A stretch of DNA of 64,000 nucleotides from Nannocystis bainbridge (GTDB lineage Bacteria > Myxococcota_A > Polyangia > Nannocystales > Nannocystaceae): positions 288,001 to 352,000 of the forward strand of contig NZ_JAQNDL010000005.1 in the NCBI RefSeq assembly GCF_028368995.1, written 5' to 3'. The translations under genes were made by a program, and so were the position numbers. Every line of letters begins with the position of its first letter. Position 1 is the stretch's first letter. Below the pieces are notes generated by a model, which was given only the letters and a program-made list of their open reading frames with translations, had not been told where the DNA came from and searched no databases. Shown piece by piece: positions 1 to 64,000 of this stretch.

Positions 1-288
1 CTGAGCTCTCCGGTTAGCAGTTCGATCCCGGTCATGCCGAGAGAGTTCCGGGGCAATGTAGTTCGGGGTGCCCGCGGGGCTTCGAGTCATCGGTCCAGAA
101 CTCGCCACGGGCACCCGTGCAAGGCCGAAATCGCCGAGTTTGATGATTATTCTCCCATCTTCTGGAGCACGAGTCGCTAGGAGGTTGTCTGGTTTAATGT
201 CCCGATGAAATCCTTCAAGCTGATGTATTGACGAGGCGGTGCAAATGCACGTAGAGGTCGAGGTCGCCGCGGAATCACTGGACCACCA
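1..288 (-). pseudogene. Ser/Thr protein kinase fragment (subdomains VIb-VIII), running off the window edge
   Basis: My minus-strand translation (not in the ORF track) gives ...IHQLEGFHRDIKPDNLL...IKLGDFGLAR...GTPNYIAPE. An in-frame TAA at 291-289 precedes it with no N-lobe. Lower GC than the flanks. Confidence 0.7.
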
Positions 289-612
289 TTAACGCCGGGC
301 AAGGTCGGCCGGCGGGCTCGAGCCGGCGAATGCGCATTGGAGGTCGGCCGGCGCCTCCCGAGCAACGACGTGAGAAAACCTCGAGGACGCCGATCTGCGA
401 CGAGCACCCACAGTCCGAGCGGGTCATGCGGCGCGCGTCCGTGCAGCGACCGCGCGTCGCTTCGTCGCGCTGAACGACGCGGCCGCGCACGTGGGATTCG
501 CGCATTGGCCGACGCGAGCGCGCCAACGCGCGCAGGCCCGCGTGGGCGGGGGGTAACGGTGTTCGTTGCGGTTCTCGCGGGGGGCGCATACCATGCCGCG
601 CGGGGGTTCACG

Positions 613-1866
613 ATGTTGGAAGCCGGCGAGGACACCGTGGATCTCCATGGGCAAGTCGAACGATTGAAGCGGCGCGTCGCCCAGCTCGAGCGCAACGACG
701 CCATTCACCAAAAGACGATCGAGGCGAGCCCGGACGTCACCTTCCGCTTCGATCCCGAAGCGCTCTGCAACTACGTCTCGCCAGCGATCGCCGATGTCCT
801 CGGTTACACCCCCGAGGAGCACGTCGGCAGCTCCGGCTTTGCGATCATCCACCCCGACGAGCAGCACCTCGCGCAGCAGCTCCGCGAGCGCCTGCTGCCC
901 GCGATGCCCGGCACGGGCAGCGACCGCTTCGGGCCGGTCCTGAGCCGGCTCCGGCACAAGGGCGGGCATTTCGTGTGGGTCGAGACCATGGTCGTGATCA
1001 TCCGCGACCCCGACACTGGTGTGGTCCAGGAGTTCGTGCTGACCGCCCGCGACGTCAACGCGCGGGTCGAGGCCGAGGCCGCCCTGCGCGTGAGCGAGGA
1101 GCGGTCCACGGCGATGCTCGACAATCTGCAGGTCGGCGTCGTGGTCCAGGGCGCCCGCAGCGAGATGCTGCGGTACAACGAGATCGCGCTCGACATGCTC
1201 GGCTTGACGGCGGAGCAGATCGAGGGTCGTGATTCGTTTGACTCGCGCTGGGCAGTGATCCACGAGGATGGCTCGCCGATGCCCGGAGACCAACACCCGG
1301 TCGTCGTCGCCATCACCACCGGCAAGCCCGTGCGCGAGGTGGTCATGGGCGTGTATCGCCCCGCCTCCGACTCGCGCGTGTGGCTGCTCGTGTCCGCGAC
1401 CCCCCAGTTCGACAAGTCCGGCCGCGCGTTCCAGACCGTCTGCACGTTCACGAACATCACCGCGCAAAAGCAGGCCGAGGTGCTGATCCGCGAGCAGAAG
1501 GAGCTGCTCGAGCGGATGAGCTCGCCCACCATCCCGATCGCCGCCGGCGTGGTCGTCCTGCCGCTGATCGGTCAGTTCGACGCGGGGCGGGCCGAACGCG
1601 TCCTCGACGGAGTACTGTCCGGAGTCGCGCTGCACACGGCCCGCGTCGTGATCCTCGACATCACCGGTGTCTCGACGGCCGACGCCGCCTTCGCCAGTTC
1701 GCTGTTGCAGATCAGTCGGGCCGTCCGCCTCCTCGGCGCGGAGGTCGTGGTCACCGGTATGACCCCGTCGATCGCGCAGATCCTGGTCGGCCTCGGCATC
1801 GACTTCCGCGGCCTCGTCACCCGCGGCACCCTGCAGGACGGCGTCGCCTTCGCCCTCGGGCGCTGA
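613..1866 (+). CDS. PAS-PAS-STAS (RsbR-like) sensory protein
   Basis: PAS motifs (YVSPA..VLGY, HPDE, LRHKGGHFVW) and C-terminal STAS (SSPTIPI..VVVLPLIG, ILDITGV, VRLLGA). ATG 613 chosen within ORF 337..1866. Confidence 0.85.
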   Translation: MLEAGEDTVDLHGQVERLKRRVAQLERNDAIHQKTIEASPDVTFRFDPEALCNYVSPAIADVLGYTPEEHVGSSGFAIIHPDEQHLAQQLRERLLPAMPGTGSDRFGPVLSRLRHKGGHFVWVETMVVIIRDPDTGVVQEFVLTARDVNARVEAEAALRVSEERSTAMLDNLQVGVVVQGARSEMLRYNEIALDMLGLTAEQIEGRDSFDSRWAVIHEDGSPMPGDQHPVVVAITTGKPVREVVMGVYRPASDSRVWLLVSATPQFDKSGRAFQTVCTFTNITAQKQAEVLIREQKELLERMSSPTIPIAAGVVVLPLIGQFDAGRAERVLDGVLSGVALHTARVVILDITGVSTADAAFASSLLQISRAVRLLGAEVVVTGMTPSIAQILVGLGIDFRGLVTRGTLQDGVAFALGR

Positions 1867-1932
1867 GACGTCGCCCTGCGGGCCGCCGCGGAGCGGCGCG
1901 GCCAGGCACCGCGCCGCGAGCGACCGTCGCTG

Positions 1933-3033
1933 TCAATAATGGCAGTGCTCGGAGTCCTCGATCGCGTCGACGAGCGCCTGCGGGTTGGAGAACTGCAGCA
2001 CGTGCACCGCGTCGGGCCCGTAGACCGGCACGAAGCAGCGCGACTTCGAGTCGCCGGTCAGGTGCTCGTACAGGGTCTCGCTCTCCGCGAGCTGGACGTA
2101 GATGTCCTCCTCGTAGGCGATCGCGCGCAGGCGCGTGCCCTTCTCGAACAGCTCGGCCTCGGCGGACGGACGCGAGGTGAACGGCCCGGTCCCGTTGAGC
2201 TGGTGGATCGCTCGCAGCGGCTCGCCGAGCGCGTTGAATCCGCCCGCCTCGATCTCTGCAGGGGTGAGCGCGCCGGGCACGACGTCGTTGTCGCGATTGG
2301 TAAAGTAAAAGGCGGGCCACAGCGATACCGGGATCTCGAACAGCTCGCCATACGCCGGCTCTGTCACCGCGAACGCCTGCAGCAACCCCGACAGGTCCCC
2401 GCTGTCGCCGAGCGCCCACGGGACCTCCGCGGGCAGGTCCGACGCGACCAGGATCGCTTCGCGGATCCCGAACCGCTTGCGCAAGCTGCTGCCCTCGTCG
2501 ACGAGCCGCTGCTGCAGCATCATCACCAGCGTGCCGCCCATGCTGTGGCCGAGGATCGTGCGCGGACGGATCTTGCGATCGTCGAGGCGCTCCAGCACCT
2601 CCTCGATCGCGGTGACGTAGTCGAACAGGTCGAGGTCGCCGAACAGCGCGCCCTGCGGGACGCCGCTGTTGCCGCGCACGGGCATGTCGGTCACCAGCAC
2701 GCACGCGTCCTCGCCGAGCGCGTCGGCGTACGGGCGCCACGAGGCGGCCGCGAACACGCCGCCGTGAACCGCGAAATGACAGTCCTTCGACTTGCTCGGC
2801 TTGTCGAGGGTGCCGTAGAGGTTGACGAAGAGATCGACGGTGACGCCCGGCCGCAGCTGGATGTCCTCGAGCAAGAACCCGGGCGTCCCGTCAGCGCCGA
2901 CGTCGAAATCGATGCCGGAGCCGCCGCCCTTGCGCGCCTCGATGTCGGAATCGGGGGAGATATCCGCGCAACCCGCCACCAGAGCCACGAGGGCGGCGAG
3001 CACACAACGTTCCGCAGGGTCCACGATGTTCAT
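1933..3033 (-). CDS. Alpha/beta hydrolase lipoprotein
   Basis: Lipobox VAGC, oxyanion VHGG, nucleophile elbow GHSMGG, C-terminal His. Confidence 0.8.
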   Translation of the reverse strand: MNIVDPAERCVLAALVALVAGCADISPDSDIEARKGGGSGIDFDVGADGTPGFLLEDIQLRPGVTVDLFVNLYGTLDKPSKSKDCHFAVHGGVFAAASWRPYADALGEDACVLVTDMPVRGNSGVPQGALFGDLDLFDYVTAIEEVLERLDDRKIRPRTILGHSMGGTLVMMLQQRLVDEGSSLRKRFGIREAILVASDLPAEVPWALGDSGDLSGLLQAFAVTEPAYGELFEIPVSLWPAFYFTNRDNDVVPGALTPAEIEAGGFNALGEPLRAIHQLNGTGPFTSRPSAEAELFEKGTRLRAIAYEEDIYVQLAESETLYEHLTGDSKSRCFVPVYGPDAVHVLQFSNPQALVDAIEDSEHCHY

Positions 3034-3505
3034 TACATCGGTTATGCCAGCCGCGACCGTTCGTGGGAAGCCGTCGCGAGTGTCTCACACTGTATGTATT
3101 TCGTGCCGGAGAGCGAATGTCTCCACGTGGCGGGTCTGCGCTGAGGGTCGCCTCGATGCGAGCGCAATCGCGGTCGTCTGCGACAGGTCGCAATGTCGTC
3201 ACTCTCACCACGTTCAAGCGGCGGTCCAGAGGCCACAGTCGCTGCTTGCTCACGAGAATCATCAAGAGAGGGTCACGCCGTCCCCGGGCTGCGCCCGAGT
3301 CGAACGAGGGCGTCCCGCTCCTTCAACGAACTGTCATCCATCGAGTACGGGCGGCGTCCCGGGTCCTCGCATGCGCGCCCGGGATCGCCCGTCGCGGGGC
3401 GGTCGTGGGCTCGGCGTCGCCCCCGCTGCCGCTACCTGTCCCCGCGGACATATGTGCATTGTCGTGGGCCAGAACGGCCGCGACGTGCATGCGACCCGTC
3501 GCTCG

Positions 3506-5677
3506 TCACCCCGTCCGCTTCTTCTCGGCCGCGCGCATGCCCTCGACGCGCCACGCGAACTCGAGCTCGAGATCGGCCCCGGCGCCGCCCGACTCGTACG
3601 CGATGCGGCCCTCACGATCGAGGAACCATGTCGTCGGGAAGCTATTCAACCCGGCGCGCTCGCAGTACCCGTCGCTCATCGCCACTCCGAAGCGCTGCGG
3701 GTGCGCGGCCAGCCACGTGCGCACCTCCTCGGCCGAATCGATCGCGTGCACGCTCAGCACCACCACGTCGCGCGCCCGCGCCTGCGCGTCGACGAACGCC
3801 TGCCAGCGCGGCAGCTCCTCCACGCACGGCCCGCAGGTCGTGAACCAAAAATGCAGCACCACCAGCTTGTCGCGCACCGACGCGCTGCTGACGACCTCGC
3901 CGTCGAGCCGGGTGAAGCGGAACTCCGGCGCCGGCTTCGGCGCCGCGGCGATCGCCGCGAACACCTGCTGCCGCCGCGCCTCTCGCACCTGCGCCAGCAG
4001 CTTGGCCGCGTGCCCGTCGAAGCCGCCCAGTTCGCCGTGCGCTCGCTGCCACGCCGCCGTCAGCCCGCGCCAGCACGCGTCCTCGCCCGGCTCGCCCTCG
4101 CTCTCGTCGCTGCAGGCCATCAGCAAACGATCGGCCGCCGCTGCGTCGCCGCGCAGCCGCGCGACCTCGGCCTGCGCCAGCGTGTGATCGTCGCCCTGGC
4201 GGCCGCGCCGGGTCGCCTCCGCCAGCGCTGCCTCGCCATCGGCCAGTCGCCGCTCGCCCAGGCGCACCCGCGCCAGCAGGTCGTAGAGCGCGCCCTCGAG
4301 CCAGCCCTTCAGCCCGTCGAAGCTGTGGCCCCTGGCGTTGGCCGCCGCGAGCTCGCCGGCGACCGCCGCCAGCCCCTCGCGCACCAGCGCCTCCGCGCGC
4401 GCCGGCTCGGCCCCGCGATCGGCCAGCGCTCGCGCGGCAGCGCCGAAGAACTCGAGCTGCTGCCGGTGCACGCGCGGCCGCGTCGCCTCGATCGCCGCCA
4501 CCACCTGCGTCGCCGTCGCGGCCGGGTCGGCGACCGTCGCCGCGAACTGCCGCAGCGCCGCCGCCTCGCGCAGCAGCGGATCGTGATGACGCGGCCGGGC
4601 CAGGAACGCCGCGTCGGCGGCCCGCTGCGCCGCTGCCTCGGCCGCCGTCAGCCGCGCGTGCGCATAAGGACCGCCCCCGAGCGCCTCGTCGCGGGCCGCC
4701 TGCACCGCTTCGGCCGCCGGCGAGTCGGCGAACTCCGCGACCACGCGGGCCTCGAGCGGCTCTGCCAGCGCGTCCTCGCCGATCGAACGGTACGCCTCGG
4801 CCGCCGCCCGCAGCAGCCCCGGTCGCGGGTCCGCGGCCGCCAGCGTCGCCGAGATGTCCTCGAGCACAGCTCGCTTGTTGGCCGCCGTATCACCGGGCTG
4901 CATCGAGAGCAGCTCCCACCGCTGCTGCCGCAGCCGCAACGACCCCGGCGCGCGCTCCAGGCCGCGGTCGACCCACGCCAGCGCCTCGGTCAGCCGCCAC
5001 GCCCGCGCCAGCCCCTCGCCGACCAGCGCCGCCGTCGTCACGAATTCGGGGTCACCCGGCCGGACCGCGTGGGCGTCGGCCAGCGCCTGCGGCACCAGCG
5101 TCGGATCTCCGCGCGCCCCCCCGAGCCGCGCCACCGCCCGCGCCCACGCCGGCGCCTGCGGGTACGCGGCCACCAGCGCCGTCAGCTCGTCGCTGCGGCC
5201 CCACTTCGCCAGCGCCGCCGCGCGCAGCCGCAGCGCGTCGGGGTGGCCCGCCAGCGCCTCGACCAGCGCCGCCGTGTCCGCGAGTCGATCGGCCCGGGCC
5301 GGCGCCGACTCCTCGTACCACACCGCCGCGCGCGCCCACTGGCCCCACGCATCATCTGGCCTTTCGGACACCCACCGATCGGCCAGCGCCGCCGCCTCGA
5401 GGTTGCGCCCCGTCCGCGCCACGCAGGCGAGCCACCACGCCCGCAGCCTGCCGCTGGCAGGGTGATGCTGCAGCTGCGCCTCGCCCTCGGCCGCGCAGCG
5501 CTCCCCCTCGTCCGCGGCCAGCAGCGCCCGCAGCCGGTCGGCCGCGCCCTCGGCCGGATCGTCGACCTGGGCCTCGCGCTCGCGCGCCGGCATCGGAGCC
5601 CGCGACGAGCAGCCGACGAGGCCCAGCGCCAATGCCAGAGACATGACCCTTCGAACAGGTGTTCTTCGCCGCATCAT
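3506..5677 (-). CDS. TPR-like helical lipoprotein with C-terminal TlpA/thioredoxin-like redoxin domain
   Basis: Lipobox LVGC, Ala-rich helical repeats, then PAPEFRF..LDG, FWFTTCGPC, FPTTWFLDREG. Confidence 0.8.
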   Translation of the reverse strand: MMRRRTPVRRVMSLALALGLVGCSSRAPMPAREREAQVDDPAEGAADRLRALLAADEGERCAAEGEAQLQHHPASGRLRAWWLACVARTGRNLEAAALADRWVSERPDDAWGQWARAAVWYEESAPARADRLADTAALVEALAGHPDALRLRAAALAKWGRSDELTALVAAYPQAPAWARAVARLGGARGDPTLVPQALADAHAVRPGDPEFVTTAALVGEGLARAWRLTEALAWVDRGLERAPGSLRLRQQRWELLSMQPGDTAANKRAVLEDISATLAAADPRPGLLRAAAEAYRSIGEDALAEPLEARVVAEFADSPAAEAVQAARDEALGGGPYAHARLTAAEAAAQRAADAAFLARPRHHDPLLREAAALRQFAATVADPAATATQVVAAIEATRPRVHRQQLEFFGAAARALADRGAEPARAEALVREGLAAVAGELAAANARGHSFDGLKGWLEGALYDLLARVRLGERRLADGEAALAEATRRGRQGDDHTLAQAEVARLRGDAAAADRLLMACSDESEGEPGEDACWRGLTAAWQRAHGELGGFDGHAAKLLAQVREARRQQVFAAIAAAPKPAPEFRFTRLDGEVVSSASVRDKLVVLHFWFTTCGPCVEELPRWQAFVDAQARARDVVVLSVHAIDSAEEVRTWLAAHPQRFGVAMSDGYCERAGLNSFPTTWFLDREGRIAYESGGAGADLELEFAWRVEGMRAAEKKRTG

Positions 5678-6079
5678 CCGTCACTCCTCGCCCTGACACC
5701 TCGCGTGCCCCATGGTCTCGTCGCCCGCGAGCGAGCGCTGGCGCCGAGGACATGTCCCTTCGGACAGGTGATCGCCGCGGCGTCACCCGCCCCTCCCGGG
5801 CATGGCGTCGGCCGAGCAACCGCGACGATGGCAGGCCGCTGCATTCCGCCGCTTCACACCGACCCAATGGGAGCCACGCCTCGAGCTCCCTCCCGTCACG
5901 CGCGACCACCCCGGCACTCTACCTCAGTTCGCCGCCGACCACCGCTCGCTCGAGATGTCGAGCCGTCTTGCCGTGCGTGGTCGGTCAGGAGGTCGAGACG
6001 CCGTTGCTCCGCGAGCCCGCCGTCGATCGGCACAGACACGCCGGAGCGGGCGCCCGGCGGGCGATCGCCGTACCGCCGC

Positions 6080-6428
6080 ATGGAAGTCGCGGGCCCACCT
6101 CCGCGGCGTGCGAGCTCGCTGCCCGCGGCCGCGCGCCGCCTCGGCGTCTGCAGCTTCGTGGCGACGCTGCTGCCATGGCTCGGCGCGATCGTCGACCACG
6201 AGGGCCTGCTGGTCCTTTTCGCGGCGATCGCGACGATGCTGTGGCTGGTCGCCGGCATGATGACCTCGAGCGCCTTGGGGCCGCCTCGACGCGCCGCCCG
6301 ATCCCGCCGAGGTCTGCGAGATCGGGCACGCCAAGCTCTGGCTGGTCGCCACCGCGCTCTCGCTCGGGCTGCTGTTCGCGCTCTCCTGGGATTCCCTCGT
6401 CATCGGCCTTCTGCCCGGCGGTCGGTGA
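6080..6428 (+). pseudogene. Small 3-TM membrane protein interrupted by one extra G (frameshift or sequencing error)
   Basis: MEVAG...LWLVAGMMTSSALG continues as RLDAPPDPAEVCEIGHAKLWLVATALSLGLLFALSW...GGR* if one G is removed from GGGG at 6277-6280. Confidence 0.55.
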
Positions 6429-6499
6429 CCGTCGCTCGTGCGGCCGCGGGCTCCGAGCTCCCGGTCGACACGCAATTCTGGGGACCGCGCATTCGTCCC

Positions 6500-6608
6500 T
6501 GCATCTCGAATCCGTCGACCCTTCGGCGAGCGCCAGGCTCCGCGGAGTCGAGCCGGCCGCGATCACCCGCGTACGCAGCTCCTCCGAGCACGCCGATCGC
6601 GGCGGCAT
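6500..6608 (-). mobile_element. Possible remnant of an IS630-family transposase N-terminus
   Basis: MPPRSACSEELRTRVIAA resembles the IS630 HTH start (M..YS.DLR.RV.AA). No further transposase sequence follows. Confidence 0.3.
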
Positions 6609-6925
6609 GACCTGTCTTTCGAGACATGTCAAGATCCGCCTCCGGTCCATCGGCAAACACCACGCGCGTGCTCGACATCACCAGCCGCTCCGGCTCCCCG
6701 GCGCGTGCCTCGCCTCGCCGGCGATCGGACCGCGCGCCCCGGCCTCGCGCCTCACTTATCAAACCTGACCTTTCGAACATGTGACCTGCGCCGCGATCGC
6801 GGCGCGCCCTCCGTCCGCCGCCCGCGCCGGCCGGCGGGCGGGGCGCGGCCGGCTGCTGCTCGCTCGCCACGCGCGGCCAGCCTTGAAAAGGCTCCGATCG
6901 GTTCTATTCCCCTGCGAAAGGAAGG

Positions 6926-9586
6926 ATGGCCAGCGACCGTCGCGACATCGGAGAGCTGCTCGTCGCGTCGGGCGGCGATCCCGACGACCTCCTCGAGTGC
7001 CTCGAGCACAGCGCCGTGGCGATCCACCTCGTCGACCCTTCCGGCGCGATCGTGTGGGTCAACGCCGCCCTGGGCGCCGCCCTCGGCCGCGACCGCGGCG
7101 ACTGCCTCGGCCGTCACGCGGCCGAGCTGCACCTCGACCCACATGTCTTTGCGGACATCTGGGCGCGCCTCGTCGCCGGCGAGTCGGTGCCCCCGCGGCC
7201 CGTCCGCCTGCGCGGCGCCTCCGGCACGTGCGACGTCCTGCTCTCCGCCAGCGCCGCCCGCGACCGCGACGGCGGCCTCCTCGGCGCCCGCTTCTGCGCC
7301 CGCACCCCGCTCGTCGCCTCCGATCCCGGCGCCGCTGCGATCGTCGCTGGCGCCCCGCTGGGCATCGTGCGCGCCCGCCTCGACGGCACCGTGCTGGCCG
7401 TCAACCCGGCCTTCTGCGCCCTGCTCGGCCGCACCGCCGACGAGCTCGTCGGCGACGACCTGTTCGCCCTCACCCACCCTGACGATCGCCAGCTCGATCA
7501 GGACAAATTCGCCCAGCTGTGCGCCGGCCAACTCCGCAGCTACGCCCTCACCCGGCGGCTCCTCCGCGGCGACGGCTCGCCGGTGTGGACGCGGCTGCAC
7601 GCCGCCGTCGTGCGCGACCCCGCCGGCGCGCCCGCGTTCTACTTCGGCCTCGTCGAGGACACCGACGCCGAGCGGCGCGCCGAGGACGAACGCCGCCGGC
7701 GCGAGCGGCAGTACGAGCTGCTCACCCGCCTGTCGCCGGTCGGCATCTTCCTCGGCGAGGCCGCCAGCGAGTGCGTGTTCGTCAACGAGGAGTGGGTGCG
7801 GATCACCGGGCGCACCTTGCCCGAGGTCCGCGGCGGCGGCTGGCGGCGCGCGCTCCACCCCGACGACGCCCTGCGGGTGACCACCGGCTGCCGCCGCGCC
7901 CTCGCCGAAGGCGGCTCCTTCACCGGCGAGTGGCGCATGCTGCGGCCCGACGGCGCCACGGTGTGGGTGCTCGGCCGCTTCGCCGACGTGGCCGACAGCG
8001 CCGGCCGCAGGCTCTACGTCGGCACGATCACCGACATCACCGCCCGCGTCCGCGCCGAGCTCGATCGGGCCCGCCTCGCCGTCATCGTCGAGCACGCCGC
8101 CGACGCCCTGTTCTTGCTCGGCCCCGACGGCACCGTGGCGATCTGGAACCCCGGCGCCGAGAAGCTGCTCGGCCACCCCGGCGCCGAGATCCGCGGGCGC
8201 TTCCTCGGCGACCTCGTGCCCGGCCACGGGCGCGAGATCGAGGCCGCCCTGCGCCGCGTGCTCACCGGTGACGTCGTGCGCGAGCTCGACGCCCAGGTCC
8301 GGCGCGACGACGGCGCTCTGTTCGCCGTCACCGTCACGGCCTGCCCCGTGCACGACCCCGGCGGCGAGGTCTCCGCGATCTCGGTCATCCTCCACGACGT
8401 CACCCCGCTCAAGCGCGTCGAGCAGGCGCTGCGGACCAGCGAGGCCCGGTTCCGCGGGCTCATCGAGGCCAGCGCCCAGATCGTGTGGTCGTCCGAGCCC
8501 GACGGCTCGATCGTCGAGGACTCGCCGTCGTGGCGCGCCTTCACCGGTCAGACCGTCGCCGAGATGCGCGGCTTCGGCTGGCTCGACGCCATCGCCCCTG
8601 ACGAGCGTGAGCGCGTCCGCGACGGCTGGCAGCAGATCCGCAGCGGGCGCGTGACCGGCAGCATCGAGTACCGCCTGCGCCGCGCCGACGGCCGCTATGC
8701 CGTCGCCGAGATCCGCGCCGTGCCGATGTTCGGGCCCGACGGCCAGATCCGCGAGTGGGTCGGCGTGTGCGTCGACGTCACCGACAAGCGGCGCGTCGAG
8801 GCCCAGCGCGAGGCGCTGGTCGCCGACCTGCGCCGCAGCATGCACTACCAGGAGATGTTCATGGCCGTGCTCGGCCACGACCTGCGCAGCCCGCTGTCGG
8901 CGATCCTGATGGCGACCAGCCTCGGCCTGCGGCGCAGCCCCGACGATCGCACCCGCCGCGTCCTGCATCAGATCGCCGGCAGCGGCCAGCGCATGCTGCG
9001 GATGATCGAGCAGCTGCTCGACGTCACCCGGATCCGCGCCGCCGGCGGCCTCGAGGTGCGGCTGGCGCGGACCGACCTCGCCGCGATCTGCCGCATCATC
9101 ATCGACGAGCACCAGCAGGCCAACCCGGCCGCGCGCATCGTCCTCGACGTGCGCGGCGAGACCCGCGGCACCTGGGACGTCGACCGCCTGTCGCAGCTCG
9201 CCTCCAACCTGATCGGCAACGCCATCCAGCACGCCGAGGGCGCCCCCGTGGCGACCGCCCAGGTCGACGGGCGCGACCCCGCGGTCGTCCGCTTCGTCGT
9301 CCACAACCGCGGCGCCATCGCCCCCGAGCTGCTCAGCACGATCTTCGACCCGTTCCACCGCGCCGCCCAGGGCTCGGCCAAGACCGCCGGCCTCGGCCTC
9401 GGCCTCTACATCAGCGAGCAGATCGCCGTGGCTCATGGCGGCTCCGTCGTGGTCGAGTCGACCCGCGCCGGCGGCACCTATTTCCGCGTCGAGCTGCCGC
9501 GTCACCCCAAACCGGCCACGCTGTCGCCCCCGGGTATCCGCGAGAACCACGGCGCGCCGCTGGTGCGCGGGAACGGGGTCGGATGA
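6926..9586 (+). CDS. Multi-PAS sensor histidine kinase
   Basis: Five PAS-like domains, H-box GHDLRSPL, N-box NLIGNAIQH, G-box GLGLGL. AAGGAAGG precedes the ATG. Confidence 0.93.
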   Translation: MASDRRDIGELLVASGGDPDDLLECLEHSAVAIHLVDPSGAIVWVNAALGAALGRDRGDCLGRHAAELHLDPHVFADIWARLVAGESVPPRPVRLRGASGTCDVLLSASAARDRDGGLLGARFCARTPLVASDPGAAAIVAGAPLGIVRARLDGTVLAVNPAFCALLGRTADELVGDDLFALTHPDDRQLDQDKFAQLCAGQLRSYALTRRLLRGDGSPVWTRLHAAVVRDPAGAPAFYFGLVEDTDAERRAEDERRRRERQYELLTRLSPVGIFLGEAASECVFVNEEWVRITGRTLPEVRGGGWRRALHPDDALRVTTGCRRALAEGGSFTGEWRMLRPDGATVWVLGRFADVADSAGRRLYVGTITDITARVRAELDRARLAVIVEHAADALFLLGPDGTVAIWNPGAEKLLGHPGAEIRGRFLGDLVPGHGREIEAALRRVLTGDVVRELDAQVRRDDGALFAVTVTACPVHDPGGEVSAISVILHDVTPLKRVEQALRTSEARFRGLIEASAQIVWSSEPDGSIVEDSPSWRAFTGQTVAEMRGFGWLDAIAPDERERVRDGWQQIRSGRVTGSIEYRLRRADGRYAVAEIRAVPMFGPDGQIREWVGVCVDVTDKRRVEAQREALVADLRRSMHYQEMFMAVLGHDLRSPLSAILMATSLGLRRSPDDRTRRVLHQIAGSGQRMLRMIEQLLDVTRIRAAGGLEVRLARTDLAAICRIIIDEHQQANPAARIVLDVRGETRGTWDVDRLSQLASNLIGNAIQHAEGAPVATAQVDGRDPAVVRFVVHNRGAIAPELLSTIFDPFHRAAQGSAKTAGLGLGLYISEQIAVAHGGSVVVESTRAGGTYFRVELPRHPKPATLSPPGIRENHGAPLVRGNGVG

Positions 9587-12500
9587 GCGGCGGGCCCTCC
9601 GATCCGCCCGGCGCCGGCGGATCCTCGCTGCGTTTGATCGTCGGCCTCGCCCGCGCGATCGCCCAGACGCGCGACGATCCCGCGGCGGTCGCCGAGGTCG
9701 CCACGCGCGCCCTCGTCCACGAATTCGCCGACGGCAGCGCCGTCACCCTCGGGGCCGACCTCGACATCCGCGCCTACGCGCACCGCGATCCCGGCGCCGA
9801 GGAGCTGCTGCGCGACAACTTCGGCGGCATGCCGCTGGGGCTGCTGCCGGCCGGGCGGGTGATCGCCAGCGGTCGCCCGATCTTCCACCCCCAGATGCCG
9901 GCCGAATTCGCCGCCGACCTGTCGCCCGAGCTGCGCGCCTTCGTCCGGCGCTATGAGGTCGCCAGCGTCATCATCGTCCCGATCCGGGCCGAGGACGCCG
10001 TCGTCGGCGCGCTGTCGCTGTGGCGCGAGCATGGGCGCCCGCCGTTCGACGACGACGACCTCGACACCGCCCACGTGTGCGCCGAGCACGTCGGCCTCGC
10101 GCTCGAGCACGCCCTCGTGTTCCGCGCCCTGCGGGACCGCGAGGCCCGCTTCGAGCTGGCCGTGCGGGCCACCCAGGAGGTCCTGTGGGACTGGGACGTC
10201 ACCACCCACGAGGTCCTGTGGGGCGACGCCATGGACGAGACGCTGGCCTGGCCGCGCGACCAGGTGCGGTCGACCTTCGGCTGGTGGGCCGACCACATCC
10301 ACCCCGACGATCGCGCGCGCGTGCTGGCCGAGATCGAGGTCATCATCCGCGACAACGCGGACCGCGAGCGCTGGCAGCTCGAGTACCGGTTCTGCCGCGG
10401 CGACGGCGGCTGGGCCGACATCATCGATCGCGGGTTCGTCCAGCGCGACGATCACGGTCGCCTGCGGCGGCTGGTCGGCGCCATGCAGGACGTGAGCGAT
10501 CGGGTCGCGGTCACCCGGCGGCTGGCCCGGCGCGAGGCCAGCTATCGGGCCTTCATCGCCGCCTGCGACGAGGCCATCTGGTGCCTCGAGGGCGACGAGC
10601 CGGTCGCCACCGAATTGCCCGCCGACGCCCAGATCGACCTGTGGTACGCCCGCTGGCAGATCCGCGAGTGCAACGACGCCATGGCCCGCCTGCACGGCTA
10701 CGAGCGGGCCGACGAGCTGCGCGGCGCCGACATGGGCCTGGTGTTCCCGCGCGACGACCCGCGCCTGTGCGAGCTCCACCGCGCCTTCATCGCCCGCGGC
10801 CACCGCCTCGTCGACTTCGAGCTCGTCGAGCCCGATCGCGGCGGCGGCGAGCGGCGCTCCCTCTGCTCGCTGCTCGGCACCGTCGACGACGGCCGCCTGC
10901 ACCGCGTCTGGGGCACCCGGCGCGACGTCACCGCCCTGCTCCGCCAGGCCACCGGGCTGACCCGCGACCGGCCCGCACGCGCGCAGACCGACCCGCGCGC
11001 CGAGGACCTGCCCGGGCTCCTGCGCGCCGGCCAGCTCGGCACCTGGAGCCTCGATCCCGGCACCGACGTCCCCGTGCTGTCGCGCGAGCTCGCCGACATC
11101 CTCGGCCGACCGCCCGAAGGCGACGCCGACCCGTGGGCGGCCGTCCACCCCGAGGACCGCGCCCGCGTGCGGGCCGAGCTGCACGCCGCCGCCGCGGCCC
11201 GGGGCGACTACGCGATCGAGTTCCGCTTCGTCCGCGCCGACACCGGCGCGCTCGGGTGGATGGAGGTCCGCGGCCGCGCCTCGCACGACGCGTCTGGTCG
11301 CGCCACCGCGATCCATGGGATAGGTATCGACATCACCCGCCGCAAGCAGGTCGAGCTCGACCTGCGGGACAGCGAGCAACTGTTCGCGCGGGCCTTCGGC
11401 AAGAACCCCAACCCGATGACCGTCAACGCGATCCCCGGCGGCGAGTACCTCGAGGTCAACGAGGCCGCCATCCGCGCCCACGGGTTCTCGCGCGAGGAGA
11501 TGCTCGGCAAGTCCCCGCGCCAGCTCGGCGTGCTCGTCGACGCCGACGACATCGACCGCTTCGACCGCCTGCTCGGCCAGCGCCACCCCGTCCGCGACCT
11601 CGAGATGCGGCTGCGCAGCAAGGCCGGCCGGGCCTTCAGCGTGCTCATGTCGGCCGAGCGCATCGAGTACCGCCAGCGCCCCTGCGTCCTCACCGTCGCC
11701 GTCGACGTCAGCGCCCGCAAGCGGGCCGAGTGGGCCCTGCTCGAGAGCGAGGAGCGCTTCCGCCAGATCGCCGCCACCATCGACGAGGCGTTCTGGTTGA
11801 TGGAGTTCTCGCCGTACTGGCGCTTCGTCTACGTCAGCCCCGGCTGGGAGCACGCCTGGCGCCGCGCCCCCGAGGACCTCTACGGCGACCCTACCCTGTG
11901 GACCCGCGCGATCCACCCCGACGACCGCGTCGCCGCCGAGAGCTCGCAGCGCGACCTCGTCACTGGCGCGGTCGACTTCCGCGACCTCGAGTACCGCGTC
12001 GTCCGCCCCGACGGCGCCGTGCGGTGGATCCGCGACCGCGGCACCCTCATCCGCGACGCCAGCGGGCGCCCGTGGCGGGCCGCCGGCATCGCCGAGGACA
12101 TCACCGAGCGCAAGCTGGCCGAGCGCGAGCGCGAGCGGCTGGTGTCCGACCTGCAGGTCGCGATCGCCGTGCGCGACGATTTCCTCTCGGTCGCCTCGCA
12201 CGAGCTGCGGACCCCGCTCACCGCGCTCGGCTTCCACCTCGAGCATTTGGTGCGGCTGGTCGCGCGCGGCGAACACGACCCCGAGGTGCTCGGCCGCAAG
12301 GTCGACGGCGCGATCCGGCAGATCGGGCGGGTCACCGCGCTGGTCGACAGCCTGATCCACGTCAGCCGCATGAGCCTCGGCCGGCTCTCGCTCGACCTCA
12401 CCGAGTTCGACCTCGTCGACCTCGTGCGCGACCTCGTGGCCCGCATCGGCCCCGACGCCCAGCGGGCCCGCTGCGACGTCCGCGTCGACGTGCCCGCCGA

Positions 12501-12855
12501 GCTGCCCGGCGCCTGGGACCGCAAGCAGCTCGACCAGGCGCTGCACAACCTCCTCGCCAACGCCCTCAAGTACGGCGCCGGCCGCCCGGTCGACGTGCGC
12601 GTGCACGACTGCGGGCGCGTCGTCGTGATCGAGGTCCAGGACCGCGGGATCGGCATCGCCGACGAGGACCGCCCGCGGATCTTCGACCGCTTCGAGCGCG
12701 CCGTCTCGTCGGCTCACTACGGCGGCTTCGGCCTCGGCCTCTACATCGCCCGGCGGATCGTCGAGGCCCACGGCGGCGCCCTCGAGGTCACCAGCACCCC
12801 TGGCCAGGGCTCGACCTTCCGCCTGCAGCTCCCGCGGCAGGCCGCGCAACCATGA
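9583..12855 (+). CDS. GAF/multi-PAS sensor histidine kinase
   Basis: ATGA overlap with the upstream stop. GAF, several PAS domains, SHELRTPL, NLLANALKY, DRGIGI, GFGLGL. Confidence 0.93.
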   Translation: MSGGPSDPPGAGGSSLRLIVGLARAIAQTRDDPAAVAEVATRALVHEFADGSAVTLGADLDIRAYAHRDPGAEELLRDNFGGMPLGLLPAGRVIASGRPIFHPQMPAEFAADLSPELRAFVRRYEVASVIIVPIRAEDAVVGALSLWREHGRPPFDDDDLDTAHVCAEHVGLALEHALVFRALRDREARFELAVRATQEVLWDWDVTTHEVLWGDAMDETLAWPRDQVRSTFGWWADHIHPDDRARVLAEIEVIIRDNADRERWQLEYRFCRGDGGWADIIDRGFVQRDDHGRLRRLVGAMQDVSDRVAVTRRLARREASYRAFIAACDEAIWCLEGDEPVATELPADAQIDLWYARWQIRECNDAMARLHGYERADELRGADMGLVFPRDDPRLCELHRAFIARGHRLVDFELVEPDRGGGERRSLCSLLGTVDDGRLHRVWGTRRDVTALLRQATGLTRDRPARAQTDPRAEDLPGLLRAGQLGTWSLDPGTDVPVLSRELADILGRPPEGDADPWAAVHPEDRARVRAELHAAAAARGDYAIEFRFVRADTGALGWMEVRGRASHDASGRATAIHGIGIDITRRKQVELDLRDSEQLFARAFGKNPNPMTVNAIPGGEYLEVNEAAIRAHGFSREEMLGKSPRQLGVLVDADDIDRFDRLLGQRHPVRDLEMRLRSKAGRAFSVLMSAERIEYRQRPCVLTVAVDVSARKRAEWALLESEERFRQIAATIDEAFWLMEFSPYWRFVYVSPGWEHAWRRAPEDLYGDPTLWTRAIHPDDRVAAESSQRDLVTGAVDFRDLEYRVVRPDGAVRWIRDRGTLIRDASGRPWRAAGIAEDITERKLAERERERLVSDLQVAIAVRDDFLSVASHELRTPLTALGFHLEHLVRLVARGEHDPEVLGRKVDGAIRQIGRVTALVDSLIHVSRMSLGRLSLDLTEFDLVDLVRDLVARIGPDAQRARCDVRVDVPAELPGAWDRKQLDQALHNLLANALKYGAGRPVDVRVHDCGRVVVIEVQDRGIGIADEDRPRIFDRFERAVSSAHYGGFGLGLYIARRIVEAHGGALEVTSTPGQGSTFRLQLPRQAAQP

Positions 12856-12875
12856 ACGAGGACAAGGAGGGATTG

Positions 12876-13253
12876 ATGAACCGCGCACCGATCATCCTCA
12901 TCGTCGAAGACGACCGCGACATCCGCGACGTGCTCGCCGAGATCCTCGCCGAGGAGGGCTACCAGGTCCTGGTCGCCGAGGACGGGGCCGACGGGCTGCG
13001 CCGGCTCGCCGAGGGCCCGCTGCCCGACCTCATCCTCCTCGACCTCATGATGCCGCGCATGGACGGCTACCAGTTCCGCGAGGAGCAGCGGAAGAACCCG
13101 GCCTGGAGCGGCATCCCGCTGGTCCTGCTGACCGCCGGCGTCGAGACCTCCGACAAGATCACCGCTCTCGGCGCGCTCGACATCGTGCGCAAGCCGGTGA
13201 AGATCGACTTCTTGCTCGACCTCATCGGCGCCGCCGTCCGTCGCGCCGCGTGA
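12876..13253 (+). CDS. Single-domain response regulator (receiver)
   Basis: ILIVEDD, PDLILLDLMMPRMDG, KP. AAGGAGG precedes ATG 12876; alternative start 12852 overlaps the kinase stop. Confidence 0.93.
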   Translation: MNRAPIILIVEDDRDIRDVLAEILAEEGYQVLVAEDGADGLRRLAEGPLPDLILLDLMMPRMDGYQFREEQRKNPAWSGIPLVLLTAGVETSDKITALGALDIVRKPVKIDFLLDLIGAAVRRAA

Positions 13254-13262
13254 GCGCGGCCG

Positions 13263-14174
13263 TCACCCGCGCGGCGCGACCGGCCTGCGATCGGTCGCCA
13301 GCCAGCCGGCGCTGACCGCCAGGATCACCGCCCCGATCCACGCCAGCGGATCGACCTCCTCGTGGAACAGCCAGATCCCGGCCAGCATCGCCAGCAACAC
13401 CTGGACATAGCCCAGCGCCGTCGCTCGTCCGGCCCGCACCAAATGAAGGCCGCGGGTCATGCTCTGCTGATGAAGAAACGTGCACGCCCCGATCGCCAGG
13501 AGGATGGTCCACTCCAGCGGATCGGGCGGGACCCACGCGTGCCACGCCCACGGCGCCGCCAGGATCGACGCCACCAGCGCGTTGTAAAACACCACCCGCA
13601 CCGGGTGCTCGGTCGACCGCAGCTCGCGGATCATGACGTACACCCCGGCCGAGATGACCGCCCCGATCACCGCCACCGTCAGCGCGAACGGATCGGCGGA
13701 CGTCTCCCCCGCGCCGAACAGCGCCCGCGGCTGGGTCACCAGCACCACCCCGACGAAGCAGCCGACGATGAAGCCGGTCTCGCGGCGCTCCAGCGCCTCG
13801 CCGAGGACCACCGTCGCCAGCAGCAGCGTGAACACCGGGTGGGTGTAATGAATGACGATCGCGTCGGCGATCGGCAGGTGCATCAGCGCATAGAAGTAAC
13901 AGACCAGGGCGATGAACCCGAGCAGCCCGCGCAGCGCCAGCATCGTGCGCCGCGTGCCCCATACGGGGATGTCACCACGCGCGAGCGTCCCCCGGGCGAA
14001 AGCGACCGCCACGACGCTGCGCACCAGAATCACCTCCGGGAGCGGAATGCGCGCCCCGACGAGCTTCGCGAGCACGCTGAGTCCGCTGAACAGAATCGCG
14101 GCCGTGACGAGCAGGGTCACGCCTCGCTGCGTGCCCGCCGCCTCCGCATCCTGCGGGTTCTCGACGACACCCAC
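13263..14174 (-). CDS. DMT/EamA family transporter
   Basis: About 10 TM segments in two EamA repeats (LRGLLG, YTHPVF..LLA..VLGE). Start codon uncertain. Confidence 0.88.
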   Translation of the reverse strand: MGVVENPQDAEAAGTQRGVTLLVTAAILFSGLSVLAKLVGARIPLPEVILVRSVVAVAFARGTLARGDIPVWGTRRTMLALRGLLGFIALVCYFYALMHLPIADAIVIHYTHPVFTLLLATVVLGEALERRETGFIVGCFVGVVLVTQPRALFGAGETSADPFALTVAVIGAVISAGVYVMIRELRSTEHPVRVVFYNALVASILAAPWAWHAWVPPDPLEWTILLAIGACTFLHQQSMTRGLHLVRAGRATALGYVQVLLAMLAGIWLFHEEVDPLAWIGAVILAVSAGWLATDRRPVAPRG

Positions 14175-14296
14175 GCGACCGAAACTGTACCATGACGACA
14201 CGACGTTCGCATGAGCTTCGCAGTCCACCGCGCCTCCGAGGGCACCGCGATCGGCGGTGACGTCGCGGGCGTCGCCGCCGGCCCGGAGCGCGCGGC

Positions 14297-15943
14297 TTGA
14301 GTCGATCGAGCCTCGCCATCGACCCCGCGAATCGGCACCTCATCGAGCTGTTGTCGGGCATCTCCTCGGGCCTCGCCTCGGTCAACGACCTCGGCAGCTT
14401 CGCGCAGGAGATCGGGCGCGCGCTCGATCAGCTGTGCGACGCCGAGTACATCGCGCTGTACCTGTGGGACTTCGATGCGCGGCGGCTGCGGACCTTCGCC
14501 GGCCGCGGGTTCTCGCCGGCCGAGGTCGCCGAGGCCGAGCGCACCGCGTGGGACCGCCACCCCGGCAGCGTCTTCCGCGAGCCGCGGCTGCTGCACGTGC
14601 CCGACGTCTTGCTCGACCAGGACCAGCAGACCCAGAACAGCGCCCGCAGCTTCGTCGTGCGCGCGCGCCTGTTCATGCCGGTGATGTGCCGCGACGAGGT
14701 GCTCGGCGTGATCGGCCTCGCCTCCGGCACGCCCAACCGCTTCACCGACGGCGACATCGCCGTGCTCGGCTTCATCAGCAAGCTCACCGGCGTCGTCTAC
14801 CGCCAGCTGCTCGATCGCACCCAGCGGCAGCGCGCCGAGAGCTCGCTCGCCACCACCGCGCGGCGCCTCCAGCTCGTCGTCGACGCGCTCCCGATCGCCC
14901 TCCTCAGCCTCGATCCTGGCTCGCGCCGGATCTCCCTCGCCGAGGGCGCCGGCCTGCGTCAGCTCGGCCTCGACCCCGCAGCTTGCCTCGGCGCCGTCGC
15001 CGACCACGCCCTCGCCGGCTTCCCCGGCCTCCGCGACGCCGTCCAGCGGGCCGCCGTCGGCGACGCCATGGCCGAGCAGCTCGCCATGGGCGAGCGCGTC
15101 ATCTCGTTCCAGTCGGCCCCTCACCGCGGCGGCGAGCTGACCGTCCTGCTGTTCGACATCACCGACCTGCGGCGCGCCCTCGACGAGCTCACCCTCGCCA
15201 ACAGCGACCTCGAGCAGGCGCGCGACCAGGCGCTCGAGGCCACGCGGGCCAAGAGCTCGTTCCTCGCGGCGATGAGCCACGAGCTGCGCACCCCGCTCAA
15301 CGCCATCATCGGCTACACCGAACTGCTGCTCGAGGAGCACGCCGAGCTCGCCTCGCCCGGGTTCGCCGCCGACCTCGAGCGCGTCGCCTCGTCGGCGAGG
15401 CACCTGCTCGGCCTCATCAGCGACGTGCTCGACCTCTCGAAGATCGAGGCCGGCAAGTTCGCCCTCCACCCCGAGGACATCGACCTCGGCGCCCTGCTCG
15501 GCAGCATCGACGCCGCCTGTCGCCCCGGCCAGCAGCGCCGCGGCAACCGCTTCGTCCTCGACGTCCCCGAGCCGCTGCCGGCCCTGCACGCCGACGCCAC
15601 CGCCGTGCGCGGGATCCTCATCAACCTCCTCGGCAACGCCCACAAGTTCACCCAGCACGGCACCGTCACCCTGCGGATCCGCGAACACACCGAGGCCGGC
15701 GCCCGCCGGATCGTGTTCGTCGTCGAGGACACCGGCATCGGCATGAGCGAGCCGCAGCTGCGCCGGATCTTCGACAACTTCACCCAGGCCGACGCCTCGA
15801 TCTCCCGCCGCTTCGGCGGCACCGGCCTCGGCCTCGCCATCTCCCTCAACTTCGTCCAGCTGATGGGCGGCGACATCTCCGTCACCAGCGCCCCCGGCGT
15901 CGGCTCGGCCTTCACGTTCTGGCTGCCAGCCGGTAAGTCATAA
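14297..15943 (+). CDS. GAF sensor histidine kinase
   Basis: N-terminal GAF, AKSSFLAAMSHELRTPLNAIIG, NLLGNAHKFT, DTGIGM, GGTGLGL. No receiver domain. Confidence 0.92.
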   Translation: MSRSSLAIDPANRHLIELLSGISSGLASVNDLGSFAQEIGRALDQLCDAEYIALYLWDFDARRLRTFAGRGFSPAEVAEAERTAWDRHPGSVFREPRLLHVPDVLLDQDQQTQNSARSFVVRARLFMPVMCRDEVLGVIGLASGTPNRFTDGDIAVLGFISKLTGVVYRQLLDRTQRQRAESSLATTARRLQLVVDALPIALLSLDPGSRRISLAEGAGLRQLGLDPAACLGAVADHALAGFPGLRDAVQRAAVGDAMAEQLAMGERVISFQSAPHRGGELTVLLFDITDLRRALDELTLANSDLEQARDQALEATRAKSSFLAAMSHELRTPLNAIIGYTELLLEEHAELASPGFAADLERVASSARHLLGLISDVLDLSKIEAGKFALHPEDIDLGALLGSIDAACRPGQQRRGNRFVLDVPEPLPALHADATAVRGILINLLGNAHKFTQHGTVTLRIREHTEAGARRIVFVVEDTGIGMSEPQLRRIFDNFTQADASISRRFGGTGLGLAISLNFVQLMGGDISVTSAPGVGSAFTFWLPAGKS

Positions 15944-15949
15944 AAGACT

Positions 15950-16136
15950 GGACTTGCCCCATCGGGCATGTCCCATGGTGCATGTCTTGGAGAGCATGTC
16001 GCTCCGAACATGCTCTAGAGCGCATGTCCCCGGGGACATGCGCTCTATCCGGCTCCGACCCTTCGACGCCATCGGCCCACACTCGTGCGACAAGCGCCTT
16101 CGAGCATGCCTTTAAAAGCATGCTCTTAGGGGCAGC
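15950..16136. repeat. Two 14-bp-phased arrays of TGTCC-N4-GGACA-type palindromes
   Basis: CWTG cores at 15953, 15967, 15981, 15995, 16009, 16023, 16037. Second run at 16091, 16105, 16119, 16133. Confidence 0.9.
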
Positions 16137-16463
16137 TTACTTCGAGGGCCCTGCCGGCAGCGCCGTCGGCTCGGCCAGCGCCGCCGCCAGCGCTCGCTTG
16201 CGCAGCTCGGCGCGGATGTGGCGCTCGACCAGCCCGCTCACCAGCGTCGGCCACACCAGCGACGCCGCCATCAGCGACCACACCGACCACTGCAGCTTCA
16301 CCATCAAGAAGAACAGCAGCGGCGTGAGCGGCAGCGAGATCGCCACGATCAGCGGGCGAAGCAGGAGCTGCCGCTCCGCATCGTTCCAGAACCACCACGT
16401 CGGCAGGAACCCGAGGCGCTGGGGCCGATCCGTCAGGGCGCGGCGGGCAGGGAGCTCGGACAT
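16137..16463 (-). CDS. Small 2-TM membrane protein (LGFxPTxxFWN...GxxERxxR family), putative orphan immunity protein
   Basis: 108-aa ORF with typical codon usage. Shares motifs with both halves of 49830..50393. Confidence 0.7.
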   Translation of the reverse strand: MSELPARRALTDRPQRLGFLPTWWFWNDAERQLLLRPLIVAISLPLTPLLFFLMVKLQWSVWSLMAASLVWPTLVSGLVERHIRAELRKRALAAALAEPTALPAGPSK

Positions 16464-16683
16464 GGGCAGGCCGCTCGAGGTCTAGCACGTGCCGCGGACG
16501 GCTGAGGCCGCAGCCGGCGAGCGATCTGCGCCGCCCGCTTCGTCCCGCCCCGGCGCCACCCCGCGAGCTCCGCGTCGTCACCGCGCGTCGTACATGCGCG
16601 AGGTCTCCGTTTGCACCCCTTGCGAGCGTTGCTCAAGGTCTCGACGCGACCACCCGCGCGGTGGTGGCGACAAGGAGTCGACC

Positions 16684-17160
16684 ATGAATTTCGCACCGCA
16701 GAAGCAACACCAGTGGCTGCAGCAGCTCATCGGCGAGTGGACCTACGAGACCGACCCCTCGGTCGACCCCGGCCCGGGCGGAGCCAGCCGCGGCCGCGAG
16801 ACCGTGCGCGCGCTCGGGGACCTGTGGATCGTCGCCGAGGGCAGCGGCGATCAGCCCGGCAGCAGCCCCGGCGCCTCGCTGATGACCCTCGGCTACGACG
16901 CGCAGAAGGAGCGCTTCGTCGGCACCTGGGTCGGCGCGACGATGCCTCACCTGTGGGTCTACGAGGGCTCGCTCGACGCCAGCGGCCGGCTGCTCAACCT
17001 CGACAGCGAGGGCCCGGCGATGTCGGGCCAGGGCCTCGGGAAGTACCGCGACGTCATCGAGCTCGTCAGCCCGGACCACCGGATCTTCTCGGGCAACGCG
17101 CTGCGGCCCGACGGCTCGTGGCAGCCGCTCATGCGCACGCACTACCACCGCGTCCGCTAG
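16684..17160 (+). CDS. DUF1579 family protein
   Basis: H.WL..L.GEW, TLGYD..K..FVGTW, LW.YEG. AAGGAG RBS. Confidence 0.85.
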   Translation: MNFAPQKQHQWLQQLIGEWTYETDPSVDPGPGGASRGRETVRALGDLWIVAEGSGDQPGSSPGASLMTLGYDAQKERFVGTWVGATMPHLWVYEGSLDASGRLLNLDSEGPAMSGQGLGKYRDVIELVSPDHRIFSGNALRPDGSWQPLMRTHYHRVR

Positions 17161-17211
17161 CCTCGCGCCTGCGGCCTCGCGCGGCCGGCATCGCGCGCTC
17201 GTGCCGGGGAG

Positions 17212-17291
17212 CGACATGCTTCTCGGGACATGCCTCATCGGGCATGTCCTCATGCGCATGACCACACGGGCATGTCCAAACGGACACCTCG
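17212..17291. repeat. 14-bp-phased palindrome array (6 cores)
   Basis: CATG at 17215, 17229, 17243, 17257, 17271; CACC at 17285. Confidence 0.9.
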
Positions 17292-17447
17292 TGGGCGCGC
17301 GCCCCCGTGTCGCCGCGCACCTGTTGGTCCGCCGGCCCCCAGCACCCGGGCAGCCCCGAGTCCGGGTGCTCGCACGTGCGCGCGTGCGGGGAAACTCTCG
17401 ACCTCGCCCTGCAATTTCTGGCCGCCGATCGGCGACTACGACGGCCC

Positions 17448-18038
17448 ATGAAGCGCTCCACCTTCGCCCGCACAGCACCCTGCCTGACCCTCGTCCTCGC
17501 GCTCGCCTGCCAGCCCGACGCTGCCGACAGCACCACCGACGGCGCCAGCGACTCCACCACGCTCGCCACCACGGGCACCGACACCGACGCCCCGACCACG
17601 ACCGAGACCACCAGCGACGAGGCCCAGCCGGCGCCGTGCGACGGCATCCCGCCCGCGCTAGCGAGCGGCGGCGCCGTCGCCGTCGCGGTGATGGACGCGC
17701 CGGACGAGATCAGCGTCCAGCTCAGCGACGACGCGATCACCTGCGCCGAGAACGAGCCGACCCTGACCTGCAAGGGCGACTGGTTCCTGCGCATCAACCT
17801 CCCGCTGGCGGTGCAGACGCCAGGGAACTACGCGCTGAGCGATCTTTCGACCCTCGCGCTCACGGGCGTCGAGGAGTGCAACAGCTCGACCGGCGGCAAC
17901 CTCAAGGGCACGCTGCAGATCGTCTCCGTCGACGAGGTCGAGGTCACGGCCCGGCTGTGCAACCTCGAGGGCGCGTGGGCCGACGCCAACCCGACCGTCG
18001 CCGCCGACTTCAGCTTCGTCGCCCCGCGCTGCCCGTGA
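17448..18038 (+). CDS. Hypothetical lipoprotein with Thr-rich linker and Cys-containing domain
   Basis: MKRSTF...LALAC lipobox, T/D-rich linker, typical codon usage. Confidence 0.75.
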   Translation: MKRSTFARTAPCLTLVLALACQPDAADSTTDGASDSTTLATTGTDTDAPTTTETTSDEAQPAPCDGIPPALASGGAVAVAVMDAPDEISVQLSDDAITCAENEPTLTCKGDWFLRINLPLAVQTPGNYALSDLSTLALTGVEECNSSTGGNLKGTLQIVSVDEVEVTARLCNLEGAWADANPTVAADFSFVAPRCP

Positions 18039-18100
18039 GCGACGGCGGCGGCGCAGGGCGGCGAGGCGCAGCCCCGGCCGCCCTGATAGGCTGACGCAGC

Positions 18101-18805
18101 ATGCCTCCCCGGACGCTCGTGAAGGCCGACCCGCTCGCCGTCGCGGTGACGCGGGCCATCCAGCGCGGCGAGGTCGCCGAGCTGGGGCGGCTGCTCCGCG
18201 ACCACCCCGACCTGGCCACCGCGCAGATCGTCGACGACGACGGCAGCGCCCGCACGCTCCTGCACGTCGCCACCGACTGGCCCGGGCAGTTCCCGGCCGG
18301 CGTCGCGACCGTCCGGGCCCTCGTCGCCGCGGGCGCCGTGATCGACGCCCCGTTCGTCGGCCCGCACCGCGAGACGCCCCTGCACTGGGCCGCCAGCGCC
18401 GACGACATCGCGGTGCTCGACGCGCTGCTCGACGCCGGCGCCGACATCGAGGCGCCGGGCTCCGTCATCGCCGGCGGCACCGCCCTCGCCGACGCGGTGG
18501 CGTTCGGCCAGTGGCGGGCCGCGCGACGGCTGGTCGAGCGCGGCGCCCGGGCCACGCTGTGGCAAGCCGCCGCGCTGGGCCTGACGGCGCAGCTCGAGGC
18601 GGCGCTGGCCGCCTCACCGCCGCGTGAGGCGATCACGAACGCGCTGTGGTGCGCCTGTCACGGCGGCCAGCGACAGACGGCCGAGCTGCTGCTCGCGCAC
18701 GGCGGCGACCCCGAGTGGGTCGGCCACGACGGCCTGACCCCGGCAGCGGCGGCCCGGCGCAGCGGCGCCCACGAGCTCGCGGCCTGGCTGCAGGCGCGCG
18801 ACTGA
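18101..18805 (+). CDS. Ankyrin repeat protein
   Basis: TLLHVA, ETPLHWAAS, LLDAGADIEA, GLTP. Confidence 0.88.
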   Translation: MPPRTLVKADPLAVAVTRAIQRGEVAELGRLLRDHPDLATAQIVDDDGSARTLLHVATDWPGQFPAGVATVRALVAAGAVIDAPFVGPHRETPLHWAASADDIAVLDALLDAGADIEAPGSVIAGGTALADAVAFGQWRAARRLVERGARATLWQAAALGLTAQLEAALAASPPREAITNALWCACHGGQRQTAELLLAHGGDPEWVGHDGLTPAAAARRSGAHELAAWLQARD

Positions 18806-18807
18806 TC

Positions 18808-18887
18808 GCGCATGCCCTTCAGGACATGTCCGTTCGCGCATGCTCATGAGGACATGCTCCATCGAGCATGTCCCCATGGACATCCCG
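18808..18887. repeat. 14-bp-phased palindrome array (6 cores) filling a convergent intergenic gap
   Basis: CATG at 18811, 18825, 18839, 18853, 18867; CATC at 18881. Lies between stops at 18805 and 18890. Confidence 0.92.
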
Positions 18888-18889
18888 CC

Positions 18890-20722
18890 TCACCCGAGCG
18901 CGCGCTCGAGGTTGAACGCCGCGCTGATCAGCGACAGGTGCGTGAACGCCTGCGGGAAGTTGCCGAGCGCCTCGCCGTGCTCGCCGGTCTCCTCCGAATA
19001 CAGCCCCAGGTGGTTGCCGTAGCCGATCATGCGCTCGAACAGCAGGCGCGCCTCGTCGAGCAGCTTCGGGTGGGCGCGGCCGGCCCGGGTCAGCGCCTCG
19101 ACCAGCCAGAACGAGCACATGTTGAACGTGCCCTCCTTGCCGGGCAGGCCGTCGGGCAGCTGGTCCGGGTGGTAGCGGTAGACCAGGCCGTCGGACACCA
19201 GCCCGCCCTGGTTCGGCGGGCGCTGGATCGCCTCGAGCGTCTTCAGCATGCGCGGGTCGTCGGGCCCGAGGAAGAACACCAGCGGCATCAGCAGCGCCGA
19301 CGCGTCGAGCGAGCGCTCGTCGTACGCGGCCACGAACGACTGCTCCTCGTCGCTCCAGCCGCGGGTGAAGATCGCCTCGTAGATGTCGTCGCGGGCGCGG
19401 AGCCAGCGCTCGCGCGGGGCCGGGAACGAGCGCTTGTCGGCCAGGCGCAGCGCCCGGTCGAGCGCGACCCAGCACATCACCTTGGAGTTGAGGTTGTGGC
19501 GCATGCCGCTGCGCGGCTCCCAGATCCCGTGGTCGGGCCGGTGCCAGCTCTCGCCGACAAAGTCGACGATCCGGCGCAGGTGCATCCACGCGTCGTAGGA
19601 GATCGGGCGGCTGTGCTTGTTCGAGAGGTAGACCGCGTCGAGCAGCTCGCCGTAGATGTCGAGCTGGAACTGGCTGTGCGCCGCGTTGCCGACCCGCACC
19701 GGCTTGGCGCCGCGATAGCCGGCCAGGTGCGGCAGCTCGTACTCCTCGATGCAGGTGTCGCCCTCGACCGTGTAGAGCAGCCGCAGCGGCGACCCGTCCT
19801 CGCCGGGCGGCTCGTGGTAGCGGCGGTCGAGCCAGCCCATGAACGCGTCGGCCTCCTGCGTGAAGCCGATGCGCAAGAACCCGTACAGCGTGAACGCGGC
19901 GTCGCGCATCCACGTGTAGCGGTAGTCCCAGTTGCGCACGCCGCCGGGCGTCTCGGGCAGGCCGAGGGTCGGCGCCGCGACGATCGCCCCGGTCGGCTCG
20001 TAGGTCAGCAGCTTGAGCGTCAGCGCCGAGCGGTGCACCGTCTCGCGCCAGCGCCCGCGGTACGAGCAGCGCGACAGCCAGCGCCGCCAGTAGTCGACGG
20101 TCCAGCGGAACAGGGTCTCCGACTCGTCGGGATCGGGCCCACGCGGGCAGTGGCTGTTGCCGCCGCCGCGGAACACGAACACCGCGTGCTCGCCCTGGCG
20201 CAGGACGAAGCGGGCGTGCACGCCGCCCCGCTCGCCGCGCGTCAGCGGCACGCTCGACGACAGCGACATCGTCACGTCGGGCGCTTGGAACACCGCCCCG
20301 AACTCGGTGAGCTCGACCTCGTGCGACGCGCGCGCGTAGTCGAAGGCCGGGCGGCAGTCGGCGCGCAGGCTCACCTCGCCGCGGACCGCCCGCACGCGGC
20401 GCACGATCTGGTGGTGCCAGCCGTGATCGAGCTCGTCCCCGACCGGCATGAAGTCCTCGATCTCCACCACCCCGCCCTCGCAGAAGAACCGCGTGACGAG
20501 GATGTTGGTGTCGGGCCAGTAGAACTGCTTGCTCGGGGCCGCCTGGTCCTCAGCGCTGATGCGGAACTCGCCGCCCTTCTCGTCGTCGAGCAGCGACGCG
20601 AACACGCTGGGCGAGTCGAACCGCGGGTGACAGAACCAGTCGATCGCGCCGTTGGTGCCGACCAGCGCGATGGTCCGCATGTTGCCGATGATGCCGTGAT
20701 CGTGGATGGGCAGATATGCCAT
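18890..20722 (-). CDS. Glycoside hydrolase family 15 (trehalase/glucoamylase-like)
   Basis: [42 protein letters not shown]. Confidence 0.93.
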
Positions 20723-20729
20723 CGCCTCA

Positions 20730-21494
20730 CTACTCCTCGTGGAACCACGTCATCCCGCCGTCGACGAAGTACGTCGAGCCGGTCACGTAGGCCGCGTCCT
20801 CCGACGCCAGAAACGCCGCGATCCCGGCGACGTCGGCCGGTTGGCCGATGCGCTTCAACGGGATCCGCGTCAGCAGCTCCTCGCGCTTGCGCCGGTCGTC
20901 GACCACGTCGCGGTTGATGTCGGTGCGGATGGCGCCCGGGGCGATCGCGTTGACGGTGATCCCGCGCGGGCCGAGCTCGGCCGCGAGGTCGCGCGTCAGC
21001 ATGCGGACCCCGCCCTTGGCCGCGCAGTAGGCGGCGTGGCCGGGGAACGCCAGCTCCTCGTGGACCGAGCTGACGTTGATGACCTTGCCCGCCCGCTCGC
21101 CGGCGAGCCACCGCCGCACCACCGCCTGCGTGGTGAAGAAGGTGCCCTTGAGGTTGGTGTCGATCACCTTGTCGTAGTCGGCCTCGGTCACCTCGACGAA
21201 CGGCGCCCGCACCTCGACGCCGGCGTTGTTGACGAGGATGTCGATCGATCCCAGCGCCTGCCACGCATCGGCGACCAGCGTCTCGCACTCGCCGGTGCGC
21301 CCGACGTCGGCCTGCACCACCACCGCGCGCCGCCCCTCGCCGCGGACCAGGCGCGCGACCTCCTCGGCCGCCTCGCGGCTGCCGTTGTAGTTGACCGCGA
21401 CGTCGGCGCCCTCGCGCGCGAAGCGGAGGGCGATCTCGCGGCCGATGCCGCGGCTGGAGCCCGTGATCAGGGCCGTCTTCCCATTCAGGCGCAT
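20730..21494 (-). CDS. SDR oxidoreductase, glucose 1-dehydrogenase-like
   Basis: [40 protein letters not shown] upstream of ATG 21494. Confidence 0.88.
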
Positions 21495-21654
21495 GCGTCC
21501 TCCCATGCCCACGTCACGAGGCCATCCGTCGCAGCTCGCCGGCGGCGAGCGACGGGCGGTGCTTGCTCGCGCGTGCGCATCTCTCGAGGTGTGACGCACG
21601 CCGGCCCCACGAGCACGGCCTCGCGGCCGCATCGGTCGCCGCCGCGGGCCTCCA

Positions 21655-22005
21655 CGCCGGCTCAGGCGGCCACGCGCGGCCGAACTTCGCGGCCCGCGGT
21701 GTTGACGCGACCGCACGCGCCCCTCGGCGCCCGCGGCTCGCGGAGTTGACGCGGCCGCCCCCACTGGCTCAGGCGACCTCGCGCGACCGATCCACGCGGT
21801 GTCGACGCGAGCCCACGCGACCCGCGGCTCGCGGAGTGGCCGCCCACGCGGGCTCAGGCGGCCATGCGCGGCCGCGATGTCGAAACAACCGCTCGAGACC
21901 GCGGCTCCCGGAGTGGCCGCCACGCGGGCTCAGGCGGCCACGCGCGGCCGCGGTGTCGACGCGAGCGCACCCGGCCCGCGGCTCGTGGTTGACGCGGCCG
22001 CCCCG
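21655..22005. repeat. Four degenerate tandem GC-rich repeats (about 75-105 bp), REP/BIME-like
   Basis: GGCTCAGGCG at 21659, 21766, 21851, 21927, each followed by CGCG(G/A)TGTYGA and CCGCGGCTC blocks. Confidence 0.8.
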
Positions 22006-22023
22006 GTGCGCTTGGCTCACCGC

Positions 22024-22503
22024 GTGGTGATCGTCGTCATGGGCGTCTCCGGGGCCGGCAAGACCACCATCGGCCTGCGCCTCGCCGCCGCTCTCGGCGC
22101 GCGCTTCGTCGACGCCGACGATTTTCACCCGCCGGAGAGCCGGGCCAAGATGGCCGCCGGCGTCCCGCTCGACGACGCCGACCGCGCCCCGTGGCTGCAC
22201 ACGCTGTCGGCCGAGATCGACGGCTGGCTGCATCACGAAGGCGCCGTCGTGCTCGCCTGCTCCGCCCTGCGCGCCGTCCACCGCGCCGCGCTGCGCCGCG
22301 ACCCGTCCCACGTCGTGTTCGTGTACCTGCAGATCACCCCCGCCGTCGCCCGCGCCCGCCTGCTCGCCCGCCGCGACCACTACTTCAAGGCCGACCTGCT
22401 CGAGAGCCAGCTCGCGACCCTCGAGGAGCCCGACGACGCCGTCACCGTCGACGCCGACCAACCCGTCGAGGCGATCGTGGCCGACATCGTCGCCGGCCTG
22501 TGA
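22024..22503 (+). CDS. gntK: Gluconokinase (GntK/IdnK type)
   Basis: VMGVSGAGKTT, DADDFHP, KMAAGVPLDDADRAPWL, ACSAL, LLESQLATLEEP. GTG start approximate. Confidence 0.9.
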   Translation: MVIVVMGVSGAGKTTIGLRLAAALGARFVDADDFHPPESRAKMAAGVPLDDADRAPWLHTLSAEIDGWLHHEGAVVLACSALRAVHRAALRRDPSHVVFVYLQITPAVARARLLARRDHYFKADLLESQLATLEEPDDAVTVDADQPVEAIVADIVAGL

Positions 22504-22536
22504 CAGGCTCAGAAGCGGCCATCGTCGCGCGGCGCA

Positions 22537-22602
22537 CCGCATGTCCTCGCGAACATGTCCTCCTGGACATGGACATCGGGACCTGCTCGCTCGAACATGT
22601 CC
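22537..22602. repeat. 14-bp-phased palindrome array (5 cores)
   Basis: Cores at 22540, 22554, 22568, 22582 (CCTG), 22596, in a convergent gap. Confidence 0.9.
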
Positions 22603-22682
22603 CGAGGTCACCAGCGCCAGCGCTCGAGATCGCGGCTCACGCCCGCCCGCGCGTGCTCCAGGCCGGGCGCTCCCGAGCCGCC

Positions 22683-24218
22683 CTACCCTGACGCGTGGAC
22701 CTGCAGCTCGCCCACGCCCTGGTACGTCCCGTAGAGCGTCGGCGACGTGAAGATCCGGACCGCGTAGGTCCCCTTCGCCAGCGGCCCGCACGACACCGCC
22801 ACGTCGCGCGTCCCGGTGACCTCGCACTCGACCGCCGCCGCGCTGTCCTCCGGGACAGCCTTGACGATCAGGTTGCGGCCGCGCGGGTTGTCGAGGCTCA
22901 GCGTGAACTCGCGCTGCACCGTCACCTGCGAGCGGCGGGGCTCGACCAGCTGCAGGCCGTCGGCGAAGAACTTGGGCCGCATCATCGGCTGGCGGGCGAA
23001 CTCGCCGCGGGACAGCGGCTGCTCGCGCAGCTGCCAGGCCGGCTCCTCCGGGAAATGCGTCACCCCGATCAGCGCCGGCGGCACGAACAAATAGTCGGAG
23101 CGGTACTCGCGGACGAACGCGCCGTCCTTGAGGTGACCCGAGTCCCACGTGGCGTCGATGAGGTACCAGCGGCCGTCGATGCGCGCGGCGTTCCACGCGT
23201 GCGACTCGCCCTCGACCTCGCGCGACAGCCCGCGCGCGTCGCCGACGACGACCACCACCTCGTCGCCGGTGACCGCCGCGATCGCCCGCATCAGGTTGGC
23301 GTAGCCGGCACACACGGCCAGGCGCGCGGCGAACACCGCCTCGGCGCGCTGGTCGGGGTAGACGTCGCGGTTCAGGTACGACGCGGCGTCGTAGGCGAGG
23401 TGGGTGGCGACGAAGTCGTGGATAGCCTTGATCCGGCGCGCCGGGTCGGGCTCGCTGGCGGCGAGGTGACGGCCGACGGTGTCGATGCTGGTGCGCGCCG
23501 CGTCGGGCATCGCCAGCACCGCCGGGTGGAGCTCCGCCGGCGACGGCCATGCCGGGCCATTCACCGCGACCACGGGCTCGCTCGCGGGCGCGGGCTCGAC
23601 CTCCGGCGTCGGCGTCGGCTCGGCGCCCGTGGGCACGGGCGTCGGCTGCGGCGGCCGCTGCCACGGGTCACGCCACGCGTCGTCCTCGGCGGGCGCCGGC
23701 TGCGGCGCCGGAGCCTCGGCCGGCCGGGTCTCGATCAGCCCCTCGTACTCGTTGTCGTGGGCCGCCTCGTACAGCCACTGCAGGCCGTCGGCCGCCCGCA
23801 GCAGCCCGGCGCGGGCGCGGCCCGTCAGCGGGTGCTGCACGCCCTCGAGGAACCAATCGCCGCGCGTCGAGATCGCCGTGAACACCGCCTCGGGCCGCGA
23901 CCACAGCAGCGCCGTCAAGAACGCCAGGTTGACCACCAGCGTGCGCAGCACGATCCGGTCCCACGTCGTCAGCACCCGCCGGTCGCGCTGCGAGCCCCGG
24001 CGCAGCAGCCGGGACAACATGTCCCAAGCGACAGGTACGATCGGGAACAGCAGCAGGCCCGCGACGCACACCAGCCACACCGGCCCGTTGCGGTAGGCCG
24101 CCAGCGACGAGGCGACCCACACCCCGAGGGCCGGCGCCACCACCACCACGGCCGCCCAGATCGCGCGAAGAAGCCAGAATAACAACGTTCCGAGCCAGCT
24201 CAGCCGCGCACGCGTCAT
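22683..24218 (-). CDS. Membrane-anchored transglutaminase-like protease (KY/CYK3-like)
   Basis: N-terminal TM segments, Pro-rich linker, Cys-His-Asp triad VCAGYA / HAWNA / DATWD, then HFP...WQL. Confidence 0.85.
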   Translation of the reverse strand: MTRARLSWLGTLLFWLLRAIWAAVVVVAPALGVWVASSLAAYRNGPVWLVCVAGLLLFPIVPVAWDMLSRLLRRGSQRDRRVLTTWDRIVLRTLVVNLAFLTALLWSRPEAVFTAISTRGDWFLEGVQHPLTGRARAGLLRAADGLQWLYEAAHDNEYEGLIETRPAEAPAPQPAPAEDDAWRDPWQRPPQPTPVPTGAEPTPTPEVEPAPASEPVVAVNGPAWPSPAELHPAVLAMPDAARTSIDTVGRHLAASEPDPARRIKAIHDFVATHLAYDAASYLNRDVYPDQRAEAVFAARLAVCAGYANLMRAIAAVTGDEVVVVVGDARGLSREVEGESHAWNAARIDGRWYLIDATWDSGHLKDGAFVREYRSDYLFVPPALIGVTHFPEEPAWQLREQPLSRGEFARQPMMRPKFFADGLQLVEPRRSQVTVQREFTLSLDNPRGRNLIVKAVPEDSAAAVECEVTGTRDVAVSCGPLAKGTYAVRIFTSPTLYGTYQGVGELQVHASG

Positions 24219-24370
24219 CCTGGCCGAGCCTAGCACGGCGCCGGCGGCCGCGCCGTCCCTGGCGCAGCGGAGCGGCCTGCGCCGGTGGGGCGCGCGCGCT
24301 CACGGGAGCGAAGGGACGCGCGACACGACCCTCGCTACATTCGACGATTCAGCGCACCGCGACGCGCAGC

Positions 24371-24862
24371 TCAGCGGGGCTCGATGTGGAACACCAGCTC
24401 GGCGTGGTCCTCGCGGCCGAGGGCGTCGCTGACGGTCAGCGGCAGCACCCAGTCGCCGGGCGTGGTGAACTCGAGGCTCACCATCCACTTGAAGCCGTCG
24501 GGCGTGACCGGCCAGGCCTCGGCCGCCAGCGCCGCCTCCGACTCGTGGCGCGCGCGCCAGCCCGGCGCCAGCGCCAGCGTGAACGGCGGCTGCGGCACGT
24601 CGCCGTTGAACTGCGGGTCGTCGGGCACGGGATCGGGCCCGACCTCGATGTCGGCCGCGAGCGCCGTCGGGCCGACGTAATCCGGCCAGGCGCGACCCTC
24701 GGCGGCGCGCAAGGCGATCGAGAACTGGCCGTTGTCGGTGGCGATCGGCGTGTCGATCTCGACGTACGGACTGGGGTCCTCCTCGGGCGTACACGCGCCG
24801 GCGGTCACGACCGCGGCGACGAGGACGCTGCTGCTGAGTGCGGTTCGAATGCAGGGCACCAT
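24371..24862 (-). CDS. Hypothetical lipoprotein, possible YtkA/FixH-like Ig domain
   Basis: Lipobox TAGAC, C-terminal LEFTTPGDWVL. GGAGG RBS. Confidence 0.65.
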   Translation of the reverse strand: MVPCIRTALSSSVLVAAVVTAGACTPEEDPSPYVEIDTPIATDNGQFSIALRAAEGRAWPDYVGPTALAADIEVGPDPVPDDPQFNGDVPQPPFTLALAPGWRARHESEAALAAEAWPVTPDGFKWMVSLEFTTPGDWVLPLTVSDALGREDHAELVFHIEPR

Positions 24863-24976
24863 GGTGCACCTCCCGAGGAGTCATACGCCGGGGCGACGGC
24901 CGGGCAACCGCAAGTCATGCGTGCCAGCGGCCTCGAGCGGACGCGAAGGCCTCGCGCGCCGCTCGCCCGGGCTGTC

Positions 24977-27097
24977 TCATCGGCCAGGTGATGCCGGCGC
25001 GATGACGACCTCGGCCTTGAGGATGCGGTCGCCGACCACCAGCGCCAGGGCGGCCGGCAGGCCGTCGCGGACCTCGCCGACGTGGGTGTAGCGGCCGTCG
25101 AGGTGCGGGGCGCGGGCGTGCATGATGAAGAATTGACTGCCGCCGGTGTCCTTGCCGGCGTCGGCGATGCCCACGGCGCCGCGCGCGAATGGAGCGGCGC
25201 CTGGCTCCGAGGGCAGGGTGAACCCCGGACCGCCCCAGCCGGTGCCGCCGGGGTCGCCGCCCTGGACGACGTAGCCGGGCACGACGCGATGGAACGTCAG
25301 GCCGTCGTAGAAGCCGCGCTGGGTCAACGCGACGATCGCCGCCACGTGCCACGGCGCGGCCGCGGGCGCGAGCGCCACGTCGACGCGGCCGCGCTCGGTG
25401 TGCAGCCGCCACAGCAGTTCACGGCCGAGCACCGGCGACGGATCGTGCAGCGGCAGCGGGACTTCGCGGCCGGGCCCGTTGACGCCGGGATCTTCGCCGG
25501 CGATCGCCTTCACGCAGGCGCGGGCCGCCGCGCGCACGCTGGCGTTCACGTCGGTGAGCGCGGCGCGACAGACCGGCAGCCCGCGCGCCCCGCCGACCTC
25601 GGCCAGCGCGCCCGCGAGGCCGGCGAACAGCTCGCCGTCGCGTTCGCCCGCGGCCCGCTCGACCAGCGCGTCGACGATCGCCGGCGCCTCCGGCCGCGGC
25701 GCGTCGCCGGCGAAGCGCCCCTGGACCGCCTCGGCCGCGGTGCCCACGACCGCCGGCGAGCTGTCCCGAAGGCCAGCCGCGATCAGGCCGCCGAGTTCGA
25801 GCGCGTCCCACTGCCGACCCGCCGCCGCCAGCGTGGCCGCCCGCACCCGCGGATCGTCGCTGGCCGCCAGCGCCGTCAGTCGGGCCGCCCGCGCCGGCCC
25901 GCCGAAGCCCTGGCCGAGCAGACCTGCCTCGAAGGCCAGCCGCTCGAGGTCCGCCGCCGCCCCGACCGCCTCGGCGCAGCGCAGCGGCGGCCGCCACTCG
26001 CCCGCGCGGGCCGCCAGCGCCGCCAGCCCGCACGCCAGCCGCGCCTGCACCCGCCGCGCCTCCGGCCGCGCCGCCGCCAGCCGGGCCTCGGCGCGCGCGT
26101 GGGCCTCGGCGGCCCCGGGCAGGACGTCCTTGCCGGCTGTCACGATGGACATGGCCTCGAGGACAGGGTGTCCAGAACCTGTCCCATCGAACATGTCCTT
26201 TTGTTCAAGCTCGGCGCGCAGCCAGTCCCACAGCGCCGCGGTCGCGGCCGGCTCGGCCAGCTCGCCGAGACCGCGGACCGCCGCCACCCGCACCCACGGA
26301 TCGGCGTCGCCGAGGCCCGCGCGCAGGGCCGCCAGCGCCTGCGGGGGCCGGTGCCGGGCCAGGCCCTTCAGCGCCAGCGCCCGCACCTCGGGCTCGGCCG
26401 CCGCGGCCGCACGCACCAGCGCCGCCGCGCCCGGGTCGATCGCCGCCTCGCGCACCGGCGCTGCTACCTCTGCGTCGGGCTTCGCCGCGGGCGCGTGGGC
26501 CAGCCCGTAGACCGCCGCGTAGACCCGCCGCGGATCGCCCTCGCCCGCCATCGCCACCAGCCCGGCGCGGGCCGCCTCATCGAGCGGCAGCCCGCGCCGA
26601 CCGAGGATCCCCAGCACGATCGCCGCCGCCTCGCGCACCGCCGGCGCCTCCTCGGGTCGCAGCGCCGCGGCCAGGCGCGCGCTCGCGGCCCCGCTGCCGA
26701 GCCGCCGCATCGCCAGCACGATCGCCAATCGCTCGTCCGCCCCCGCCGCCGGCCACCGCTGCCACACGGCGTCCTCGAACCGCGCCACCTCGGACCCGAG
26801 CGCCCCGGCGACGTCGAGCGCGCGCATGGCCGCCGCCCGCGTGGCCGCGTCGGGGCTCGCCAGCAGCGCGTCGAGCCGCGTCAGCGCGACCGCGTCGCCG
26901 ATCCGCCCGAGCCCCTCGATCGCCGCCGGGTTCGCCTCCGTGGCCAGCCGCGCCAGCTCGGCCGAGCCGCCCTCGCGCCGCGCCTCGAGGCGAGCGAGCG
27001 CGAGGCCCGGATCGTCGCCGCCGTCCGGCGGTCCCGACGGCCGCGCGCACCCGGCCACCAGCGCGATCGACAGCAGGAAGGAGCGCGGAGCCAGCAT
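24977..27097 (-). CDS. HEAT-repeat lipoprotein with C-terminal cyclophilin peptidyl-prolyl isomerase
   Basis: Lipobox VAGC, HEAT repeats (D.WVR.AA), FYDGLTFHRVVPGYVVQGGDP, DTGGSQFFI, HLDGRYT. Confidence 0.9.
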   Translation of the reverse strand: MLAPRSFLLSIALVAGCARPSGPPDGGDDPGLALARLEARREGGSAELARLATEANPAAIEGLGRIGDAVALTRLDALLASPDAATRAAAMRALDVAGALGSEVARFEDAVWQRWPAAGADERLAIVLAMRRLGSGAASARLAAALRPEEAPAVREAAAIVLGILGRRGLPLDEAARAGLVAMAGEGDPRRVYAAVYGLAHAPAAKPDAEVAAPVREAAIDPGAAALVRAAAAAEPEVRALALKGLARHRPPQALAALRAGLGDADPWVRVAAVRGLGELAEPAATAALWDWLRAELEQKDMFDGTGSGHPVLEAMSIVTAGKDVLPGAAEAHARAEARLAAARPEARRVQARLACGLAALAARAGEWRPPLRCAEAVGAAADLERLAFEAGLLGQGFGGPARAARLTALAASDDPRVRAATLAAAGRQWDALELGGLIAAGLRDSSPAVVGTAAEAVQGRFAGDAPRPEAPAIVDALVERAAGERDGELFAGLAGALAEVGGARGLPVCRAALTDVNASVRAAARACVKAIAGEDPGVNGPGREVPLPLHDPSPVLGRELLWRLHTERGRVDVALAPAAAPWHVAAIVALTQRGFYDGLTFHRVVPGYVVQGGDPGGTGWGGPGFTLPSEPGAAPFARGAVGIADAGKDTGGSQFFIMHARAPHLDGRYTHVGEVRDGLPAALALVVGDRILKAEVVIAPASPGR
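26136..26209. repeat. 14-bp-phased palindrome array inside a CDS
   Basis: Cores at 26136, 26150, 26164, 26178, 26192 (weak 26206) within the PPIase gene, with a local run of A/T-ending codons. Confidence 0.8.
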
Positions 27098-27112
27098 GGC
27101 CGAAAGGTCAGG

Positions 27113-27703
27113 TCACAGGCACCGCTGCCCGCAGCTGCCCTGCGCGCAGGTGAACAGGCCCACGATCGCCGGGCTCTGCATCGGGTTGACCATGCACTCC
27201 TGCGCGCACTGCTGCGGGTCGCTGTCGGCGATGCAGGCGAAGAAGCAGGCGCAGTCCTCGTCGGCGGCGCAGGCCACCTGCTCGTCGCAGCAGCCGTCCT
27301 TGAGGCAGGCCAGGCACGGATCGTCGCCCGGGGCCGGCGCGCACACGTCGGGCTCGCCGGTGGTCGTGCTGGTGTCGCCGGTCGAAGTCGAGGTCTCGCC
27401 GGTGGTGGTCGAGGTCGTCGTGCCCGGCTCGGTGGTCGTGATCGGTTCGCCGGTGGATGTCGTCGTGCCGGGGAAGGTCGTGGTCGGCTCCTCCGTCGTC
27501 GCCGTCCCCGTCGCCGTCGCCGTCCCGTCGGTGGTGCCGGTCGTCGTCGTGCTGGTCGTCGTCGTCGTCGCGTCGGTGCCCGTCTCGGTGCCGGTGCTCG
27601 TGGTCGTCTCGGTCGCGGTGCCCGTCGCCTCCTCCTTGCCGTTGCAGGCCGGCGAGGCGACGAGGATCAGGGAGAGGCAGGCGAAGGTCAGATCGTGGCG
27701 CAT
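27113..27703 (-). CDS. Thr-rich lipoprotein with Cys-rich C-terminal domain
   Basis: SPAC lipobox, long Thr tract, C..C....CC......C.....C.C..C pattern typical of myxobacterial lipoproteins. Confidence 0.8.
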   Translation of the reverse strand: MRHDLTFACLSLILVASPACNGKEEATGTATETTTSTGTETGTDATTTTTSTTTTGTTDGTATATGTATTEEPTTTFPGTTTSTGEPITTTEPGTTTSTTTGETSTSTGDTSTTTGEPDVCAPAPGDDPCLACLKDGCCDEQVACAADEDCACFFACIADSDPQQCAQECMVNPMQSPAIVGLFTCAQGSCGQRCL

Positions 27704-27779
27704 GGTCGAACTCCTGGGTAAGGCGAGTGAAGCCGCGATCGTACGGCACGGCTCCGCCGCTCACCAGGCCCGCGTCGAA

Positions 27780-27814
27780 TGACATGTCCTTGAGGACATG
27801 TCCCTCGCGCCAGG
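27780..27814. repeat. 14-bp-phased palindrome array (3 cores)
   Basis: GACATGTCCTTGAGGACATGTCC, cores at 27783, 27797, 27811. Confidence 0.85.
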
Positions 27815-27818
27815 GGCC

Positions 27819-28115
27819 TCAGATCCCCATGCGCGACAGCGCGTCGACCACCGACTCGATCGCGGTCGCGACCTGCGGGTGGTCGACCTCGAATTGCCGG
27901 GCCGAAGCGCGCAGTTGATCGACCGTCTCGACGTCGGCGAGCGTCGCCACCGGCCGCGTCGCCAGCTCGCCGCGGTGATGGGCCTCGAGGCGGTCGGCGA
28001 TCTCGCGCAGCGTCTGCGACAACATCCCGCGCACCTCGGGATCGGCGGTCGACACCGTCTCGAGCTCCTGATGCAAATGTGTAAGGGTCTGGCGCAGTTG
28101 GTCCGAGTGACTCAC
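27819..28115 (-). CDS. DUF4404 family protein
   Basis: LRQTL..LH.EL...FEVDHP......VVDALSRMGI C-terminus. GTG start inferred. Confidence 0.8.
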   Translation of the reverse strand: MSHSDQLRQTLTHLHQELETVSTADPEVRGMLSQTLREIADRLEAHHRGELATRPVATLADVETVDQLRASARQFEVDHPQVATAIESVVDALSRMGI

Positions 28116-28213
28116 ATGGGGGACCATAGAGGATCTTGGCGGGCTGACAAGCGGGCGCAGCCCGGCGGCTCTGGCTTCCAGCGGCGCGGTGACCGGCGTA
28201 CAGTCCCGGCTCG

Positions 28214-29662
28214 ATGCAGCAGCCAAGGATCAGCCGTCGGCGTCTGGCCGGCCTCTTCGTGTGGGCCGGCGCGGCCCATGCCCTCCCCGCCTGCGGTCAA
28301 GCCGCCCCTGCCGAGAAGCGCGTGCTCGTGCTCGGAGCGGGTCTCGCCGGCCTCTCTGCGGCCTGGGAGCTACAGCAGCTCGGCTACGAGGTCACCGTGC
28401 TCGAGGGCCGCGACCGCGTCGGCGGCCGCGTGTGGACCTTGCGCGAGGGCCTCGAGCAGGGCCAGTTCGCCGAGATCGGCGCGGTGCGGATCCCCGACGT
28501 GCACGAGCGGACCCTCGAGTACTGCGAGATGCTGGGCCTCGAGCTCGACGAGTACAAGGACGGCGCGCCGCTCTACTACATCGACGGCAAGACCTTCCTG
28601 CACGTCGAGGGCGAGCCGTGGCCGGTCGACGGCCTCACGGACGACGAGAAGGGCCTCGGCCTCGGCGACTACTGGACCCGCGAGATCGCGGCGACCTTCA
28701 CCGAGTTCGGCGACCCGCGCATCAACGGCTTCCCCAAGCCGGGCATCGTCGCAGAGTACGACGGCATGGTCTACGCCGATTTCCTGCGCATGAAGGGCAC
28801 CAGCGAGGCCTACCTCAAGCTCTACGCCGCCGACAACGGCTCCGAGATCAGCACCATCGGCACGCTGGCGTGGATGGGCGCCGAGGTGGCCGACAAGGAC
28901 TGGGGCGCGACCTATCACATCCGCGGCGGCAACGACCAGCTGACCGAGAAGCTCGCTGACGAGGTCGGGCGCGCCAACATCCAGCTCGGCAGCAAGGTCA
29001 CCAAGATCGAGCACGACGACGCCGGCGTGACGGTCACGTTCAGCGGGCCCGACGGCGAGGCCTCGCTGTCTGCCGATTACCTGGTGTGCGCGATCCCCTT
29101 CACCACCCTGCGCGACGTCACCATCGAGCCGGCCTTCTCCGCCGACAAGACGCGGGCGATCAAGGAGCTGTTCCTGATGAACGCCGGCCGCGGCTACATC
29201 CAGACCAAGACTCGCTTCTGGGAGAAGGACGGCATCGGCGGCCTCAAGATCGCCAAGACCGACGGCCCGGCCGAGCGCATCTGGAACCTCAGCGACGTCC
29301 AGCCCGAGGGCACGACGATGGGCGTGATCCAGTCGTACACCCAGAACCACAACGCCGACGCCTACTGCGGCGTCGCCCCGGCCGAGCGCGAGGAGTTCTG
29401 CCTCGCCGAGGTCGAGAAGTTCTTCCCCGACATCCGCGCCGAGAAGGTCGCCTTCTTCCACTACTGCTGGTCCGACGACCCGTGGGCCAAGGGCGCGTGG
29501 ACCGACATCCTGCCCGACCAGTGGTGGATCGTCGCCGCCACCCGCAAGCCCGAGGGCCGCGTCACCTTCGCCGGCGAGCACACCTCGGTGTGGGCCGGCT
29601 GGATGCAGGGCGCGATCGAGTCCGGCCAGCGCGCCGCCGACGAGATCGCGGCGATGGGCTGA
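28214..29662 (+). CDS. Flavin monoamine/L-amino acid oxidase family protein with Tat-lipoprotein-like signal
   Basis: SRRRL..LPAC, GAGLAGL, E.RDRVGGRV.T, FAGEHT...GWMQGA.ESG. Confidence 0.9.
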   Translation: MQQPRISRRRLAGLFVWAGAAHALPACGQAAPAEKRVLVLGAGLAGLSAAWELQQLGYEVTVLEGRDRVGGRVWTLREGLEQGQFAEIGAVRIPDVHERTLEYCEMLGLELDEYKDGAPLYYIDGKTFLHVEGEPWPVDGLTDDEKGLGLGDYWTREIAATFTEFGDPRINGFPKPGIVAEYDGMVYADFLRMKGTSEAYLKLYAADNGSEISTIGTLAWMGAEVADKDWGATYHIRGGNDQLTEKLADEVGRANIQLGSKVTKIEHDDAGVTVTFSGPDGEASLSADYLVCAIPFTTLRDVTIEPAFSADKTRAIKELFLMNAGRGYIQTKTRFWEKDGIGGLKIAKTDGPAERIWNLSDVQPEGTTMGVIQSYTQNHNADAYCGVAPAEREEFCLAEVEKFFPDIRAEKVAFFHYCWSDDPWAKGAWTDILPDQWWIVAATRKPEGRVTFAGEHTSVWAGWMQGAIESGQRAADEIAAMG

Positions 29663-29668
29663 GCTTCG

Positions 29669-29748
29669 GGGCATGTCCTGCAGGACATGCCCTCTCGGAC
29701 ATGCGTGAAGGGACATGCCCGACCGGGCATGTCCCTTTCGTCATGCGC
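29669..29748. repeat. 14-bp-phased palindrome array (6 cores)
   Basis: CATG at 29672, 29686, 29700, 29714, 29728, 29742, starting just after the oxidase stop. Confidence 0.92.
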
Positions 29749-29871
29749 GCGCGGAGCGGACCCCCCGACCGCGACCTCTGCCTGCGCGCGCGGGGCGAAT
29801 GCACGGCCGAGCTCGCCGAGGACGGACAGCCGTCACTCGCGCTGCGCCCGGCAGCCCGACCCTCGCGCTGG

Positions 29872-29932
29872 CCTGCCCACGCGGCGTGCCCTGCCCACGC
29901 GGCTTGCCCTGCCCACGCGGCGTGCCCTGCCC
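29872..29932. repeat. 18-bp tandem repeat (VNTR), about 3.5 copies
   Basis: (CCTGCCCACGCGGCKTGC)n. Confidence 0.85.
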
Positions 29933-30140
29933 CGCGTCCCTGCGCACGCGGCAGTCCGCACCTGCACGCGCGACCGCGCCGTGCGTCGGACTCGCCGTGC
30001 GCGCCGGGTGATTGTCCGCGACGGCGCGAGGGAGCGCCGCCTCCGCGTGCTCGCCTCCCTCACCTCGCCGCGGCGGCGCCGCCGGCTTTCTCGCGTGCCC
30101 GCCGGCGGCAAACGGCCGATCATCGCGGCGCCTCCTCGCC

Positions 30141-31367
30141 ATGACGGCCCCCGCGTCCCCCTCGATCTTCGCCAACCGCGACGTCGCCCTCTACTGGTGC
30201 GTCCGCCTGTGCTCGATGATGGCGTTCCAGATGCTGGCCGTCGCCGTCGGCTGGCAGGTCTACGAGCTGACCGACAGCGCCCTCGCGCTCGGCTACGTCG
30301 GCCTCGCGGGCTTCATGCCGGCGGTGCTGCTGGTGCTCGTCGCGGGCCAGGTCGCCGACAGGTTCGATCGCCGGCGCGTGGTCCAGATCGGTCACGTGCT
30401 CGAGGGCCTGGTGTCGCTGGCGCTGGCGCTCGGCTGCTGGCAGGGCTGGCTCGACGTCACCGGCATCTTCGTCGGCGTGTTCGTGCTCGGGATCGGCAAG
30501 GCGTTCGCCGCCCCGTCGCTGTCGGCCCTGTTGCCCGCGCTGGTGACCCCGGCCGAGCTGCCGCAGGCCGTCAGTGCCACCAGCGCGGCCACGCAATCGG
30601 CGGTGATCCTCGGCCCCGCGCTCGGCGGCTTCCTCTACCTCGCCGGGGCCGGGGCGGTGTACGCCGTCGGCGCCGCGCTGTTCGCCGCCTCGGTCACGCT
30701 GCTCGGCGTCATCCGCCGCCCGCAGGCGCCGGCGATCGCCGTCTCGCCCGACCCCGAGGCCGGCTCGGTGTTCGCCGGCATCCGCTACATCCGCAGCCAG
30801 CCGGTGGTGCTCGGCGCCATCTCGCTCGATCTGTTCGCGGTGCTGCTCGGCGGCGCCACGGCGATCCTGCCGATCATCGCCCGCGACCTCGTGCACACCG
30901 GCCCGATCGGCCTCGGCTTCATGCGCTCGGCCCCGGCCGTCGGCGCGCTGGCGATCTCGTTCTGGCTGGCCCGGCGACCGATCGAGCGCCGCGCCGGCCA
31001 CGTGATGTTCGCCGGCGTGGCGGTGTTCGGCCTGGCGACGATCGTGCTCGGCGTCTCGGAGTCGCTGGCGCTGTCGCTGGTCGCCCTGCTGGTGCTCGGC
31101 GCGGCCGACATGCTGAGCGTGGTCATCCGCTCGTCGCTGGTCCAGCTCGAGACCCCCGACATCTACCGCGGCCGCGTCAACGCCGTGAACTACCTGTTCA
31201 TCGGCGCCTCGAACCAGCTCGGGGAGTTCCGCTCCGGCGTCACCGCGGCGTGGATGGGCCTGGTACCGTCGATCGTGTTCGGCGGGGTCGGCACGCTGGT
31301 GTGCGTGCTGCTGTGGATGAAGTGGTTCCCGGCGCTGGCCCAGCGCGACCGCCTGACGGGCGGCTGA
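30141..31367 (+). CDS. MFS transporter (EntS/MFS_3-like)
   Basis: 12 TM segments, G.VADRFDRRR motif A, LDLFAVLLGG, RGRVNAVN..FIGASNQLGEF. Confidence 0.9.
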   Translation: MTAPASPSIFANRDVALYWCVRLCSMMAFQMLAVAVGWQVYELTDSALALGYVGLAGFMPAVLLVLVAGQVADRFDRRRVVQIGHVLEGLVSLALALGCWQGWLDVTGIFVGVFVLGIGKAFAAPSLSALLPALVTPAELPQAVSATSAATQSAVILGPALGGFLYLAGAGAVYAVGAALFAASVTLLGVIRRPQAPAIAVSPDPEAGSVFAGIRYIRSQPVVLGAISLDLFAVLLGGATAILPIIARDLVHTGPIGLGFMRSAPAVGALAISFWLARRPIERRAGHVMFAGVAVFGLATIVLGVSESLALSLVALLVLGAADMLSVVIRSSLVQLETPDIYRGRVNAVNYLFIGASNQLGEFRSGVTAAWMGLVPSIVFGGVGTLVCVLLWMKWFPALAQRDRLTGG

Positions 31368-31417
31368 GCCGGGTCGATGGGACCGACGAGCCGATTGACC
31401 CCCCCAGCCTGCCCACG

Positions 31418-31729
31418 TTACAGAAGATAGCATCCCATCAGTTGCGTATTAGCCGACACCACCTCGATCCGTCGGTCGAGCCACATTTCATCACAATTAT
31501 GATGAATATTGCATGCTCGACATAATGGAGCGATATATTTGCCTTGCCCGCTACGACGATCGACGATTTGTACATGTGCGCCAACTGTCGCCTCGTTGCT
31601 GCACCCTAATACTGCGCAAGACACTCGTCTCGATCCTGTCGCATTTTTCCAGTGCTGAAGCCAAGAGCCACAGCTACACCTTCGCCAGGAACTTCCGCCG
31701 AGGTTCTTGACCAACAAATTCGAGTTCAT
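31418..31729 (-). CDS. Small Cys/His-rich putative Zn-binding (HNH-like) protein, low GC
   Basis: CSCGSWLQHW, C....C, VGAHV, YIAPLCRACN. Markedly AT-richer than the flanks. Confidence 0.7.
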   Translation of the reverse strand: MNSNLLVKNLGGSSWRRCSCGSWLQHWKNATGSRRVSCAVLGCSNEATVGAHVQIVDRRSGQGKYIAPLCRACNIHHNCDEMWLDRRIEVVSANTQLMGCYLL

Positions 31730-31859
31730 GTTTGGCACAAGTTTGAAGGTTACCTGAGCTCCATTCGCGACCAAACTGTCGCTGAAGAGCAAAATCGCCC
31801 ATCAACACAGTTCCGGGCGCGATAGCGTCGTTCACCCGCTCACCATCGCGCGCGCCGGT

Positions 31860-33203
31860 TCAGCCCGCGAACGCCTTGCCGGCGATCACGCCCAGCGGCG
31901 TCGTCGACCCCGCCGCCCCGCCGCCGACCGACGCCGCTGAGGGGTCGAACGCTCGCAGGCACGTCAGCAGCACGTCGGACATGTTGCCGTCGCTGTACGG
32001 GTACGGCGTCACCTGGTGGTGGATCCCGGGGTACACCAGTTGCCCGCGGCCGTGGCCCGCGAGCACGATCGGCTGGCGGGCGATGGTATGCGAGATGCCC
32101 TCGGCGCAGTCCGAGCTGCAATAGACGATCGACGAGTCGAGCAGGTTGGTGCCGTCGATGTCCTCCCACGCCTTGAACTTGCGCAGCAGGTCGGCGAAGC
32201 GCTCCATGATGTAGACCACGCCGTCGTGGACCAGGTCCTGCGCGCCGGCGTCGTGGGTGTGGAAGTGGTGACCCGCCGTCTGCCCGAGCTCGGCGAACAC
32301 CGTCTCGGCGGCGCCGCCGATGAACATGCAGGTGGCCACGCGGGTGATGTCGCAGGCGAACGCGTAGACCAGCAGGTCGGCCATCACGTCGTTGACGGCG
32401 GTGATCGGCTCGACCCCGTCGACGTCGACGTTGGCCTGGCCCGGCACTCCCGGCAGGCTGCACAGCGGCGCGGCGGCGGTGATCTTCTTCTCGAGCGCGG
32501 CCACGCCATCGAGGTGGGCGTCGAGCCGCTGGTTGTCGTGCTTGCCGAGGCGGCCGCGCAGGCGCGCGACGTCGTCGCGGACCGCGTCGAGGATGCTGGT
32601 CCGCAGCGCGCGGTCGTCGGGCCGCGGCACGAACGCGCCGAACAGCTCGGTCCACACCTCCTGCGGGCTGTAGCGGGGGTACTGCGGCTCGTTCGGGCCC
32701 TTGTGCGACAGCGCGAACATGGTCGTGCCCGAGTCCATGATGCTGACGTGCTTGGAGATCCCGAGGTGCACCGAGGCGATCGGGGTGCGTTCGCCGACGA
32801 CCGCGGCGATGCGCTGGTCGATCGTCGGCCCGCCCGCCTTCGAGAACAGGCCGTCGATCTCGACCATCGTGTGCCCGTTGAAGGCCGTCATGCCCTCGTG
32901 GTGGGTGATGATCTGCTCGCAGCGGTTCTGCAGGCCGGTCAGCACGGTCACGTAGTCGCGCACGTCGGCGAGCGGGGCCAACTGCTCGCTCAGCGGATAA
33001 TCGGGGCCGGTCGCGCTCGGCTCGAAGCGCGGCAGCAGCACGCCGTTGCCGAAGAACCACGTCATGAAGCGAGTCGGCAGCGGCGTGGCGTCGGCGAGCG
33101 CGGTGCCGTGCGCGTCGAGCATGGCCTCGAGCAGCGGCAGGGCGACCACGGCCTGGGCCGCGCCGCGCAGGAAGGTGCGACGAGCGAGGGGACGACGAGT
33201 CAT
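31860..33203 (-). CDS. DUF1552 (HXXSHH) family protein
   Basis: RRTFLRGA...VALPLLEAM, NGV, FACDITRV, HHFHTH, LLDSS. Confidence 0.88.
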   Translation of the reverse strand: MTRRPLARRTFLRGAAQAVVALPLLEAMLDAHGTALADATPLPTRFMTWFFGNGVLLPRFEPSATGPDYPLSEQLAPLADVRDYVTVLTGLQNRCEQIITHHEGMTAFNGHTMVEIDGLFSKAGGPTIDQRIAAVVGERTPIASVHLGISKHVSIMDSGTTMFALSHKGPNEPQYPRYSPQEVWTELFGAFVPRPDDRALRTSILDAVRDDVARLRGRLGKHDNQRLDAHLDGVAALEKKITAAAPLCSLPGVPGQANVDVDGVEPITAVNDVMADLLVYAFACDITRVATCMFIGGAAETVFAELGQTAGHHFHTHDAGAQDLVHDGVVYIMERFADLLRKFKAWEDIDGTNLLDSSIVYCSSDCAEGISHTIARQPIVLAGHGRGQLVYPGIHHQVTPYPYSDGNMSDVLLTCLRAFDPSAASVGGGAAGSTTPLGVIAGKAFAG

Positions 33204-33212
33204 GACGGGCTC

Positions 33213-34910
33213 CTATCGAGGGTCCGCGACCGCGCGGAACAGCGGGCTGGCGACGAGGTCGACGAGCAGGCTCTGGACGCGGTGGCCGCTGGCGACGAAC
33301 CTGTCCTCGAGGACATCCAGCGCGGGCAGCTCGCCGAAGGTCTCGAGGTGGCCGAGGCCGCCGCGCACGAAGTTCTTGATCACGCAGGCCGCAGCCCGCC
33401 GATCGTCGACCAGCAGGGCCGCCAGCTCGCGCGCGCCGGCGAACCGGCCGAGGTCGTCGGTGCTGGCTTCGACGTCGATGGCGAGCCCCTGATCCTCGGT
33501 GCGGAAGCGGCCGAGGGCGTCGTAGTGCTCGAGGGTGAGGCCGAGCGGGTCCATGCCGCGGTGACAGCTGGCGCAGCTCTGGTCGGTCAGGTGCCGCTGC
33601 AGCCGCTGCTTCATGGTCTCCGGCTTATTTGGGTCGGCGGCCGGCAAGTGAGTGTCGACGCCGGGCGGCGGCGGCAAGATGATGTCGCACAGCAGGCGGG
33701 TGCGAATGAACTGACCGCGGCGGGTCGGCGAGGTCAGGCCAGGGTGGGCGAAGCGAGCCAGGAAGCTGGCGTGGCCGAGCAAGCCGGCGCGGCCCTGCGC
33801 CGCCGGCGAGGCGACGCGGTGAAAGCCCGGCCCGTCGGGCGCCGGCAGCCCGTAGAGCCCGGCCAGCGCGGCGTCGACGAAGGTGGTGTCGCTGTCGAAG
33901 AACCGGCGGATGTCGCCGTCCTCCTGCCATACGATCGCGTCGAGCAGATGCAGGGTCTCCTGCGCCATCGACCCGGCCAGCGCGGGCGAGAACTCCGGGA
34001 ACAGGTCGGCGCTCTTGGCCAGGGTCGGCAGGTCGCGCAGCAGCAGCAGCTCGCTGTAAAATTTGGTGAGGGTGGTCCGCGCCTCCGGTTGCTTCAGCAT
34101 CGCCGCGGCCGCGGCCCGCACCTGGGCCTCGGTCTCGAGCTCGCCGGCCTCGGCGGCGGCCAGCAAGGCGGCGTCCGGGGTGCGTCCGAGCAAGAAGAAC
34201 GACATGCGCGCGGCCAGCTCGAGCCCCGTGAGCCGCCGCCGCGCCGGGGCGTCGGAGTCGGGCTCGCCGAGCTCGAACAAATAGATGAAGTGCGGCGATT
34301 GCAGCAGCGCCATCAATTCGTATTCGAGGCCGACAGCGAACGAATCACCCCAGGCGCGGCCGTCCTCGGCGATCTGCACGAGCGCCGCGACCTCGCCGTC
34401 AGTCAGCGGCCGCCGCCAGGCCAGGCGCCCGAAATCGGCCGCCACGGCGGCGTAACAGGGCGAATCGGCGGTGGCATCATGGACGCACGGGACGAAGCTG
34501 GCGAGCCGCTCGCGATCGGCGACGGCGGCCAGAGCGACCGCTCGCGCGGAGGCCTCGCATTGTTCGATGGCGCTCGCCTGTAGCGCCAGCTCCGCCGCGC
34601 CGATGGCGTCGAACCCGTGCAGCGGATAATCCTCGGGGGGCGCAGCCGCGGCCGCCGCCTCGTCGCCGAGCAAGTAGCGGATCGAGCCGACGTATTGATG
34701 GCGCAGGAGGCGTCGCAGGCCGCCAGGGACCGGCGCGAACGAGTCCTCGTCGCCGCCGCCGGTGGTGCCGTCGATGGGCAGGTCGGTGCTCGCGTCGTCC
34801 GCGTCGCCCGGGCCCCTGCCCTCATTCGCCGGACATGCGAACAAGGTGAGACACGATGCGACAGCGATCGTCATCTCTCTTAAAAAATGATGGGTGAGCG
34901 ACCGCGACAT
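33213..34910 (-). CDS. DUF1592/DUF1588/DUF1595 (PSD/PSCyt) cytochrome-like protein
   Basis: LRRL...QY, AWRRPL, LLQSPHFIY, TSPTRRG, CASCH, DPLG..LEHYDA.G.FR. Start may be 34874. Confidence 0.88.
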   Translation of the reverse strand: MSRSLTHHFLREMTIAVASCLTLFACPANEGRGPGDADDASTDLPIDGTTGGGDEDSFAPVPGGLRRLLRHQYVGSIRYLLGDEAAAAAAPPEDYPLHGFDAIGAAELALQASAIEQCEASARAVALAAVADRERLASFVPCVHDATADSPCYAAVAADFGRLAWRRPLTDGEVAALVQIAEDGRAWGDSFAVGLEYELMALLQSPHFIYLFELGEPDSDAPARRRLTGLELAARMSFFLLGRTPDAALLAAAEAGELETEAQVRAAAAAMLKQPEARTTLTKFYSELLLLRDLPTLAKSADLFPEFSPALAGSMAQETLHLLDAIVWQEDGDIRRFFDSDTTFVDAALAGLYGLPAPDGPGFHRVASPAAQGRAGLLGHASFLARFAHPGLTSPTRRGQFIRTRLLCDIILPPPPGVDTHLPAADPNKPETMKQRLQRHLTDQSCASCHRGMDPLGLTLEHYDALGRFRTEDQGLAIDVEASTDDLGRFAGARELAALLVDDRRAAACVIKNFVRGGLGHLETFGELPALDVLEDRFVASGHRVQSLLVDLVASPLFRAVADPR

Positions 34911-35341
34911 CAGCGATTGCTATGAACGAGGTTTGTCGACCACGCGACGCGAACCGTCGACCAGATCACGCCGCCGCCAGCGCGACCCACGAGTGGCCCA
35001 ACCTGCCCCATTGTCGGCCCAAAACCCCTGGCGGCCGCAGCACCGCTGCGAGCGATGCTCGTGTCGATGCAGCCCATCGTCGCTAGCGCAGCGACGCTAC
35101 GCGTCGTTGCCGAGCATGCGGGCCGAACATCGCTCCGCGCTTCGTCGCGTCGCGCGCCCGGGCCGACTGTCGCCGAGACTCGACACGCGGTCGGAGGCGG
35201 ATTTCATCGCGAAGGTTTGCTCCCCCGCGGCGTCCGGGCTCCACTTTTGACCTGCCCACAAGAACAGGTCGACCGACGTGATCGGCTGCCGTCGCCGCTT
35301 CTCCTCGACATGGCTCTCTCGGCGGAGTTAGAGTCCGCGGC

Positions 35342-36286
35342 GTGCAGAGCGGTAGTTCGTCGAGCCAGCGGGACATGCGCGGACGCCTCGTTCACGGTGC
35401 GTTCTCCGCCGGCAGGTCGCTGCTCGCGTCGCGCACGGAGGTGCTCCTGGTGAACGCGTCCCTGCAGGTGCACGGCACGTGGCGGCCTGCCCAGGGCGAC
35501 GCCGTCTGTGCGATTGCGCTGAGCGAGAATGGAGAGCAGGCCGCCATTGCGACGGAGTCGGACCGCGTCGTCGTGTGGTCGACGCAGACGCTGACCGCAC
35601 GCGTGCTGCTCGAGGCGAACAGATCGCCCGAGGAGAAGCTGATGGCGGCGATGCTCGGTCAAGAGATAGACCTGCCCGCGGCGCAGCTCGCGGTGGCGAA
35701 CGATGGCGAGACGGTGGCGCTCGTGCGCGCCGGGGCGGGTGGCGCGTACACGCTGGAGCTGCTCGGACCAGCTCGGGCCAGGGTGGAAGTCGGGTCCATC
35801 GATCCCTGGACGCGCGTGTCGATGCACGAGGAGCTCGTCGTGCTGGGCCGCAGCGCGTACGCACGCGAAGACCTGGCACGGCTGCCCCTCGGCGAAGAGG
35901 TCTTCGCGCGGTCGAACGGCGTAAAGCTGGTCCGAACGAGCGAAGGCGAGATCGCGCTGCGTGCCGCGGACGCCACTACATCGCTCGGCGAATGGGATGA
36001 CGCGGGCTTTGCGTCCCACGAGGTCGTGCTGGTTCGACTTCGCCAGCACAAGGAAAGGGGTCCGCGCTCCCTGGAAGTGCAGCGCTGGCCGCTCGCCCCG
36101 GGCGTGATCGAGACGCGATCGATCCCGTGGGATGCGCCCGACAGGAGCGACCCTTTTGGCGAGCGCGCTCCACTCTGTGATTGCGCGAACCTTCGAGGCG
36201 TCGTCCATGCGGGCGAGGCCCACGCGTGGGTCGACCTGCGGACCGGTGAACGGATCGGCGACGTGGAAGCGCGCGATATGGATTGA
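35342..36286 (+). CDS. Hypothetical protein with beta-propeller-like segments and atypical codon usage
   Basis: IALSENGE, LAVANDGET motifs. Start uncertain. Confidence 0.5.
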   Translation: MQSGSSSSQRDMRGRLVHGAFSAGRSLLASRTEVLLVNASLQVHGTWRPAQGDAVCAIALSENGEQAAIATESDRVVVWSTQTLTARVLLEANRSPEEKLMAAMLGQEIDLPAAQLAVANDGETVALVRAGAGGAYTLELLGPARARVEVGSIDPWTRVSMHEELVVLGRSAYAREDLARLPLGEEVFARSNGVKLVRTSEGEIALRAADATTSLGEWDDAGFASHEVVLVRLRQHKERGPRSLEVQRWPLAPGVIETRSIPWDAPDRSDPFGERAPLCDCANLRGVVHAGEAHAWVDLRTGERIGDVEARDMD

Positions 36287-36367
36287 GCGGGCCTTCGGGG
36301 CGAGGAACGGGCGCCAGGCATGACCCGCGACCACGCGCGCAGCGGCTATACTCGCGGCCGGACTCGC

Positions 36368-37111
36368 ATGGCCATCACCCGTCGCGCGCTCTCCAGCCAG
36401 GCCCTCGCCGTGCTCGCCACCGCCGGCCTGGCGCAGCTGCTGGTCTCGCCCGGCGTGCTCGCGGCGTCGGTGCGGCCGGCGCTCGGCGCCTGGCTGCGCG
36501 AGCTGGCGGAGATGACCCGGGCCCTGCGCGGGCGGCAGCTCGGCGCGCGCGAGTACCAGGGGCTGCTCGATGATCTGTGCGGCCGCGTCGAGCTGTCCGA
36601 CCTCCACGCGGCGATCGACCTCGAGGCCCTGAGGGCCCGCATGGCCGTGCCGGCGACCGGGGCCGGCAGCTGCGAGGTCGATTTTGCGGCCCTGGCCGGC
36701 GCTCCGACGCGTCTCGGCTTCGGCCGGCGGGTGTTCGCCTGCCGCCGCGGCCGCGCGATCGTCCCCCACGGCCACGACGACCTGTGCACCGCCTTCATCG
36801 TGCTCGCGGGGCGCTGGCGCGGCCGCCACTACGACCGGCTCGAGAGCCACGCCGATCACTTCGTGCTCCGCCCGACCATCGACCGCGCGTTCGCCCCCGG
36901 CGATAGCTCGAGCGTGTCCGACCACCGCGACAACGTCCACTGGTTCGAGGCCGAGACCGACGACGCGTTCGTGTTCAACGTGCACGTCGCCTGCGCCGGC
37001 GCCAGCGGCTCGCGGGTCTACCTCGACCCCGAGAGCGAACGCCTGGCGGGCGGGACGATCCGGGCCGCCAGGCTGAGCAAGGCCGCGTGCGTCGCCAAGT
37101 ACGGCGGCTGA
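36368..37111 (+). CDS. Tat-exported cupin (cysteine dioxygenase-like) protein
   Basis: ITRRAL signal, IVPHGH, HYD, NVHWF metal-binding His pattern. Confidence 0.7.
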   Translation: MAITRRALSSQALAVLATAGLAQLLVSPGVLAASVRPALGAWLRELAEMTRALRGRQLGAREYQGLLDDLCGRVELSDLHAAIDLEALRARMAVPATGAGSCEVDFAALAGAPTRLGFGRRVFACRRGRAIVPHGHDDLCTAFIVLAGRWRGRHYDRLESHADHFVLRPTIDRAFAPGDSSSVSDHRDNVHWFEAETDDAFVFNVHVACAGASGSRVYLDPESERLAGGTIRAARLSKAACVAKYGG

Positions 37112-37194
37112 GCGAGAGATACGGCGGTCGAGCGAGGCCGCTTGCGCGCCAAGCACCGCGGCGGAGCGCGGACGAGCATCGGCCCGCATGCGCT

Positions 37195-37288
37195 CGACCT
37201 GCGCGGCTCATTATGTCCGAATGAGCATGTCCGATCGGGCATGCCCCCTCGAACATGCCCTCTTGCGCATGCCCTTCAGGACATGCCC
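37195..37288. repeat. 14-bp-phased palindrome array (7 cores)
   Basis: Cores at 37198, 37212, 37226, 37240, 37254, 37268, 37282. The last overlaps the ankyrin gene 3' end. Confidence 0.92.
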
Positions 37289-38481
37289 GGAGCGCCAGCC
37301 AGCAGCGCCGCCACCTCGTCTTGCCCGTTGAACTCGGCCCACTCGCGCGGCGTCGCCCCGTAGATCGCCTCGCGGGCGTCGACCGCGGCGCCGTGGTCGA
37401 CCAGCGCGCGCACCACCTCCGCGTGGCCGTGGCCGGCGGCCACGTGCAGGGGCGTCGGCAGGCCGGGGCCGGCGAGGCCGTCGACCGCGGCGCCGGCGGC
37501 CAGCAATGCGAGGACCGCGGCCGTGTGGCCCTCGCGCGCCGCCAGGTGCAGGGCCGTCACCTCGGCGGGCGTCTCGGCGAGCAGCCGGCGCGTACGCGCG
37601 TCGATCTCGACGCCGGCGCGCACCAGCACCTCGACCACCTCGGGTCGGCCGTTCTTGGCCGCCAGCGCCAACCACGAGGCCAGCAGCGCCGGCGGCTGCG
37701 GCCCGGCCTGCAGGCGCGCGGCCATCGTCGCCAGGTCGCCGGTGACCAGCGCCGTCGCCACGTCGTCGCCCGCCCCGAGCCCGCGCAGCAGCGCGATCTG
37801 GGCCGCGTCGCCGCGCGCCATCGCCAGCGCCAGCGGCGTGAGGCCGTCGTCGGTGGCCGCGTGCAGCTCGGCCCCGAGCTCGACCAGCAGCGTCAGCGAG
37901 TTCTTGAGCCCGCGCGCGACCGCCAGGTGCAGCGCCGTCATGCCCGCCGACACGAAGCCCATGCGCTGATGCACCGCGCCGGGGTCGGCCGCCACGGCCG
38001 CCCGGATCGCGTCGAGCCCGGACGGCAGCGCGGTGAAGATGTCTTCGCGGGCGCCGGCGGCCCGCAGCAGCCGCGCCACCGCTGGCCGATCCTGATGGCC
38101 CTGCGGCGCCCAGCGGACCACGACGGACCAGCCCAGCGGCGTGAGCGCGAACCACCCGTCGCGCGTCTCGAGCGCGGCGCCGTGGGCCAGCAGCAGCTCG
38201 GCGACCGCGGGCACTCCCATCTCGGCCGCCCAGTGCAGCGCCGTGGTGTCGCTGGCCGCCTCGCGCGCGTGCACGTCGGCGCCGGCCTGCAGCAGCGCGG
38301 CGACCACCGGCTGCTGCCCGCGGTGGGCGGCGAAGATCAGCGGCGTGCTGCCCAGCGACGGATCGCGGGCCCCCGCCAGCGCCGGCTCGGCCTGCACCTG
38401 GGCGACCGCGGCCGCGAGATCGCCGCGCTGGATGGCGTCGAACAGCGCGGACCCGGGAGACGGCTGGGGCGGGGCACTCAT
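37276..38481 (-). CDS. Ankyrin repeat protein
   Basis: Repeated TPL/TALH.AA..G....V..LL..GA. Confidence 0.92.
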   Translation of the reverse strand: MSAPPQPSPGSALFDAIQRGDLAAAVAQVQAEPALAGARDPSLGSTPLIFAAHRGQQPVVAALLQAGADVHAREAASDTTALHWAAEMGVPAVAELLLAHGAALETRDGWFALTPLGWSVVVRWAPQGHQDRPAVARLLRAAGAREDIFTALPSGLDAIRAAVAADPGAVHQRMGFVSAGMTALHLAVARGLKNSLTLLVELGAELHAATDDGLTPLALAMARGDAAQIALLRGLGAGDDVATALVTGDLATMAARLQAGPQPPALLASWLALAAKNGRPEVVEVLVRAGVEIDARTRRLLAETPAEVTALHLAAREGHTAAVLALLAAGAAVDGLAGPGLPTPLHVAAGHGHAEVVRALVDHGAAVDAREAIYGATPREWAEFNGQDEVAALLAGAPGMS

Positions 38482-38616
38482 GCGGCGCCGAGGATCGCCC
38501 GGTTCACCGGCGGCGACAAGCCGCGGTCCCGCGCACGACCTGGCCTTCGGGACAGATCGAAGCGCGACCCGCGGCCGGCGCCGAGGAGCGTTCCGTCAAT
38601 CATCCTCGCCACTTGG

Positions 38617-38672
38617 CAAAAACGTTCAAAAAAGATCCGCCGCCGTGTCGATCCGGCTCGGCCTCGTTCGAC
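38617..38672 (+). promoter_or_regulatory. Putative ECF42-type promoter (TGTCGA-N17-CGAC) with upstream A-tracts
   Basis: TGTCGA at 38646 and CGAC at 38669, directly upstream of a DGPF gene. This is the published target architecture of ECF42 sigma factors. Confidence 0.6.
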
Positions 38673-38733
38673 GTGGTCCTGAAGGCCGGGCGCGCCGCTG
38701 CGACCGGGCCTCTCACGACGAAAGGGTACCGAC

Positions 38734-39099
38734 ATGCGATTCATGATGATGGTCAAGGCTGACGAGCGTGGCGCCCCCCCGAGCCCCGAGCTGATGGCCG
38801 AGATGAGCGAGTTCATCGCCGAGACCCGGCGGGCCGGCGTGCTGCTCGACACCGCCGGCCTCGCCCCGATGGCGATGGGCACCCGGATCCGCGCCGCGGG
38901 CGGCGAGCTGACCGTGACCGACGGCCCGTTCGCCGAGGCCAAGGAGGTCGTCGGCGGGTTTGCGATCGTGAAGGCGAGCACCAAGGAGGAGGCGGTCGAG
39001 CTCGGCCGGCGCTTCATGCAGGTGCACACCCGCGTGCTCGGCGGCGCCTACACCGGCGAATGCGAGATCCGGCAGATGTTCGGCCCGGACGACGCCTGA
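38734..39099 (+). CDS. YciI/DGPF family protein
   Basis: MRFMMMVK, VTDGPFAEAKEVVGGF, CEIRQ. Confidence 0.92.
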   Translation: MRFMMMVKADERGAPPSPELMAEMSEFIAETRRAGVLLDTAGLAPMAMGTRIRAAGGELTVTDGPFAEAKEVVGGFAIVKASTKEEAVELGRRFMQVHTRVLGGAYTGECEIRQMFGPDDA

Positions 39100-39169
39100 A
39101 TCGCGACTGCCACCATTGCCTGTTCACACCGCATTGGCTCCCTACCCCCTTCGAATCCGGAGATCGATC

Positions 39170-39562
39170 ATGCCCACCTCCTCCTCTCACAAGCGCGCCC
39201 GCGCCGGCCGCATCCTCAGCGCCTTGCCGGTGCTGTTCCTCCTCGCCGACGCCGTCGGCAAGTTCGTCCAGCCCGAGGCGGTCGTCACCGCCTCGGCCGA
39301 GCTCGGGTTCCCGCCCGAGACGCTCGTGGCCCTCGGCGCGCTCGAGGCCACCTGCGCCGTCCTGTTCGCCCTGCCCCGCACCGCCGTGCTCGGCGCCGTC
39401 CTGCTCACCGGTTACCTCGGCGGCGCCACGGCGACCCACGTCATCCACGGCTCGTCGTTCGGGTTCACCGTGGTGTTCGGCGCGATCGTGTGGCTCGCCA
39501 TGCTGCTGCGCGACGATCGCCTGCTGGCCCTGATGCCGCTCCGCCACCCGCGTTCGCTGTGA
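39170..39562 (+). CDS. DoxX family membrane protein
   Basis: DAVGKF, LG.LE, PRTAVLGAVLLTGYLGGA.ATH. Confidence 0.88.
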   Translation: MPTSSSHKRARAGRILSALPVLFLLADAVGKFVQPEAVVTASAELGFPPETLVALGALEATCAVLFALPRTAVLGAVLLTGYLGGATATHVIHGSSFGFTVVFGAIVWLAMLLRDDRLLALMPLRHPRSL

Positions 39563-39565
39563 GCG

Positions 39566-41218
<1,653 letters not shown>

Positions 41219-41444
41219 CGGGCCCGCAACGTAGCACAAGCGTCCGCGAGCCGGCTCGCGTCGAAGTCCGAACCGGAGGGCGCCTGTCACGGCCGAAACG
41301 CGCCCTGTACCCGGGTGTTCCCCGGCGACCCCGGCCCGGTGTCCTCCGGTCCGCGGGAGTTGGAAGCGCACCGCGCGCAAGCGCCCGCGCACGCACACAC
41401 GCCGAAGATCGCCTGGCGCAGCCGAGCCCGGGGGCGCGCATGAA

Positions 41445-41723
41445 CCTGTCCTTCAGGACATCCGCGCCGGCGGCTGCCTCGACAGCCGGTCCCGAGAGAC
41501 AGGACCGGCGCGCCGCGGCGGACCGTCACCTGTCCCGTGGGACATCTTCTTCGTCGCGTGCCGCGAGCGCCGCCCGGCGATCGCGTCGCGGCCACCTGTC
41601 CCACGGCACATACGGCCGTCGCCATTACACTCGAGCCGTGTCCTCGAGGCCACCAAGCGAACGGGCCCGGATCTACCGGGCCCATCCGCCGCATCAGGCT
41701 CGTCACCTGTCCCGGAGGACAGC
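41445..41723. repeat. Cluster of six separated single TGTCC-N4-GGACA-type sites
   Basis: Core pairs at 41445/59, 41486/500, 41529/43, 41595/609, 41637/51, 41706/20. Confidence 0.75.
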
Positions 41724-41734
41724 CGATTTGCCCG

Positions 41735-42544
41735 TCACATGCAGCCCGGCACCCAGTCGGGGGGGCTGCAATCCTCGAAGCCCTGGAGAATGCAGCCGGA
41801 CGGCGCGTCCCAGGCCTTGTCGGGCTCGCCCACCTTGCAGACGACCGGGATGAACGGCGGGCACGCGCCGCCGTTGGCGATGCAGCCCAGGAAATCCTGG
41901 TTCCCGTAATCGGCGCACAGATCGCCGTCGACCTCGACGTGGGGCGCGCCGTAGATCGCCCGGCACTCGGAGGGCTCGTCCAGGCACTCGGCCTCGTCCA
42001 GCGACTCGCACGTATCGCAGTACACCAGCGCCGGCGCCTCGCAGGCCGTGAATCCGGCTGGCGCGCAGCCGGTGTCGACGAGGTCGTAGATCGCGTCGGT
42101 GCCGTCCTCGCAGAAGATCGTGCTGTTGTGCTCGCACTCCTGGGGCTCCGAGCAGCCGAGGAAGACCAGGCCCTCGCTGCAGCCGGGGAACTCGAGCGCC
42201 TTGCCGTGGTACGCCTGGCATCCGTAGGCCTCGCAGTCGGCCTCGCCGAGCTCGACGCACTCGGGCGGGATCGCCATGCCGGTGGTCGAAGTCTCGACCA
42301 GAGTCGTCTCCGACGGGTCGAACATCGTCGTCGCGGTCTGCCAGGGCTCTTCCGGCGCGTCGGTCGTCCCGCCGGTGGTGCCCACGCTGGACTCGCCGTC
42401 AGTGGCCGTCGGGTCGCCCGTGGTGCCGGACGAACCACTGTCGGTCGCCGAGAGGTTGCCGAGCTTGGTCGGCAGCTCGCACGCGGCCAGCGCGAGCGTG
42501 ATCGTGATCGTAAGGATGCGGGGGACGTAAGCGAAGTTGTTCAT
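41735..42544 (-). CDS. Cys-rich lipoprotein with internal repeat
   Basis: LAAC lipobox, Thr-rich linker, two C..L.E..C....C....G...FLGC repeats. Confidence 0.8.
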   Translation of the reverse strand: MNNFAYVPRILTITITLALAACELPTKLGNLSATDSGSSGTTGDPTATDGESSVGTTGGTTDAPEEPWQTATTMFDPSETTLVETSTTGMAIPPECVELGEADCEAYGCQAYHGKALEFPGCSEGLVFLGCSEPQECEHNSTIFCEDGTDAIYDLVDTGCAPAGFTACEAPALVYCDTCESLDEAECLDEPSECRAIYGAPHVEVDGDLCADYGNQDFLGCIANGGACPPFIPVVCKVGEPDKAWDAPSGCILQGFEDCSPPDWVPGCM

Positions 42545-42586
42545 GTCGTTGCCTCACCCTCTCGTCTCCGACCGTCGGCCCGTCCG

Positions 42587-43816
42587 TCACTGCCCGCAGC
42601 GATTAAAATGGCCGAACCGCTGGGCCACCGCCGACGCCGGGAATGTGCGCACCAGCGATTGCGCCGCCGACAGCGCCGCGGGCTCGTCGCCGAGTCGGCA
42701 CAGCGCCTCGATGCGCGCCGCCTCGCGCACGTCCGCCAGCGCCCCGCCGGGGAACCGCTGCGCGTGCTCGGCCACCCCGGCCAGCGCCGCTGCCGGATCG
42801 CCGGCCGCCAGCTGCGCCTGCACGCGATCGATCGCCGCCACCTCCGCGGCCAGCCGCGCCCCCGCGTCGCTCGCCTCGGGCTTCGGCGCCTCCGCCTCGC
42901 TCGTCGCCCGCGGGCTCGCGGCGCTCTGGGAGGATGTCCCTTTGGACATGTCCTTCGGGACCTGCACCGGGATCACCGCCGGCGCGGCGATCGGCGCCGG
43001 CGTCGGCGCGGCCGCGAGGACCGGGCCCGGCTGCTTCGCCGCCACGACCGGCGCGCTGGCCACGGACGGGCGCTCGGCCGCGCGGGCCGGCGCGCGCGCG
43101 ACCACCAGCCCGATGGTCGCCGCTCCGGCCACGATCATCGTCGTCGCCGCCGCCGTCTGCGAAGTCACCCACGCCGCCAGCCCGACCTTCGCCGCGCTCT
43201 TGCCGAACATCGGCAGCATCAGGCCCCACGTGCGCGACTCGGCCTCGCGCGGCGGCGCCTGGCGCTGGCGGGAGGCGTCGCGCAGCGAATCGAGGCGACC
43301 GCCGATCACCAGCGCCTGCAGCTGCTGCCGCGCCAGTCGCAGCCGCGAATACACCGTATTGACCGGCAGCCCCAGCTCCGACGCGATCTCCGGCGCGCTC
43401 ATCCCCAGCAGCTCCGTCATCTCCCACACCGTGCGGTTGCCGTCGGCCAGCTCGCCGAGCACGCGCGTCAGCAGCTGGGCGTCGTCGTGGCGCTGCTGCG
43501 GCGCCGCGGCCTGCGGGCGGGCCAGCTCGGCGAACGCCGCGTGGCGCCGGGCCAGGCGCGCGGCCCCGCGGCGGTGGCGGAACGCGACCCGGCGGGTCAC
43601 CCCGAACAGCCAGGCCCGCGGCGACACCTCGAAATGCAGCTCCTCGAGCCGGCGGTACGCGGTCAAGAACACCTCCTGGACCACGTCGTCGACCGTGCCG
43701 CCCGGCACGCCGAAGTGCTGGGCCGCCGACCACACGAACGCGAATTCGGCGCGATACAGCGCCTGAAAGCGTCGCAGGTGGGGTTCGTCCTCGTGAGCGG
43801 TTTCGCGCGGGGTCAT
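42587..43816 (-). CDS. ECF sigma factor fused to a TM segment and C-terminal TPR-like domain
   Basis: F..LY...F.FVW, DDVVQEVF, WLFGV.RR, EIA.ELG.P.NTVYSRLR.AR, then TM, Pro/Ala linker and LAAE...H...FP.G.L..RE...I.ALC. Confidence 0.85.
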   Translation of the reverse strand: MTPRETAHEDEPHLRRFQALYRAEFAFVWSAAQHFGVPGGTVDDVVQEVFLTAYRRLEELHFEVSPRAWLFGVTRRVAFRHRRGAARLARRHAAFAELARPQAAAPQQRHDDAQLLTRVLGELADGNRTVWEMTELLGMSAPEIASELGLPVNTVYSRLRLARQQLQALVIGGRLDSLRDASRQRQAPPREAESRTWGLMLPMFGKSAAKVGLAAWVTSQTAAATTMIVAGAATIGLVVARAPARAAERPSVASAPVVAAKQPGPVLAAAPTPAPIAAPAVIPVQVPKDMSKGTSSQSAASPRATSEAEAPKPEASDAGARLAAEVAAIDRVQAQLAAGDPAAALAGVAEHAQRFPGGALADVREAARIEALCRLGDEPAALSAAQSLVRTFPASAVAQRFGHFNRCGQ

Positions 43817-43863
43817 CGCCGGTCCGGCTGGTGCCCACGATTCTCCGGCCTGCCGGCGATCCG

Positions 43864-44880
43864 TCACCATGGATCTCCGAACCGCATCTCGACCCCCAGG
43901 AGCAGCCGCCCCGACGCCCACGGCGTCCACAGCGGCACCGGCTCCGGGGCCGCGTCGAGCTCGAACTGCGGGTGCACCGGCGACAGCGCCAGCTGCAGCG
44001 CGCCCCACACGCTCCAGCGGGCCCCGGCGTGCCACGCCAGCCCGGCCCCGAGCACCCCCGCCAGCCAGCCCTGCGCCGCCGCCCGGCCCGTCGCCAGCCC
44101 GCGCGCCTCGCCGCGCATCGCCCCCGCCTCGAGCCCGACGCACAGCGGCACCTCGACGGGCCCGCGCCCCAGCCGGCCGCAGCCGTGCACCGCCCCGGCG
44201 AACAGCCCCGCCCGCACCTCGACCTGAAACCCGGCCACGTCGCGCACCTCGCCCCGCGGCGCCACGAACAGCCCCTGGACCTCGACCCGCCAGCGCGGCC
44301 ACAGCAGCCCGCCCGCGAGCCCGACCGCCCCGGTGATCCGCGGCGCCGCCCCCAGCTCGCCGCCGCCGTGCAGGCGCACGAACCCGCCTGGCCGTTTGGA
44401 CCTGTCTGAAGAGACAGTCTCGCGCGCCGGCTCGGGCTCCGCGATCGGCGCGAACCGATCGTCCAGCGGCTCGGCCGTCACCGCCTCCACGACCGGCTCC
44501 GGCCGCGGCTCGCTCGCGACCTCGGGCTCGGCCTCGCTCGCGGGCGCCGGCACGCGGGCCGGCTCGACCGCGGCGGCCACCAGCAGCGCCACCACGTCGG
44601 CCAGGGCCGCGCACGACGGGTCGCTGACCTCGCGGGTCTCACCGCGCTCGCCGGCGGTCAGCCGCAGCCGCAGGGTGAAGCCCCGCTCGCCGCGCACCAC
44701 CGTCGCCTCGACCGCGGCCTCCTCGGCCGTCAGCGGCCGGCCCAGCCGGCGCGCGACCGCCCCCAGCACCTCCGCGCGCTCGGGGCAGCCCGCCGGCGCG
44801 CGCCACTGCAGCGCGTCCTCGGACGGCGCGGGCACCTGCGCCGCGCCGAGCAGCGGCGCGAGGGCGAGGCGCACGAGCAT
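43864..44880 (-). CDS. Secreted protein with WRAPAGCP domain and C-terminal beta-barrel-like region
   Basis: Signal-like N-terminus, W.AP.GCP...C, Pro/Glu linker, alternating beta-strands ending GVEMRF. Confidence 0.7.
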   Translation of the reverse strand: MLVRLALAPLLGAAQVPAPSEDALQWRAPAGCPERAEVLGAVARRLGRPLTAEEAAVEATVVRGERGFTLRLRLTAGERGETREVSDPSCAALADVVALLVAAAVEPARVPAPASEAEPEVASEPRPEPVVEAVTAEPLDDRFAPIAEPEPARETVSSDRSKRPGGFVRLHGGGELGAAPRITGAVGLAGGLLWPRWRVEVQGLFVAPRGEVRDVAGFQVEVRAGLFAGAVHGCGRLGRGPVEVPLCVGLEAGAMRGEARGLATGRAAAQGWLAGVLGAGLAWHAGARWSVWGALQLALSPVHPQFELDAAPEPVPLWTPWASGRLLLGVEMRFGDPW

Positions 44881-45017
44881 CGTCGGCCCAACATACCACG
44901 CGACCGCCTGCGGCGAGCGCCCGCGCGCGGACCCGCCCGCCACCTCTGCGCACATGGATGGGTCCGATCGTCGCACCGCCCGGCGACACCGCGAGGGCCC
45001 GGCTACGATCGCCGCGC

Positions 45018-45476
45018 ATGAACCTCGAAGCCTGGCTGCAGCCCCTGATCTGGCTCGCCGGCGTCGGCCAGATCGCCCTCGCGCTCGCCTCGCTGGCGAT
45101 CCCGCGGCAGCTCGGCTGGCGACTCAAGCTGGCCGGCATGTCGCCGCTGCTCCGGCAGATGTTCTGGGTCTACGCCGCCTACATCCTCGGCACCAACCTC
45201 GCATTCGGCCTGGTGTCCGCGCTGGCGCCCGCGAGCCTGCTCGACGGCAGCCCGCTGGCCGCCGCGGTGTGCACATTCATCGCCATCTATTGGCTGTCGC
45301 GGGTCGTCGTGCAATGGACCTACTTCGACCTGACCGAGCTGCCGCGCTCGCGCTTCAACACCTTCGCGCGCGTCTCGCTCGAGCTCGCGTTCGTGGCCCT
45401 GACCGTCGTCTACGCCGCGGCCGCGTACACCAATGGCTGCGCTCCCCGGGCCGACTTCCATGCCGATCGCCGTTGA
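45018..45476 (+). CDS. 4-TM membrane protein
   Basis: IP..LGW...L....PL.RQMFWVY..YI; hydrophobic segments; overlaps the next gene. Confidence 0.75.
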   Translation: MNLEAWLQPLIWLAGVGQIALALASLAIPRQLGWRLKLAGMSPLLRQMFWVYAAYILGTNLAFGLVSALAPASLLDGSPLAAAVCTFIAIYWLSRVVVQWTYFDLTELPRSRFNTFARVSLELAFVALTVVYAAAAYTNGCAPRADFHADRR

Positions 45477-46413
45477 CGTGGCGCTCGCCGTCACCGGCGC
45501 GGCGCTGAGCGGGGTGCTCGCCGTCGGCTTCGTGCTGCCGCGATTGCGCGATCGGGCGGCCGCCCGCGCGCTCGCGTGGACGAACGTGCTCACCGGCCTC
45601 GTCGCCGTCCTGCTCGCCTGCGTCGCCGCGCCGGCCGGCTTTCGCATGTTTGCGATCTGCGGCGTGGTCCTGTTCGCCATGAAGGGCGTGGTCGCCGTCG
45701 AGGAGCGCCACGCCCACGATCGCCGGCTCGATCCGCTCGCGTGGATCGGCTGGGCCGCGGCGTGGCCCGGCATGCGCCCCGACCTGTTCGCCGCCCTCCC
45801 GTGGCGCCCGTTGCCCGGCGCCGGCGCGCTGCTGCGCAAGGGCGCGATCCGCCTCGGCGTCGGCGTCCTGTGCCTGCTCGCCGCGCGCCTCGTATTCCCC
45901 CGCTCCGAGCTGCTCGCCGCCGCCCTGGCCCTGCCCGGCCTCAGCCTGGTGCTCCACTTCGGCCTCTTCAACCTGCTCGCCGGCGCCTGGCGCCTGGTCG
46001 GCGTCCCCGCGTATTCGCTGTTCGACCACCCGCTCGCTGCTCGCGGCCTGTCCGAGTTCTGGGGCCGCCGCTGGAACCTCCCCTTCACCGAGATGACGCA
46101 GCGCGCCGTCTATCGCCCGCTGCTGCCCGCGCTCGGCCGCGACCGCGCCGCCGTGCTCGCGTTCGCCTTCTCGGGCCTGCTCCACGAGGTGGCCATCAGC
46201 CTCCCGGTCCGCGCCGGCTTCGGCGGGCCGATGCTGTACTTCCTGCTCCACGGCGGCGCCACCCGCCTGGAGCCGCGCCTGCGCCCCGCCTTCGCGCGCC
46301 GCCCGTGGCTGGCCCACGCCTGGACCGTCGGGTGGTTGGTGCTGCCGATGCCGCTGCTGTTCCACCCGCCGTTCCTCCGCGGCGTGGTCTGGCCATTGCT
46401 CGGCCTCGCGTGA
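45460..46413 (+). CDS. Membrane-bound O-acyltransferase (MBOAT_2/wax synthase-like)
   Basis: LF..PL...LSEFWGRRWN, F.FSGLLHE, YF.LHG. Confidence 0.88.
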   Translation: MPIAVDVALAVTGAALSGVLAVGFVLPRLRDRAAARALAWTNVLTGLVAVLLACVAAPAGFRMFAICGVVLFAMKGVVAVEERHAHDRRLDPLAWIGWAAAWPGMRPDLFAALPWRPLPGAGALLRKGAIRLGVGVLCLLAARLVFPRSELLAAALALPGLSLVLHFGLFNLLAGAWRLVGVPAYSLFDHPLAARGLSEFWGRRWNLPFTEMTQRAVYRPLLPALGRDRAAVLAFAFSGLLHEVAISLPVRAGFGGPMLYFLLHGGATRLEPRLRPAFARRPWLAHAWTVGWLVLPMPLLFHPPFLRGVVWPLLGLA

Positions 46414-46428
46414 GGCGGGCGCAAATGC

Positions 46429-46480
46429 ATGCATGTCCCATTCGACATGTTTATAAAAACATGTCCTTACGGCCATGCAT
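46429..46480. repeat. 14-bp-phased palindrome array (4 cores)
   Basis: CATG at 46432, 46446, 46460, 46474; one unit reads TGTTT-ATAA-AAACA. Confidence 0.88.
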
Positions 46481-46605
46481 CATCGCACCCGTCGCCGCGA
46501 TCGCGCCGACGCACGACCTCCCGGTCGCGCCTGGCGCCGTGGAAGGTCGATCCCGCGCGGCACGGCGCCCTGTCGTGCGCGGCTCGCTCGCGTTACCATC
46601 GCCGC

Positions 46606-47115
46606 GTGAACTTCTCGGCCCGGCTCGCCCCCCACCGCTCGACCTGGGCCATCGTCCGCCTCACCTGGGCCCCGCTGTTCGTCACGATGGCGGTCGTCCT
46701 CGGCGCCTCGGCGCTGCGCAGCGCCGCCCCGACGGCCGCCGACGGCTTCGCGTTCCTCGCCGGCCCGCTCTTCATCGCCGCGGTGGTCTACGTCGTCTTC
46801 ACCTGGAAGCGCGGGCCGATGCTCACGATCGAGGGCGGCACCCTGAGCCTCGGCGAGCGGCGGATCGCCGTCGCCGAGGTCCAGGCCAGCGTCGAGCAGC
46901 ACGTCTTCAAGGTCTCGTCGCGCTACATCCGCGGCACCTTCTGGCACCCGCTGCTGGCGCTGCGCCTGCCCGACGGCAGCACCGTCCGCATCGTCTGTCC
47001 CCTCGGCGGCGGCGGCGAGGCCAGCGGGCGCAAGCCCTCGCCGGCCCCGGATTACAACCTCGAGCCCGCCCCGTGGAACGAGCTCGCGGCCTTGCTCGGC
47101 GCCAGCGGCCGCTGA
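46606..47115 (+). CDS. Hypothetical 2-TM membrane protein
   Basis: GTG start inferred. Two TM segments followed by a beta-rich (PH-like) domain; typical codon usage. Confidence 0.65.
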   Translation: MNFSARLAPHRSTWAIVRLTWAPLFVTMAVVLGASALRSAAPTAADGFAFLAGPLFIAAVVYVVFTWKRGPMLTIEGGTLSLGERRIAVAEVQASVEQHVFKVSSRYIRGTFWHPLLALRLPDGSTVRIVCPLGGGGEASGRKPSPAPDYNLEPAPWNELAALLGASGR

Positions 47116-47122
47116 AGCGGGC

Positions 47123-48724
47123 TCACGGCGTGCAAGCGGCCGGGCCGACCCTGACGTCGTCGACGTTCCAGCTGCCGACCAGATACACCAGAGTGCTGCC
47201 GACGTTGAAGCACCAGCGCGCGCGGAAGTCGGCGTTCTTGTGCGGCGTGACGTTGTACGAGAAGAACTTCCACTCGGTGTCGTAGGTCCCGGTCGCGAGC
47301 GTCTCCCAGAGGACCACCCAGTTGGTGCCGTTGTACACCGACAGCGTGTTCTTCATGTACGGCGTATAATCGCTGTTGATGTAGCGCCAGTACGACAGGT
47401 GGACGTCGGCCGGCGCCGCGGACAGATCGATCGTCGGGCTCTCGAGGCAGTAGTAGTCGTGGATGGTGGAGTTGGGGATGCAGCCGCCGAGGACGACACC
47501 GGCGACGCCGTTGTCGTCGGTCGGGGTGTGGTCCAGCGCGGGGTCCTGGCCGTTCTGGCAGCCGACCGACGCGGCCGCGGGGCCGATCGCCCACTGCGTA
47601 CCGAGCGTCCAGCCGGCGCCGTTGTCCGAGAAGTCCTCGTTGAAGAGATCCTCGAGCGACGGGCCGCACACGCCGGCGTCGCACACCTCGAGGTTGGTGC
47701 AGGAGTTGCCGTCGTCGCACGCGGTGCCGTCCTGGACCTCCTGGGCGAAGCAGCCACTCACCGGGTCGCAGGCGCCGGTATGACAGGCGCCGGCCTCGCC
47801 GCTGCAATCGAGCGGAGTGCCGCCGCCGCAGCTACCGGCGTTGCAAGTGCTGCCCTCGAAGCAGACGGTGCCGTCCTCGCACGCCTGGCCGTCGTTGACC
47901 GGCTCGGCGACGCAGGTGAAGCCCGGCATCTGACACGCGCCCTCGGTGCAATCGCCGTCGAGCATGTCGCAGTCGGCGTCGCTCAGGCACAGCGGCGCGG
48001 TGCACAGGCCGAGCGTGCAGATCGCCGACAGGCAGTCGCTGTCCTCGAGGCACAGCCCCTCGCCGAGGCAGCCGTTGCAGGTCGCCCCGCCGCAGTCGAC
48101 GTCCGTCTCGTCCTGGTTGAGCACGCCGTCGCCGCAGGTCGCCTGGGCGCACGCGCCGTCGGTGCACACGCCGCTGGCACAGTCGCTGGCCTCGGCGCAC
48201 GCGAGCGCGTCGCCGCAGGCCGGGCAGGTCGCGCCGCCGCAGTCGACGTCCGTCTCGTCGGCGTTCTTGACCAGGTCCTCGCAGCTCGGCGCCGCACACA
48301 CGCCGCCGACGCAGCTGCCGATCTCACAGTCGCCGTCCTGCGTGCACTGGAGGCCGTCGGCGCACGGCGAGCAGGAGCCGCCGCAGTCGACGTCGGTCTC
48401 GTCCTGGTTGAGCGTGCCGTCGTCGCACGAGGCCGCGGGCTCGGTGGTGACCTCGGTGGTGCTCGGGTGCAGCGTCGAGTCCGAGGAGGCCGTCTCGTCG
48501 GCGGTGGTGCTCGTCGAGGTCGTCGGCGTCCCCGTCGTCGTCGTCGTCGAAGTCGGCGGCTCGTTTGTGGTGACCGGCGTCCCAGTCGTCCCCGGTTCGC
48601 CGGTGCTGGTGTCGGTGGTACTGGCGGATACTTGCCCGTCCGTGGTCGTCGTGCCGGCGTCTCCGCAGCCAGCGAGCGCGAGGGCGCCGACGAAGAGCGA
48701 TACTTGGGTCCGTGGGGTGGTCAT
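47123..48724 (-). CDS. Cys-rich surface lipoprotein with ETDVDCGG repeats and a C-terminal beta-sandwich
   Basis: LAGC lipobox, Thr tract, three N.DETDVDCGG repeats, CDDGN.CT, LESPTIDLS...WNVDDV. Confidence 0.85.
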   Translation of the reverse strand: MTTPRTQVSLFVGALALAGCGDAGTTTTDGQVSASTTDTSTGEPGTTGTPVTTNEPPTSTTTTTGTPTTSTSTTADETASSDSTLHPSTTEVTTEPAASCDDGTLNQDETDVDCGGSCSPCADGLQCTQDGDCEIGSCVGGVCAAPSCEDLVKNADETDVDCGGATCPACGDALACAEASDCASGVCTDGACAQATCGDGVLNQDETDVDCGGATCNGCLGEGLCLEDSDCLSAICTLGLCTAPLCLSDADCDMLDGDCTEGACQMPGFTCVAEPVNDGQACEDGTVCFEGSTCNAGSCGGGTPLDCSGEAGACHTGACDPVSGCFAQEVQDGTACDDGNSCTNLEVCDAGVCGPSLEDLFNEDFSDNGAGWTLGTQWAIGPAAASVGCQNGQDPALDHTPTDDNGVAGVVLGGCIPNSTIHDYYCLESPTIDLSAAPADVHLSYWRYINSDYTPYMKNTLSVYNGTNWVVLWETLATGTYDTEWKFFSYNVTPHKNADFRARWCFNVGSTLVYLVGSWNVDDVRVGPAACTP

Positions 48725-49379
48725 CAATGCGCAGAGTGCCAGGATCGCGCCAGCGACTGGAAGCCCACCGTTCGGGGAGACTCGGCGAATGATGGCAGCG
48801 CGCAGACCGCCGCACGTCCGGCGCACTGCGTAGTTGTAGGTACCGCGACCGGGGGCGCCGGCGCCGCCGAGACCGCTGTCGCGGCGTCAACCCGCCATTG
48901 CCATGTAATCAACGTTCAGGCCGGTCGTCGCACCGAGCTGAACGCGGGTCGGCGAAACGTCGTATTGCGGGGAATGCACCGACATCGGGGGTTCACCTCG
49001 CCGTCGAGCCCGCCGTTCTACCAGTTCTCGGCGTAGGAGTATTCCTGACAGGAGCCTGGTTGCGCGGCGGCACGATCTGCCGCTCGTCTCGGGCCTGTCG
49101 TCTCGATGTCGTCGCTACTTCGATGGATCTCGCGACGATCTTCCAAAGTTGGACGCGAGGATGGCCGTCGATCGGAGGTCAACGCCGTGCGCCGGGCTTC
49201 CACCCGTCCGGAAGCCACCACGCGGAAGGGGTGCACGTGCAGCCGATTCACGAGCCGGCGAATCAGCAGATACGCTGCATACGTCAGCAGGGTCAGGTTG
49301 GCCAGGTACGCCGCTGGCATGAAGACATAGACCAGCGACGAGTACCCACCCCACCGGATGTATGACCTCTTGTCTACCA

Positions 49380-49800
49380 CCTGCCAGGATCGTCCGCCGC
49401 ACACCATCGCCCGGGCGCCACGCCGGGCTCCGCCGGCACCCGAGCGCGCTGCAGGCGACCCCTCTCGCCGACATCTTCGCCTCCGGGTGCGCGGCCGCGT
49501 GGAAGCCGAGGCGCTCGCGCGTGTGCTCGACGTACTGGAGGCGCGGCGATGATCCCTACGTCGGTGCGGATCTTCGTCTGCACGCAGCCGGTCGACATGC
49601 GGCGCAGCTTCGATGGACTCGCCGCGGCGGCGAAGCAGGTGATCGGCGAAGACCCGCGGAGCGGCGCGCTGTTCGTATTCACGAACCGGCGCTCCAACCG
49701 CCTCAAGGTGCTGTGGTGGGACAAGAACGGCTACTGCCTGTCAGGCAAGCGGCTGCATCAGGCGTTATTCCGGCTCCCGTCCGCGAATGACCCTTCCGAC
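49380..49800 (+). mobile_element. tnpB: IS66 family remnant: tnpA 3' end plus truncated tnpB, no tnpC
   Basis: 49549.. MIPTSVRIFVC..PVDMRRSFDGL...DPRSGALFVF.NRR..RLKVLWWD.NG...KRL. ATGA-coupled to ...EALARVLDVLEARR*. Homology appears to end near 49800. Confidence 0.88.
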
Positions 49801-49829
49801 AGGAAGATGCTCGCCGATCGTCTCTGGCC

Positions 49830-50393
49830 TTACTCGGGCAATTCAGGCCTTCTACGGAAGCGCCGTTCGACCGCACCGAGCCAAACAATATAAACCATGA
49901 TAATACCGATGCCCCAGAATGGGCCCGTGGCAAATACAACAAGAGCGCCGAGCGACAACTCTAGGGTGAGCCGTGCGGCTCCTCCGAGGTTCCCGAAATG
50001 GTGGCGGAAGAAGGCTTGTTGGAACTCCTCGGTAGCGCAGAAGCCAAGAGGTTGATCAGGGCCAGCCTGAACCAAGGCCGCGGACTGGGCGGGTGTGGAC
50101 TGGGCAGGTACGGATTGGGCGGGTAATCGCGCCGATCGCCGTTGGATGCGGTCGCGCATGCGCCGCTCGATTACACCAGCAAGAGGAAGCAGTAATAGAC
50201 TATACACCCATATTTGCCACGTCGATAAACCGAACAAGCTATCCAAGAGCGCGAGCGGGATGAAGGCCAAAGCCATTGCCCCAATACCCAGCGGTGTGCG
50301 AATCGCTATGTTCCAGAATTCGCGCGTTGGCCAGAAACCCAAGTACTGGGCGGGGAAGGGCCGCTTCCCGTAGATTTCCATGTACTCCTTCAT
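49830..50393 (-). CDS. Membrane protein with two tandem LGF..T..F / G..ER..R domains, putative immunity protein
   Basis: Two 2-TM halves joined by a (PAQSx)3 linker. ATG overlaps the upstream stop. Lower GC. Confidence 0.7.
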   Translation of the reverse strand: MKEYMEIYGKRPFPAQYLGFWPTREFWNIAIRTPLGIGAMALAFIPLALLDSLFGLSTWQIWVYSLLLLPLAGVIERRMRDRIQRRSARLPAQSVPAQSTPAQSAALVQAGPDQPLGFCATEEFQQAFFRHHFGNLGGAARLTLELSLGALVVFATGPFWGIGIIMVYIVWLGAVERRFRRRPELPE

Positions 50394-50962
50394 TTCTTGT
50401 CCCTCTTGTTCTGGGCCTTATCACATTTGTTCTTCACATAGGCACCAGCGGCGAGCCCGGTTGTTGCGCCGCAGGGACCACAACCGGTCACCGTAACAAT
50501 GCCGACCGTGGCGGCCGCAAATGCTCCAGCTAACCAGCATTTCCATCGCGCTTCGTCCTCACCGAGGCCCGCTAGCTCAAGCCCTTCATCCAACCAGATC
50601 TGCACGATGCTGGCGGCGATCCGGGCGACCCGCTTCGGAGATAGGGATGTAGACGAGTGACCGAACTCGCCCACGAACTCCCAATCGACGAACCGAAGGT
50701 CGACGATCGGAACGCGCTCGACAACAAATGTGGCCGTGCCGCTCCCGCTAGCATCGATGCGCAAAGCAATGCTCAGCGGGCCGACGTCCGGCAGGACATA
50801 GTCGATCTGACCGGCGATTCCGTCCGTGAAGTTGAATGAGGCGGTGAGGTTCCGAACGTGGCTTGGCGCCGTTAGTACTTCAGCGAAGGTCGCCTCGACC
50901 TCATCGCAAGCGGATACCGGGCCGGGTAAGGAGAGGGAGAGGATGAGGGCGATGGCGTGCAT
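50390..50962 (-). CDS. Exported (possibly lipo-) protein with a C-terminal Cys-bridged Gly/Ala-rich cationic hairpin, putative toxin precursor
   Basis: Hydrophobic N-terminus ending VSAC. C-terminus RWKCWLAGAFAAATVGIVTVTGCGPCGATTGLAAGAYVKNKCDKAQNKRDKK. Lower GC. Confidence 0.65.
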   Translation of the reverse strand: MHAIALILSLSLPGPVSACDEVEATFAEVLTAPSHVRNLTASFNFTDGIAGQIDYVLPDVGPLSIALRIDASGSGTATFVVERVPIVDLRFVDWEFVGEFGHSSTSLSPKRVARIAASIVQIWLDEGLELAGLGEDEARWKCWLAGAFAAATVGIVTVTGCGPCGATTGLAAGAYVKNKCDKAQNKRDKK

Positions 50963-51278
50963 GAGCGTCCTGGGATGCTGGATGAGGCTCAGAGATCTGC
51001 AAGGTGAAGGGCAGACTTTCTCGAACCCGTCGCTAGCCGCCGATTCCGCGTAATCCCGGGCGCCGGCGATGACGCCGCCGATGCCACCTCACTTAGCCGC
51101 TAGGTGCGGCGACCTCGGCAGCGCGGTTGGCGAGTCTAGCGAGCGAGCAGCAACAACTCCGCCATGGCGAACAGTCGCCGCGCCCGACTCGACTCGCTAC
51201 CTCCGTCGACGGCATCGACCGGCGCTCATGGATGACTACCGCTGCCCGGCCGACAAAAGCACCGGGTCGAGGAGTCGA

Positions 51279-51460
51279 CTACGGGTAGAAGAAGCATTCT
51301 TGACCCTGGTAGTTGCCCGAGCAAATGCTGTTGCATTGACTTCTAGCACTAACATGGGCGTCCGAGCAACTGCTGCCTACACCGTTAGCGGTGCGAGGAA
51401 CTGGATCAGCACCGCACCAGCACCAACCCCAGGCAGTGTAGTAAGAAAGGGGCAAATCAC
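51279..51460 (-). pseudogene. Low-GC remnant encoding a 6-Cys peptide C-terminus
   Basis: ...YYTAWGWCWCGADPVPRTANGVGSSCSDAHVSARSQCNSICSGNYQGQECFFYP*. Composition switches to high GC at about 51460. Confidence 0.45.
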
Positions 51461-51483
51461 CGCCGCGTGCGGCATCATCCAGC

Positions 51484-52217
51484 GTGCCGGCCTCCCCCTC
51501 TGCGGCGTCGGCCGGACTGGCCGCATGGGACGTCGCGGCCCGCCACCTCGTCGACGACGACCCGGCGGCGGCGGCGGCTGTCCTTTCGGACATGCCCGCG
51601 ACCACGGCGCGCGAGCACGCGATCCGGCTGGTCATCCTCGAGCGCCTCGGCGACCTCGCGGGGCTCGAGCGAGCCGCCGGGCCCGCCGCAGCGGTCTTGC
51701 TCGACCCGGCGGCGCGGGCCGACCTCGCCGTCCTCGTGCGCACCCGCCCGCTCGTCGCGGCCGCCCTGGTCGGCGCCTGCGCGCCGCTGCTGCCCGCGCT
51801 GGTCGACGTGTGGTCCGGGCTGCGCGCTCACCTCGGCGACGGTGAGGTCCGCCGGGCCGCGCTCGCCGGGCTGCACGCGCTCGCCCCGGCGGCCCCGACC
51901 GGCCCCGAAGACCACGCGGCGCTGGCCCGGTTGCTGGCGCTGCGCGGGCTGCTGGCGGCCTCCGAGGGCCGGAGCGCCCCGGCGATCCGCGACCTCGAGG
52001 CGGCGCTCGAGCGGGTCAGCCCGGACCTCGACGAGGACGAGGAGCTCGCCGAGATCCACGCGCCACGCTCGCGCGCCTGCTGGCCCCGGAGTCGCCGGCG
52101 CAGGCCCGGGTGCACGCGCAGGCTGCCATTCGCCGCAGCGTCACGCCCGAGCGGACCCGCGAGCGCATGCTCGCAGAGCCGGCGCTCGCGGGCTTGCTTG
52201 CCGACGACGCGCCGTGA
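51484..52217 (+). pseudogene. 5'-truncated, frameshifted helical/TPR-like gene fragment
   Basis: Typical-codon frame ...EELAEIH shifts at about 52060 (extra GC) to ATLARLLAPESPAQARVHA...LLADDAP* (TGA 52215-17). No convincing start. Confidence 0.6.
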
Positions 52218-52316
52218 AGCCGGGACCTGGCCTCATTCATCCCGCCGACACCTCCCGGGTTGTGTGGCACGCTCCGGCGAGGCGCCGGCAGATCCGGCCG
52301 CCGATCGGAGGACACG

Positions 52317-52976
52317 ATGATCACGCTCTATGGTTTCGGACGCATCTTCCCCGAGGGGCACGGCGAGACGAAGGACCTGCGGGCCCAGTGGGCGCTCGAG
52401 GAGACCGGGCTGCCGTATCGAGTCCACGCGCTCGACCACACCGCCGGTGAGCTCGACGGCGAGGCCTTCAGCCGGATCAGCCCCTTTCATCAAGCCCCGG
52501 TGATCGACGACGACGGCTTCATCGTCGCCGAGTCGGCGGCGGTGGTGCTCTACCTGGCCGAGAAGGCCGGCAAGCTGATCCCGGGCGATTTCCAGGGCCG
52601 CACCCGCGTCGTCCAGTGGTGCTTCGCCGCGACCAGCACCGTCGAGCAGACCCTGGTGTGCCTCGATCTGATCGGCATGTTCGACCACGACAAGGCCGCC
52701 CACAAGGTCACCGCGGAGGTGCGCAAGATCGCCGACCGCTGGCTCCGCGACGTCGAGCGCCGCCTCGAAGGCCGCGAGTGGATCGCCTGCGACGCGTTCA
52801 CGGCCGCCGACATCATGCTGGCCTCCGTCCTGCGCGGCGTCCGGAAGACCGACCTGCTGGCGCCGTATCCACGGACCCAGGCCTACTACGCGCGGGCCAT
52901 GGCCCGCCCGGCCTGGCAGCGCACCCTCGGCCTCTACGCCGAGCGACTCGGCGCGAACCTCGACGACATCCGCTGA
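52317..52976 (+). CDS. Glutathione S-transferase family protein
   Basis: R.QWALEE.GLPY, SPF.Q.P...DD....ESAA...YLAE, FTAADI. GGAGG RBS. Confidence 0.92.
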   Translation: MITLYGFGRIFPEGHGETKDLRAQWALEETGLPYRVHALDHTAGELDGEAFSRISPFHQAPVIDDDGFIVAESAAVVLYLAEKAGKLIPGDFQGRTRVVQWCFAATSTVEQTLVCLDLIGMFDHDKAAHKVTAEVRKIADRWLRDVERRLEGREWIACDAFTAADIMLASVLRGVRKTDLLAPYPRTQAYYARAMARPAWQRTLGLYAERLGANLDDIR

Positions 52977-53131
52977 CAGGTCGCCCGGGCGCGGACGATC
53001 CCGCTTTCCCCGCGTACCCACAGTTGCTTCACCACGGCGAAGCTGGCCTCGCCGCCCCGATCGACTTCGCCGTTGTCAGCCGCAATCTCGCGCCCGACCC
53101 GCGGCTCGGCTGAGCCGAGCCCGCCGCCGCG

Positions 53132-53752
53132 TCATTCGGCGTGGAAGATCACCCGCTCGAACGTATCCGACCCGTTGAGATTCTCGTTCGCGCCGCAGCG
53201 ATAGCCGGTCCCGATCTCGTCGCCGAGGGTGTGCCAGCACAGGCGCAGGCTCGAGTTGTCCTCCGGGCCCCCGAATTGCGTGTCGCACTCGGTGCGATTC
53301 ACGCTGTCGCCCGCGCGCGCGAAGCCCCACGAAAAATTGTCGCTGAAGTACCAGGCGACCCCGTTGGCCTCGTGCTTGCCGTCGCCCTGGCTGCCGACGT
53401 CGAACAGCACGTCGGCCCGCTCGCCCATCGCCAGCAGCTGGAAATCGTCCGCGCCGACGGGGCGGCACGCCATGAGCAGCTTGGAGCCGGTACACGCCTC
53501 GCCGAGGATCTCGTCGGTGAGGTCGGGCTCGACCTCGTCGTAGAGATTCGCGAAGCACTCTTCCCAGCCGACGAGGTCGCCCGCAGGCACGTCCTGCTGC
53601 GGTCCCTCGGCCCAGTACAGCTTGTCGTGGTGACCGTCGTCGTCGTCGTCGTCGTCATCATCGCGGTCCGGCACGTCGACCTCGCAATCACAGTCTTGGA
53701 CGTACGGAATTGTGCATAACAAGCTGCTGAGCACGATCGTGGTGTAGTGCAT
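53132..53752 (-). CDS. Secreted protein with poly-Asp tract and a Cys/Trp-rich domain
   Basis: Hydrophobic N-terminus, D9 tract, GPQQ.V...GW.EC, KLLMACR, ANGV.WYF, SWGF, RLCWH, GYRCG. Confidence 0.75.
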   Translation of the reverse strand: MHYTTIVLSSLLCTIPYVQDCDCEVDVPDRDDDDDDDDDGHHDKLYWAEGPQQDVPAGDLVGWEECFANLYDEVEPDLTDEILGEACTGSKLLMACRPVGADDFQLLAMGERADVLFDVGSQGDGKHEANGVAWYFSDNFSWGFARAGDSVNRTECDTQFGGPEDNSSLRLCWHTLGDEIGTGYRCGANENLNGSDTFERVIFHAE

Positions 53753-54142
53753 CGAAATCCTCCCTCGGCGATATCCCGCTCGAACTGCCTCGAAGATGCG
53801 ACAGGTCGCAGGGGTAGCAACCATGCAGATTGACGCCGCTCACGGTCCGCCGCAGCGACGCGAGCACGCCGGGCACACAGCGTTCCGTGGATCCGTCGAG
53901 CTGCTCCCGGCGCGTGGGAACGCTCCAGCCCGCTCTTGCCCGCGACCTCAGGGCCACGTGCGCCGGCCACTTGTCAGCGATCGACGCCGCCCGGGGACAG
54001 GCACACGCGCGGCGATCACTCTCATTCTGTTCAGTAGATGCAGACGGAGCCGGCTCGCTCGGTCGAAACTCAAGCGCCCCTCTTCACGGACGAACGCCTC
54101 GCCAGCGTCGCAGCGACCGGGCTCGCGCTATAAGAAGCGACG

Positions 54143-54604
54143 ATGAGCGACCCGCTGCGAATCCCCGTGCGCGCCCCGAACGGGCTCCTGTGGGTGAACG
54201 TCTTTCTCCAGCCCGCGGTGATGCTCCTCTGCCTCTGGCTCGCGATGACCGCGACGACCGACAGCGCGCGAACCCTCATGTGGCAGCTCGTGGCGCTCTC
54301 GACGGCCGGCTTCGTCGGCGCCGCGTGGCTGCTCGCGCGCCGCCGGCGTTCGGAACACGCGATCGTGATCGACGACCGCGCCCTCACGATCCCCGGCGTG
54401 CTCGGCGGCGCGACCGAGGTCGTCCTCGCGTCGATCGAGAGCGCGAGGCTCGAGGTGACCCGCTCCGCGACCGAGACGCTCTCCGTGCTCCGCCTGGAGG
54501 CGAAGAATCGGCCGCCGGTCCTGGTCTCGAGCCGGCTCGTCGGCGCCCAGGCCGTGCAAGCGACCGCCGACTCGCTGCGGGCGCGCGGTGTGCCGGTCGC
54601 CTGA
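54143..54604 (+). CDS. Hypothetical 2-TM membrane protein
   Basis: Two TM segments plus a PH-like tail. Confidence 0.6.
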   Translation: MSDPLRIPVRAPNGLLWVNVFLQPAVMLLCLWLAMTATTDSARTLMWQLVALSTAGFVGAAWLLARRRRSEHAIVIDDRALTIPGVLGGATEVVLASIESARLEVTRSATETLSVLRLEAKNRPPVLVSSRLVGAQAVQATADSLRARGVPVA

Positions 54605-54686
54605 CCGCGAGCACCGGCCGATCCTCCGTCGTGCTCGCCACGGCCTCGCTGCCGCGGCCGCCGAATGCACCCTGACCGCCCCGGGC

Positions 54687-55709
54687 TCAGGGGCAGCTCG
54701 CGGGCGATTCGACGTACAGCTGGCCCAGCTCCGTCAGTTGCCCCGACCCGGCGAGCAGGTCGATCGTCGGCGCCGGGTCGAAGCGGCCGCTGAACCACGA
54801 GTAGCGGGCCACCGCCGGCTCGGCCTCGAGGTATTCGAGCGCCTCCTGCATGTATTGCAGCTGCACCGCGACCGACTTGTCCTCCGCGTCGAGGCAGGAG
54901 AACTCGGTCAGCCAGATCGGCCGCTCGTAGCGCTTCATCTCGCCGATGTACCATTCGAGCGCGGGGCGGTCGCAGGCGTACCAGTGGACCGCGAGGTGGT
55001 CGACGCGGCAATCGGGGCAGGCGGCGAAGAACTCGTCGAACCACTCGAACGGGTCGGTCTTGTTGCAATCGCCGCCGCAGTAGTTGACCGCCGGCGACAC
55101 GATCTCGAGCCCGTGCGCGTCGGCGACCGCCTCGACCTGCGGCCACAGCGCGGCCGCCTCCTGCGGCGTCAGGTTGGCCTGGGCGCCGAAATTGGGCTCG
55201 TTGAACGCCAGCAGGTAGCGCGCCCCGGCCGGGATCGGCGGGTCCTGATCGAGCGAGGCCCCGCCCCACAGCATCGGCACGAACTCGACGTCGAGCGAAA
55301 CGTAATCGCCGACCTCCTGATCGGGCGGGACCGTCCAGTTGTACCACCACGACACCCCGGGCGCGAGCGCGGCCATGTCCGCGTGCGAATGATAGCCGTA
55401 CGCGATCCCCCGCTTGCAGCCCGAGCGATCGACGCCGCCCGAATCATCCGTGCTGCTGCCCTCGCTGGTCGGCCCGTCGCCGCTGGTCGGCCCGTCGCCG
55501 CTCGTCGGCCCGTCGCCGCTCGTCGGCCCGTCGCCGCTCGTCGGTCCGGTGGACGGCCCCCCGCTGCCCGTCGGCGTCGTCGTCTCGCCCCCGCTCGTCG
55601 GGCCCGCGGTCGTCGACCCGGCCTCGCTCGAGTTTCCGCCGTCGTCACCACAGCCGGCCGCCAGCGCCAGCATCAGCCACCATTGTCCGCGCATCATCAT
55701 ACCTCGCAT
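54687..55709 (-). CDS. GH128 (Glyco_hydro_cc) beta-1,3-glucanase lipoprotein
   Basis: AAGC lipobox, GPTSGD repeats, KRG, SWWYNW, FVPMLWG, LLAFNEP, AVHWY, PIWLTEF, RYSWF. Confidence 0.88.
   Translation of the reverse strand: MRGMMMRGQWWLMLALAAGCGDDGGNSSEAGSTTAGPTSGGETTTPTGSGGPSTGPTSGDGPTSGDGPTSGDGPTSGDGPTSEGSSTDDSGGVDRSGCKRGIAYGYHSHADMAALAPGVSWWYNWTVPPDQEVGDYVSLDVEFVPMLWGGASLDQDPPIPAGARYLLAFNEPNFGAQANLTPQEAAALWPQVEAVADAHGLEIVSPAVNYCGGDCNKTDPFEWFDEFFAACPDCRVDHLAVHWYACDRPALEWYIGEMKRYERPIWLTEFSCLDAEDKSVAVQLQYMQEALEYLEAEPAVARYSWFSGRFDPAPTIDLLAGSGQLTELGQLYVESPASCP
55464..55545. repeat. 18-bp coding tandem repeat (GPTSGD) in the GH128 linker
   Basis: (CTSGTCGGCCCGTCGCCG)n, about 4.5 copies. Confidence 0.85.
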
Positions 55710-55714
55710 CTTTC

Positions 55715-57097
55715 TCAGTTCGGCAGCCGCAGCCCGAGCGCCTCGCCGATCGTCGCCTGCGACACCGCCCCCGGCAACCCCGGCAACAGCGGCGCGAGCG
55801 CGGGCGGGACCTGCTCCGGGTGCACGATCGCCAATTGCACAGTGCGCGACGCCGTGTCCATCAGCACGATGAAATAGCGGTACCCGTCGATCGGCCGGCG
55901 GAACGCCACGCCGGGGCCCTGATTCGGGGTCGCCACCGCGCCCGCGGCCGCCTCGACGTTCTCGCCCTTGTCGATCAGGTCGACCTCCGGCCCCAACTGC
56001 GAGGCGTCGCACCCGTCGCCGCACGGCCCCTCGCCGACGTAGCCGGCGTAGCCGAAGAAGTTGGTGCTGAACACGCCGAAGTTCTGGTACTGGTTGTTGT
56101 CGTTGACGACCTCCCACACGTTGAATTGGCCGCACCCGTCGCCGAGGTACCATTCATCGGGGTTCTTGGCGTAACACTGGCAATTCGAGAACGAGCCCGC
56201 GCGCACCAGCTCGCCCAGGCTGAGGCCGATCCACGGCGCGTTGTACCAATTGCCGGCCATGTCGTCCGAGCACGGCTCGCCGACCGCGTCGGCGTCGGGC
56301 ATGCGCGCCAGCAGCACGAACAGCTTCGAGCCGGCCCAGCCGTCCCAGTCGCCATCCTGCGAGCCCGGGCAGAACGGCTCGCTGCCCGCCCCGCAGGCGA
56401 ACGGCGTCGCGGTCGAGACATTGACGAGACACTCGGTGCCGACGATCCCGTCGAACCCCGTCATCTCGGTCTCGTTGCCCTTGAACGCGACGCCCTGCCC
56501 GTCGCCCGGCCGGCGCTCGTCCCAGCTCGAGGCCAGCGCCCACTGATCGGCACCCTCCGGCTGGTACACCGCGAATTGCTTGAGCTGCAGCGGCCCGCGC
56601 AAGGTGAGGATCAGGTCCTCGTCCCACGGTGTCAGCCCGTCGCCGTCGACCTGCTGCTGCGCCAGGCAGCAAGTGTCGCTCTGATACGCGTCGCACGGCC
56701 CCACCGCTGGATCGCGCCGGCTCGGATACCAGCCCGGTGCGCCGATCTGCTGGAAGGTGATCGTGCCGCCGTGCGACGGCGCGTCGAGCTCGTCGGTGTC
56801 GAACTCGGCCGGCCCCAGGCCATCACCGCCCCCGGTCGGGTCATTGCCAGCGTCGGGCTTGGGCCCCCCGCTCGAGTCGCTGCCGGTGGGGTCCGCTCCA
56901 CCCGTCGGATCGACGCTGCCCGAGGTACTGGTGGGGGGCTCGCCACCCGTCGAAGGCCCGGCGCCGGTCGGCCCGTCACTCGTGGGCCCCGCGCCCGTCG
57001 GCCCTGCCCCGTCCGTCGGCTGCTCCGCGCCGCCCGGGGTGCAGGCGACCATCCATGCCAGCGCGACCGAAGCGTGAATCGACCCTGTCCGCCGCAT
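55715..57097 (-). CDS. Tos1/YJL171C-like (DUF2403+DUF2401) glucan-active lipoprotein
   Basis: MVAC lipobox, LTPWDEDL..RGPLQLKQFAVY, GW.GSKLFV..MP, CQCY...GCGQFNVWEV, FRRP..G. Confidence 0.75.
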   Translation of the reverse strand: MRRTGSIHASVALAWMVACTPGGAEQPTDGAGPTGAGPTSDGPTGAGPSTGGEPPTSTSGSVDPTGGADPTGSDSSGGPKPDAGNDPTGGGDGLGPAEFDTDELDAPSHGGTITFQQIGAPGWYPSRRDPAVGPCDAYQSDTCCLAQQQVDGDGLTPWDEDLILTLRGPLQLKQFAVYQPEGADQWALASSWDERRPGDGQGVAFKGNETEMTGFDGIVGTECLVNVSTATPFACGAGSEPFCPGSQDGDWDGWAGSKLFVLLARMPDADAVGEPCSDDMAGNWYNAPWIGLSLGELVRAGSFSNCQCYAKNPDEWYLGDGCGQFNVWEVVNDNNQYQNFGVFSTNFFGYAGYVGEGPCGDGCDASQLGPEVDLIDKGENVEAAAGAVATPNQGPGVAFRRPIDGYRYFIVLMDTASRTVQLAIVHPEQVPPALAPLLPGLPGAVSQATIGEALGLRLPN

Positions 57098-57329
57098 CCT
57101 CGACCTCCCGAAGCCGGGTGACTCTACCGCGACCCCGACCGGCGAAGCCATCGCAATCGTCCGAGCGCGCGAATGTAGCCACCACGCAGCACGCATGATG
57201 CAGCGCCCGTGTCCCCGCTTGCCGAGGCTACCGACCGCCGCGCCGGCATGGGCCGCCGCCCGACAGGGGTTCCATGACCCGGGCCCGCGGCCAATGGCAC
57301 CACTGCCGCAGTGCCACGATTCACGACGA

Positions 57330-60300
57330 TCAACGCGGCTCGCTGGCCGCGAGCAGGCCCTCGGGCGTGGCCGGCAGCCGCACCGCGCCGATGGGCGCGC
57401 CGATCACGATCGCGTCCTCGCTGTCGGCGGTGAACGCCAGCTCCACCGGCGTCCCGCCGTGCAGCCGCGCGATCGTCCCGGCGAACGCGCCGTCGTGCGC
57501 CGACCACAGGCCGACCTCGCCGCGCTGATCGGCGATCAGAATCTTCGAGCCGTCAGGCGAGAACACCGCCGATCGCCGCACCCAGTTGCGCCGCCCCTCG
57601 AGCTGCACGCTCGGCGAGAGGTCGTCGGCCCGCCACAGCCGCGCCGCGCCGCTGTCGTCGAGCCCGAGGATCGCGCTGTCGTCCGGCGAGTACTTCGCCG
57701 ATACGATCCGCGCCGCATTGCCGCGCAGCTCGGCCAGCACCTCGCCGGTGCGCGCGTCCCAGACCTTCGCGTCGCCGCGGCTCCCGTGGGCGAACATCTG
57801 CGCGCCGTCGTGAGCCCCCGCGATGCCCGAGAGCTCGCTGCGGAGCCCGTCGAACTGCACGCTCGCGCGCGTCCACGGATCGAGCAGCTCGAACCGCGTG
57901 GTCCACCCGGGGATCACGAGCTGCCCGATCGCCGTGCCCTCGATGCGGCCGTAGGGCAGGTTCGGCCGCCGCAGCGTGTGCAGGCCGCGGCAATCCGCCG
58001 TCGACCACAGGTGCAATGCGCTCTCCGTGTCGACGGTCACCACCGCCTCGGCGTGCGGCAGGAACACCGGCCGCTGCCACATCTCGAGCGTGGTCGGCAG
58101 CGCGCAGCGCAGCGCACCCGTGTCGGCGTCCCACAGCTCGGCGGCGCCGGCGGGCGAGGCCGCGAGCAGCGTGCCGGCGCCCGACAGCACCAGCTTCGCC
58201 ACGTCGTTGGTCGCCTCCGCCGCGAGCAGGGCCCCGTCGGTCACGCGATGCACCGTCACCACCCCGTCGCCGGCCATCGCCAGGCGGTCGCCGGCGACAT
58301 CGATGTCCATCGCCACCGGCGCCCGGGCCACGCGCCAGCGCGCCGGCACGGCCAGCGGCAGCTCCCACACCAGCGTCGGCCCGGCCGCCGTGCCCGCGAG
58401 CAGCTGGCCGCCGTCCGGCGAAAACTGCAGCGACATCACGTCGTCGTACGCGGCCCGCAGCGTCGCCCGCAGCGCCCCGGTCGCGACCTCCCACACCCGC
58501 ACCGTGCCGTCGCCGGCCCCGAGCGCCAGCCACCGCTCGTCGGGTGACAGCGCCGCGGCCCCGTAGTGCGCGACCTCGCCGTCGACGCGCCGGATCATCC
58601 GCCCGTCCTCGGGCGCCCACGCGAACCACGCCCCGTCCATGATGACCGAGATCAGCGTCTCGCCGTCGCCGGTGAACAGCAGCTGCTGCGGCGAGAACGT
58701 CGGCCCGACCGCGCGCTTGACCAGCTTCGGCGCCGCGCCGCCCACGTCCCACATGTAAATGTCCATGTCGTTGCCGGCGACCGCGACGCGCTCGCCGTCG
58801 CCCGAGATCGCCAGCGCCGTGTACATGCGCGCCGACGTCGGCAGGTCGCCCAGCTTGCGGCCGTCGGGCAACGACCACAACCACGCGTAACCGTTGTCGC
58901 CGGTGACGATCCGCGAATTGTCGCGCGAGAACGCGGCCGCGTGGGCCCTCTGCGGCAGCGCGGCGATCAGCGCCCCGGTGCTCGCGTCGCGCACGCGCAG
59001 CTCGCCCTCGGCCAGCGCGGCGATCCGGGTCCGATCGGGCGACATCGCGATCAATTGCTGCTCGTCGCCGAGCCGCGCCGTGATCGCCCCGCTGCGCACG
59101 TCGCGGCGCACCAGCCCGTCCTCGCCGGCGGTGACCAGCGCCCCGTCGGCCGCGACGTCGGCCCCGGCCACCCCCTCCAGCTCGACCAGCCGCTGCCCGC
59201 TGCCCGCGTCCCACAGCCGCAGCGTCCTGCCCTCGACCAGCGTCAGCACGACCTCGCCGCCCGCCGCCCAGCGCGCGTGGTTGACGTAGCGCCCGTCGAC
59301 CGCGCCGTACTGCATCACCACCCGCGGCGCCATCAGCGTCGCCGCCAGCGCCCGGCTGGCCGCCGCGATCGGGCCGCCGGTGCGCAGCGCCTCGCCCGCG
59401 GCCGCCCGCGCGATCGCCCGCGCGGCGTCCGTTCGATCTGTCTCTTCGGACATGTCCTGCGCGCGCAGGATCGACGCCTGCAGCCGCTGGGCGTCGACCA
59501 CCGCCTGGCGCTCGAACGCGCTGCGCTCCGCCTTGTCGGCCTGGGCCGCCGCCTCGCGCTCGGCCTGCTCGGTCTGCGCCCGCGCCTCGGCCCGCGTGCG
59601 CGCCTGCTCGTAGCCCAGCCAGGCCAGCGCCACCCCGCCCGCGAGCGCCAGCCGCAGCCCCGCCACCGCCACCCGGTGCGAGCGGGCCCACAGGCGGGCC
59701 CGCTCGCGCAGCGAGTACGCGTGGGCCGCCACCATCTGCCCGGCCTGGAACCGCCGCAGCTCCTCGGCGAACGCGGCCGCGTCCGGGTAGCGATCGGTCG
59801 GCGCGCGGGCCATGGCCCGGTGGGCGATGGTCGCCAGCTCGCCCGGGATCGCCGGATCGACGCCCCGCAGATCGCTCGGGTGGCCGGCCAGCACCTGCGC
59901 CGCCAGCCCCGTCCCCGTCACCGCCGCGAACGGCGGCTGCCCGGCCAGCACGTGATACAGGATCGCCCCCAGCGCGTACACGTCGGAGCGCACATCGACC
60001 ACCTCGCCGGCCGCCTGCTCCGGCGGCATGTAGCGCAGCGTCCCCAGCACCGTGCCCGCCTGCGTCATGTCCGAAGTGCCATGGTCCAAAGGACCTGCTC
60101 CATCGGACATCTCATTTTCGACCGCCGTCAGGTCCTTGGCCAGGCCCCAGTCGATCACCACCGTCTCGCCGAAGCGACCGACCAGCACGTTGGCCGGCTT
60201 GAGGTCGCGGTGCAGCACCTTCTGCGCGTGCGCGTAGGCGATCGCGTCGGCCACCGCGATCACGTGCTCGACCAGCCGCAGCCGCTGCGGCAGCGTCGTC

Positions 60301-60740
60301 GCCTGCTGGATCTTCGCGTCCAGGCTCTCGCCGTCGACCAGCTTCATGCAGTAGAACGGCTCGCCGGAGGCGTGCCAGCCGAGGTCGTACAGCGGCACGA
60401 TGCCCGGGTGCTGCAGCCGGGCCGTGATCGCCGCCTCGAGCGCGAACCGCCGCTGCGCGTCGGGGCTGGCGCGCAGCAGCTCCTTGACCGCGATCACCCG
60501 CCCGAGCCGGCGATCCTCCGCGCGACGGATCACCCCGATCCCCCCGGCCGCCAGCGCCTCGCGGAACACATAGCGCTGCTCCTCGGGCAGCTCCGGGCGA
60601 GCCGTGGGCGTGAGCGTCGGCGGCTCGGCGGCGTCGGTCAGCGTCGCCGAAGCGTCGGCCAGCGCGGACACGCGGGCGAGCAGGCGGTCCTGGGCGCGAC
60701 GGACGATCTCGGTGGGCGGGACAAGGTAGGGCACGGGCAT
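57330..60740 (-). CDS. Ser/Thr protein kinase with TM segment and WD40 repeats
   Basis: LAAGGIG.I, IAVKE, HRDLKPAN, IDWGLAK, GTLRYMPPEQ, then many S.DG / W.D repeats. Confidence 0.93.
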   Translation of the reverse strand: MPVPYLVPPTEIVRRAQDRLLARVSALADASATLTDAAEPPTLTPTARPELPEEQRYVFREALAAGGIGVIRRAEDRRLGRVIAVKELLRASPDAQRRFALEAAITARLQHPGIVPLYDLGWHASGEPFYCMKLVDGESLDAKIQQATTLPQRLRLVEHVIAVADAIAYAHAQKVLHRDLKPANVLVGRFGETVVIDWGLAKDLTAVENEMSDGAGPLDHGTSDMTQAGTVLGTLRYMPPEQAAGEVVDVRSDVYALGAILYHVLAGQPPFAAVTGTGLAAQVLAGHPSDLRGVDPAIPGELATIAHRAMARAPTDRYPDAAAFAEELRRFQAGQMVAAHAYSLRERARLWARSHRVAVAGLRLALAGGVALAWLGYEQARTRAEARAQTEQAEREAAAQADKAERSAFERQAVVDAQRLQASILRAQDMSEETDRTDAARAIARAAAGEALRTGGPIAAASRALAATLMAPRVVMQYGAVDGRYVNHARWAAGGEVVLTLVEGRTLRLWDAGSGQRLVELEGVAGADVAADGALVTAGEDGLVRRDVRSGAITARLGDEQQLIAMSPDRTRIAALAEGELRVRDASTGALIAALPQRAHAAAFSRDNSRIVTGDNGYAWLWSLPDGRKLGDLPTSARMYTALAISGDGERVAVAGNDMDIYMWDVGGAAPKLVKRAVGPTFSPQQLLFTGDGETLISVIMDGAWFAWAPEDGRMIRRVDGEVAHYGAAALSPDERWLALGAGDGTVRVWEVATGALRATLRAAYDDVMSLQFSPDGGQLLAGTAAGPTLVWELPLAVPARWRVARAPVAMDIDVAGDRLAMAGDGVVTVHRVTDGALLAAEATNDVAKLVLSGAGTLLAASPAGAAELWDADTGALRCALPTTLEMWQRPVFLPHAEAVVTVDTESALHLWSTADCRGLHTLRRPNLPYGRIEGTAIGQLVIPGWTTRFELLDPWTRASVQFDGLRSELSGIAGAHDGAQMFAHGSRGDAKVWDARTGEVLAELRGNAARIVSAKYSPDDSAILGLDDSGAARLWRADDLSPSVQLEGRRNWVRRSAVFSPDGSKILIADQRGEVGLWSAHDGAFAGTIARLHGGTPVELAFTADSEDAIVIGAPIGAVRLPATPEGLLAASEPR

Positions 60741-60816
60741 GGCGAACTCCTCGCCGGTGGGGTGTCCGCAGCCAGTATTTCTGATCCCCGGAGATTTTTG
60801 AAAAGTCGCCGGGCGC

Positions 60817-61464
60817 TCACCGCTCGCCGTCGCGCACCCGGCCGAGGTGGGCCTGCAGCTTGCCGTAGATGCTCTGCATGCAGCTGTCGAGCCCGTGCAC
60901 GCTGGCGTCGCGCAGCGCCGGGTCGGCGACCAGCCGCTCGACCGCCTCGCGCAGGCGCGTGCGGGCCCGTTGCAGCCGGCGCGCCACCGTCGGCTGCGGC
61001 ACCTCGAACAGCGCCGCCAGCTCGGCCTGCGTCAGCCCCTCCCAGTCCTTGAGCTCGACCAGGATCTGGTCGTCGAGCGCCAGCGATCGCAGCGCCTGGG
61101 CGACGATGTACTCGAGCTCGCGGTCGGCGAACAGCGCCGAGACCGAGCCCTCGGTCGCCGGATCGATCGCGCTGTGCTCGGCCGGCTCGAACCGCTTGCC
61201 GTGGCGCTGGCGCCGGCGGATGTGCGCCACCAGCACGAAGCGGGCGATCCCGTAGACATAGGCGCGGAACGGGCTGTCGCCGCGGAACGCGTCGCGCCGG
61301 CGGACCACCAGCTCGAACGTCTCCTGCGCCAGATCCTCGCACGCCCCCGCCTCGGTCTTGCCGTAGAAGAAGCGATAGATCGCCGCGTAATAGCGGGTGA
61401 TGAGCTGCCGCCCCGCCTCGGCCTCACCGCCGCGCCATGCCTCGAGGAGCGCCCCTTCGTCCAC
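60817..61464 (-). CDS. ECF sigma factor adjacent to a Ser/Thr kinase
   Basis: LLEAWRGG...G..L..RY, EDL.QETF, FRAY.YGIAR, EL..WE.L...ELA.....P..TV..RL.RAR..L. Confidence 0.88.
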   Translation of the reverse strand: MDEGALLEAWRGGEAEAGRQLITRYYAAIYRFFYGKTEAGACEDLAQETFELVVRRRDAFRGDSPFRAYVYGIARFVLVAHIRRRQRHGKRFEPAEHSAIDPATEGSVSALFADRELEYIVAQALRSLALDDQILVELKDWEGLTQAELAALFEVPQPTVARRLQRARTRLREAVERLVADPALRDASVHGLDSCMQSIYGKLQAHLGRVRDGER

Positions 61465-61797
61465 CCGCGCATGCTACCGCGCCCCTCGCCCCCGCGCGAG
61501 CCTCTTTGCGAAATCACCGCCCTCGCTCCCGATGACCAACTCCGAGGGAACGACGGCGCGTGACCGATGGCGCGAGCCATGCCACGTCCGCCCGCGTCAC
61601 AGTCGACGACCTCGAGCCGCCCGCGGCGCTCACTTCTTGTCCGCCGACACCGTCCACGATCCGGTGAATCATGCCAGGACATCCCTCGCCGAGCATCGGT
61701 CAAATACGCAATCCGGCGAATCCCCGCGCCTCACGACTCGCGCATGGTCCCGCGAATCACGGCAGTCCCATGATTCGCGGTCTCCTTGTCATCACCG

Positions 61798-62805
61798 TCA
61801 GCGTTTGCAGCGACGAATCGCCGCCACCAGCGCGTCGGCCACCGTGGCGAACGTCTCGGCCCGCGGCGCCGCGCCCTCGGCGGTCAAGGCATTGGCCACC
61901 GCAGGGCGCACCCCGCTGACGAAGCAATGCACCCCCAGCAGGCGCACCGCCGCGAAGATCCCGTGCAGCCGCTCGGCTCCGTTCACCTCGATCGACTCGA
62001 GCCCCGTCATGTCGAGGATCGCCACCTTGGCCCGCGTGTCGCAAATCGCCGCCAGCAGCTTCTCGCTCACGTGCGCCAGCTGCTCCTCTGCCAGCGTCCC
62101 TGCCAGCGGCACCGCCAGCACCTCTTGCCAGATTCGCAGCACCGGCGCCGACAGCCGCAGGATCTGCGAGCGCTGCGCCTCGATCTCCGCCACCCGTCGC
62201 TCGAGCTCCGCGTTGCTCTGCTCGAGCGCCGCTGCCCGGGCCGCCGCCACGCTGCCCAGGTGCTCGCGCTCGCGGGCCACCTGGCTCTCGAGCAGCGGCC
62301 CTGCCGTCCGCAGGAAGCTGCGCGCCAGCGTCACCTGGCGCGGTGAAAAGGCCGCCGCCCGCGAATGCACCCCCAGCAGGAGCGCCGCGCCCCGGCTCGT
62401 GCGCAGCGGCATCATCAGCGCCGCGCGGACCCCTGGCACCGCGGTCAGCGGCTGCAGATCGGGCACCCGCGCCACATCGAAGACCGCCACCACCTCGCCG
62501 CCCTCGACCCGCTGCACGAACTTGCCCGCGGCCAGGCGCACCGCCGACAGCCTCGTCTCCGTCGCCGTCACCGCCCGGTACGTCGCGCCCGCGTCGGGCA
62601 CCAGCACGGCACCCGCCTCGTAGCCGAACACCGGCGCCAGCACGGCCAGCAGCGCCGCCTCGGCGTCCGGCAGCGACCGCGCCGTCGCGGCCGCGCCCAC
62701 CGCCGTCAGCAGCCCCTCGGACTCGCGCCGCAGCTCGCGTTCGCGGTGCAGCGCCTGCTCGAGGTGGGCCACCGTCTCGCGCAGCATCTCTTCGTCGCGC
62801 GCCAC
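61798..62805 (-). CDS. Coiled-coil/GAF-STAS (RsbR-like) protein
   Basis: GTG after AGGAG, GAF-like middle, LSAPVL.IW..VL.VPL.G, ILDMTGL, VRLLG....SGVRP.VA. Confidence 0.82.
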   Translation of the reverse strand: MARDEEMLRETVAHLEQALHRERELRRESEGLLTAVGAAATARSLPDAEAALLAVLAPVFGYEAGAVLVPDAGATYRAVTATETRLSAVRLAAGKFVQRVEGGEVVAVFDVARVPDLQPLTAVPGVRAALMMPLRTSRGAALLLGVHSRAAAFSPRQVTLARSFLRTAGPLLESQVAREREHLGSVAAARAAALEQSNAELERRVAEIEAQRSQILRLSAPVLRIWQEVLAVPLAGTLAEEQLAHVSEKLLAAICDTRAKVAILDMTGLESIEVNGAERLHGIFAAVRLLGVHCFVSGVRPAVANALTAEGAAPRAETFATVADALVAAIRRCKR

Positions 62806-62816
62806 CGGAGGGGCTC

Positions 62817-63998
62817 CTACGCGCGCACCAGCGCGGTGACCGAGATCATCAAATTGCCGTGGCGATTCTCCCCGCCGACGAAGCAGCCCTGCTCGCCGAA
62901 CGTGAAGCAACCGACGAACGGCGCCCCGCCGAGGGCCGCGCGCAGCCCCGCCGCGATCGCGTCGAGCTGCGAGCGCAGCGCCAGCATGCAGCCGGCGCAG
63001 AACACCACCAGCGCCCCCGCCACCGCCTGCCGGTCGACCCCCGCGAACGCCAGCGCGTCGGTGGCCACTCGCTCCGCGCGGCTCGCCAGCGCCTCGTGCG
63101 TCCCGTGCATCAGCACCAGCTCGTCGCCGACCTCGAAGCTGGCGAACAGCTCGATCGCCCCGTCCGGCCGCACCAACGCCGGGTGCGCCAGGCGATACGA
63201 CGCCACCTCGCCGATCCCCCCGACTCGCCGTCCCAGCGGCAGCAGCGTCGATTCGGCCAGCACGTTGCCGCCGCCGCGCGCCGCCGCGATCGCCCCCTCG
63301 GTCCACCCGTCGTAGATCTCCGCCGCCGGCCGGCCGTCGATCTCGAGGATCGCCCGATCGTGCGCCTGCGTCACCTTGCCGCTGCGCGTCGTCGGCGTGT
63401 AACCGCTCTGGAACGCCGAGGCCACCCGGCCCGACGGATACAGCGCGCTGACCACCACCGCCTCCGAATGCGTGGTCGCCCGCGTCCATTGATACCAGCG
63501 GCCCGCGATCGCGTCGTCCGCCGCGCTGCCGCCGACGATCGGCACATCGGGCCCGACCACCGCCTCGATCCCCGCGATGCACGCCTCCTCGCGGCCCGGC
63601 GACGCCGTCATCCACACCAGCATCGGCACCTCGCCCGGGCGGCCGGCGTCGTCGATCGCCGCCGTCACCGCGCGCTCGCCCGCCGCCTGCGCGTCCGTCC
63701 CAAGGTCCGCCGACCCGACCCCGTACGCCCCGGCCGGGTCGTGCACCCCGAGCAGCGCCAGCCCCCGGTCGTGCACCCCCGCGTCCGTCATCACCGCCGC
63801 CGACGAGCTGCTGCCGTGGGCCACCGGCGCCCCGAGCTCGACCAGCGCCCGGCGCACGTCGTCGCCCGCGTGGGCCTCCGTCGATTGCACGAACAGCCAG
63901 TCCGGCGGCCCGCCGAGCGCCTCCACCACCGTCGCGTACGCCTCTCTCGCCGCCTGCGCGGTATCCCGCTCGACACTGTGCGCACTCGCTGACCGCAT
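62817..63998 (-). CDS. FIST domain (NosP-like) sensor protein
   Basis: GSSS, PIVGGSAADD, EIDGRPAA..Y, L..FCAGC, G.FTFGEQG, HGNL. The start lies at the window edge and may extend upstream. Confidence 0.88.
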   Translation of the reverse strand: MRSASAHSVERDTAQAAREAYATVVEALGGPPDWLFVQSTEAHAGDDVRRALVELGAPVAHGSSSSAAVMTDAGVHDRGLALLGVHDPAGAYGVGSADLGTDAQAAGERAVTAAIDDAGRPGEVPMLVWMTASPGREEACIAGIEAVVGPDVPIVGGSAADDAIAGRWYQWTRATTHSEAVVVSALYPSGRVASAFQSGYTPTTRSGKVTQAHDRAILEIDGRPAAEIYDGWTEGAIAAARGGGNVLAESTLLPLGRRVGGIGEVASYRLAHPALVRPDGAIELFASFEVGDELVLMHGTHEALASRAERVATDALAFAGVDRQAVAGALVVFCAGCMLALRSQLDAIAAGLRAALGGAPFVGCFTFGEQGCFVGGENRHGNLMISVTALVRA

Positions 63999-64000
63999 GG

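Follow-up and report, generated by a model that had tools for sequence, protein, structure and literature searches.

A split 14-bp palindrome, TGTCC-N4-GGACA, is spread over the whole 11-Mb genome of a soil myxobacterium (G000), both within genes and directly behind stop codons, where in many cases it forms arrays of abutting units in a strict 14-bp register. By sequence comparison, the element appears to be peculiar to a single genus (probably Nannocystis) and a pair of sister genera. Its anatomy, placement and conservation, together with its phyletic match to one protein, lead us to infer that it is the double-stranded recognition site of a dimeric helix-turn-helix (HTH) protein of the LuxR/NarL class, and that the arrays likely mark or insulate gene ends; this is the best explanation we can offer, and we put it a little below even chances.

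In the window (the whole stretch of 64,000 nucleotides that was analysed), TGTCCNNNNGGACA has 16 exact copies, against 0.03 expected from 100 dinucleotide shuffles, and 75 matches with at most two mismatches, against 25.2 expected and 38 in the largest shuffle. Genome-wide, exact TGTCC-N4-GGACA is found 1987 times and a reversed control pattern 3 times. The dispersed palindrome described by an earlier note on this DNA is thus confirmed, all 16 exact sites lying at, or 2-16 bp from, the positions listed there. The autocorrelation peaks of CATG, the tetramer formed at unit junctions, that the note expected at 14, 28 and 42 bp are borne out at both scales: pairs at distances of 14, 28, 42 and 56 bp number 30, 21, 16 and 9 in the window, with none at 13 or 15, and 3736, 2073, 1586 and 751 in the genome, over a background of about 80 (roughly 70-130) at nearby distances not divisible by three. 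There is no surplus of pairs at 13 or 15 bp, and the 14-bp peak was not found for seven other 4-base palindromes. Chains at this spacing comprise 1120 with two CATG, 347 with three, 276 with four, 210 with five, 91 with six, 24 with seven and 6 beyond seven, the longest having 16. The claim that the phase never slips holds for the register itself, although extra out-of-phase CATG occur within units at 15974 and 17251.

The units are far from being copies of one another. Adjacent units differ on average at 5.50 of 10 positions, compared with 5.78 for random pairs, and only 5.9% of adjacent pairs differ at two positions or fewer. Tandem Repeats Finder detects period 14 weakly, with low scores, and misses the array at 29672 altogether, because the units are so diverged. 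These figures argue against a slippage minisatellite (VNTR), in agreement with the earlier view that the units did not arise by recent slippage. At isolated sites the sequence is ACCTGTCC-N4-GGACAGGT; a C precedes the site in 0.43 of cases and a G follows it in 0.39, and in about half of the sites A/T flanks take the place of C/G, giving rise to CATG. A search for base-pair covariation within units was negative: across the spacer, Watson-Crick pairing has frequencies of 0.444, 0.595 and 0.572, where independent positions would give 0.418, 0.569 and 0.574, so that pairing is at chance expectation. Nor does the N4 spacer show strand bias with respect to transcription at 421 sites in same-direction gaps (T-rich 161 versus A-rich 154; CGAA 22 versus TTCG 19). 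Terminal units are nearer to the consensus and better palindromes than internal ones, perfect stems of at least 10 bp numbering 21, 2 and 18 by position in arrays of four CATG, and 17, 2, 3 and 19 in arrays of five. The lack of covariation and of N4 asymmetry, and the divergence between units, argue for recognition as double-stranded DNA, rather than for an RNA hairpin or a slippage repeat, and the element behaves, as the note had supposed, like the symmetric site of a dimeric protein.

With respect to genes, the earlier statement that sites are scattered regardless of gene boundaries does not hold for the arrays. About 950 arrays of at least three CATG lie directly behind stop codons, mostly in gaps between converging genes, and they are almost absent from divergent promoter gaps. 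By class of gap length, arrays occupy 104/333, 175/353, 76/167, 28/78 and 13/48 convergent gaps, that is approximately 31-50%, against 0-4% of divergent gaps (12/993 overall); these counts rest on a home-made gene caller that covers 74-76% of the DNA, so the gap classes omit uncalled genes and the distances to genes are upper bounds. Arrays start a median of 10.5 bp past the upstream stop, as compared with 165 bp before the next start, and 190 of 230 are nearer to the stop. In convergent gaps they fill a median of 57% of the space and reach to 8 and 13 bp from the two stop codons. Of the isolated sites, 113/613 are found no more than 20 bp from a 3' end, and 7/409 that close to a 5' end. The longest arrays (8-16 CATG) follow ordinary genes, and nothing in the 12 divergent gaps that hold arrays pointed to an autoregulated gene. 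No 200-kb bin of appreciable length, on any of the five contigs, is without sites, which speaks against the proposal of a chromosome-organising system like Noc, SlmA, MatP or ParB. The known sites of this kind (parS, NBS, SBS and matS) number in the tens, lie in the ori or ter macrodomain and come with cognate ParB, Noc, SlmA or MatP. The genome has a separate parS cluster at C1:4343336-4343723 and a single ParB_N match, no extra ParB being found.

Seven of the 26 loci in the note's list (15953, 17215, 18811, 22540, 29672, 37198 and 46432) turned out to be real arrays of 4-7 CATG and three (16091, 27783 and 42933) pairs, whereas 5642, 6611, 6764, 24018, 38539 and 44387 are single degenerate sites. 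The array at 15955..16050 has six phased CATG (15967 to 16037) besides the out-of-phase one at 15974, begins about 12 bp past the stop of a histidine-kinase gene (15943) and ends distally in a long perfect palindrome; G001, G005, G007 and G010 carry arrays behind the same gene. It is followed by a unit pair at 16093..16132 (CATG at 16105 and 16119; the spacer is AT-rich), 5-15 bp beyond a converging minus-strand stop (16137). At 17215..17286, CATG at 17215, 17229, 17243, 17257 and 17271, plus the extra one at 17251, occupy a same-direction gap 55 bp past the stop of a DUF1579 gene (17160). Five phased CATG at 18811..18882 fill the 85-bp gap of the converging stops 18805 and 18890; another convergent gap holds CATG at 22540, 22554, 22568 and 22596 (22540..22600), 37 bp past the stop at 22503, and a third the array at 37212..37290 (five phased CATG, 37226 to 37282), which overlaps the last codons of a minus-strand ankyrin gene (stop 37276). 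The six phased CATG at 29672..29746 start 10 bp past the stop of an amine oxidase gene (29662), a gene end that carries arrays in 4/4 relatives, and the two units at 27783..27812, about 10 bp beyond the stop of a DUF4404 gene (27819), are likewise kept in 4/4. Four phased CATG at 46428..46478, one spacer of which is all A/T, start 15 bp past the stop at 46413, and an exact single site at 3437..3450 is 56 bp beyond the stop of a minus-strand gene (3506). The sites grouped in the note at 41445-41706 are present, and prove to be five separate single sites of the type ACCTGTCC-N4-GGACAGG, 40-85 bp apart, between two same-direction genes (41447..41721), not a phased array; the layout is repeated in relatives, and in G001 it is a tandem repeat of about 75 bp.

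A placement behind stop codons, most often between converging genes, invites the view that the units act as RNA or single-stranded DNA hairpins, serving as bidirectional terminators or mRNA 3'-end stabilisers in a high-GC genome. Bacterial gene ends are thought to be marked by RNA hairpins or Rho, and several observations agree with such a role: eight array strands fold at z-scores of -2.8 to -6.2 relative to shuffles, a perfect stem of at least 10 bp is present in 17% of arrays with at least four CATG (8-9% after permutation), and where a gene end has both an array and a hairpin-plus-T, the T tract is inside or overlaps the array in 142/180. Single sites in the sister genera, 1-6 nt past stop codons and sometimes followed by T-rich stretches, fit as well. 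The paired positions do not covary, however, fewer than three consecutive pairs stand beside the loop in 358/607 arrays, and the loop is without strand asymmetry, UUCG not being favoured over CGAA. Hairpins need no strict 14-bp register, and they leave about 650 conserved, evenly spread sites within genes to be accounted for. In addition, no Rfam family matched in the window. The tRNA genes have ordinary hairpin-plus-T terminators and the element follows only about 6/102 of them, several times after the terminator. Hairpin-plus-T structures are found at 15.7% of gene ends with an array (242/1539) and at 9.8% of those without, so the arrays are not exclusive with canonical terminators; since these exist and co-occur with arrays, a termination role of the arrays is not required. 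Compared with an intrinsic (Rho-independent) terminator, the arrays share the position past the stop, but do not show the GC-rich hairpin, maintained through base pairing and trailed by a U tract, that defines this class. Taken as a whole, the hairpin explanation seems to us quite improbable.

About a third of the exact sites (631-653 of 1987) are in coding sequence. In-gene sites number 653, where synonymous shuffling leaves 13-26 and shuffling of codon order 4-8, a 30-100-fold excess; they are evenly distributed along genes and their use of the reading frames (361, 212 and 58) follows codon tolerance. At third codon positions, identity to relatives is 90.5% in the arms (181/200), 80.5% in the flanks (805/1000) and 64% in N4 (32/50). 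The window offers several examples: at the exact coding site 33302..33315 the arms are kept in four relatives while N4 varies; the exact site in the linker of a Ser/Thr kinase gene (39979..39992) is conserved despite indels in its flanks; two abutting units in a sigma-factor-like gene (42935..42962) use rare codons and are conserved where the flanks have diverged; and four degenerate units in a HEAT/cyclophilin gene (26138..26207) are partly conserved in relatives. Outside genes, ends that carry the element in G000 also carry it in the relative in 15/24 comparisons, compared with 6/75 for ends without it. The number and sequence of units turn over between species at a shared gene end.

Among the genomes compared, motif copies number 1550-2090 in four near-complete genomes of the genus of G000 (g1) and 333-563 in three fragmented ones, where arrays of four CATG fall to 1-13 from the 409-869 of near-complete genomes; the arrays break short-read assemblies of the genus. 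The genera g2 and g4 have 87-169 and 67-696 copies, respectively, a tenfold range within the latter, followed by g28 with 5-20 (control 2-7) and the remaining 13 genera with 0-11. A scan of genomes of all species for seven phased CATG returned, among the matches listed, mostly single unrelated matches per genome, a three-unit array was not found in viral contigs, and no published description of TGTCC-N4-GGACA arrays was found.

Such features could also belong to a self-propagating palindromic repeat without host function, a cousin of REP/BIME elements that survives in the promoter-free space behind stops, its quasi-palindromic units being copied outward by hairpin template switching or by some enzyme until coding sequence or a promoter is reached. 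REP/BIME elements, known from enterobacteria and pseudomonads, are species-specific palindromic units present in hundreds of copies, clustered at 3' ends especially between converging genes; they are extragenic stem-loops of 20-40 bp that alternate with linkers and have a cognate RAYT. The element described here resembles them in its clustering at gene 3' ends and between converging genes, and differs in its unit of 14 bp, in direct abutment at a fixed register without linkers, and in the coding location of a third of its sites. The filled convergent gaps, the perfect palindromes and near-consensus units at array ends, the turnover of units between species and the tenfold copy range within g4 are all to be expected from self-propagation, as is the depletion in divergent gaps if insertions are harmful there. 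The better terminal palindromes and the filled space between stops fit a tolerated, self-expanding repeat just as well as an operator. Against it, the Y1 transposase (RAYT, PF01797) had no match in G000, in 7 other g1 genomes, in 5 of g2 or in 7 of g4, whereas 15 further genomes of the family and 6/14 control genomes had one. A tolerated parasite would not predict coding sites with codon-level upkeep and conserved arms. The elements are also retained behind the same genes from species to species; template switching would not give half-sites that keep the consensus independently rather than their pairing, and the phase is free of indels despite spacers saturated with substitutions. We regard this explanation as unlikely.

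A further possibility is a genome-wide signature kept by molecular drive, for instance an uptake or 'self' signal like DUS/USS or a highly iterated palindrome like the HIP1 of cyanobacteria, tied to a methylase or to a repair bias, whose sites accumulate wherever they are tolerated. Thousands of copies in and between genes, the frame use that tracks codon tolerance, an excess of at least 30-fold over synonymous shuffles, the graded abundance across related genera and the even spread over all contigs are all in line with drive, and clustering behind genes is itself known for DUS and USS. HIP1 and DUS/USS are lineage-specific contiguous 8-12-mers without phased arrays, the uptake signals being asymmetric. 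Like the present element they are short words, present in vast excess both inside genes and between them and accommodated at codon level; unlike them, the element is a split palindrome with phased arrays. The exact abutment of 14-bp units is not predicted by drive, and the conservation of position at gene ends is stronger than a diffuse process suggests. Drive in place of local function appears very improbable.

In form, the element is like a LuxR-type operator. Its common flanks included, it reads CTGTCC-N4-GGACAG, which fits the operator consensus of the LuxR-type regulator CviR, CTGNCCNNNNGGNCAG, i.e. CTGNCC-N4-GGNCAG (PMC12114271); the LuxR-type operator form of a 16-20 bp dyad, CTG-N10-CAG, is likewise present when judged by that consensus. 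That no known consensus matches the element is therefore not upheld for the C/G-flanked site. Site and CviR box are alike in being split palindromes, with CTG/CAG on the outside, CC/GG further in and four free base pairs in the middle, and the candidate protein described below has an HTH of the LuxR/NarL type. The similarity does not extend to number and placement: there are some 2000 sites here, mostly past stops or in genes, and in abutting arrays. Lux boxes number from a few to tens per genome and are normally found in promoters. A promoter regulon of the LuxR type is rejected on placement, given arrays in 12/993 divergent gaps and isolated sites near the 5' end in 7/409. The avoidance of promoters by the arrays, when LuxR-type operators normally lie there, counts against the operator model, as does the abundance of a nucleoid protein that a regulator of about 2000 sites plus arrays would need.

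No cognate protein is encoded in the window, as had been noted, and the best candidate binder, judged from sequence, is a protein of 151 aa encoded outside it, on the minus strand at G000:C3:1036257-1036709, in which a LuxR-type helix-turn-helix is joined to a small N-terminal domain. Full-length orthologues (E <=1e-38) are present in 6/7 g1, 5/5 g2 and 7/7 g4 genomes, which are precisely the three genera enriched for the motif. In the 14 other genera the matches are weak, with HTH-only similarity in three, near-full-length similarity at 34-37% identity in two (g8 and g24), and no match at the cut-off in nine. As the three genera may be related to one another, this agreement in distribution could go back to just one evolutionary event. 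The HTH is nearly invariant over 29 homologues and is different in distant homologues from three genomes, in which the motif has only 1-3 copies. A type IIA topoisomerase gene adjoins the candidate gene in 6/12 loci. Counting against the candidate, no motif site was found upstream of its gene; prediction of the homodimer, with a score of 0.26 and a mark of 0.42, weighs on neither side. The genome has 11 GerE-type HTH matches, five of them in response regulators, and the proteins compared were three of the five that are neither response regulators nor sigma factors. As binders, the tandem-GerE protein L179 was rejected for its presence in only 2/7 other g1 genomes and the FHA-GerE protein L175 for being widespread in the family. 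An autoinducer-binding LuxR domain was not found in g1, g2 or g4, save for one weak match in G000. Other candidate factors were sought: an mTERF domain was not found, nor was a P53 domain, the latter sought because the junction RRRCATGYYY is a p53 half-site. In the literature, the matches listed for GGACATGTCC concern p53 or are otherwise unrelated to bacterial repeats.

If the element is the site of such a LuxR/NarL-class dimer, single sites would be kept in genes and just past stops by selection or by a sequence-specific drive, and in this genus the post-stop sites would have grown into head-to-tail arrays of 3-7 units, apparently by adding inverted copies of a neighbouring unit at the array ends, so that the 14-bp register is kept. 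Several dimers could then occupy neighbouring units where a transcription unit ends, whichever way it runs, and the array might serve as a protein roadblock that stops read-through from entering a converging gene, or offer a docking place to a topology factor. Strict register and cooperative occupancy have precedents in the MetJ met boxes and the omega heptads, which are promoter operators of ribbon-helix-helix proteins with small regulons, 7-8 bp units and one cooperatively bound dimer per unit. The arrays are like these in placing 2-7 short, degenerate, symmetric units head to tail, and unlike them in the 14-bp unit, the thousands of sites and the location at gene ends. Intergenic heptamer arrays such as the direct 7-bp TAACTGA repeats in Beggiatoaceae (PMC4679880) are similarly abundant, lineage-specific and phased; the units described here are palindromic, 14 bp long and downstream of genes. 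A bolder version, improbable as we see it, is that the LuxR-type protein coats operator arrays at the 3' ends of about a quarter of the genes as a roadblock or insulator, and might recruit the neighbouring type IIA topoisomerase, which would target the supercoil build-up from converging transcription.

The system is clean and testable, in that a short symmetric word, a strict 14-bp register, a sharp phyletic boundary and one candidate protein sharing that boundary come together. Interspersed palindromes such as REP, HIP1 and the uptake signals have been only partly explained after decades. The arrays would confound predictors of terminators and of repeats. If the candidate does not bind, a RAYT-less palindromic repeat that grows in exact register would bear on the origin of REP-like DNA. 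If it does bind, the genus would have a tractable sequence-specific factor at gene ends genome-wide, and would represent a natural experiment in which a regulator's operator has invaded a whole genome. To our knowledge, no protein-based, orientation-independent and sequence-programmed transcription boundary has been described in any model organism; coated arrays, if real, would give bacteria such a means to terminate or insulate their transcription units.

The palindrome TGTCC-N4-GGACA, in which N4 stands for four free central bases, is abundant in the genome of Nannocystis bainbridge (11.05 Mb, five contigs named C1 to C5, 71.5% GC). In the window (C5:288001-352000), whose gene content includes Ser/Thr kinases, ECF sigma factors and PAS histidine kinases, the exact form TGTCCNNNNGGACA occurs 16 times against 0.03 expected, and 75 sites lie within two mismatches of the motif against 25 expected, while the whole genome carries 1987 exact sites versus three copies of the control pattern read backward. 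Genome-wide, pairs of CATG number 3736, 2073, 1586 and 751 at 14, 28, 42 and 56 bp, over a background of about 70-130 at nearby distances not divisible by 3; the autocorrelation peaks predicted by the earlier note at 14, 28 and 42 bp are therefore present, and seven other 4-base palindromes gave no peak at 14 bp in the same count. Chaining CATG at this distance yields 2074 arrays, composed of two (1120), three (347), four (276), five (210), six (91) or seven (24) CATG, with six longer ones of up to 16. The longest array, of about 20 units and unusually AT-rich, is at C3:1237915-1238181; it begins about 17 bp past the stop codon of a small gene overlooked by the gene caller. The sites previously listed in the window are found at their positions, but some of those loci are single degenerate or unphased sites. 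No description of the repeat was found in the open full-text literature on myxobacterial or Nannocystis repeats, where PMC3372372 offers general remarks on repeat numbers; one may yet exist in journals behind subscription, among them those with the earliest myxobacterial genome papers.

From a structural perspective, the unit is symmetric throughout, with CATG followed by Y-C-C, an A+T-enriched centre and G-G-R, and N4 is itself symmetric (Y-Y-R-R). Since the arm TGNCC persists at the outer edges of arrays without CA before it, the repeating entity is TGTCC-N4-GGACA, and CATG is the product of two units abutting. The flanks of isolated sites (ACC...GGT) are unlike array units. Adjacent units show 5.50 differences in 10 positions compared with 5.78 for random units; neighbours are thus barely more alike than chance, which bears out the view that the arrays differ from VNTRs generated by slippage, and no mirror complementarity was found in them. 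Tandem repeats unrelated to the element are present in the window at 21795-21984 (76 bp, 2.5 copies), at 48077-48411 (147 bp, 2.3 copies) and, within a glycosyl hydrolase gene, at 55463-55548 (18 bp, 4.8 copies, 97% identity). Nor does the element fit a REP with its RAYT, as none of the 20 genomes searched in the three motif-bearing genera, this one included, gave a Y1/RAYT transposase. At 60066-60110 of the window, the kinase-domain part of a WD40 Ser/Thr kinase gene contains three to four degenerate units; as 15 bases are missing at this position from a paralogue in another genome, these units may be an in-frame tolerated insertion.

Gene positions were taken from our own codon-usage caller (7060 genes), which overlooks genes, as it covers 74-76% of the DNA. 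Arrays of at least three CATG were found in 31%, 50%, 46%, 36% and 27% of convergent gaps (five length classes), in 3-17% of same-direction gaps and in 12 of 993 divergent gaps (0-3.6% by length class). In same-direction gaps the median distance is 10.5 bp from the upstream stop codon to the array and 165 bp from the array to the next start, the array being closer to the stop in 190 of 230 cases; in convergent gaps the median distances to the two stops are 8 and 13 bp. Phased CATG follows within 160 nt at 1539 of the 5714 gene ends that have at least 40 bp behind them. Because of this gap-class bias and proximity to stop codons, arrays are not independent of gene boundaries, and the earlier statement that the element is scattered regardless of them holds only in part, for single sites. 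In fact, 631-653 exact sites lie within called genes, evenly distributed along gene length, versus 13-26 after synonymous shuffling and 4-8 after shuffling of codon order, and their preference among reading frames (361, 212 and 58) tracks how few rare codons each frame requires. A diffuse drive like that of HIP1 or of uptake signals has the lowest probability of the explanations weighed here. Neither sites nor arrays are restricted to ori or ter: all contigs carry them, as does every 200-kb bin of appreciable length, unlike the sites of a regional chromosome-organising system. Where contig C1 ends, five canonical parS-like sites cluster beside the GC-skew switch (C1:4343336-4343723), probably marking the origin region; the sole ParB_N match of the genome is on a different contig (C3:1147646).

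The arrays might also act as hairpin terminators. Their strands fold well against shuffles, as any palindrome string must, and a perfect stem of at least 10 bp is present in 17% of arrays with at least four CATG versus 8-9% after permutation, almost confined to the first or last unit, terminal units being better palindromes than the others. However, pairing between hairpin partners (0.444, 0.595 and 0.572) is no better than for independent positions (0.418, 0.569 and 0.574), permutation of partner arms shifts the total only from 9.75 to about 9.5 pairs of 17, and N4 is not biased with respect to transcription direction. Moreover, tRNA genes use ordinary hairpin-plus-T terminators, the element following only about 6 of 102 of them and lying in several cases beyond the terminator, and Rfam gave no match within the window. 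On these grounds it is concluded that base pairing as such is not conserved, and terminator hairpins are a very unlikely explanation. Arrays and canonical terminators co-occur, neither excluding the other, and the T tracts reported by a crude finder are usually in AT-rich spacer within the array. Two dense tRNA runs on contig C2, one of about 28 genes in 2.6 kb of comparatively AT-rich DNA (C2:2556665-2559240) and one of seven (C2:2356727-2357431), may be tRNA arrays that derive from mobile elements or phages.

Four phased CATG are present in all 10 same-genus genomes, with 409-527 such arrays in five genomes of 12-13 Mb and 1-13 in fragmented ones, and are absent from eight other genera of the family and 12 other families; a scan of 150 further genomes of the class, a sample without any other same-genus genome, gave no exact two-unit pattern. 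Enrichment of single sites is seen in three genera, namely Nannocystis (g1; 1550-2090 copies in four near-complete genomes, 333-563 in three fragmented ones) and the sister genera g2 (87-169) and g4 (67-696), with 5-20 copies versus 2-7 of the control in a further genus, g28, and 0-11 in the other 13. Single sites prevail in g2 and g4, several of them 1-6 nt past a stop codon, and short arrays are present in one g4 genome.

Four same-genus genomes align collinearly with the window; identity is 81-90% in most of the aligned blocks and 67-80% in three weaker ones. The element is also found in the relative in 15 of 24 comparisons of element-bearing gene ends versus 6 of 75 of element-free ends, counts that are not independent because the relatives are kin. 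At the end of a histidine-kinase gene an array is present in five of five genomes, and some of its units can be recognised as orthologues in the same register; the arrays that all five carry at 37.2 kb consist of unrelated units. At third codon positions of in-gene sites, conservation is 90.5% in the arms, 80.5% in the flanks and 64% in N4, figures to which the kinship of the relatives applies as well. Arrays at 17215 and 18811 bracket a variable segment (17161-18885) whose genes at 17448-18038 and 18119-18805 (ankyrin) are missing from the four relatives or have been replaced there, and at the 22540 array, a second variable point, relatives carry 1.6-5.8 kb extra. In one relative (G001), the single sites of 41430-41740 correspond to a tandem repeat of about 75 bp in about nine copies, with one site each. 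That the arrays are a tolerated self-expanding repeat is unlikely.

With its frequent C/G flanks the site reads CTGTCC-N4-GGACAG, a sequence that fits the ideal 16-bp operator of the LuxR-type receptor CviR, CTGNCCNNNNGGNCAG (PMC12114271). The genome has 11 matches to GerE-type HTH domains, carried by five response regulators, a sigma factor and four further proteins (one with two GerE domains), and the distribution of three of these four was checked across 61 family genomes. The tandem-GerE protein (in 2 of 7 other same-genus genomes) and an FHA-GerE protein (widespread across the family) were rejected as misfits. The distribution of the third, a 151-aa LuxR/NarL-type protein encoded on the minus strand at C3:1036257-1036709, fits that of the motif: full-length orthologues (51-97% identity) are present in six of seven g1, five of five g2 and seven of seven g4 genomes, and the other 14 genera have weak matches only, HTH-only in three and near-full-length at 34-37% identity in two, with no match at the cut-off applied in the other nine. 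Among 300 other genomes of the phylum there was one match at E ≤1e-18 (43% identity), and among 5.8 billion proteins 140 relatives at E ≤1e-5, the named ones all from Nannocystis, Nannocystaceae or Myxococcales MAGs. Across 29 homologues the HTH region hardly varies, and it is identical among the g1, g2 and g4 orthologues examined; in three distant homologues, from genomes with 1-3 motif copies, the recognition helix differs. The family profile matches NarL, StyR, DesR, EL222 and DosR, and the predicted model (mean pLDDT 79.7), a small alpha/beta N-terminal domain followed by a four-helix HTH, is ranked by Foldseek closest to EL222, VqmA, CviR and NarL.

The candidate gene converges on an operon that encodes both subunits, A and B, of a type IIA topoisomerase (C3:1031624-1036019), and has a long ECF sigma factor gene on its other side. 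Of 12 loci examined in g1, g2 and g4, 6 share this layout, in a neighbourhood that includes a kinase-AAA gene; it is taken as ordinary synteny until shown otherwise. By the crude yardstick of one protein, a neighbouring topoisomerase subunit, identity to N. bainbridge is 75-78% in g2, 76-81% in g4 and 67-77% in other genera of the family; g2 and g4 are thus not clearly closer than the rest, and the phyletic match does not obviously reduce to shared membership of a tight clade.

Quasi-palindrome template switching is a route of inverted copying, and, given the stems of at least 10 bp at terminal units, arrays may grow by inverted copying at their ends, which would account for both register and terminal palindromes. 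The most likely mechanism, held tentatively and at somewhat less than even probability, is that a LuxR-class protein binds the 14-mer as a dimer on double-stranded DNA; the anatomy, placement, conservation and phyletic match of the element are observations, while binding, the identity of the protein, the function and the mode of growth are inferred. Where units abut, such dimers would be spaced at 14 bp along the ends of transcription units, with single sites within genes as weaker members of the same system, and the arrays would serve this genus as orientation-independent boundaries of gene ends, acting as roadblocks or insulators, or as landing pads for a topology factor.

Follow-up and report, generated by a model that had tools for sequence, protein, structure and literature searches.

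Palindromic repeat arrays in Nannocystis coding sequences probably belong to a genus-restricted, REP/BIME-like family

The genome of the soil myxobacterium Nannocystis bainbridge carries arrays of a 14-bp palindromic repeat within its coding sequences. These arrays exceed chance expectation, cost codon bias, occupy orthologous positions in related species, and are conserved in 14-bp phase. Our main reading, to which we give a probability of roughly 60%, is that they form part of a REP/BIME-like, genus-restricted family, and that the copies within coding sequence (CDS) are under DNA-level selection and share the nucleic-acid-level role of the intergenic copies. We examined the family across the genome and in a window of 64,000 nucleotides (NZ_JAQNDL010000005.1:288001-352000), for which an earlier note had listed nine in-CDS arrays.

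Repeat unit and genomic placement

The repeat unit is 14 bp long and consists of a 10-bp palindrome, GGRCATGYCC, and 4 free bases. Across the genome, 2,363 pairs of RCATGY cores lie 14 bp apart, as compared to 21 pairs at 13 bp and 26 pairs at 15 bp. Allowing up to one mismatch, GGACATGTCC has 20 matches in the window (expected: 2.05; maximum of 100 shuffles: 6). Using our own position-weight matrix and requiring at least two phased units, we called 2,996 arrays in the 11-Mb genome, versus 65-180 at control periods. For the family as a whole, the control periods and the shuffles refute a chance artefact.

To place the arrays relative to genes, we used our own crude caller, which is based on codon log-odds (8,051 genes, 84% coding). 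Most copies are non-coding, and the favoured spot is directly 3' of stop codons. Arrays are present in 706 of 1,446 convergent gaps (49%), in 166 of 1,471 divergent gaps, and in 782 of 4,331 tandem gaps, where their median distance is 43 bp from the upstream stop and 173 bp to the next start. Among the 63 genes that are flanked by arrays on both sides, we found no recurring gene family except for Ser/Thr kinases.

The intergenic arrays of the window, which we list without a strand, illustrate this placement. The array at 29669..29748 (6 units) begins 7 bp past the stop of gene 28259-29662, and it has a counterpart directly past the orthologous stop in all five relatives (at 7 bp in four of them and at 14 bp in G010), with differing unit numbers and spacers. 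The array at 15950..16043 (7 units) occupies a convergent gap, past the stop of gene 14297-15943; all five relatives have a 4-unit array at the equivalent place, with species-specific perfect hairpins. At 18808..18887, 6 units fill a convergent gap whose flanking genes are 18119-18805 (+) and 18890-20722 (-). The array at 22537..22602 (5 units) follows gene 22024-22503 in another convergent gap, and arrays follow the orthologous stop in three of five relatives (absent in G010 and G003). The others are at 17212..17277 (5 units, after gene 16684-17160), 27780..27803 (2 units), and 46429..46480 (4 units, after gene 45460-46413). Also, a 6-unit array at 37209..37288 lies between 36320-37111 (+) and 37276-38481 (-).

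Among the genomes that we searched, the repeat was found only in the genus Nannocystis. The exact dimer is present in 8 of 10 congeneric genomes and in none of 20 others, and a 3-unit pattern with 105 matches here has none in a sample of 200 other genomes from the phylum. The in-CDS arrays are probably members of a family that is restricted to the genus, comprises about 3,000 tandem arrays, and is placed like a REP/BIME-type element.

Arrays within coding sequence and their codon cost

Of the arrays, 817 (27%) were called within CDS, in 643 host genes; about 100 of these calls are expected by chance. Eight synonymous-codon shuffles gave 92-110 in-CDS arrays each, so the observed count is about 8-fold higher; the earlier note had named this comparison as a test. 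The excess is greater for arrays with at least 3 units (201 versus about 12 in shuffles). At control periods of 13, 15, and 16 bp, we found 30, 115, and 28 in-CDS arrays; for two-unit arrays, the counts are 616 at period 14 and 29, 101, and 24 at the control periods.

The earlier note had also proposed to look for a drop in GC3 and had seen disfavoured codons cluster, and both are evident. GC3 is 0.657 within the in-CDS arrays (8,406 codons) and 0.940 in the rest of the host genes, although defining the arrays by the motif makes part of this drop inevitable. All seven of the codons that it named are enriched in the arrays: ACA 24x, GGA 12x, TCT 9.8x, AAA 8.1x, CCT 7.9x, GGT 5.4x, and TTG 2.3x. 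CAT (23x) and TGT (16x) are enriched as well. The reading frame moves by 2 with each 14-bp unit.

Could the in-CDS arrays be an artefact of composition in a high-GC genome, or lie in mis-called ORFs? The matrix scores five of the nine listed sites as sub-threshold, our gene caller is crude, and single weak sites (for example 7130-7165) may have matched by chance. Nevertheless, we consider this explanation to be extremely improbable for the arrays in general. Besides the control periods and the shuffles, GC3 in the 20-codon flanks is 0.906, so there is genuine coding sequence on both sides of the arrays; in-frame Pfam domains are found on both sides; and alignments that span the arrays keep the frame and have equal length in most relatives.

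In-CDS sites of the window

Four of the nine listed sites were called by our matrix, and the other five are weaker matches of one or two units. The peptides that had been quoted (for the PPIase, ECF, and kinase sites) are correct by re-translation. Pfam confirms the proposed identities of the host genes, with the exception of the "barrel-like" gene, for which there was no match.

Among the called sites, the array at 26147..26198 (minus strand, 4 phased units) is in a HEAT-cyclophilin (PPIase) gene, 24977-27097, at amino acids ~300-317, in the linker after the HEAT repeats. The span originally given was 26136-26209, and 26135-26209 (-) translates to LEQKDMFDGTGSGHPVLEAMSIVTA. Within that span, 6 of 9 A/T-ending codons are conserved. 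The array at 42930..42967 (minus strand, 3 units) is in an ECF sigma factor gene, 42587-43816, at amino acids 284-296, C-terminal to sigma region 4; 42932-42964 (-) translates to QVPKDMSKGTS. At this site, residues vary (S/A/F, G/K/R, and T/P) while pairing or the motif stays. The array at 60063..60114 (minus strand, 4 units) is in a Ser/Thr kinase-WD40 gene, 57330-60740, at amino acids 209-226, in the kinase activation loop, with the in-frame peptide EMSDGAGPLDHGTSDM; 6 of 8 A/T-ending codons are conserved. These three arrays were called at orthologous codons in 5/5 relatives. Distant congeners have a kinase loop of about equal length that lacks the motif, with no net insertion, so the description of the motif as "written into" the gene is apt here. 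The fourth called site, at 24015..24038 (minus strand, 2 units), is in a transglutaminase-like gene, 22683-24149, at amino acids 38-45, and all 3 of its A/T-ending codons are conserved.

As for the weaker sites, the kinase-WD40 gene has a second one between its kinase and WD40 parts, at 59437..59460 (minus strand, amino acids 427-435). It comprises one perfect unit (GGACATGTCC), which is identical in 4/5 relatives and deviates in G003, and a weak second unit that varies. Two sites with two weak units each, both on the minus strand, are not matrix-called here but are called in 2/5 relatives. One is at 44387..44418 (GGACCTGTCT / AGACAGTCTC; amino acids 155-165 of gene 43864-44880, without a Pfam match; 4/5 A/T-ending codons conserved), and the other is at 39963..39994 (CCTGTCC ctga GGACAGG; a linker at amino acids 409-419 of Ser/Thr kinase gene 39566-41218; 3/4 conserved). 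The remaining two-unit matches are below the matrix threshold. The match at 33290..33320 (minus strand) is at amino acids 509-519 of a DUF1592-type gene, 33213-34844, within the DUF1585 stretch, and its only A/T-ending codon is conserved. The match at 7130..7165 (plus strand) is at amino acids 69-80 of a PAS histidine kinase gene, 6926-9586. It varies between species: the motif-like form is found here and in 3/5 relatives, G007 and G005 have G/C-ending codons instead, and 0/3 A/T-ending codons are conserved.

That several of the sites lie in linkers or loops is partly borne out in the window. Six of the nine are outside of Pfam stretches and one is in the kinase activation loop, but one is inside the DUF1585 stretch and one is in the protein with no Pfam match. 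Genome-wide, the flanks of in-CDS arrays are just slightly more disorder-prone than random positions.

Conservation of the motif and of the peptide

We compared the in-CDS sites to their orthologs in five congeners (including G003, G005, G007, and G010). Across 34 aligned genes, 27 of 38 A/T-ending codons were kept within the nine sites, versus 125 of 614 elsewhere (odds ratio 9.6, p = 1.4e-10; p-values are overstated because the five relatives are kin and the codons of one site are not independent). Amino-acid columns are less often invariant within the sites (51%) than outside them (64%). An unbiased scan for clusters of conserved A/T-ending codons yielded 16, of which four are previously listed sites, including 24015..24038 and 44387..44418. 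We also drew 8 in-CDS arrays at random from elsewhere: at least 4/5 relatives conserve 6 of them, another is partly conserved, and the last could not be aligned.

Conservation follows the repeat unit. In 11 arrays, the CATG core is conserved at 0.92, 0.95, and 0.93 for codon positions 1, 2, and 3, as compared to 0.65, 0.84, and 0.49 for the spacers and 0.83, 0.82, and 0.77 for the flanks. By position in the unit, the core ranges from 0.91 to 0.96 and the spacers from 0.59 to 0.72; third codon positions across the whole 10-bp unit are at 0.83. Overall, spacers (0.66) diverge faster than the flanking CDS (0.81) while the cores are held. From these alignments, we think that nucleotide-level purifying selection probably maintains the in-CDS units, and chiefly their central CATG, while the spacers and the peptide drift. 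Units retained at the DNA level would force A/T-ending codons into a genome with 94% GC3. This supports the earlier proposal that selection acts on the DNA motif rather than on the peptide; the three tests that the note had named (excess over synonymous shuffles, GC3 drop, and conservation across species) all turned out in favour of it.

Alternatively, selection might act on the peptide (such as a D-M-S, G-T-G, or G-H-V linker motif) or on pausing at rare codons, with the DNA motif as a by-product. The sites do cluster in linkers, and the idea of rare codons in linkers is a known one. Also, about 100 arrays survive each synonymous shuffle, so the peptide carries part of the signal. But the observed arrays outnumber those in peptide-preserving shuffles 8-fold; amino acids are less conserved within the sites, and in the ECF gene they change while the motif or pairing stays; conservation is in the 14-bp phase rather than the codon phase; and most copies of the motif are non-coding. 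We regard this alternative as highly improbable.

Another explanation is that the arrays are selfish or mobile repeats, like the Rickettsia palindromic elements, which were inserted in frame and tolerated, so that their conservation reflects shared ancestry or gene conversion to the consensus. The family is indeed dispersed, high-copy, and restricted to the genus. Intergenic copies turn over, as with the array after gene 22024-22503 that is missing in two of five relatives, and unit numbers vary; and the in-CDS copies prefer poorly conserved, slightly more disorder-prone regions. Against this, the other A/T-ending codons of the host genes decay, and the spacers diverge faster than the flanks while the cores persist. 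The kinase loop shows no net insertion relative to distant congeners, no transposase partner was found, and the ECF site has compensatory changes away from the consensus, which argue against simple conversion. We consider the selfish-repeat explanation to be improbable.

Hairpins or protein-binding sites

Every unit equals its own reverse complement, which would let adjacent units pair with one another and form stem-loops (10-bp stem, 4-nt loop). In 4,953 non-CDS unit pairs, the unconstrained positions that flank a pair are complementary at 0.341 versus 0.274 expected (shifted controls have ratios of 0.93-1.00). R and Y covary between adjacent units, with odds ratios of ~1.9 and 1.5, but are negatively associated within one unit (odds ratio ~0.6). 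The best-matching unit pairs are those at the array ends. Past orthologous stops, the hairpins are perfect in each species, although their sequences differ between species.

For in-CDS arrays as a class, we saw no clear covariation in the hairpin register (1,141 unit pairs; ratios of 0.95-1.12). The ECF site does have compensatory changes in its stem (ATGTCC/GGACAT, ATGGCT/AGCCAT, and ATGTCT/AGACAT, with the GCT/AGC form in G010 being away from the consensus), and its covariation score of 0.40, versus 0.24 in shuffles, is reached by 24 of 500 shuffles. The kinase-loop hairpin is 89% paired and nearly invariant, and its covariation is not significant (184 of 500 shuffles score at least as high). 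The nested hairpin of the PPIase gene is 97% paired across six species and nearly invariant, with no covariation (500/500 shuffles reach the score). An asymmetry between strands for G·U versus A·C is also present in the non-pairing control; this test did not separate RNA from DNA. Hairpin pairing is supported for the intergenic copies and only weakly for the in-CDS copies. The strict 14-bp spacing and the near-invariant CATG, which a plain hairpin does not need, point to putative sequence recognition.

The arrays might instead be purely sites for a protein that binds duplex DNA, with a dimer on each 10-bp palindrome and cooperative binding across the 14-bp phasing; hairpins would then be irrelevant, and the in-CDS copies would be sites that fall in genes by happenstance. 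The spacing is as strict within ORFs, the CATG core is conserved whatever its codon position while spacers are free, the arrays are mirror-symmetric, and the in-CDS arrays lack covariation, all of which fit. However, independent reading of half-sites does not predict the covariation of the non-CDS flanks. The negative association of R and Y within a unit and the compensatory changes at the ECF site also count against it. The spacing of arrays along the genome is irregular (coefficient of variation 1.45), nor do the in-CDS arrays bridge the gaps that separate intergenic ones (median distances of 2,126 versus 2,090 bp). We also found no candidate protein that reads the motif. Overall, pure duplex binding seems unlikely, but less so than the other alternatives.

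Returning to the REP/BIME-like reading, the arrays embedded in ORFs, about a quarter of the total, would fall chiefly in linkers, loops, and parts of the protein that are poorly conserved. A sequence-specific factor may read the units, either as duplex DNA or as a hairpin. At the 3' ends of transcripts, the intergenic copies could act as stem-loops that stop or protect RNA regardless of orientation. The in-CDS copies would keep this intergenic role, perhaps as sites for factor binding, pausing or attenuation, or RNA processing, and would persist where the protein tolerates the imposed peptide. The earlier note described the motif as a second code that is "not just a terminator or REP". We identified neither the motif's function nor its reader, so "second code" overstates the evidence; and given the family's placement past stops and in convergent gaps and the covariation of intergenic hairpins, the contrast with terminators and REPs is not established.

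Comparison with known systems

Like intrinsic (Rho-independent) terminators, the arrays are G+C-rich stem-loops directly past stops and are enriched in convergent gaps. Unlike them, the arrays have no U-tract beside them and their flanks are mirror-symmetric, so they are not canonical intrinsic terminators. Furthermore, copies throughout the genome share one stem sequence, in which CATG is invariant, and hundreds of them lie inside ORFs.

The Rickettsia palindromic elements (RPEs) are reviewed in PMC10969869, which cites Ogata et al. 2000, 2002. RPEs and in-frame MITEs are similar in being palindromic repeats within genes that leave the frame intact and that add or replace peptide segments in tolerant parts of the protein; RPEs are ~150 bp, encode a conserved peptide, and are regarded as selfish insertions. 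The Nannocystis arrays, in contrast, are 24-94 bp of 14-bp units that shift the frame by 2 each. Their peptide is not conserved, the kinase loop has no net insertion, and the DNA motif appears to be under purifying selection across species.

The family resembles REP, BIME, and REPIN-RAYT systems. PMC2817692 describes REPs, BIMEs, their regular spacing, and protein binding, and PMC3116915 describes REPINs. The shared features are short palindromic repeats that number in the hundreds to thousands, mainly extragenic and near the 3' ends of genes, with regularly spaced composite arrays that can form hairpins and a lineage-specific sequence. According to PMC3733652, GTAG/CGTC is a feature common to most REPs; this end tag is absent from our unit matrix, and we detected no Y1/RAYT transposase in this 90%-complete genome. 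REPs are imperfect palindromes of 20-40 bp in alternating orientation, whereas the Nannocystis unit is a self-complementary 10-mer that recurs in tandem at a strict 14 bp. Finally, unlike REPs, over a quarter of the Nannocystis arrays are inside ORFs and are conserved there.

A 14-bp palindromic repeat

The host genome (11.05 Mb in 5 contigs, 71.5% G+C) carries a repeat with a 14-bp unit, which consists of a 10-bp palindrome, GGRCATGYCC, and then 4 weakly constrained bases. The window has 20 occurrences of GGACATGTCC with one mismatch or none, versus 2.05 expected. Across the whole genome, pairs of the core RCATGY are found 2,363 times at a spacing of exactly 14 bp, versus 21 times at 13 bp and 26 times at 15 bp, and there are harmonics at 28, 42, 56, and 70 bp. 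The strict 14-bp spacing, together with the near-invariant CATG core, points to sequence-specific recognition by a putative factor.

We built a 14-position matrix from 1,203 units, each sandwiched by two good neighbors, and called arrays by chaining matrix units at 14 bp. The same procedure with periods of 12, 13, 15, 16, and 17 bp served as the control. This yielded 2,996 arrays genome-wide, as compared to 65-180 at the control periods. By size, 1,665 arrays have 2 units, 472 have 3, 320 have 4, 280 have 5, 186 have 6, 54 have 7, and 19 have at least 8.

To place the arrays relative to genes, we used our own codon-log-odds gene caller, which is crude; it reported 8,051 genes and 84% coding. 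By these crude calls, there are 1,819 intergenic arrays and 315 that overlap a gene end; another 62 fall near the edges of a gene (its first 60 or last 30 nt), and 800 are well inside ORFs. (We will call the latter in-CDS arrays.) The intergenic arrays favor the 3' ends of genes: 706 of 1,446 convergent gaps and 782 of 4,331 tandem gaps hold an array, as do just 166 of 1,471 divergent gaps. Where the gap is tandem, the median array lies 43 bp past the upstream stop codon and 173 bp ahead of the next start.

Two ideas about placement were rejected. Arrays are not regularly spaced (the coefficient of variation of the spacing is 1.45), and in-CDS arrays do not act as "gap fillers", as they are no further from intergenic arrays than random CDS positions are (p = 0.88). 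One two-unit array in the window, at 5639-5662, lies between the called start of the gene at 3506-5593 and a longer ORF start at 5677.

Arrays within genes exceed chance and override codon bias

The earlier note had listed nine sites within genes of the window. The peptides that it quoted are correct, and the named sites hold what it described. When we re-scanned the coding sequences, we found 817 arrays well inside ORFs. Permuting synonymous codons gene by gene, eight times, gave 92-110 arrays, so chance does produce some in-CDS arrays, but it is contradicted by this excess. For arrays of at least 3 units, the counts were 201 and about 12, respectively. The 800 in-CDS arrays from the gene calls are spread over 643 genes.

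Within in-CDS arrays, the GC content at third codon positions (GC3) is 0.657, as compared to 0.940 elsewhere in those genes, a drop that is partly circular because the motif that defines an array contains A and T. The 20 flanking codons have a GC3 of 0.906, which shows that genuine coding sequence surrounds the arrays. The codons that are enriched in the arrays (ACA, CAT, TGT, GGA, TCT, AAA, CCT, GGT, and TTG) agree with the codon cost that the earlier note had described. Overall, the arrays give unusually clear evidence of a non-coding signal that overrides codon bias in hundreds of genes.

It had also been argued that the period prevents the peptides from repeating, and the arithmetic is right: since 14 = 3x4+2, the frame shifts from unit to unit, and the peptide repeats only every 42 bp. 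Among starting frames, the one that encodes Thr-Cys is the least used (155 arrays, versus 384 and 261).

Units within genes often have CAGG (CCTG on the other strand) instead of the CATG core, as in the window at 26147-26198 and in an array elsewhere in the genome (L091:511-576). This variant converts Cys, Met, and His codons to Gly, Arg, and Gln, and it looks like a compromise of the motif with the protein.

Conservation of in-CDS arrays across Nannocystis

We took the syntenic 80 kb from five congeners, with nearly complete synteny, and aligned the codons of 34 window genes (48-93% protein identity). The arrays in the PPIase gene (26147-26198, minus strand), the ECF sigma factor gene (42930-42967, minus strand), and the kinase-WD40 gene (60063-60114, minus strand) were called at orthologous codons in all five relatives, so these arrays are old. 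The weaker sites from the earlier note were called in 0-2 of the five.

Next, consider the 652 codons in aligned columns that end in A or T. 286 of these are A/T-ending in no relative and 101 are A/T-ending in all of them. The conserved ones make up 27 of the 38 within the nine sites and 125 of the 614 outside of them (odds ratio 9.6, p = 1.4e-10). In the window's four matrix-called arrays, which are the three just described and 24015-24038 (minus strand), 16 of 19 are conserved. An unbiased scan identified 16 clusters of conserved A/T-ending codons, and four of these are sites from the earlier note.

The encoded peptides are less conserved than the rest of the host genes: 60 of 118 amino-acid columns within the nine sites are invariant, versus 3,120 of 4,892 columns elsewhere in these genes. 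Where the residue is invariant, the codon is identical in 41 of 53 cases inside the sites, versus 1,949 of 3,006 outside. The lower conservation of amino acids contradicts selection at the level of the peptide. The claim that the DNA motif is under selection within genes is supported by the tests that were proposed along with it, namely the shuffles, the GC3 drop, and the conservation of A/T-ending codons.

For replication, we randomly drew eight in-CDS arrays of at least 3 units from 137 candidates elsewhere in the genome, and we fetched their orthologs. Six of the eight align across the array in at least four of the five relatives, with the units in place. Another (L092) is alignable only from within the array onward, and the last (L089) is not alignable across the array in any relative. 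We left out L089 and combined the other seven with the four arrays from the window.

Across these 11 arrays, the relatives' identity to the window's genome tracks the phase of the motif, not the phase of the codons. Identity is 0.96, 0.93, 0.91, and 0.92 at the central four bases of the unit, 0.77-0.87 in the outer stem, and 0.59-0.72 in the spacers. (As caveats, these values come from only 11 arrays and from relatives that are kin, and the positions of one array are not independent of each other.) If we consider third codon positions only, identity is 0.93 at the central four bases, 0.83 across the 10-mer, and 0.49 in the spacers, versus 0.77 in the flanking coding sequence. No other result speaks as directly as this phase-locked identity for selection on DNA or RNA units rather than on the peptide.

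The arrays might also be selfish insertions that are merely tolerated. Their high copy number and their restriction to the genus would fit with this. However, this reading, chance, and peptide-level selection are each contradicted by specific results among the excess over shuffles, the conserved A/T-ending codons, the less conserved amino acids, and the identity in motif phase.

We extended the synteny by 200 kb in two relatives and obtained orthologs for 29 and 35 of 165 genes, none of which has an in-CDS array. In one congener (G007), and only there, the orthologs of two in-CDS array genes (L097 and L127) have one-base deletions that split the reading frame; the deletion is just after the last unit in L097 and inside a unit in L127. 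Either the frameshifts are real, or the assembly is in error at these hairpin-forming repeats.

Some clusters of conserved A/T-ending codons lie away from called arrays (11314-11323, 13472-13478, 13964-13979, 25192-25204, 34301-34325, and 56899-56911), and these may be other embedded nucleic-acid signals. The A/T-ending clusters at the 5' ends of genes (28277-28370, 41182-41203, and 43786-43804) fit the usual weak-structure start regions.

Placement within proteins

The sites were also said to lie in linkers or loops. This is a tendency and not a rule. Six of the nine sites are outside of Pfam stretches. The other three are in a kinase activation loop, in a DUF1585 stretch, and in a protein that has no Pfam match. 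Among the replicates, arrays are found after a kinase domain, before a PDZ domain, and after a PQQ-like stretch, but also inside the N-terminal domain of an apolipoprotein N-acyltransferase. Genome-wide, the 25-residue flanks of arrays tend slightly toward disorder when compared to random positions of the proteins that hold them (TOP-IDP of 0.131 versus 0.105, p < 1e-9). They are also less hydrophobic (fraction 0.277 versus 0.301, p < 1e-9).

The array in the kinase fills the activation loop, between the DWG motif and the downstream GT..YM motifs. Distant congeners with the same kinase-WD40 architecture (~50% identical) have a loop of similar length, with G/C-ending codons and without the motif. 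At this one site, the motif overwrote or replaced a variable loop without adding length. At the ECF site, the segment is absent from a distant homolog and the linker aligns poorly.

Pairing between units

Because the unit is its own reverse complement, adjacent units can pair to form a 10-bp stem with a 4-nt loop. For unit pairs outside of genes (n = 4,953), the first unconstrained flank position is complementary at a rate of 0.341, versus 0.274 as predicted from composition. At further flank positions, the ratios are 1.17, 1.16, and 1.07, while shifted controls give 0.93-1.00. Adjacent units also covary at their R and Y positions (odds ratios of ~1.9 and ~1.5), as compared to ~0.6 within a unit and ~1.0 for units that are two apart. 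Within an array, the best-matching unit pairs are those at the ends. Past orthologous stop codons, the hairpins are perfect in every species, with sequences that differ by species. Pairing of the arrays outside of genes is supported by these results.

Within genes, the window's three longer arrays can fold, and the consensus structure is paired across six species at 94% (ECF), 89% (kinase), and 97% (PPIase); slid controls are 27-50% paired. The kinase and PPIase hairpins are nearly invariant, so they show constraint but not structure. Only the ECF hairpin has sufficient variation for a test. In two of its six pairs, both bases are replaced and pairing is preserved (UA to GC and CG to UA), and one further pair becomes G·U. 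The hairpin scores 0.40 for covariation, versus 0.24 in shuffles, and 24 of 500 shuffles reached this score. The amino acids at this site vary (S/A/F, G/K/R, and T/P) while the pairing is kept.

The main rival explanation is that the array is purely a binding site in duplex DNA, in which case the palindrome would not need to fold. The pairing outside of genes and the ECF hairpin do not fit easily with this. On the other hand, there was no clear covariation across all 1,141 in-CDS unit pairs. The covariation may be hidden by coding constraints and by the ~12% of in-CDS calls that are due to chance, or pairing may not be what is selected within genes. The balance of G·U over A·C does not separate RNA from DNA: the arrays downstream of genes have 1,236 versus 876, with an equally skewed non-pairing control (765 versus 503), and the in-CDS arrays have 747 versus 715. 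A search of public sequencing runs listed no RNA dataset, and its five entries (shares of 0.06-0.07) were probably DNA.

Other features of the window

Several called genes at 45018-46413 and 51475-54604 lack orthologs in the syntenic regions of most or all of the five congeners, and G+C dips to 0.66-0.70 around 48-54 kb. The two stretches look like a strain-specific insertion in an otherwise collinear region.

There are three longer tandem repeats. A 76-bp repeat (21795-21984; 2.5 copies, 77% match) lies between the genes at 20730-21494 and 22024-22503 and is unrelated to the 14-bp family. A 147-bp repeat (48077-48411; 2.3 copies), within the gene at 47123-48724, probably encodes a repeated protein module. 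An almost perfect 18-bp repeat (55463-55548; 4.8 copies, 97% match), within the gene at 54687-55700, would encode a hexapeptide repeat.

Taxonomic range

The closest relatives of a gene from the window are from Nannocystis species (89-92% identity). The exact two-unit consensus is present in 8 of 10 genomes from the genus, and the two genomes without it are 64% and 88% complete. Beyond the genus, it was found neither in 8 genera of the same family nor in 12 others of the class. A degenerate three-unit pattern that matches 105 times in the window's genome has no match in a phylum-wide sample of 200 other genomes. Since these genomes are samples, the repeat is only "not found in those searched."

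A proposed role for the arrays

We propose that the family is a REP/BIME-like element of Nannocystis, that is, a hairpin-capable palindromic repeat at the ends of genes. The in-CDS copies would be the same element, under selection at the nucleotide level and sited where the protein tolerates the imposed peptide, and they would drift to variants such as CAGG that avoid Cys, Met, and His codons. The analysis shows that the arrays exist, exceed chance, cost codon bias, are old, and are conserved in the phase of the motif. Beyond this, we infer that some factor reads the arrays, in duplex or hairpin form and as DNA or RNA, and that the arrays have a function. More specifically, GGRCATGYCC units may be the recognition code of an undescribed DNA- or RNA-reading system of Nannocystis, whose sites are needed both within and after genes. 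They would then form a conserved second layer of constraint on over 600 genes (~8% of the proteome), which prevails over a codon bias that ranks among the strongest known, with the shaping of linker or loop peptides as a by-product. We consider this reading tentative, with roughly a one in three chance of being correct.

Overlapping nucleic-acid signals in bacterial coding sequences are usually isolated cases. Here, one short motif sits in hundreds of genes and is kept across species despite its cost in codon bias. The arrays are a clean natural system for measuring how much of protein sequence space is ceded to a non-coding signal. They also offer a route to the reader of a REP-like element without a RAYT transposase. 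In addition, they provide an initial view of the marking of gene ends in a high-GC myxobacterium, in which classical terminators seem to be absent. Nannocystis genes matter for natural-product work, and annotation or codon optimization of these genes should consider that "rare-codon clusters" may be functional DNA or RNA elements.

Comparison with known systems

In our searches of a library with few subscription journals, we found no description of the Nannocystis palindromic repeat. About half of the literature matches listed for GGACATGTCC are to eukaryotic p53 response elements, which are coincidental, and no listed title concerned a bacterial repeat. A scan of the whole window with Rfam's gathering thresholds gave no matches.

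Unlike intrinsic terminators, the arrays have no U-tract. For 474 arrays downstream of genes, the frequency of T past the last unit is the same as that of A, mirrored, ahead of the first; there is no tract, and the flanks are mirror-symmetric.

Methylation of CATG was another lead, and it was not supported. A methyltransferase of the D12 class occurs in 9 of 10 congeners, yet 6 of 8 further genera from the family have one too. The window's genome yielded no C5 methylase, and no family of DNA methyltransferases had a genus-specific profile. No candidate emerged for a sequence-specific protein that would bind the arrays.

Rickettsia palindromic elements are ~150 bp, encode a conserved peptide, and are regarded as selfish insertions (PMC10969869). 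Like them, in-CDS arrays lie in frame inside genes. Unlike such in-frame MITEs, the arrays encode non-repetitive peptides that are less conserved than the host protein, and at the one site examined, the kinase loop, there was no net insertion. As for mobility, in-CDS arrays are fixed at orthologous codons in the relatives examined; intergenic arrays do undergo gain or loss. Among 63 genes that are flanked by arrays on both sides, where we sought a mobilizing enzyme, the sole recurrent family was Ser/Thr kinases.

In most REP sequences, one end of the palindrome carries a conserved tetranucleotide, GTAG or CGTC (PMC3733652). The 14-position matrix from 1,203 units has no such tag. A search for the Y1/RAYT transposase (PF01797) found no matches in the window's genome, which is 90.5% complete, while the control search matched 6 of 14 reference genomes. 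Two defining features of REP/BIME (REPIN-RAYT) elements, the tag and the RAYT gene, were thus not found here.

The family is most like REP/BIME elements, with which it shares copy number, palindromy, placement, and organization into regular arrays (PMC2817692). REP/BIME elements are extragenic, which holds for only the majority of the arrays. The earlier note had concluded that this is "not just a terminator or REP." Given the placement at gene ends and the hairpins of intergenic copies, a distinctness from REP or terminator types is not established. As in REP/BIME elements, hairpin formation by the arrays outside of coding sequences is supported by the complementarity of the arms.
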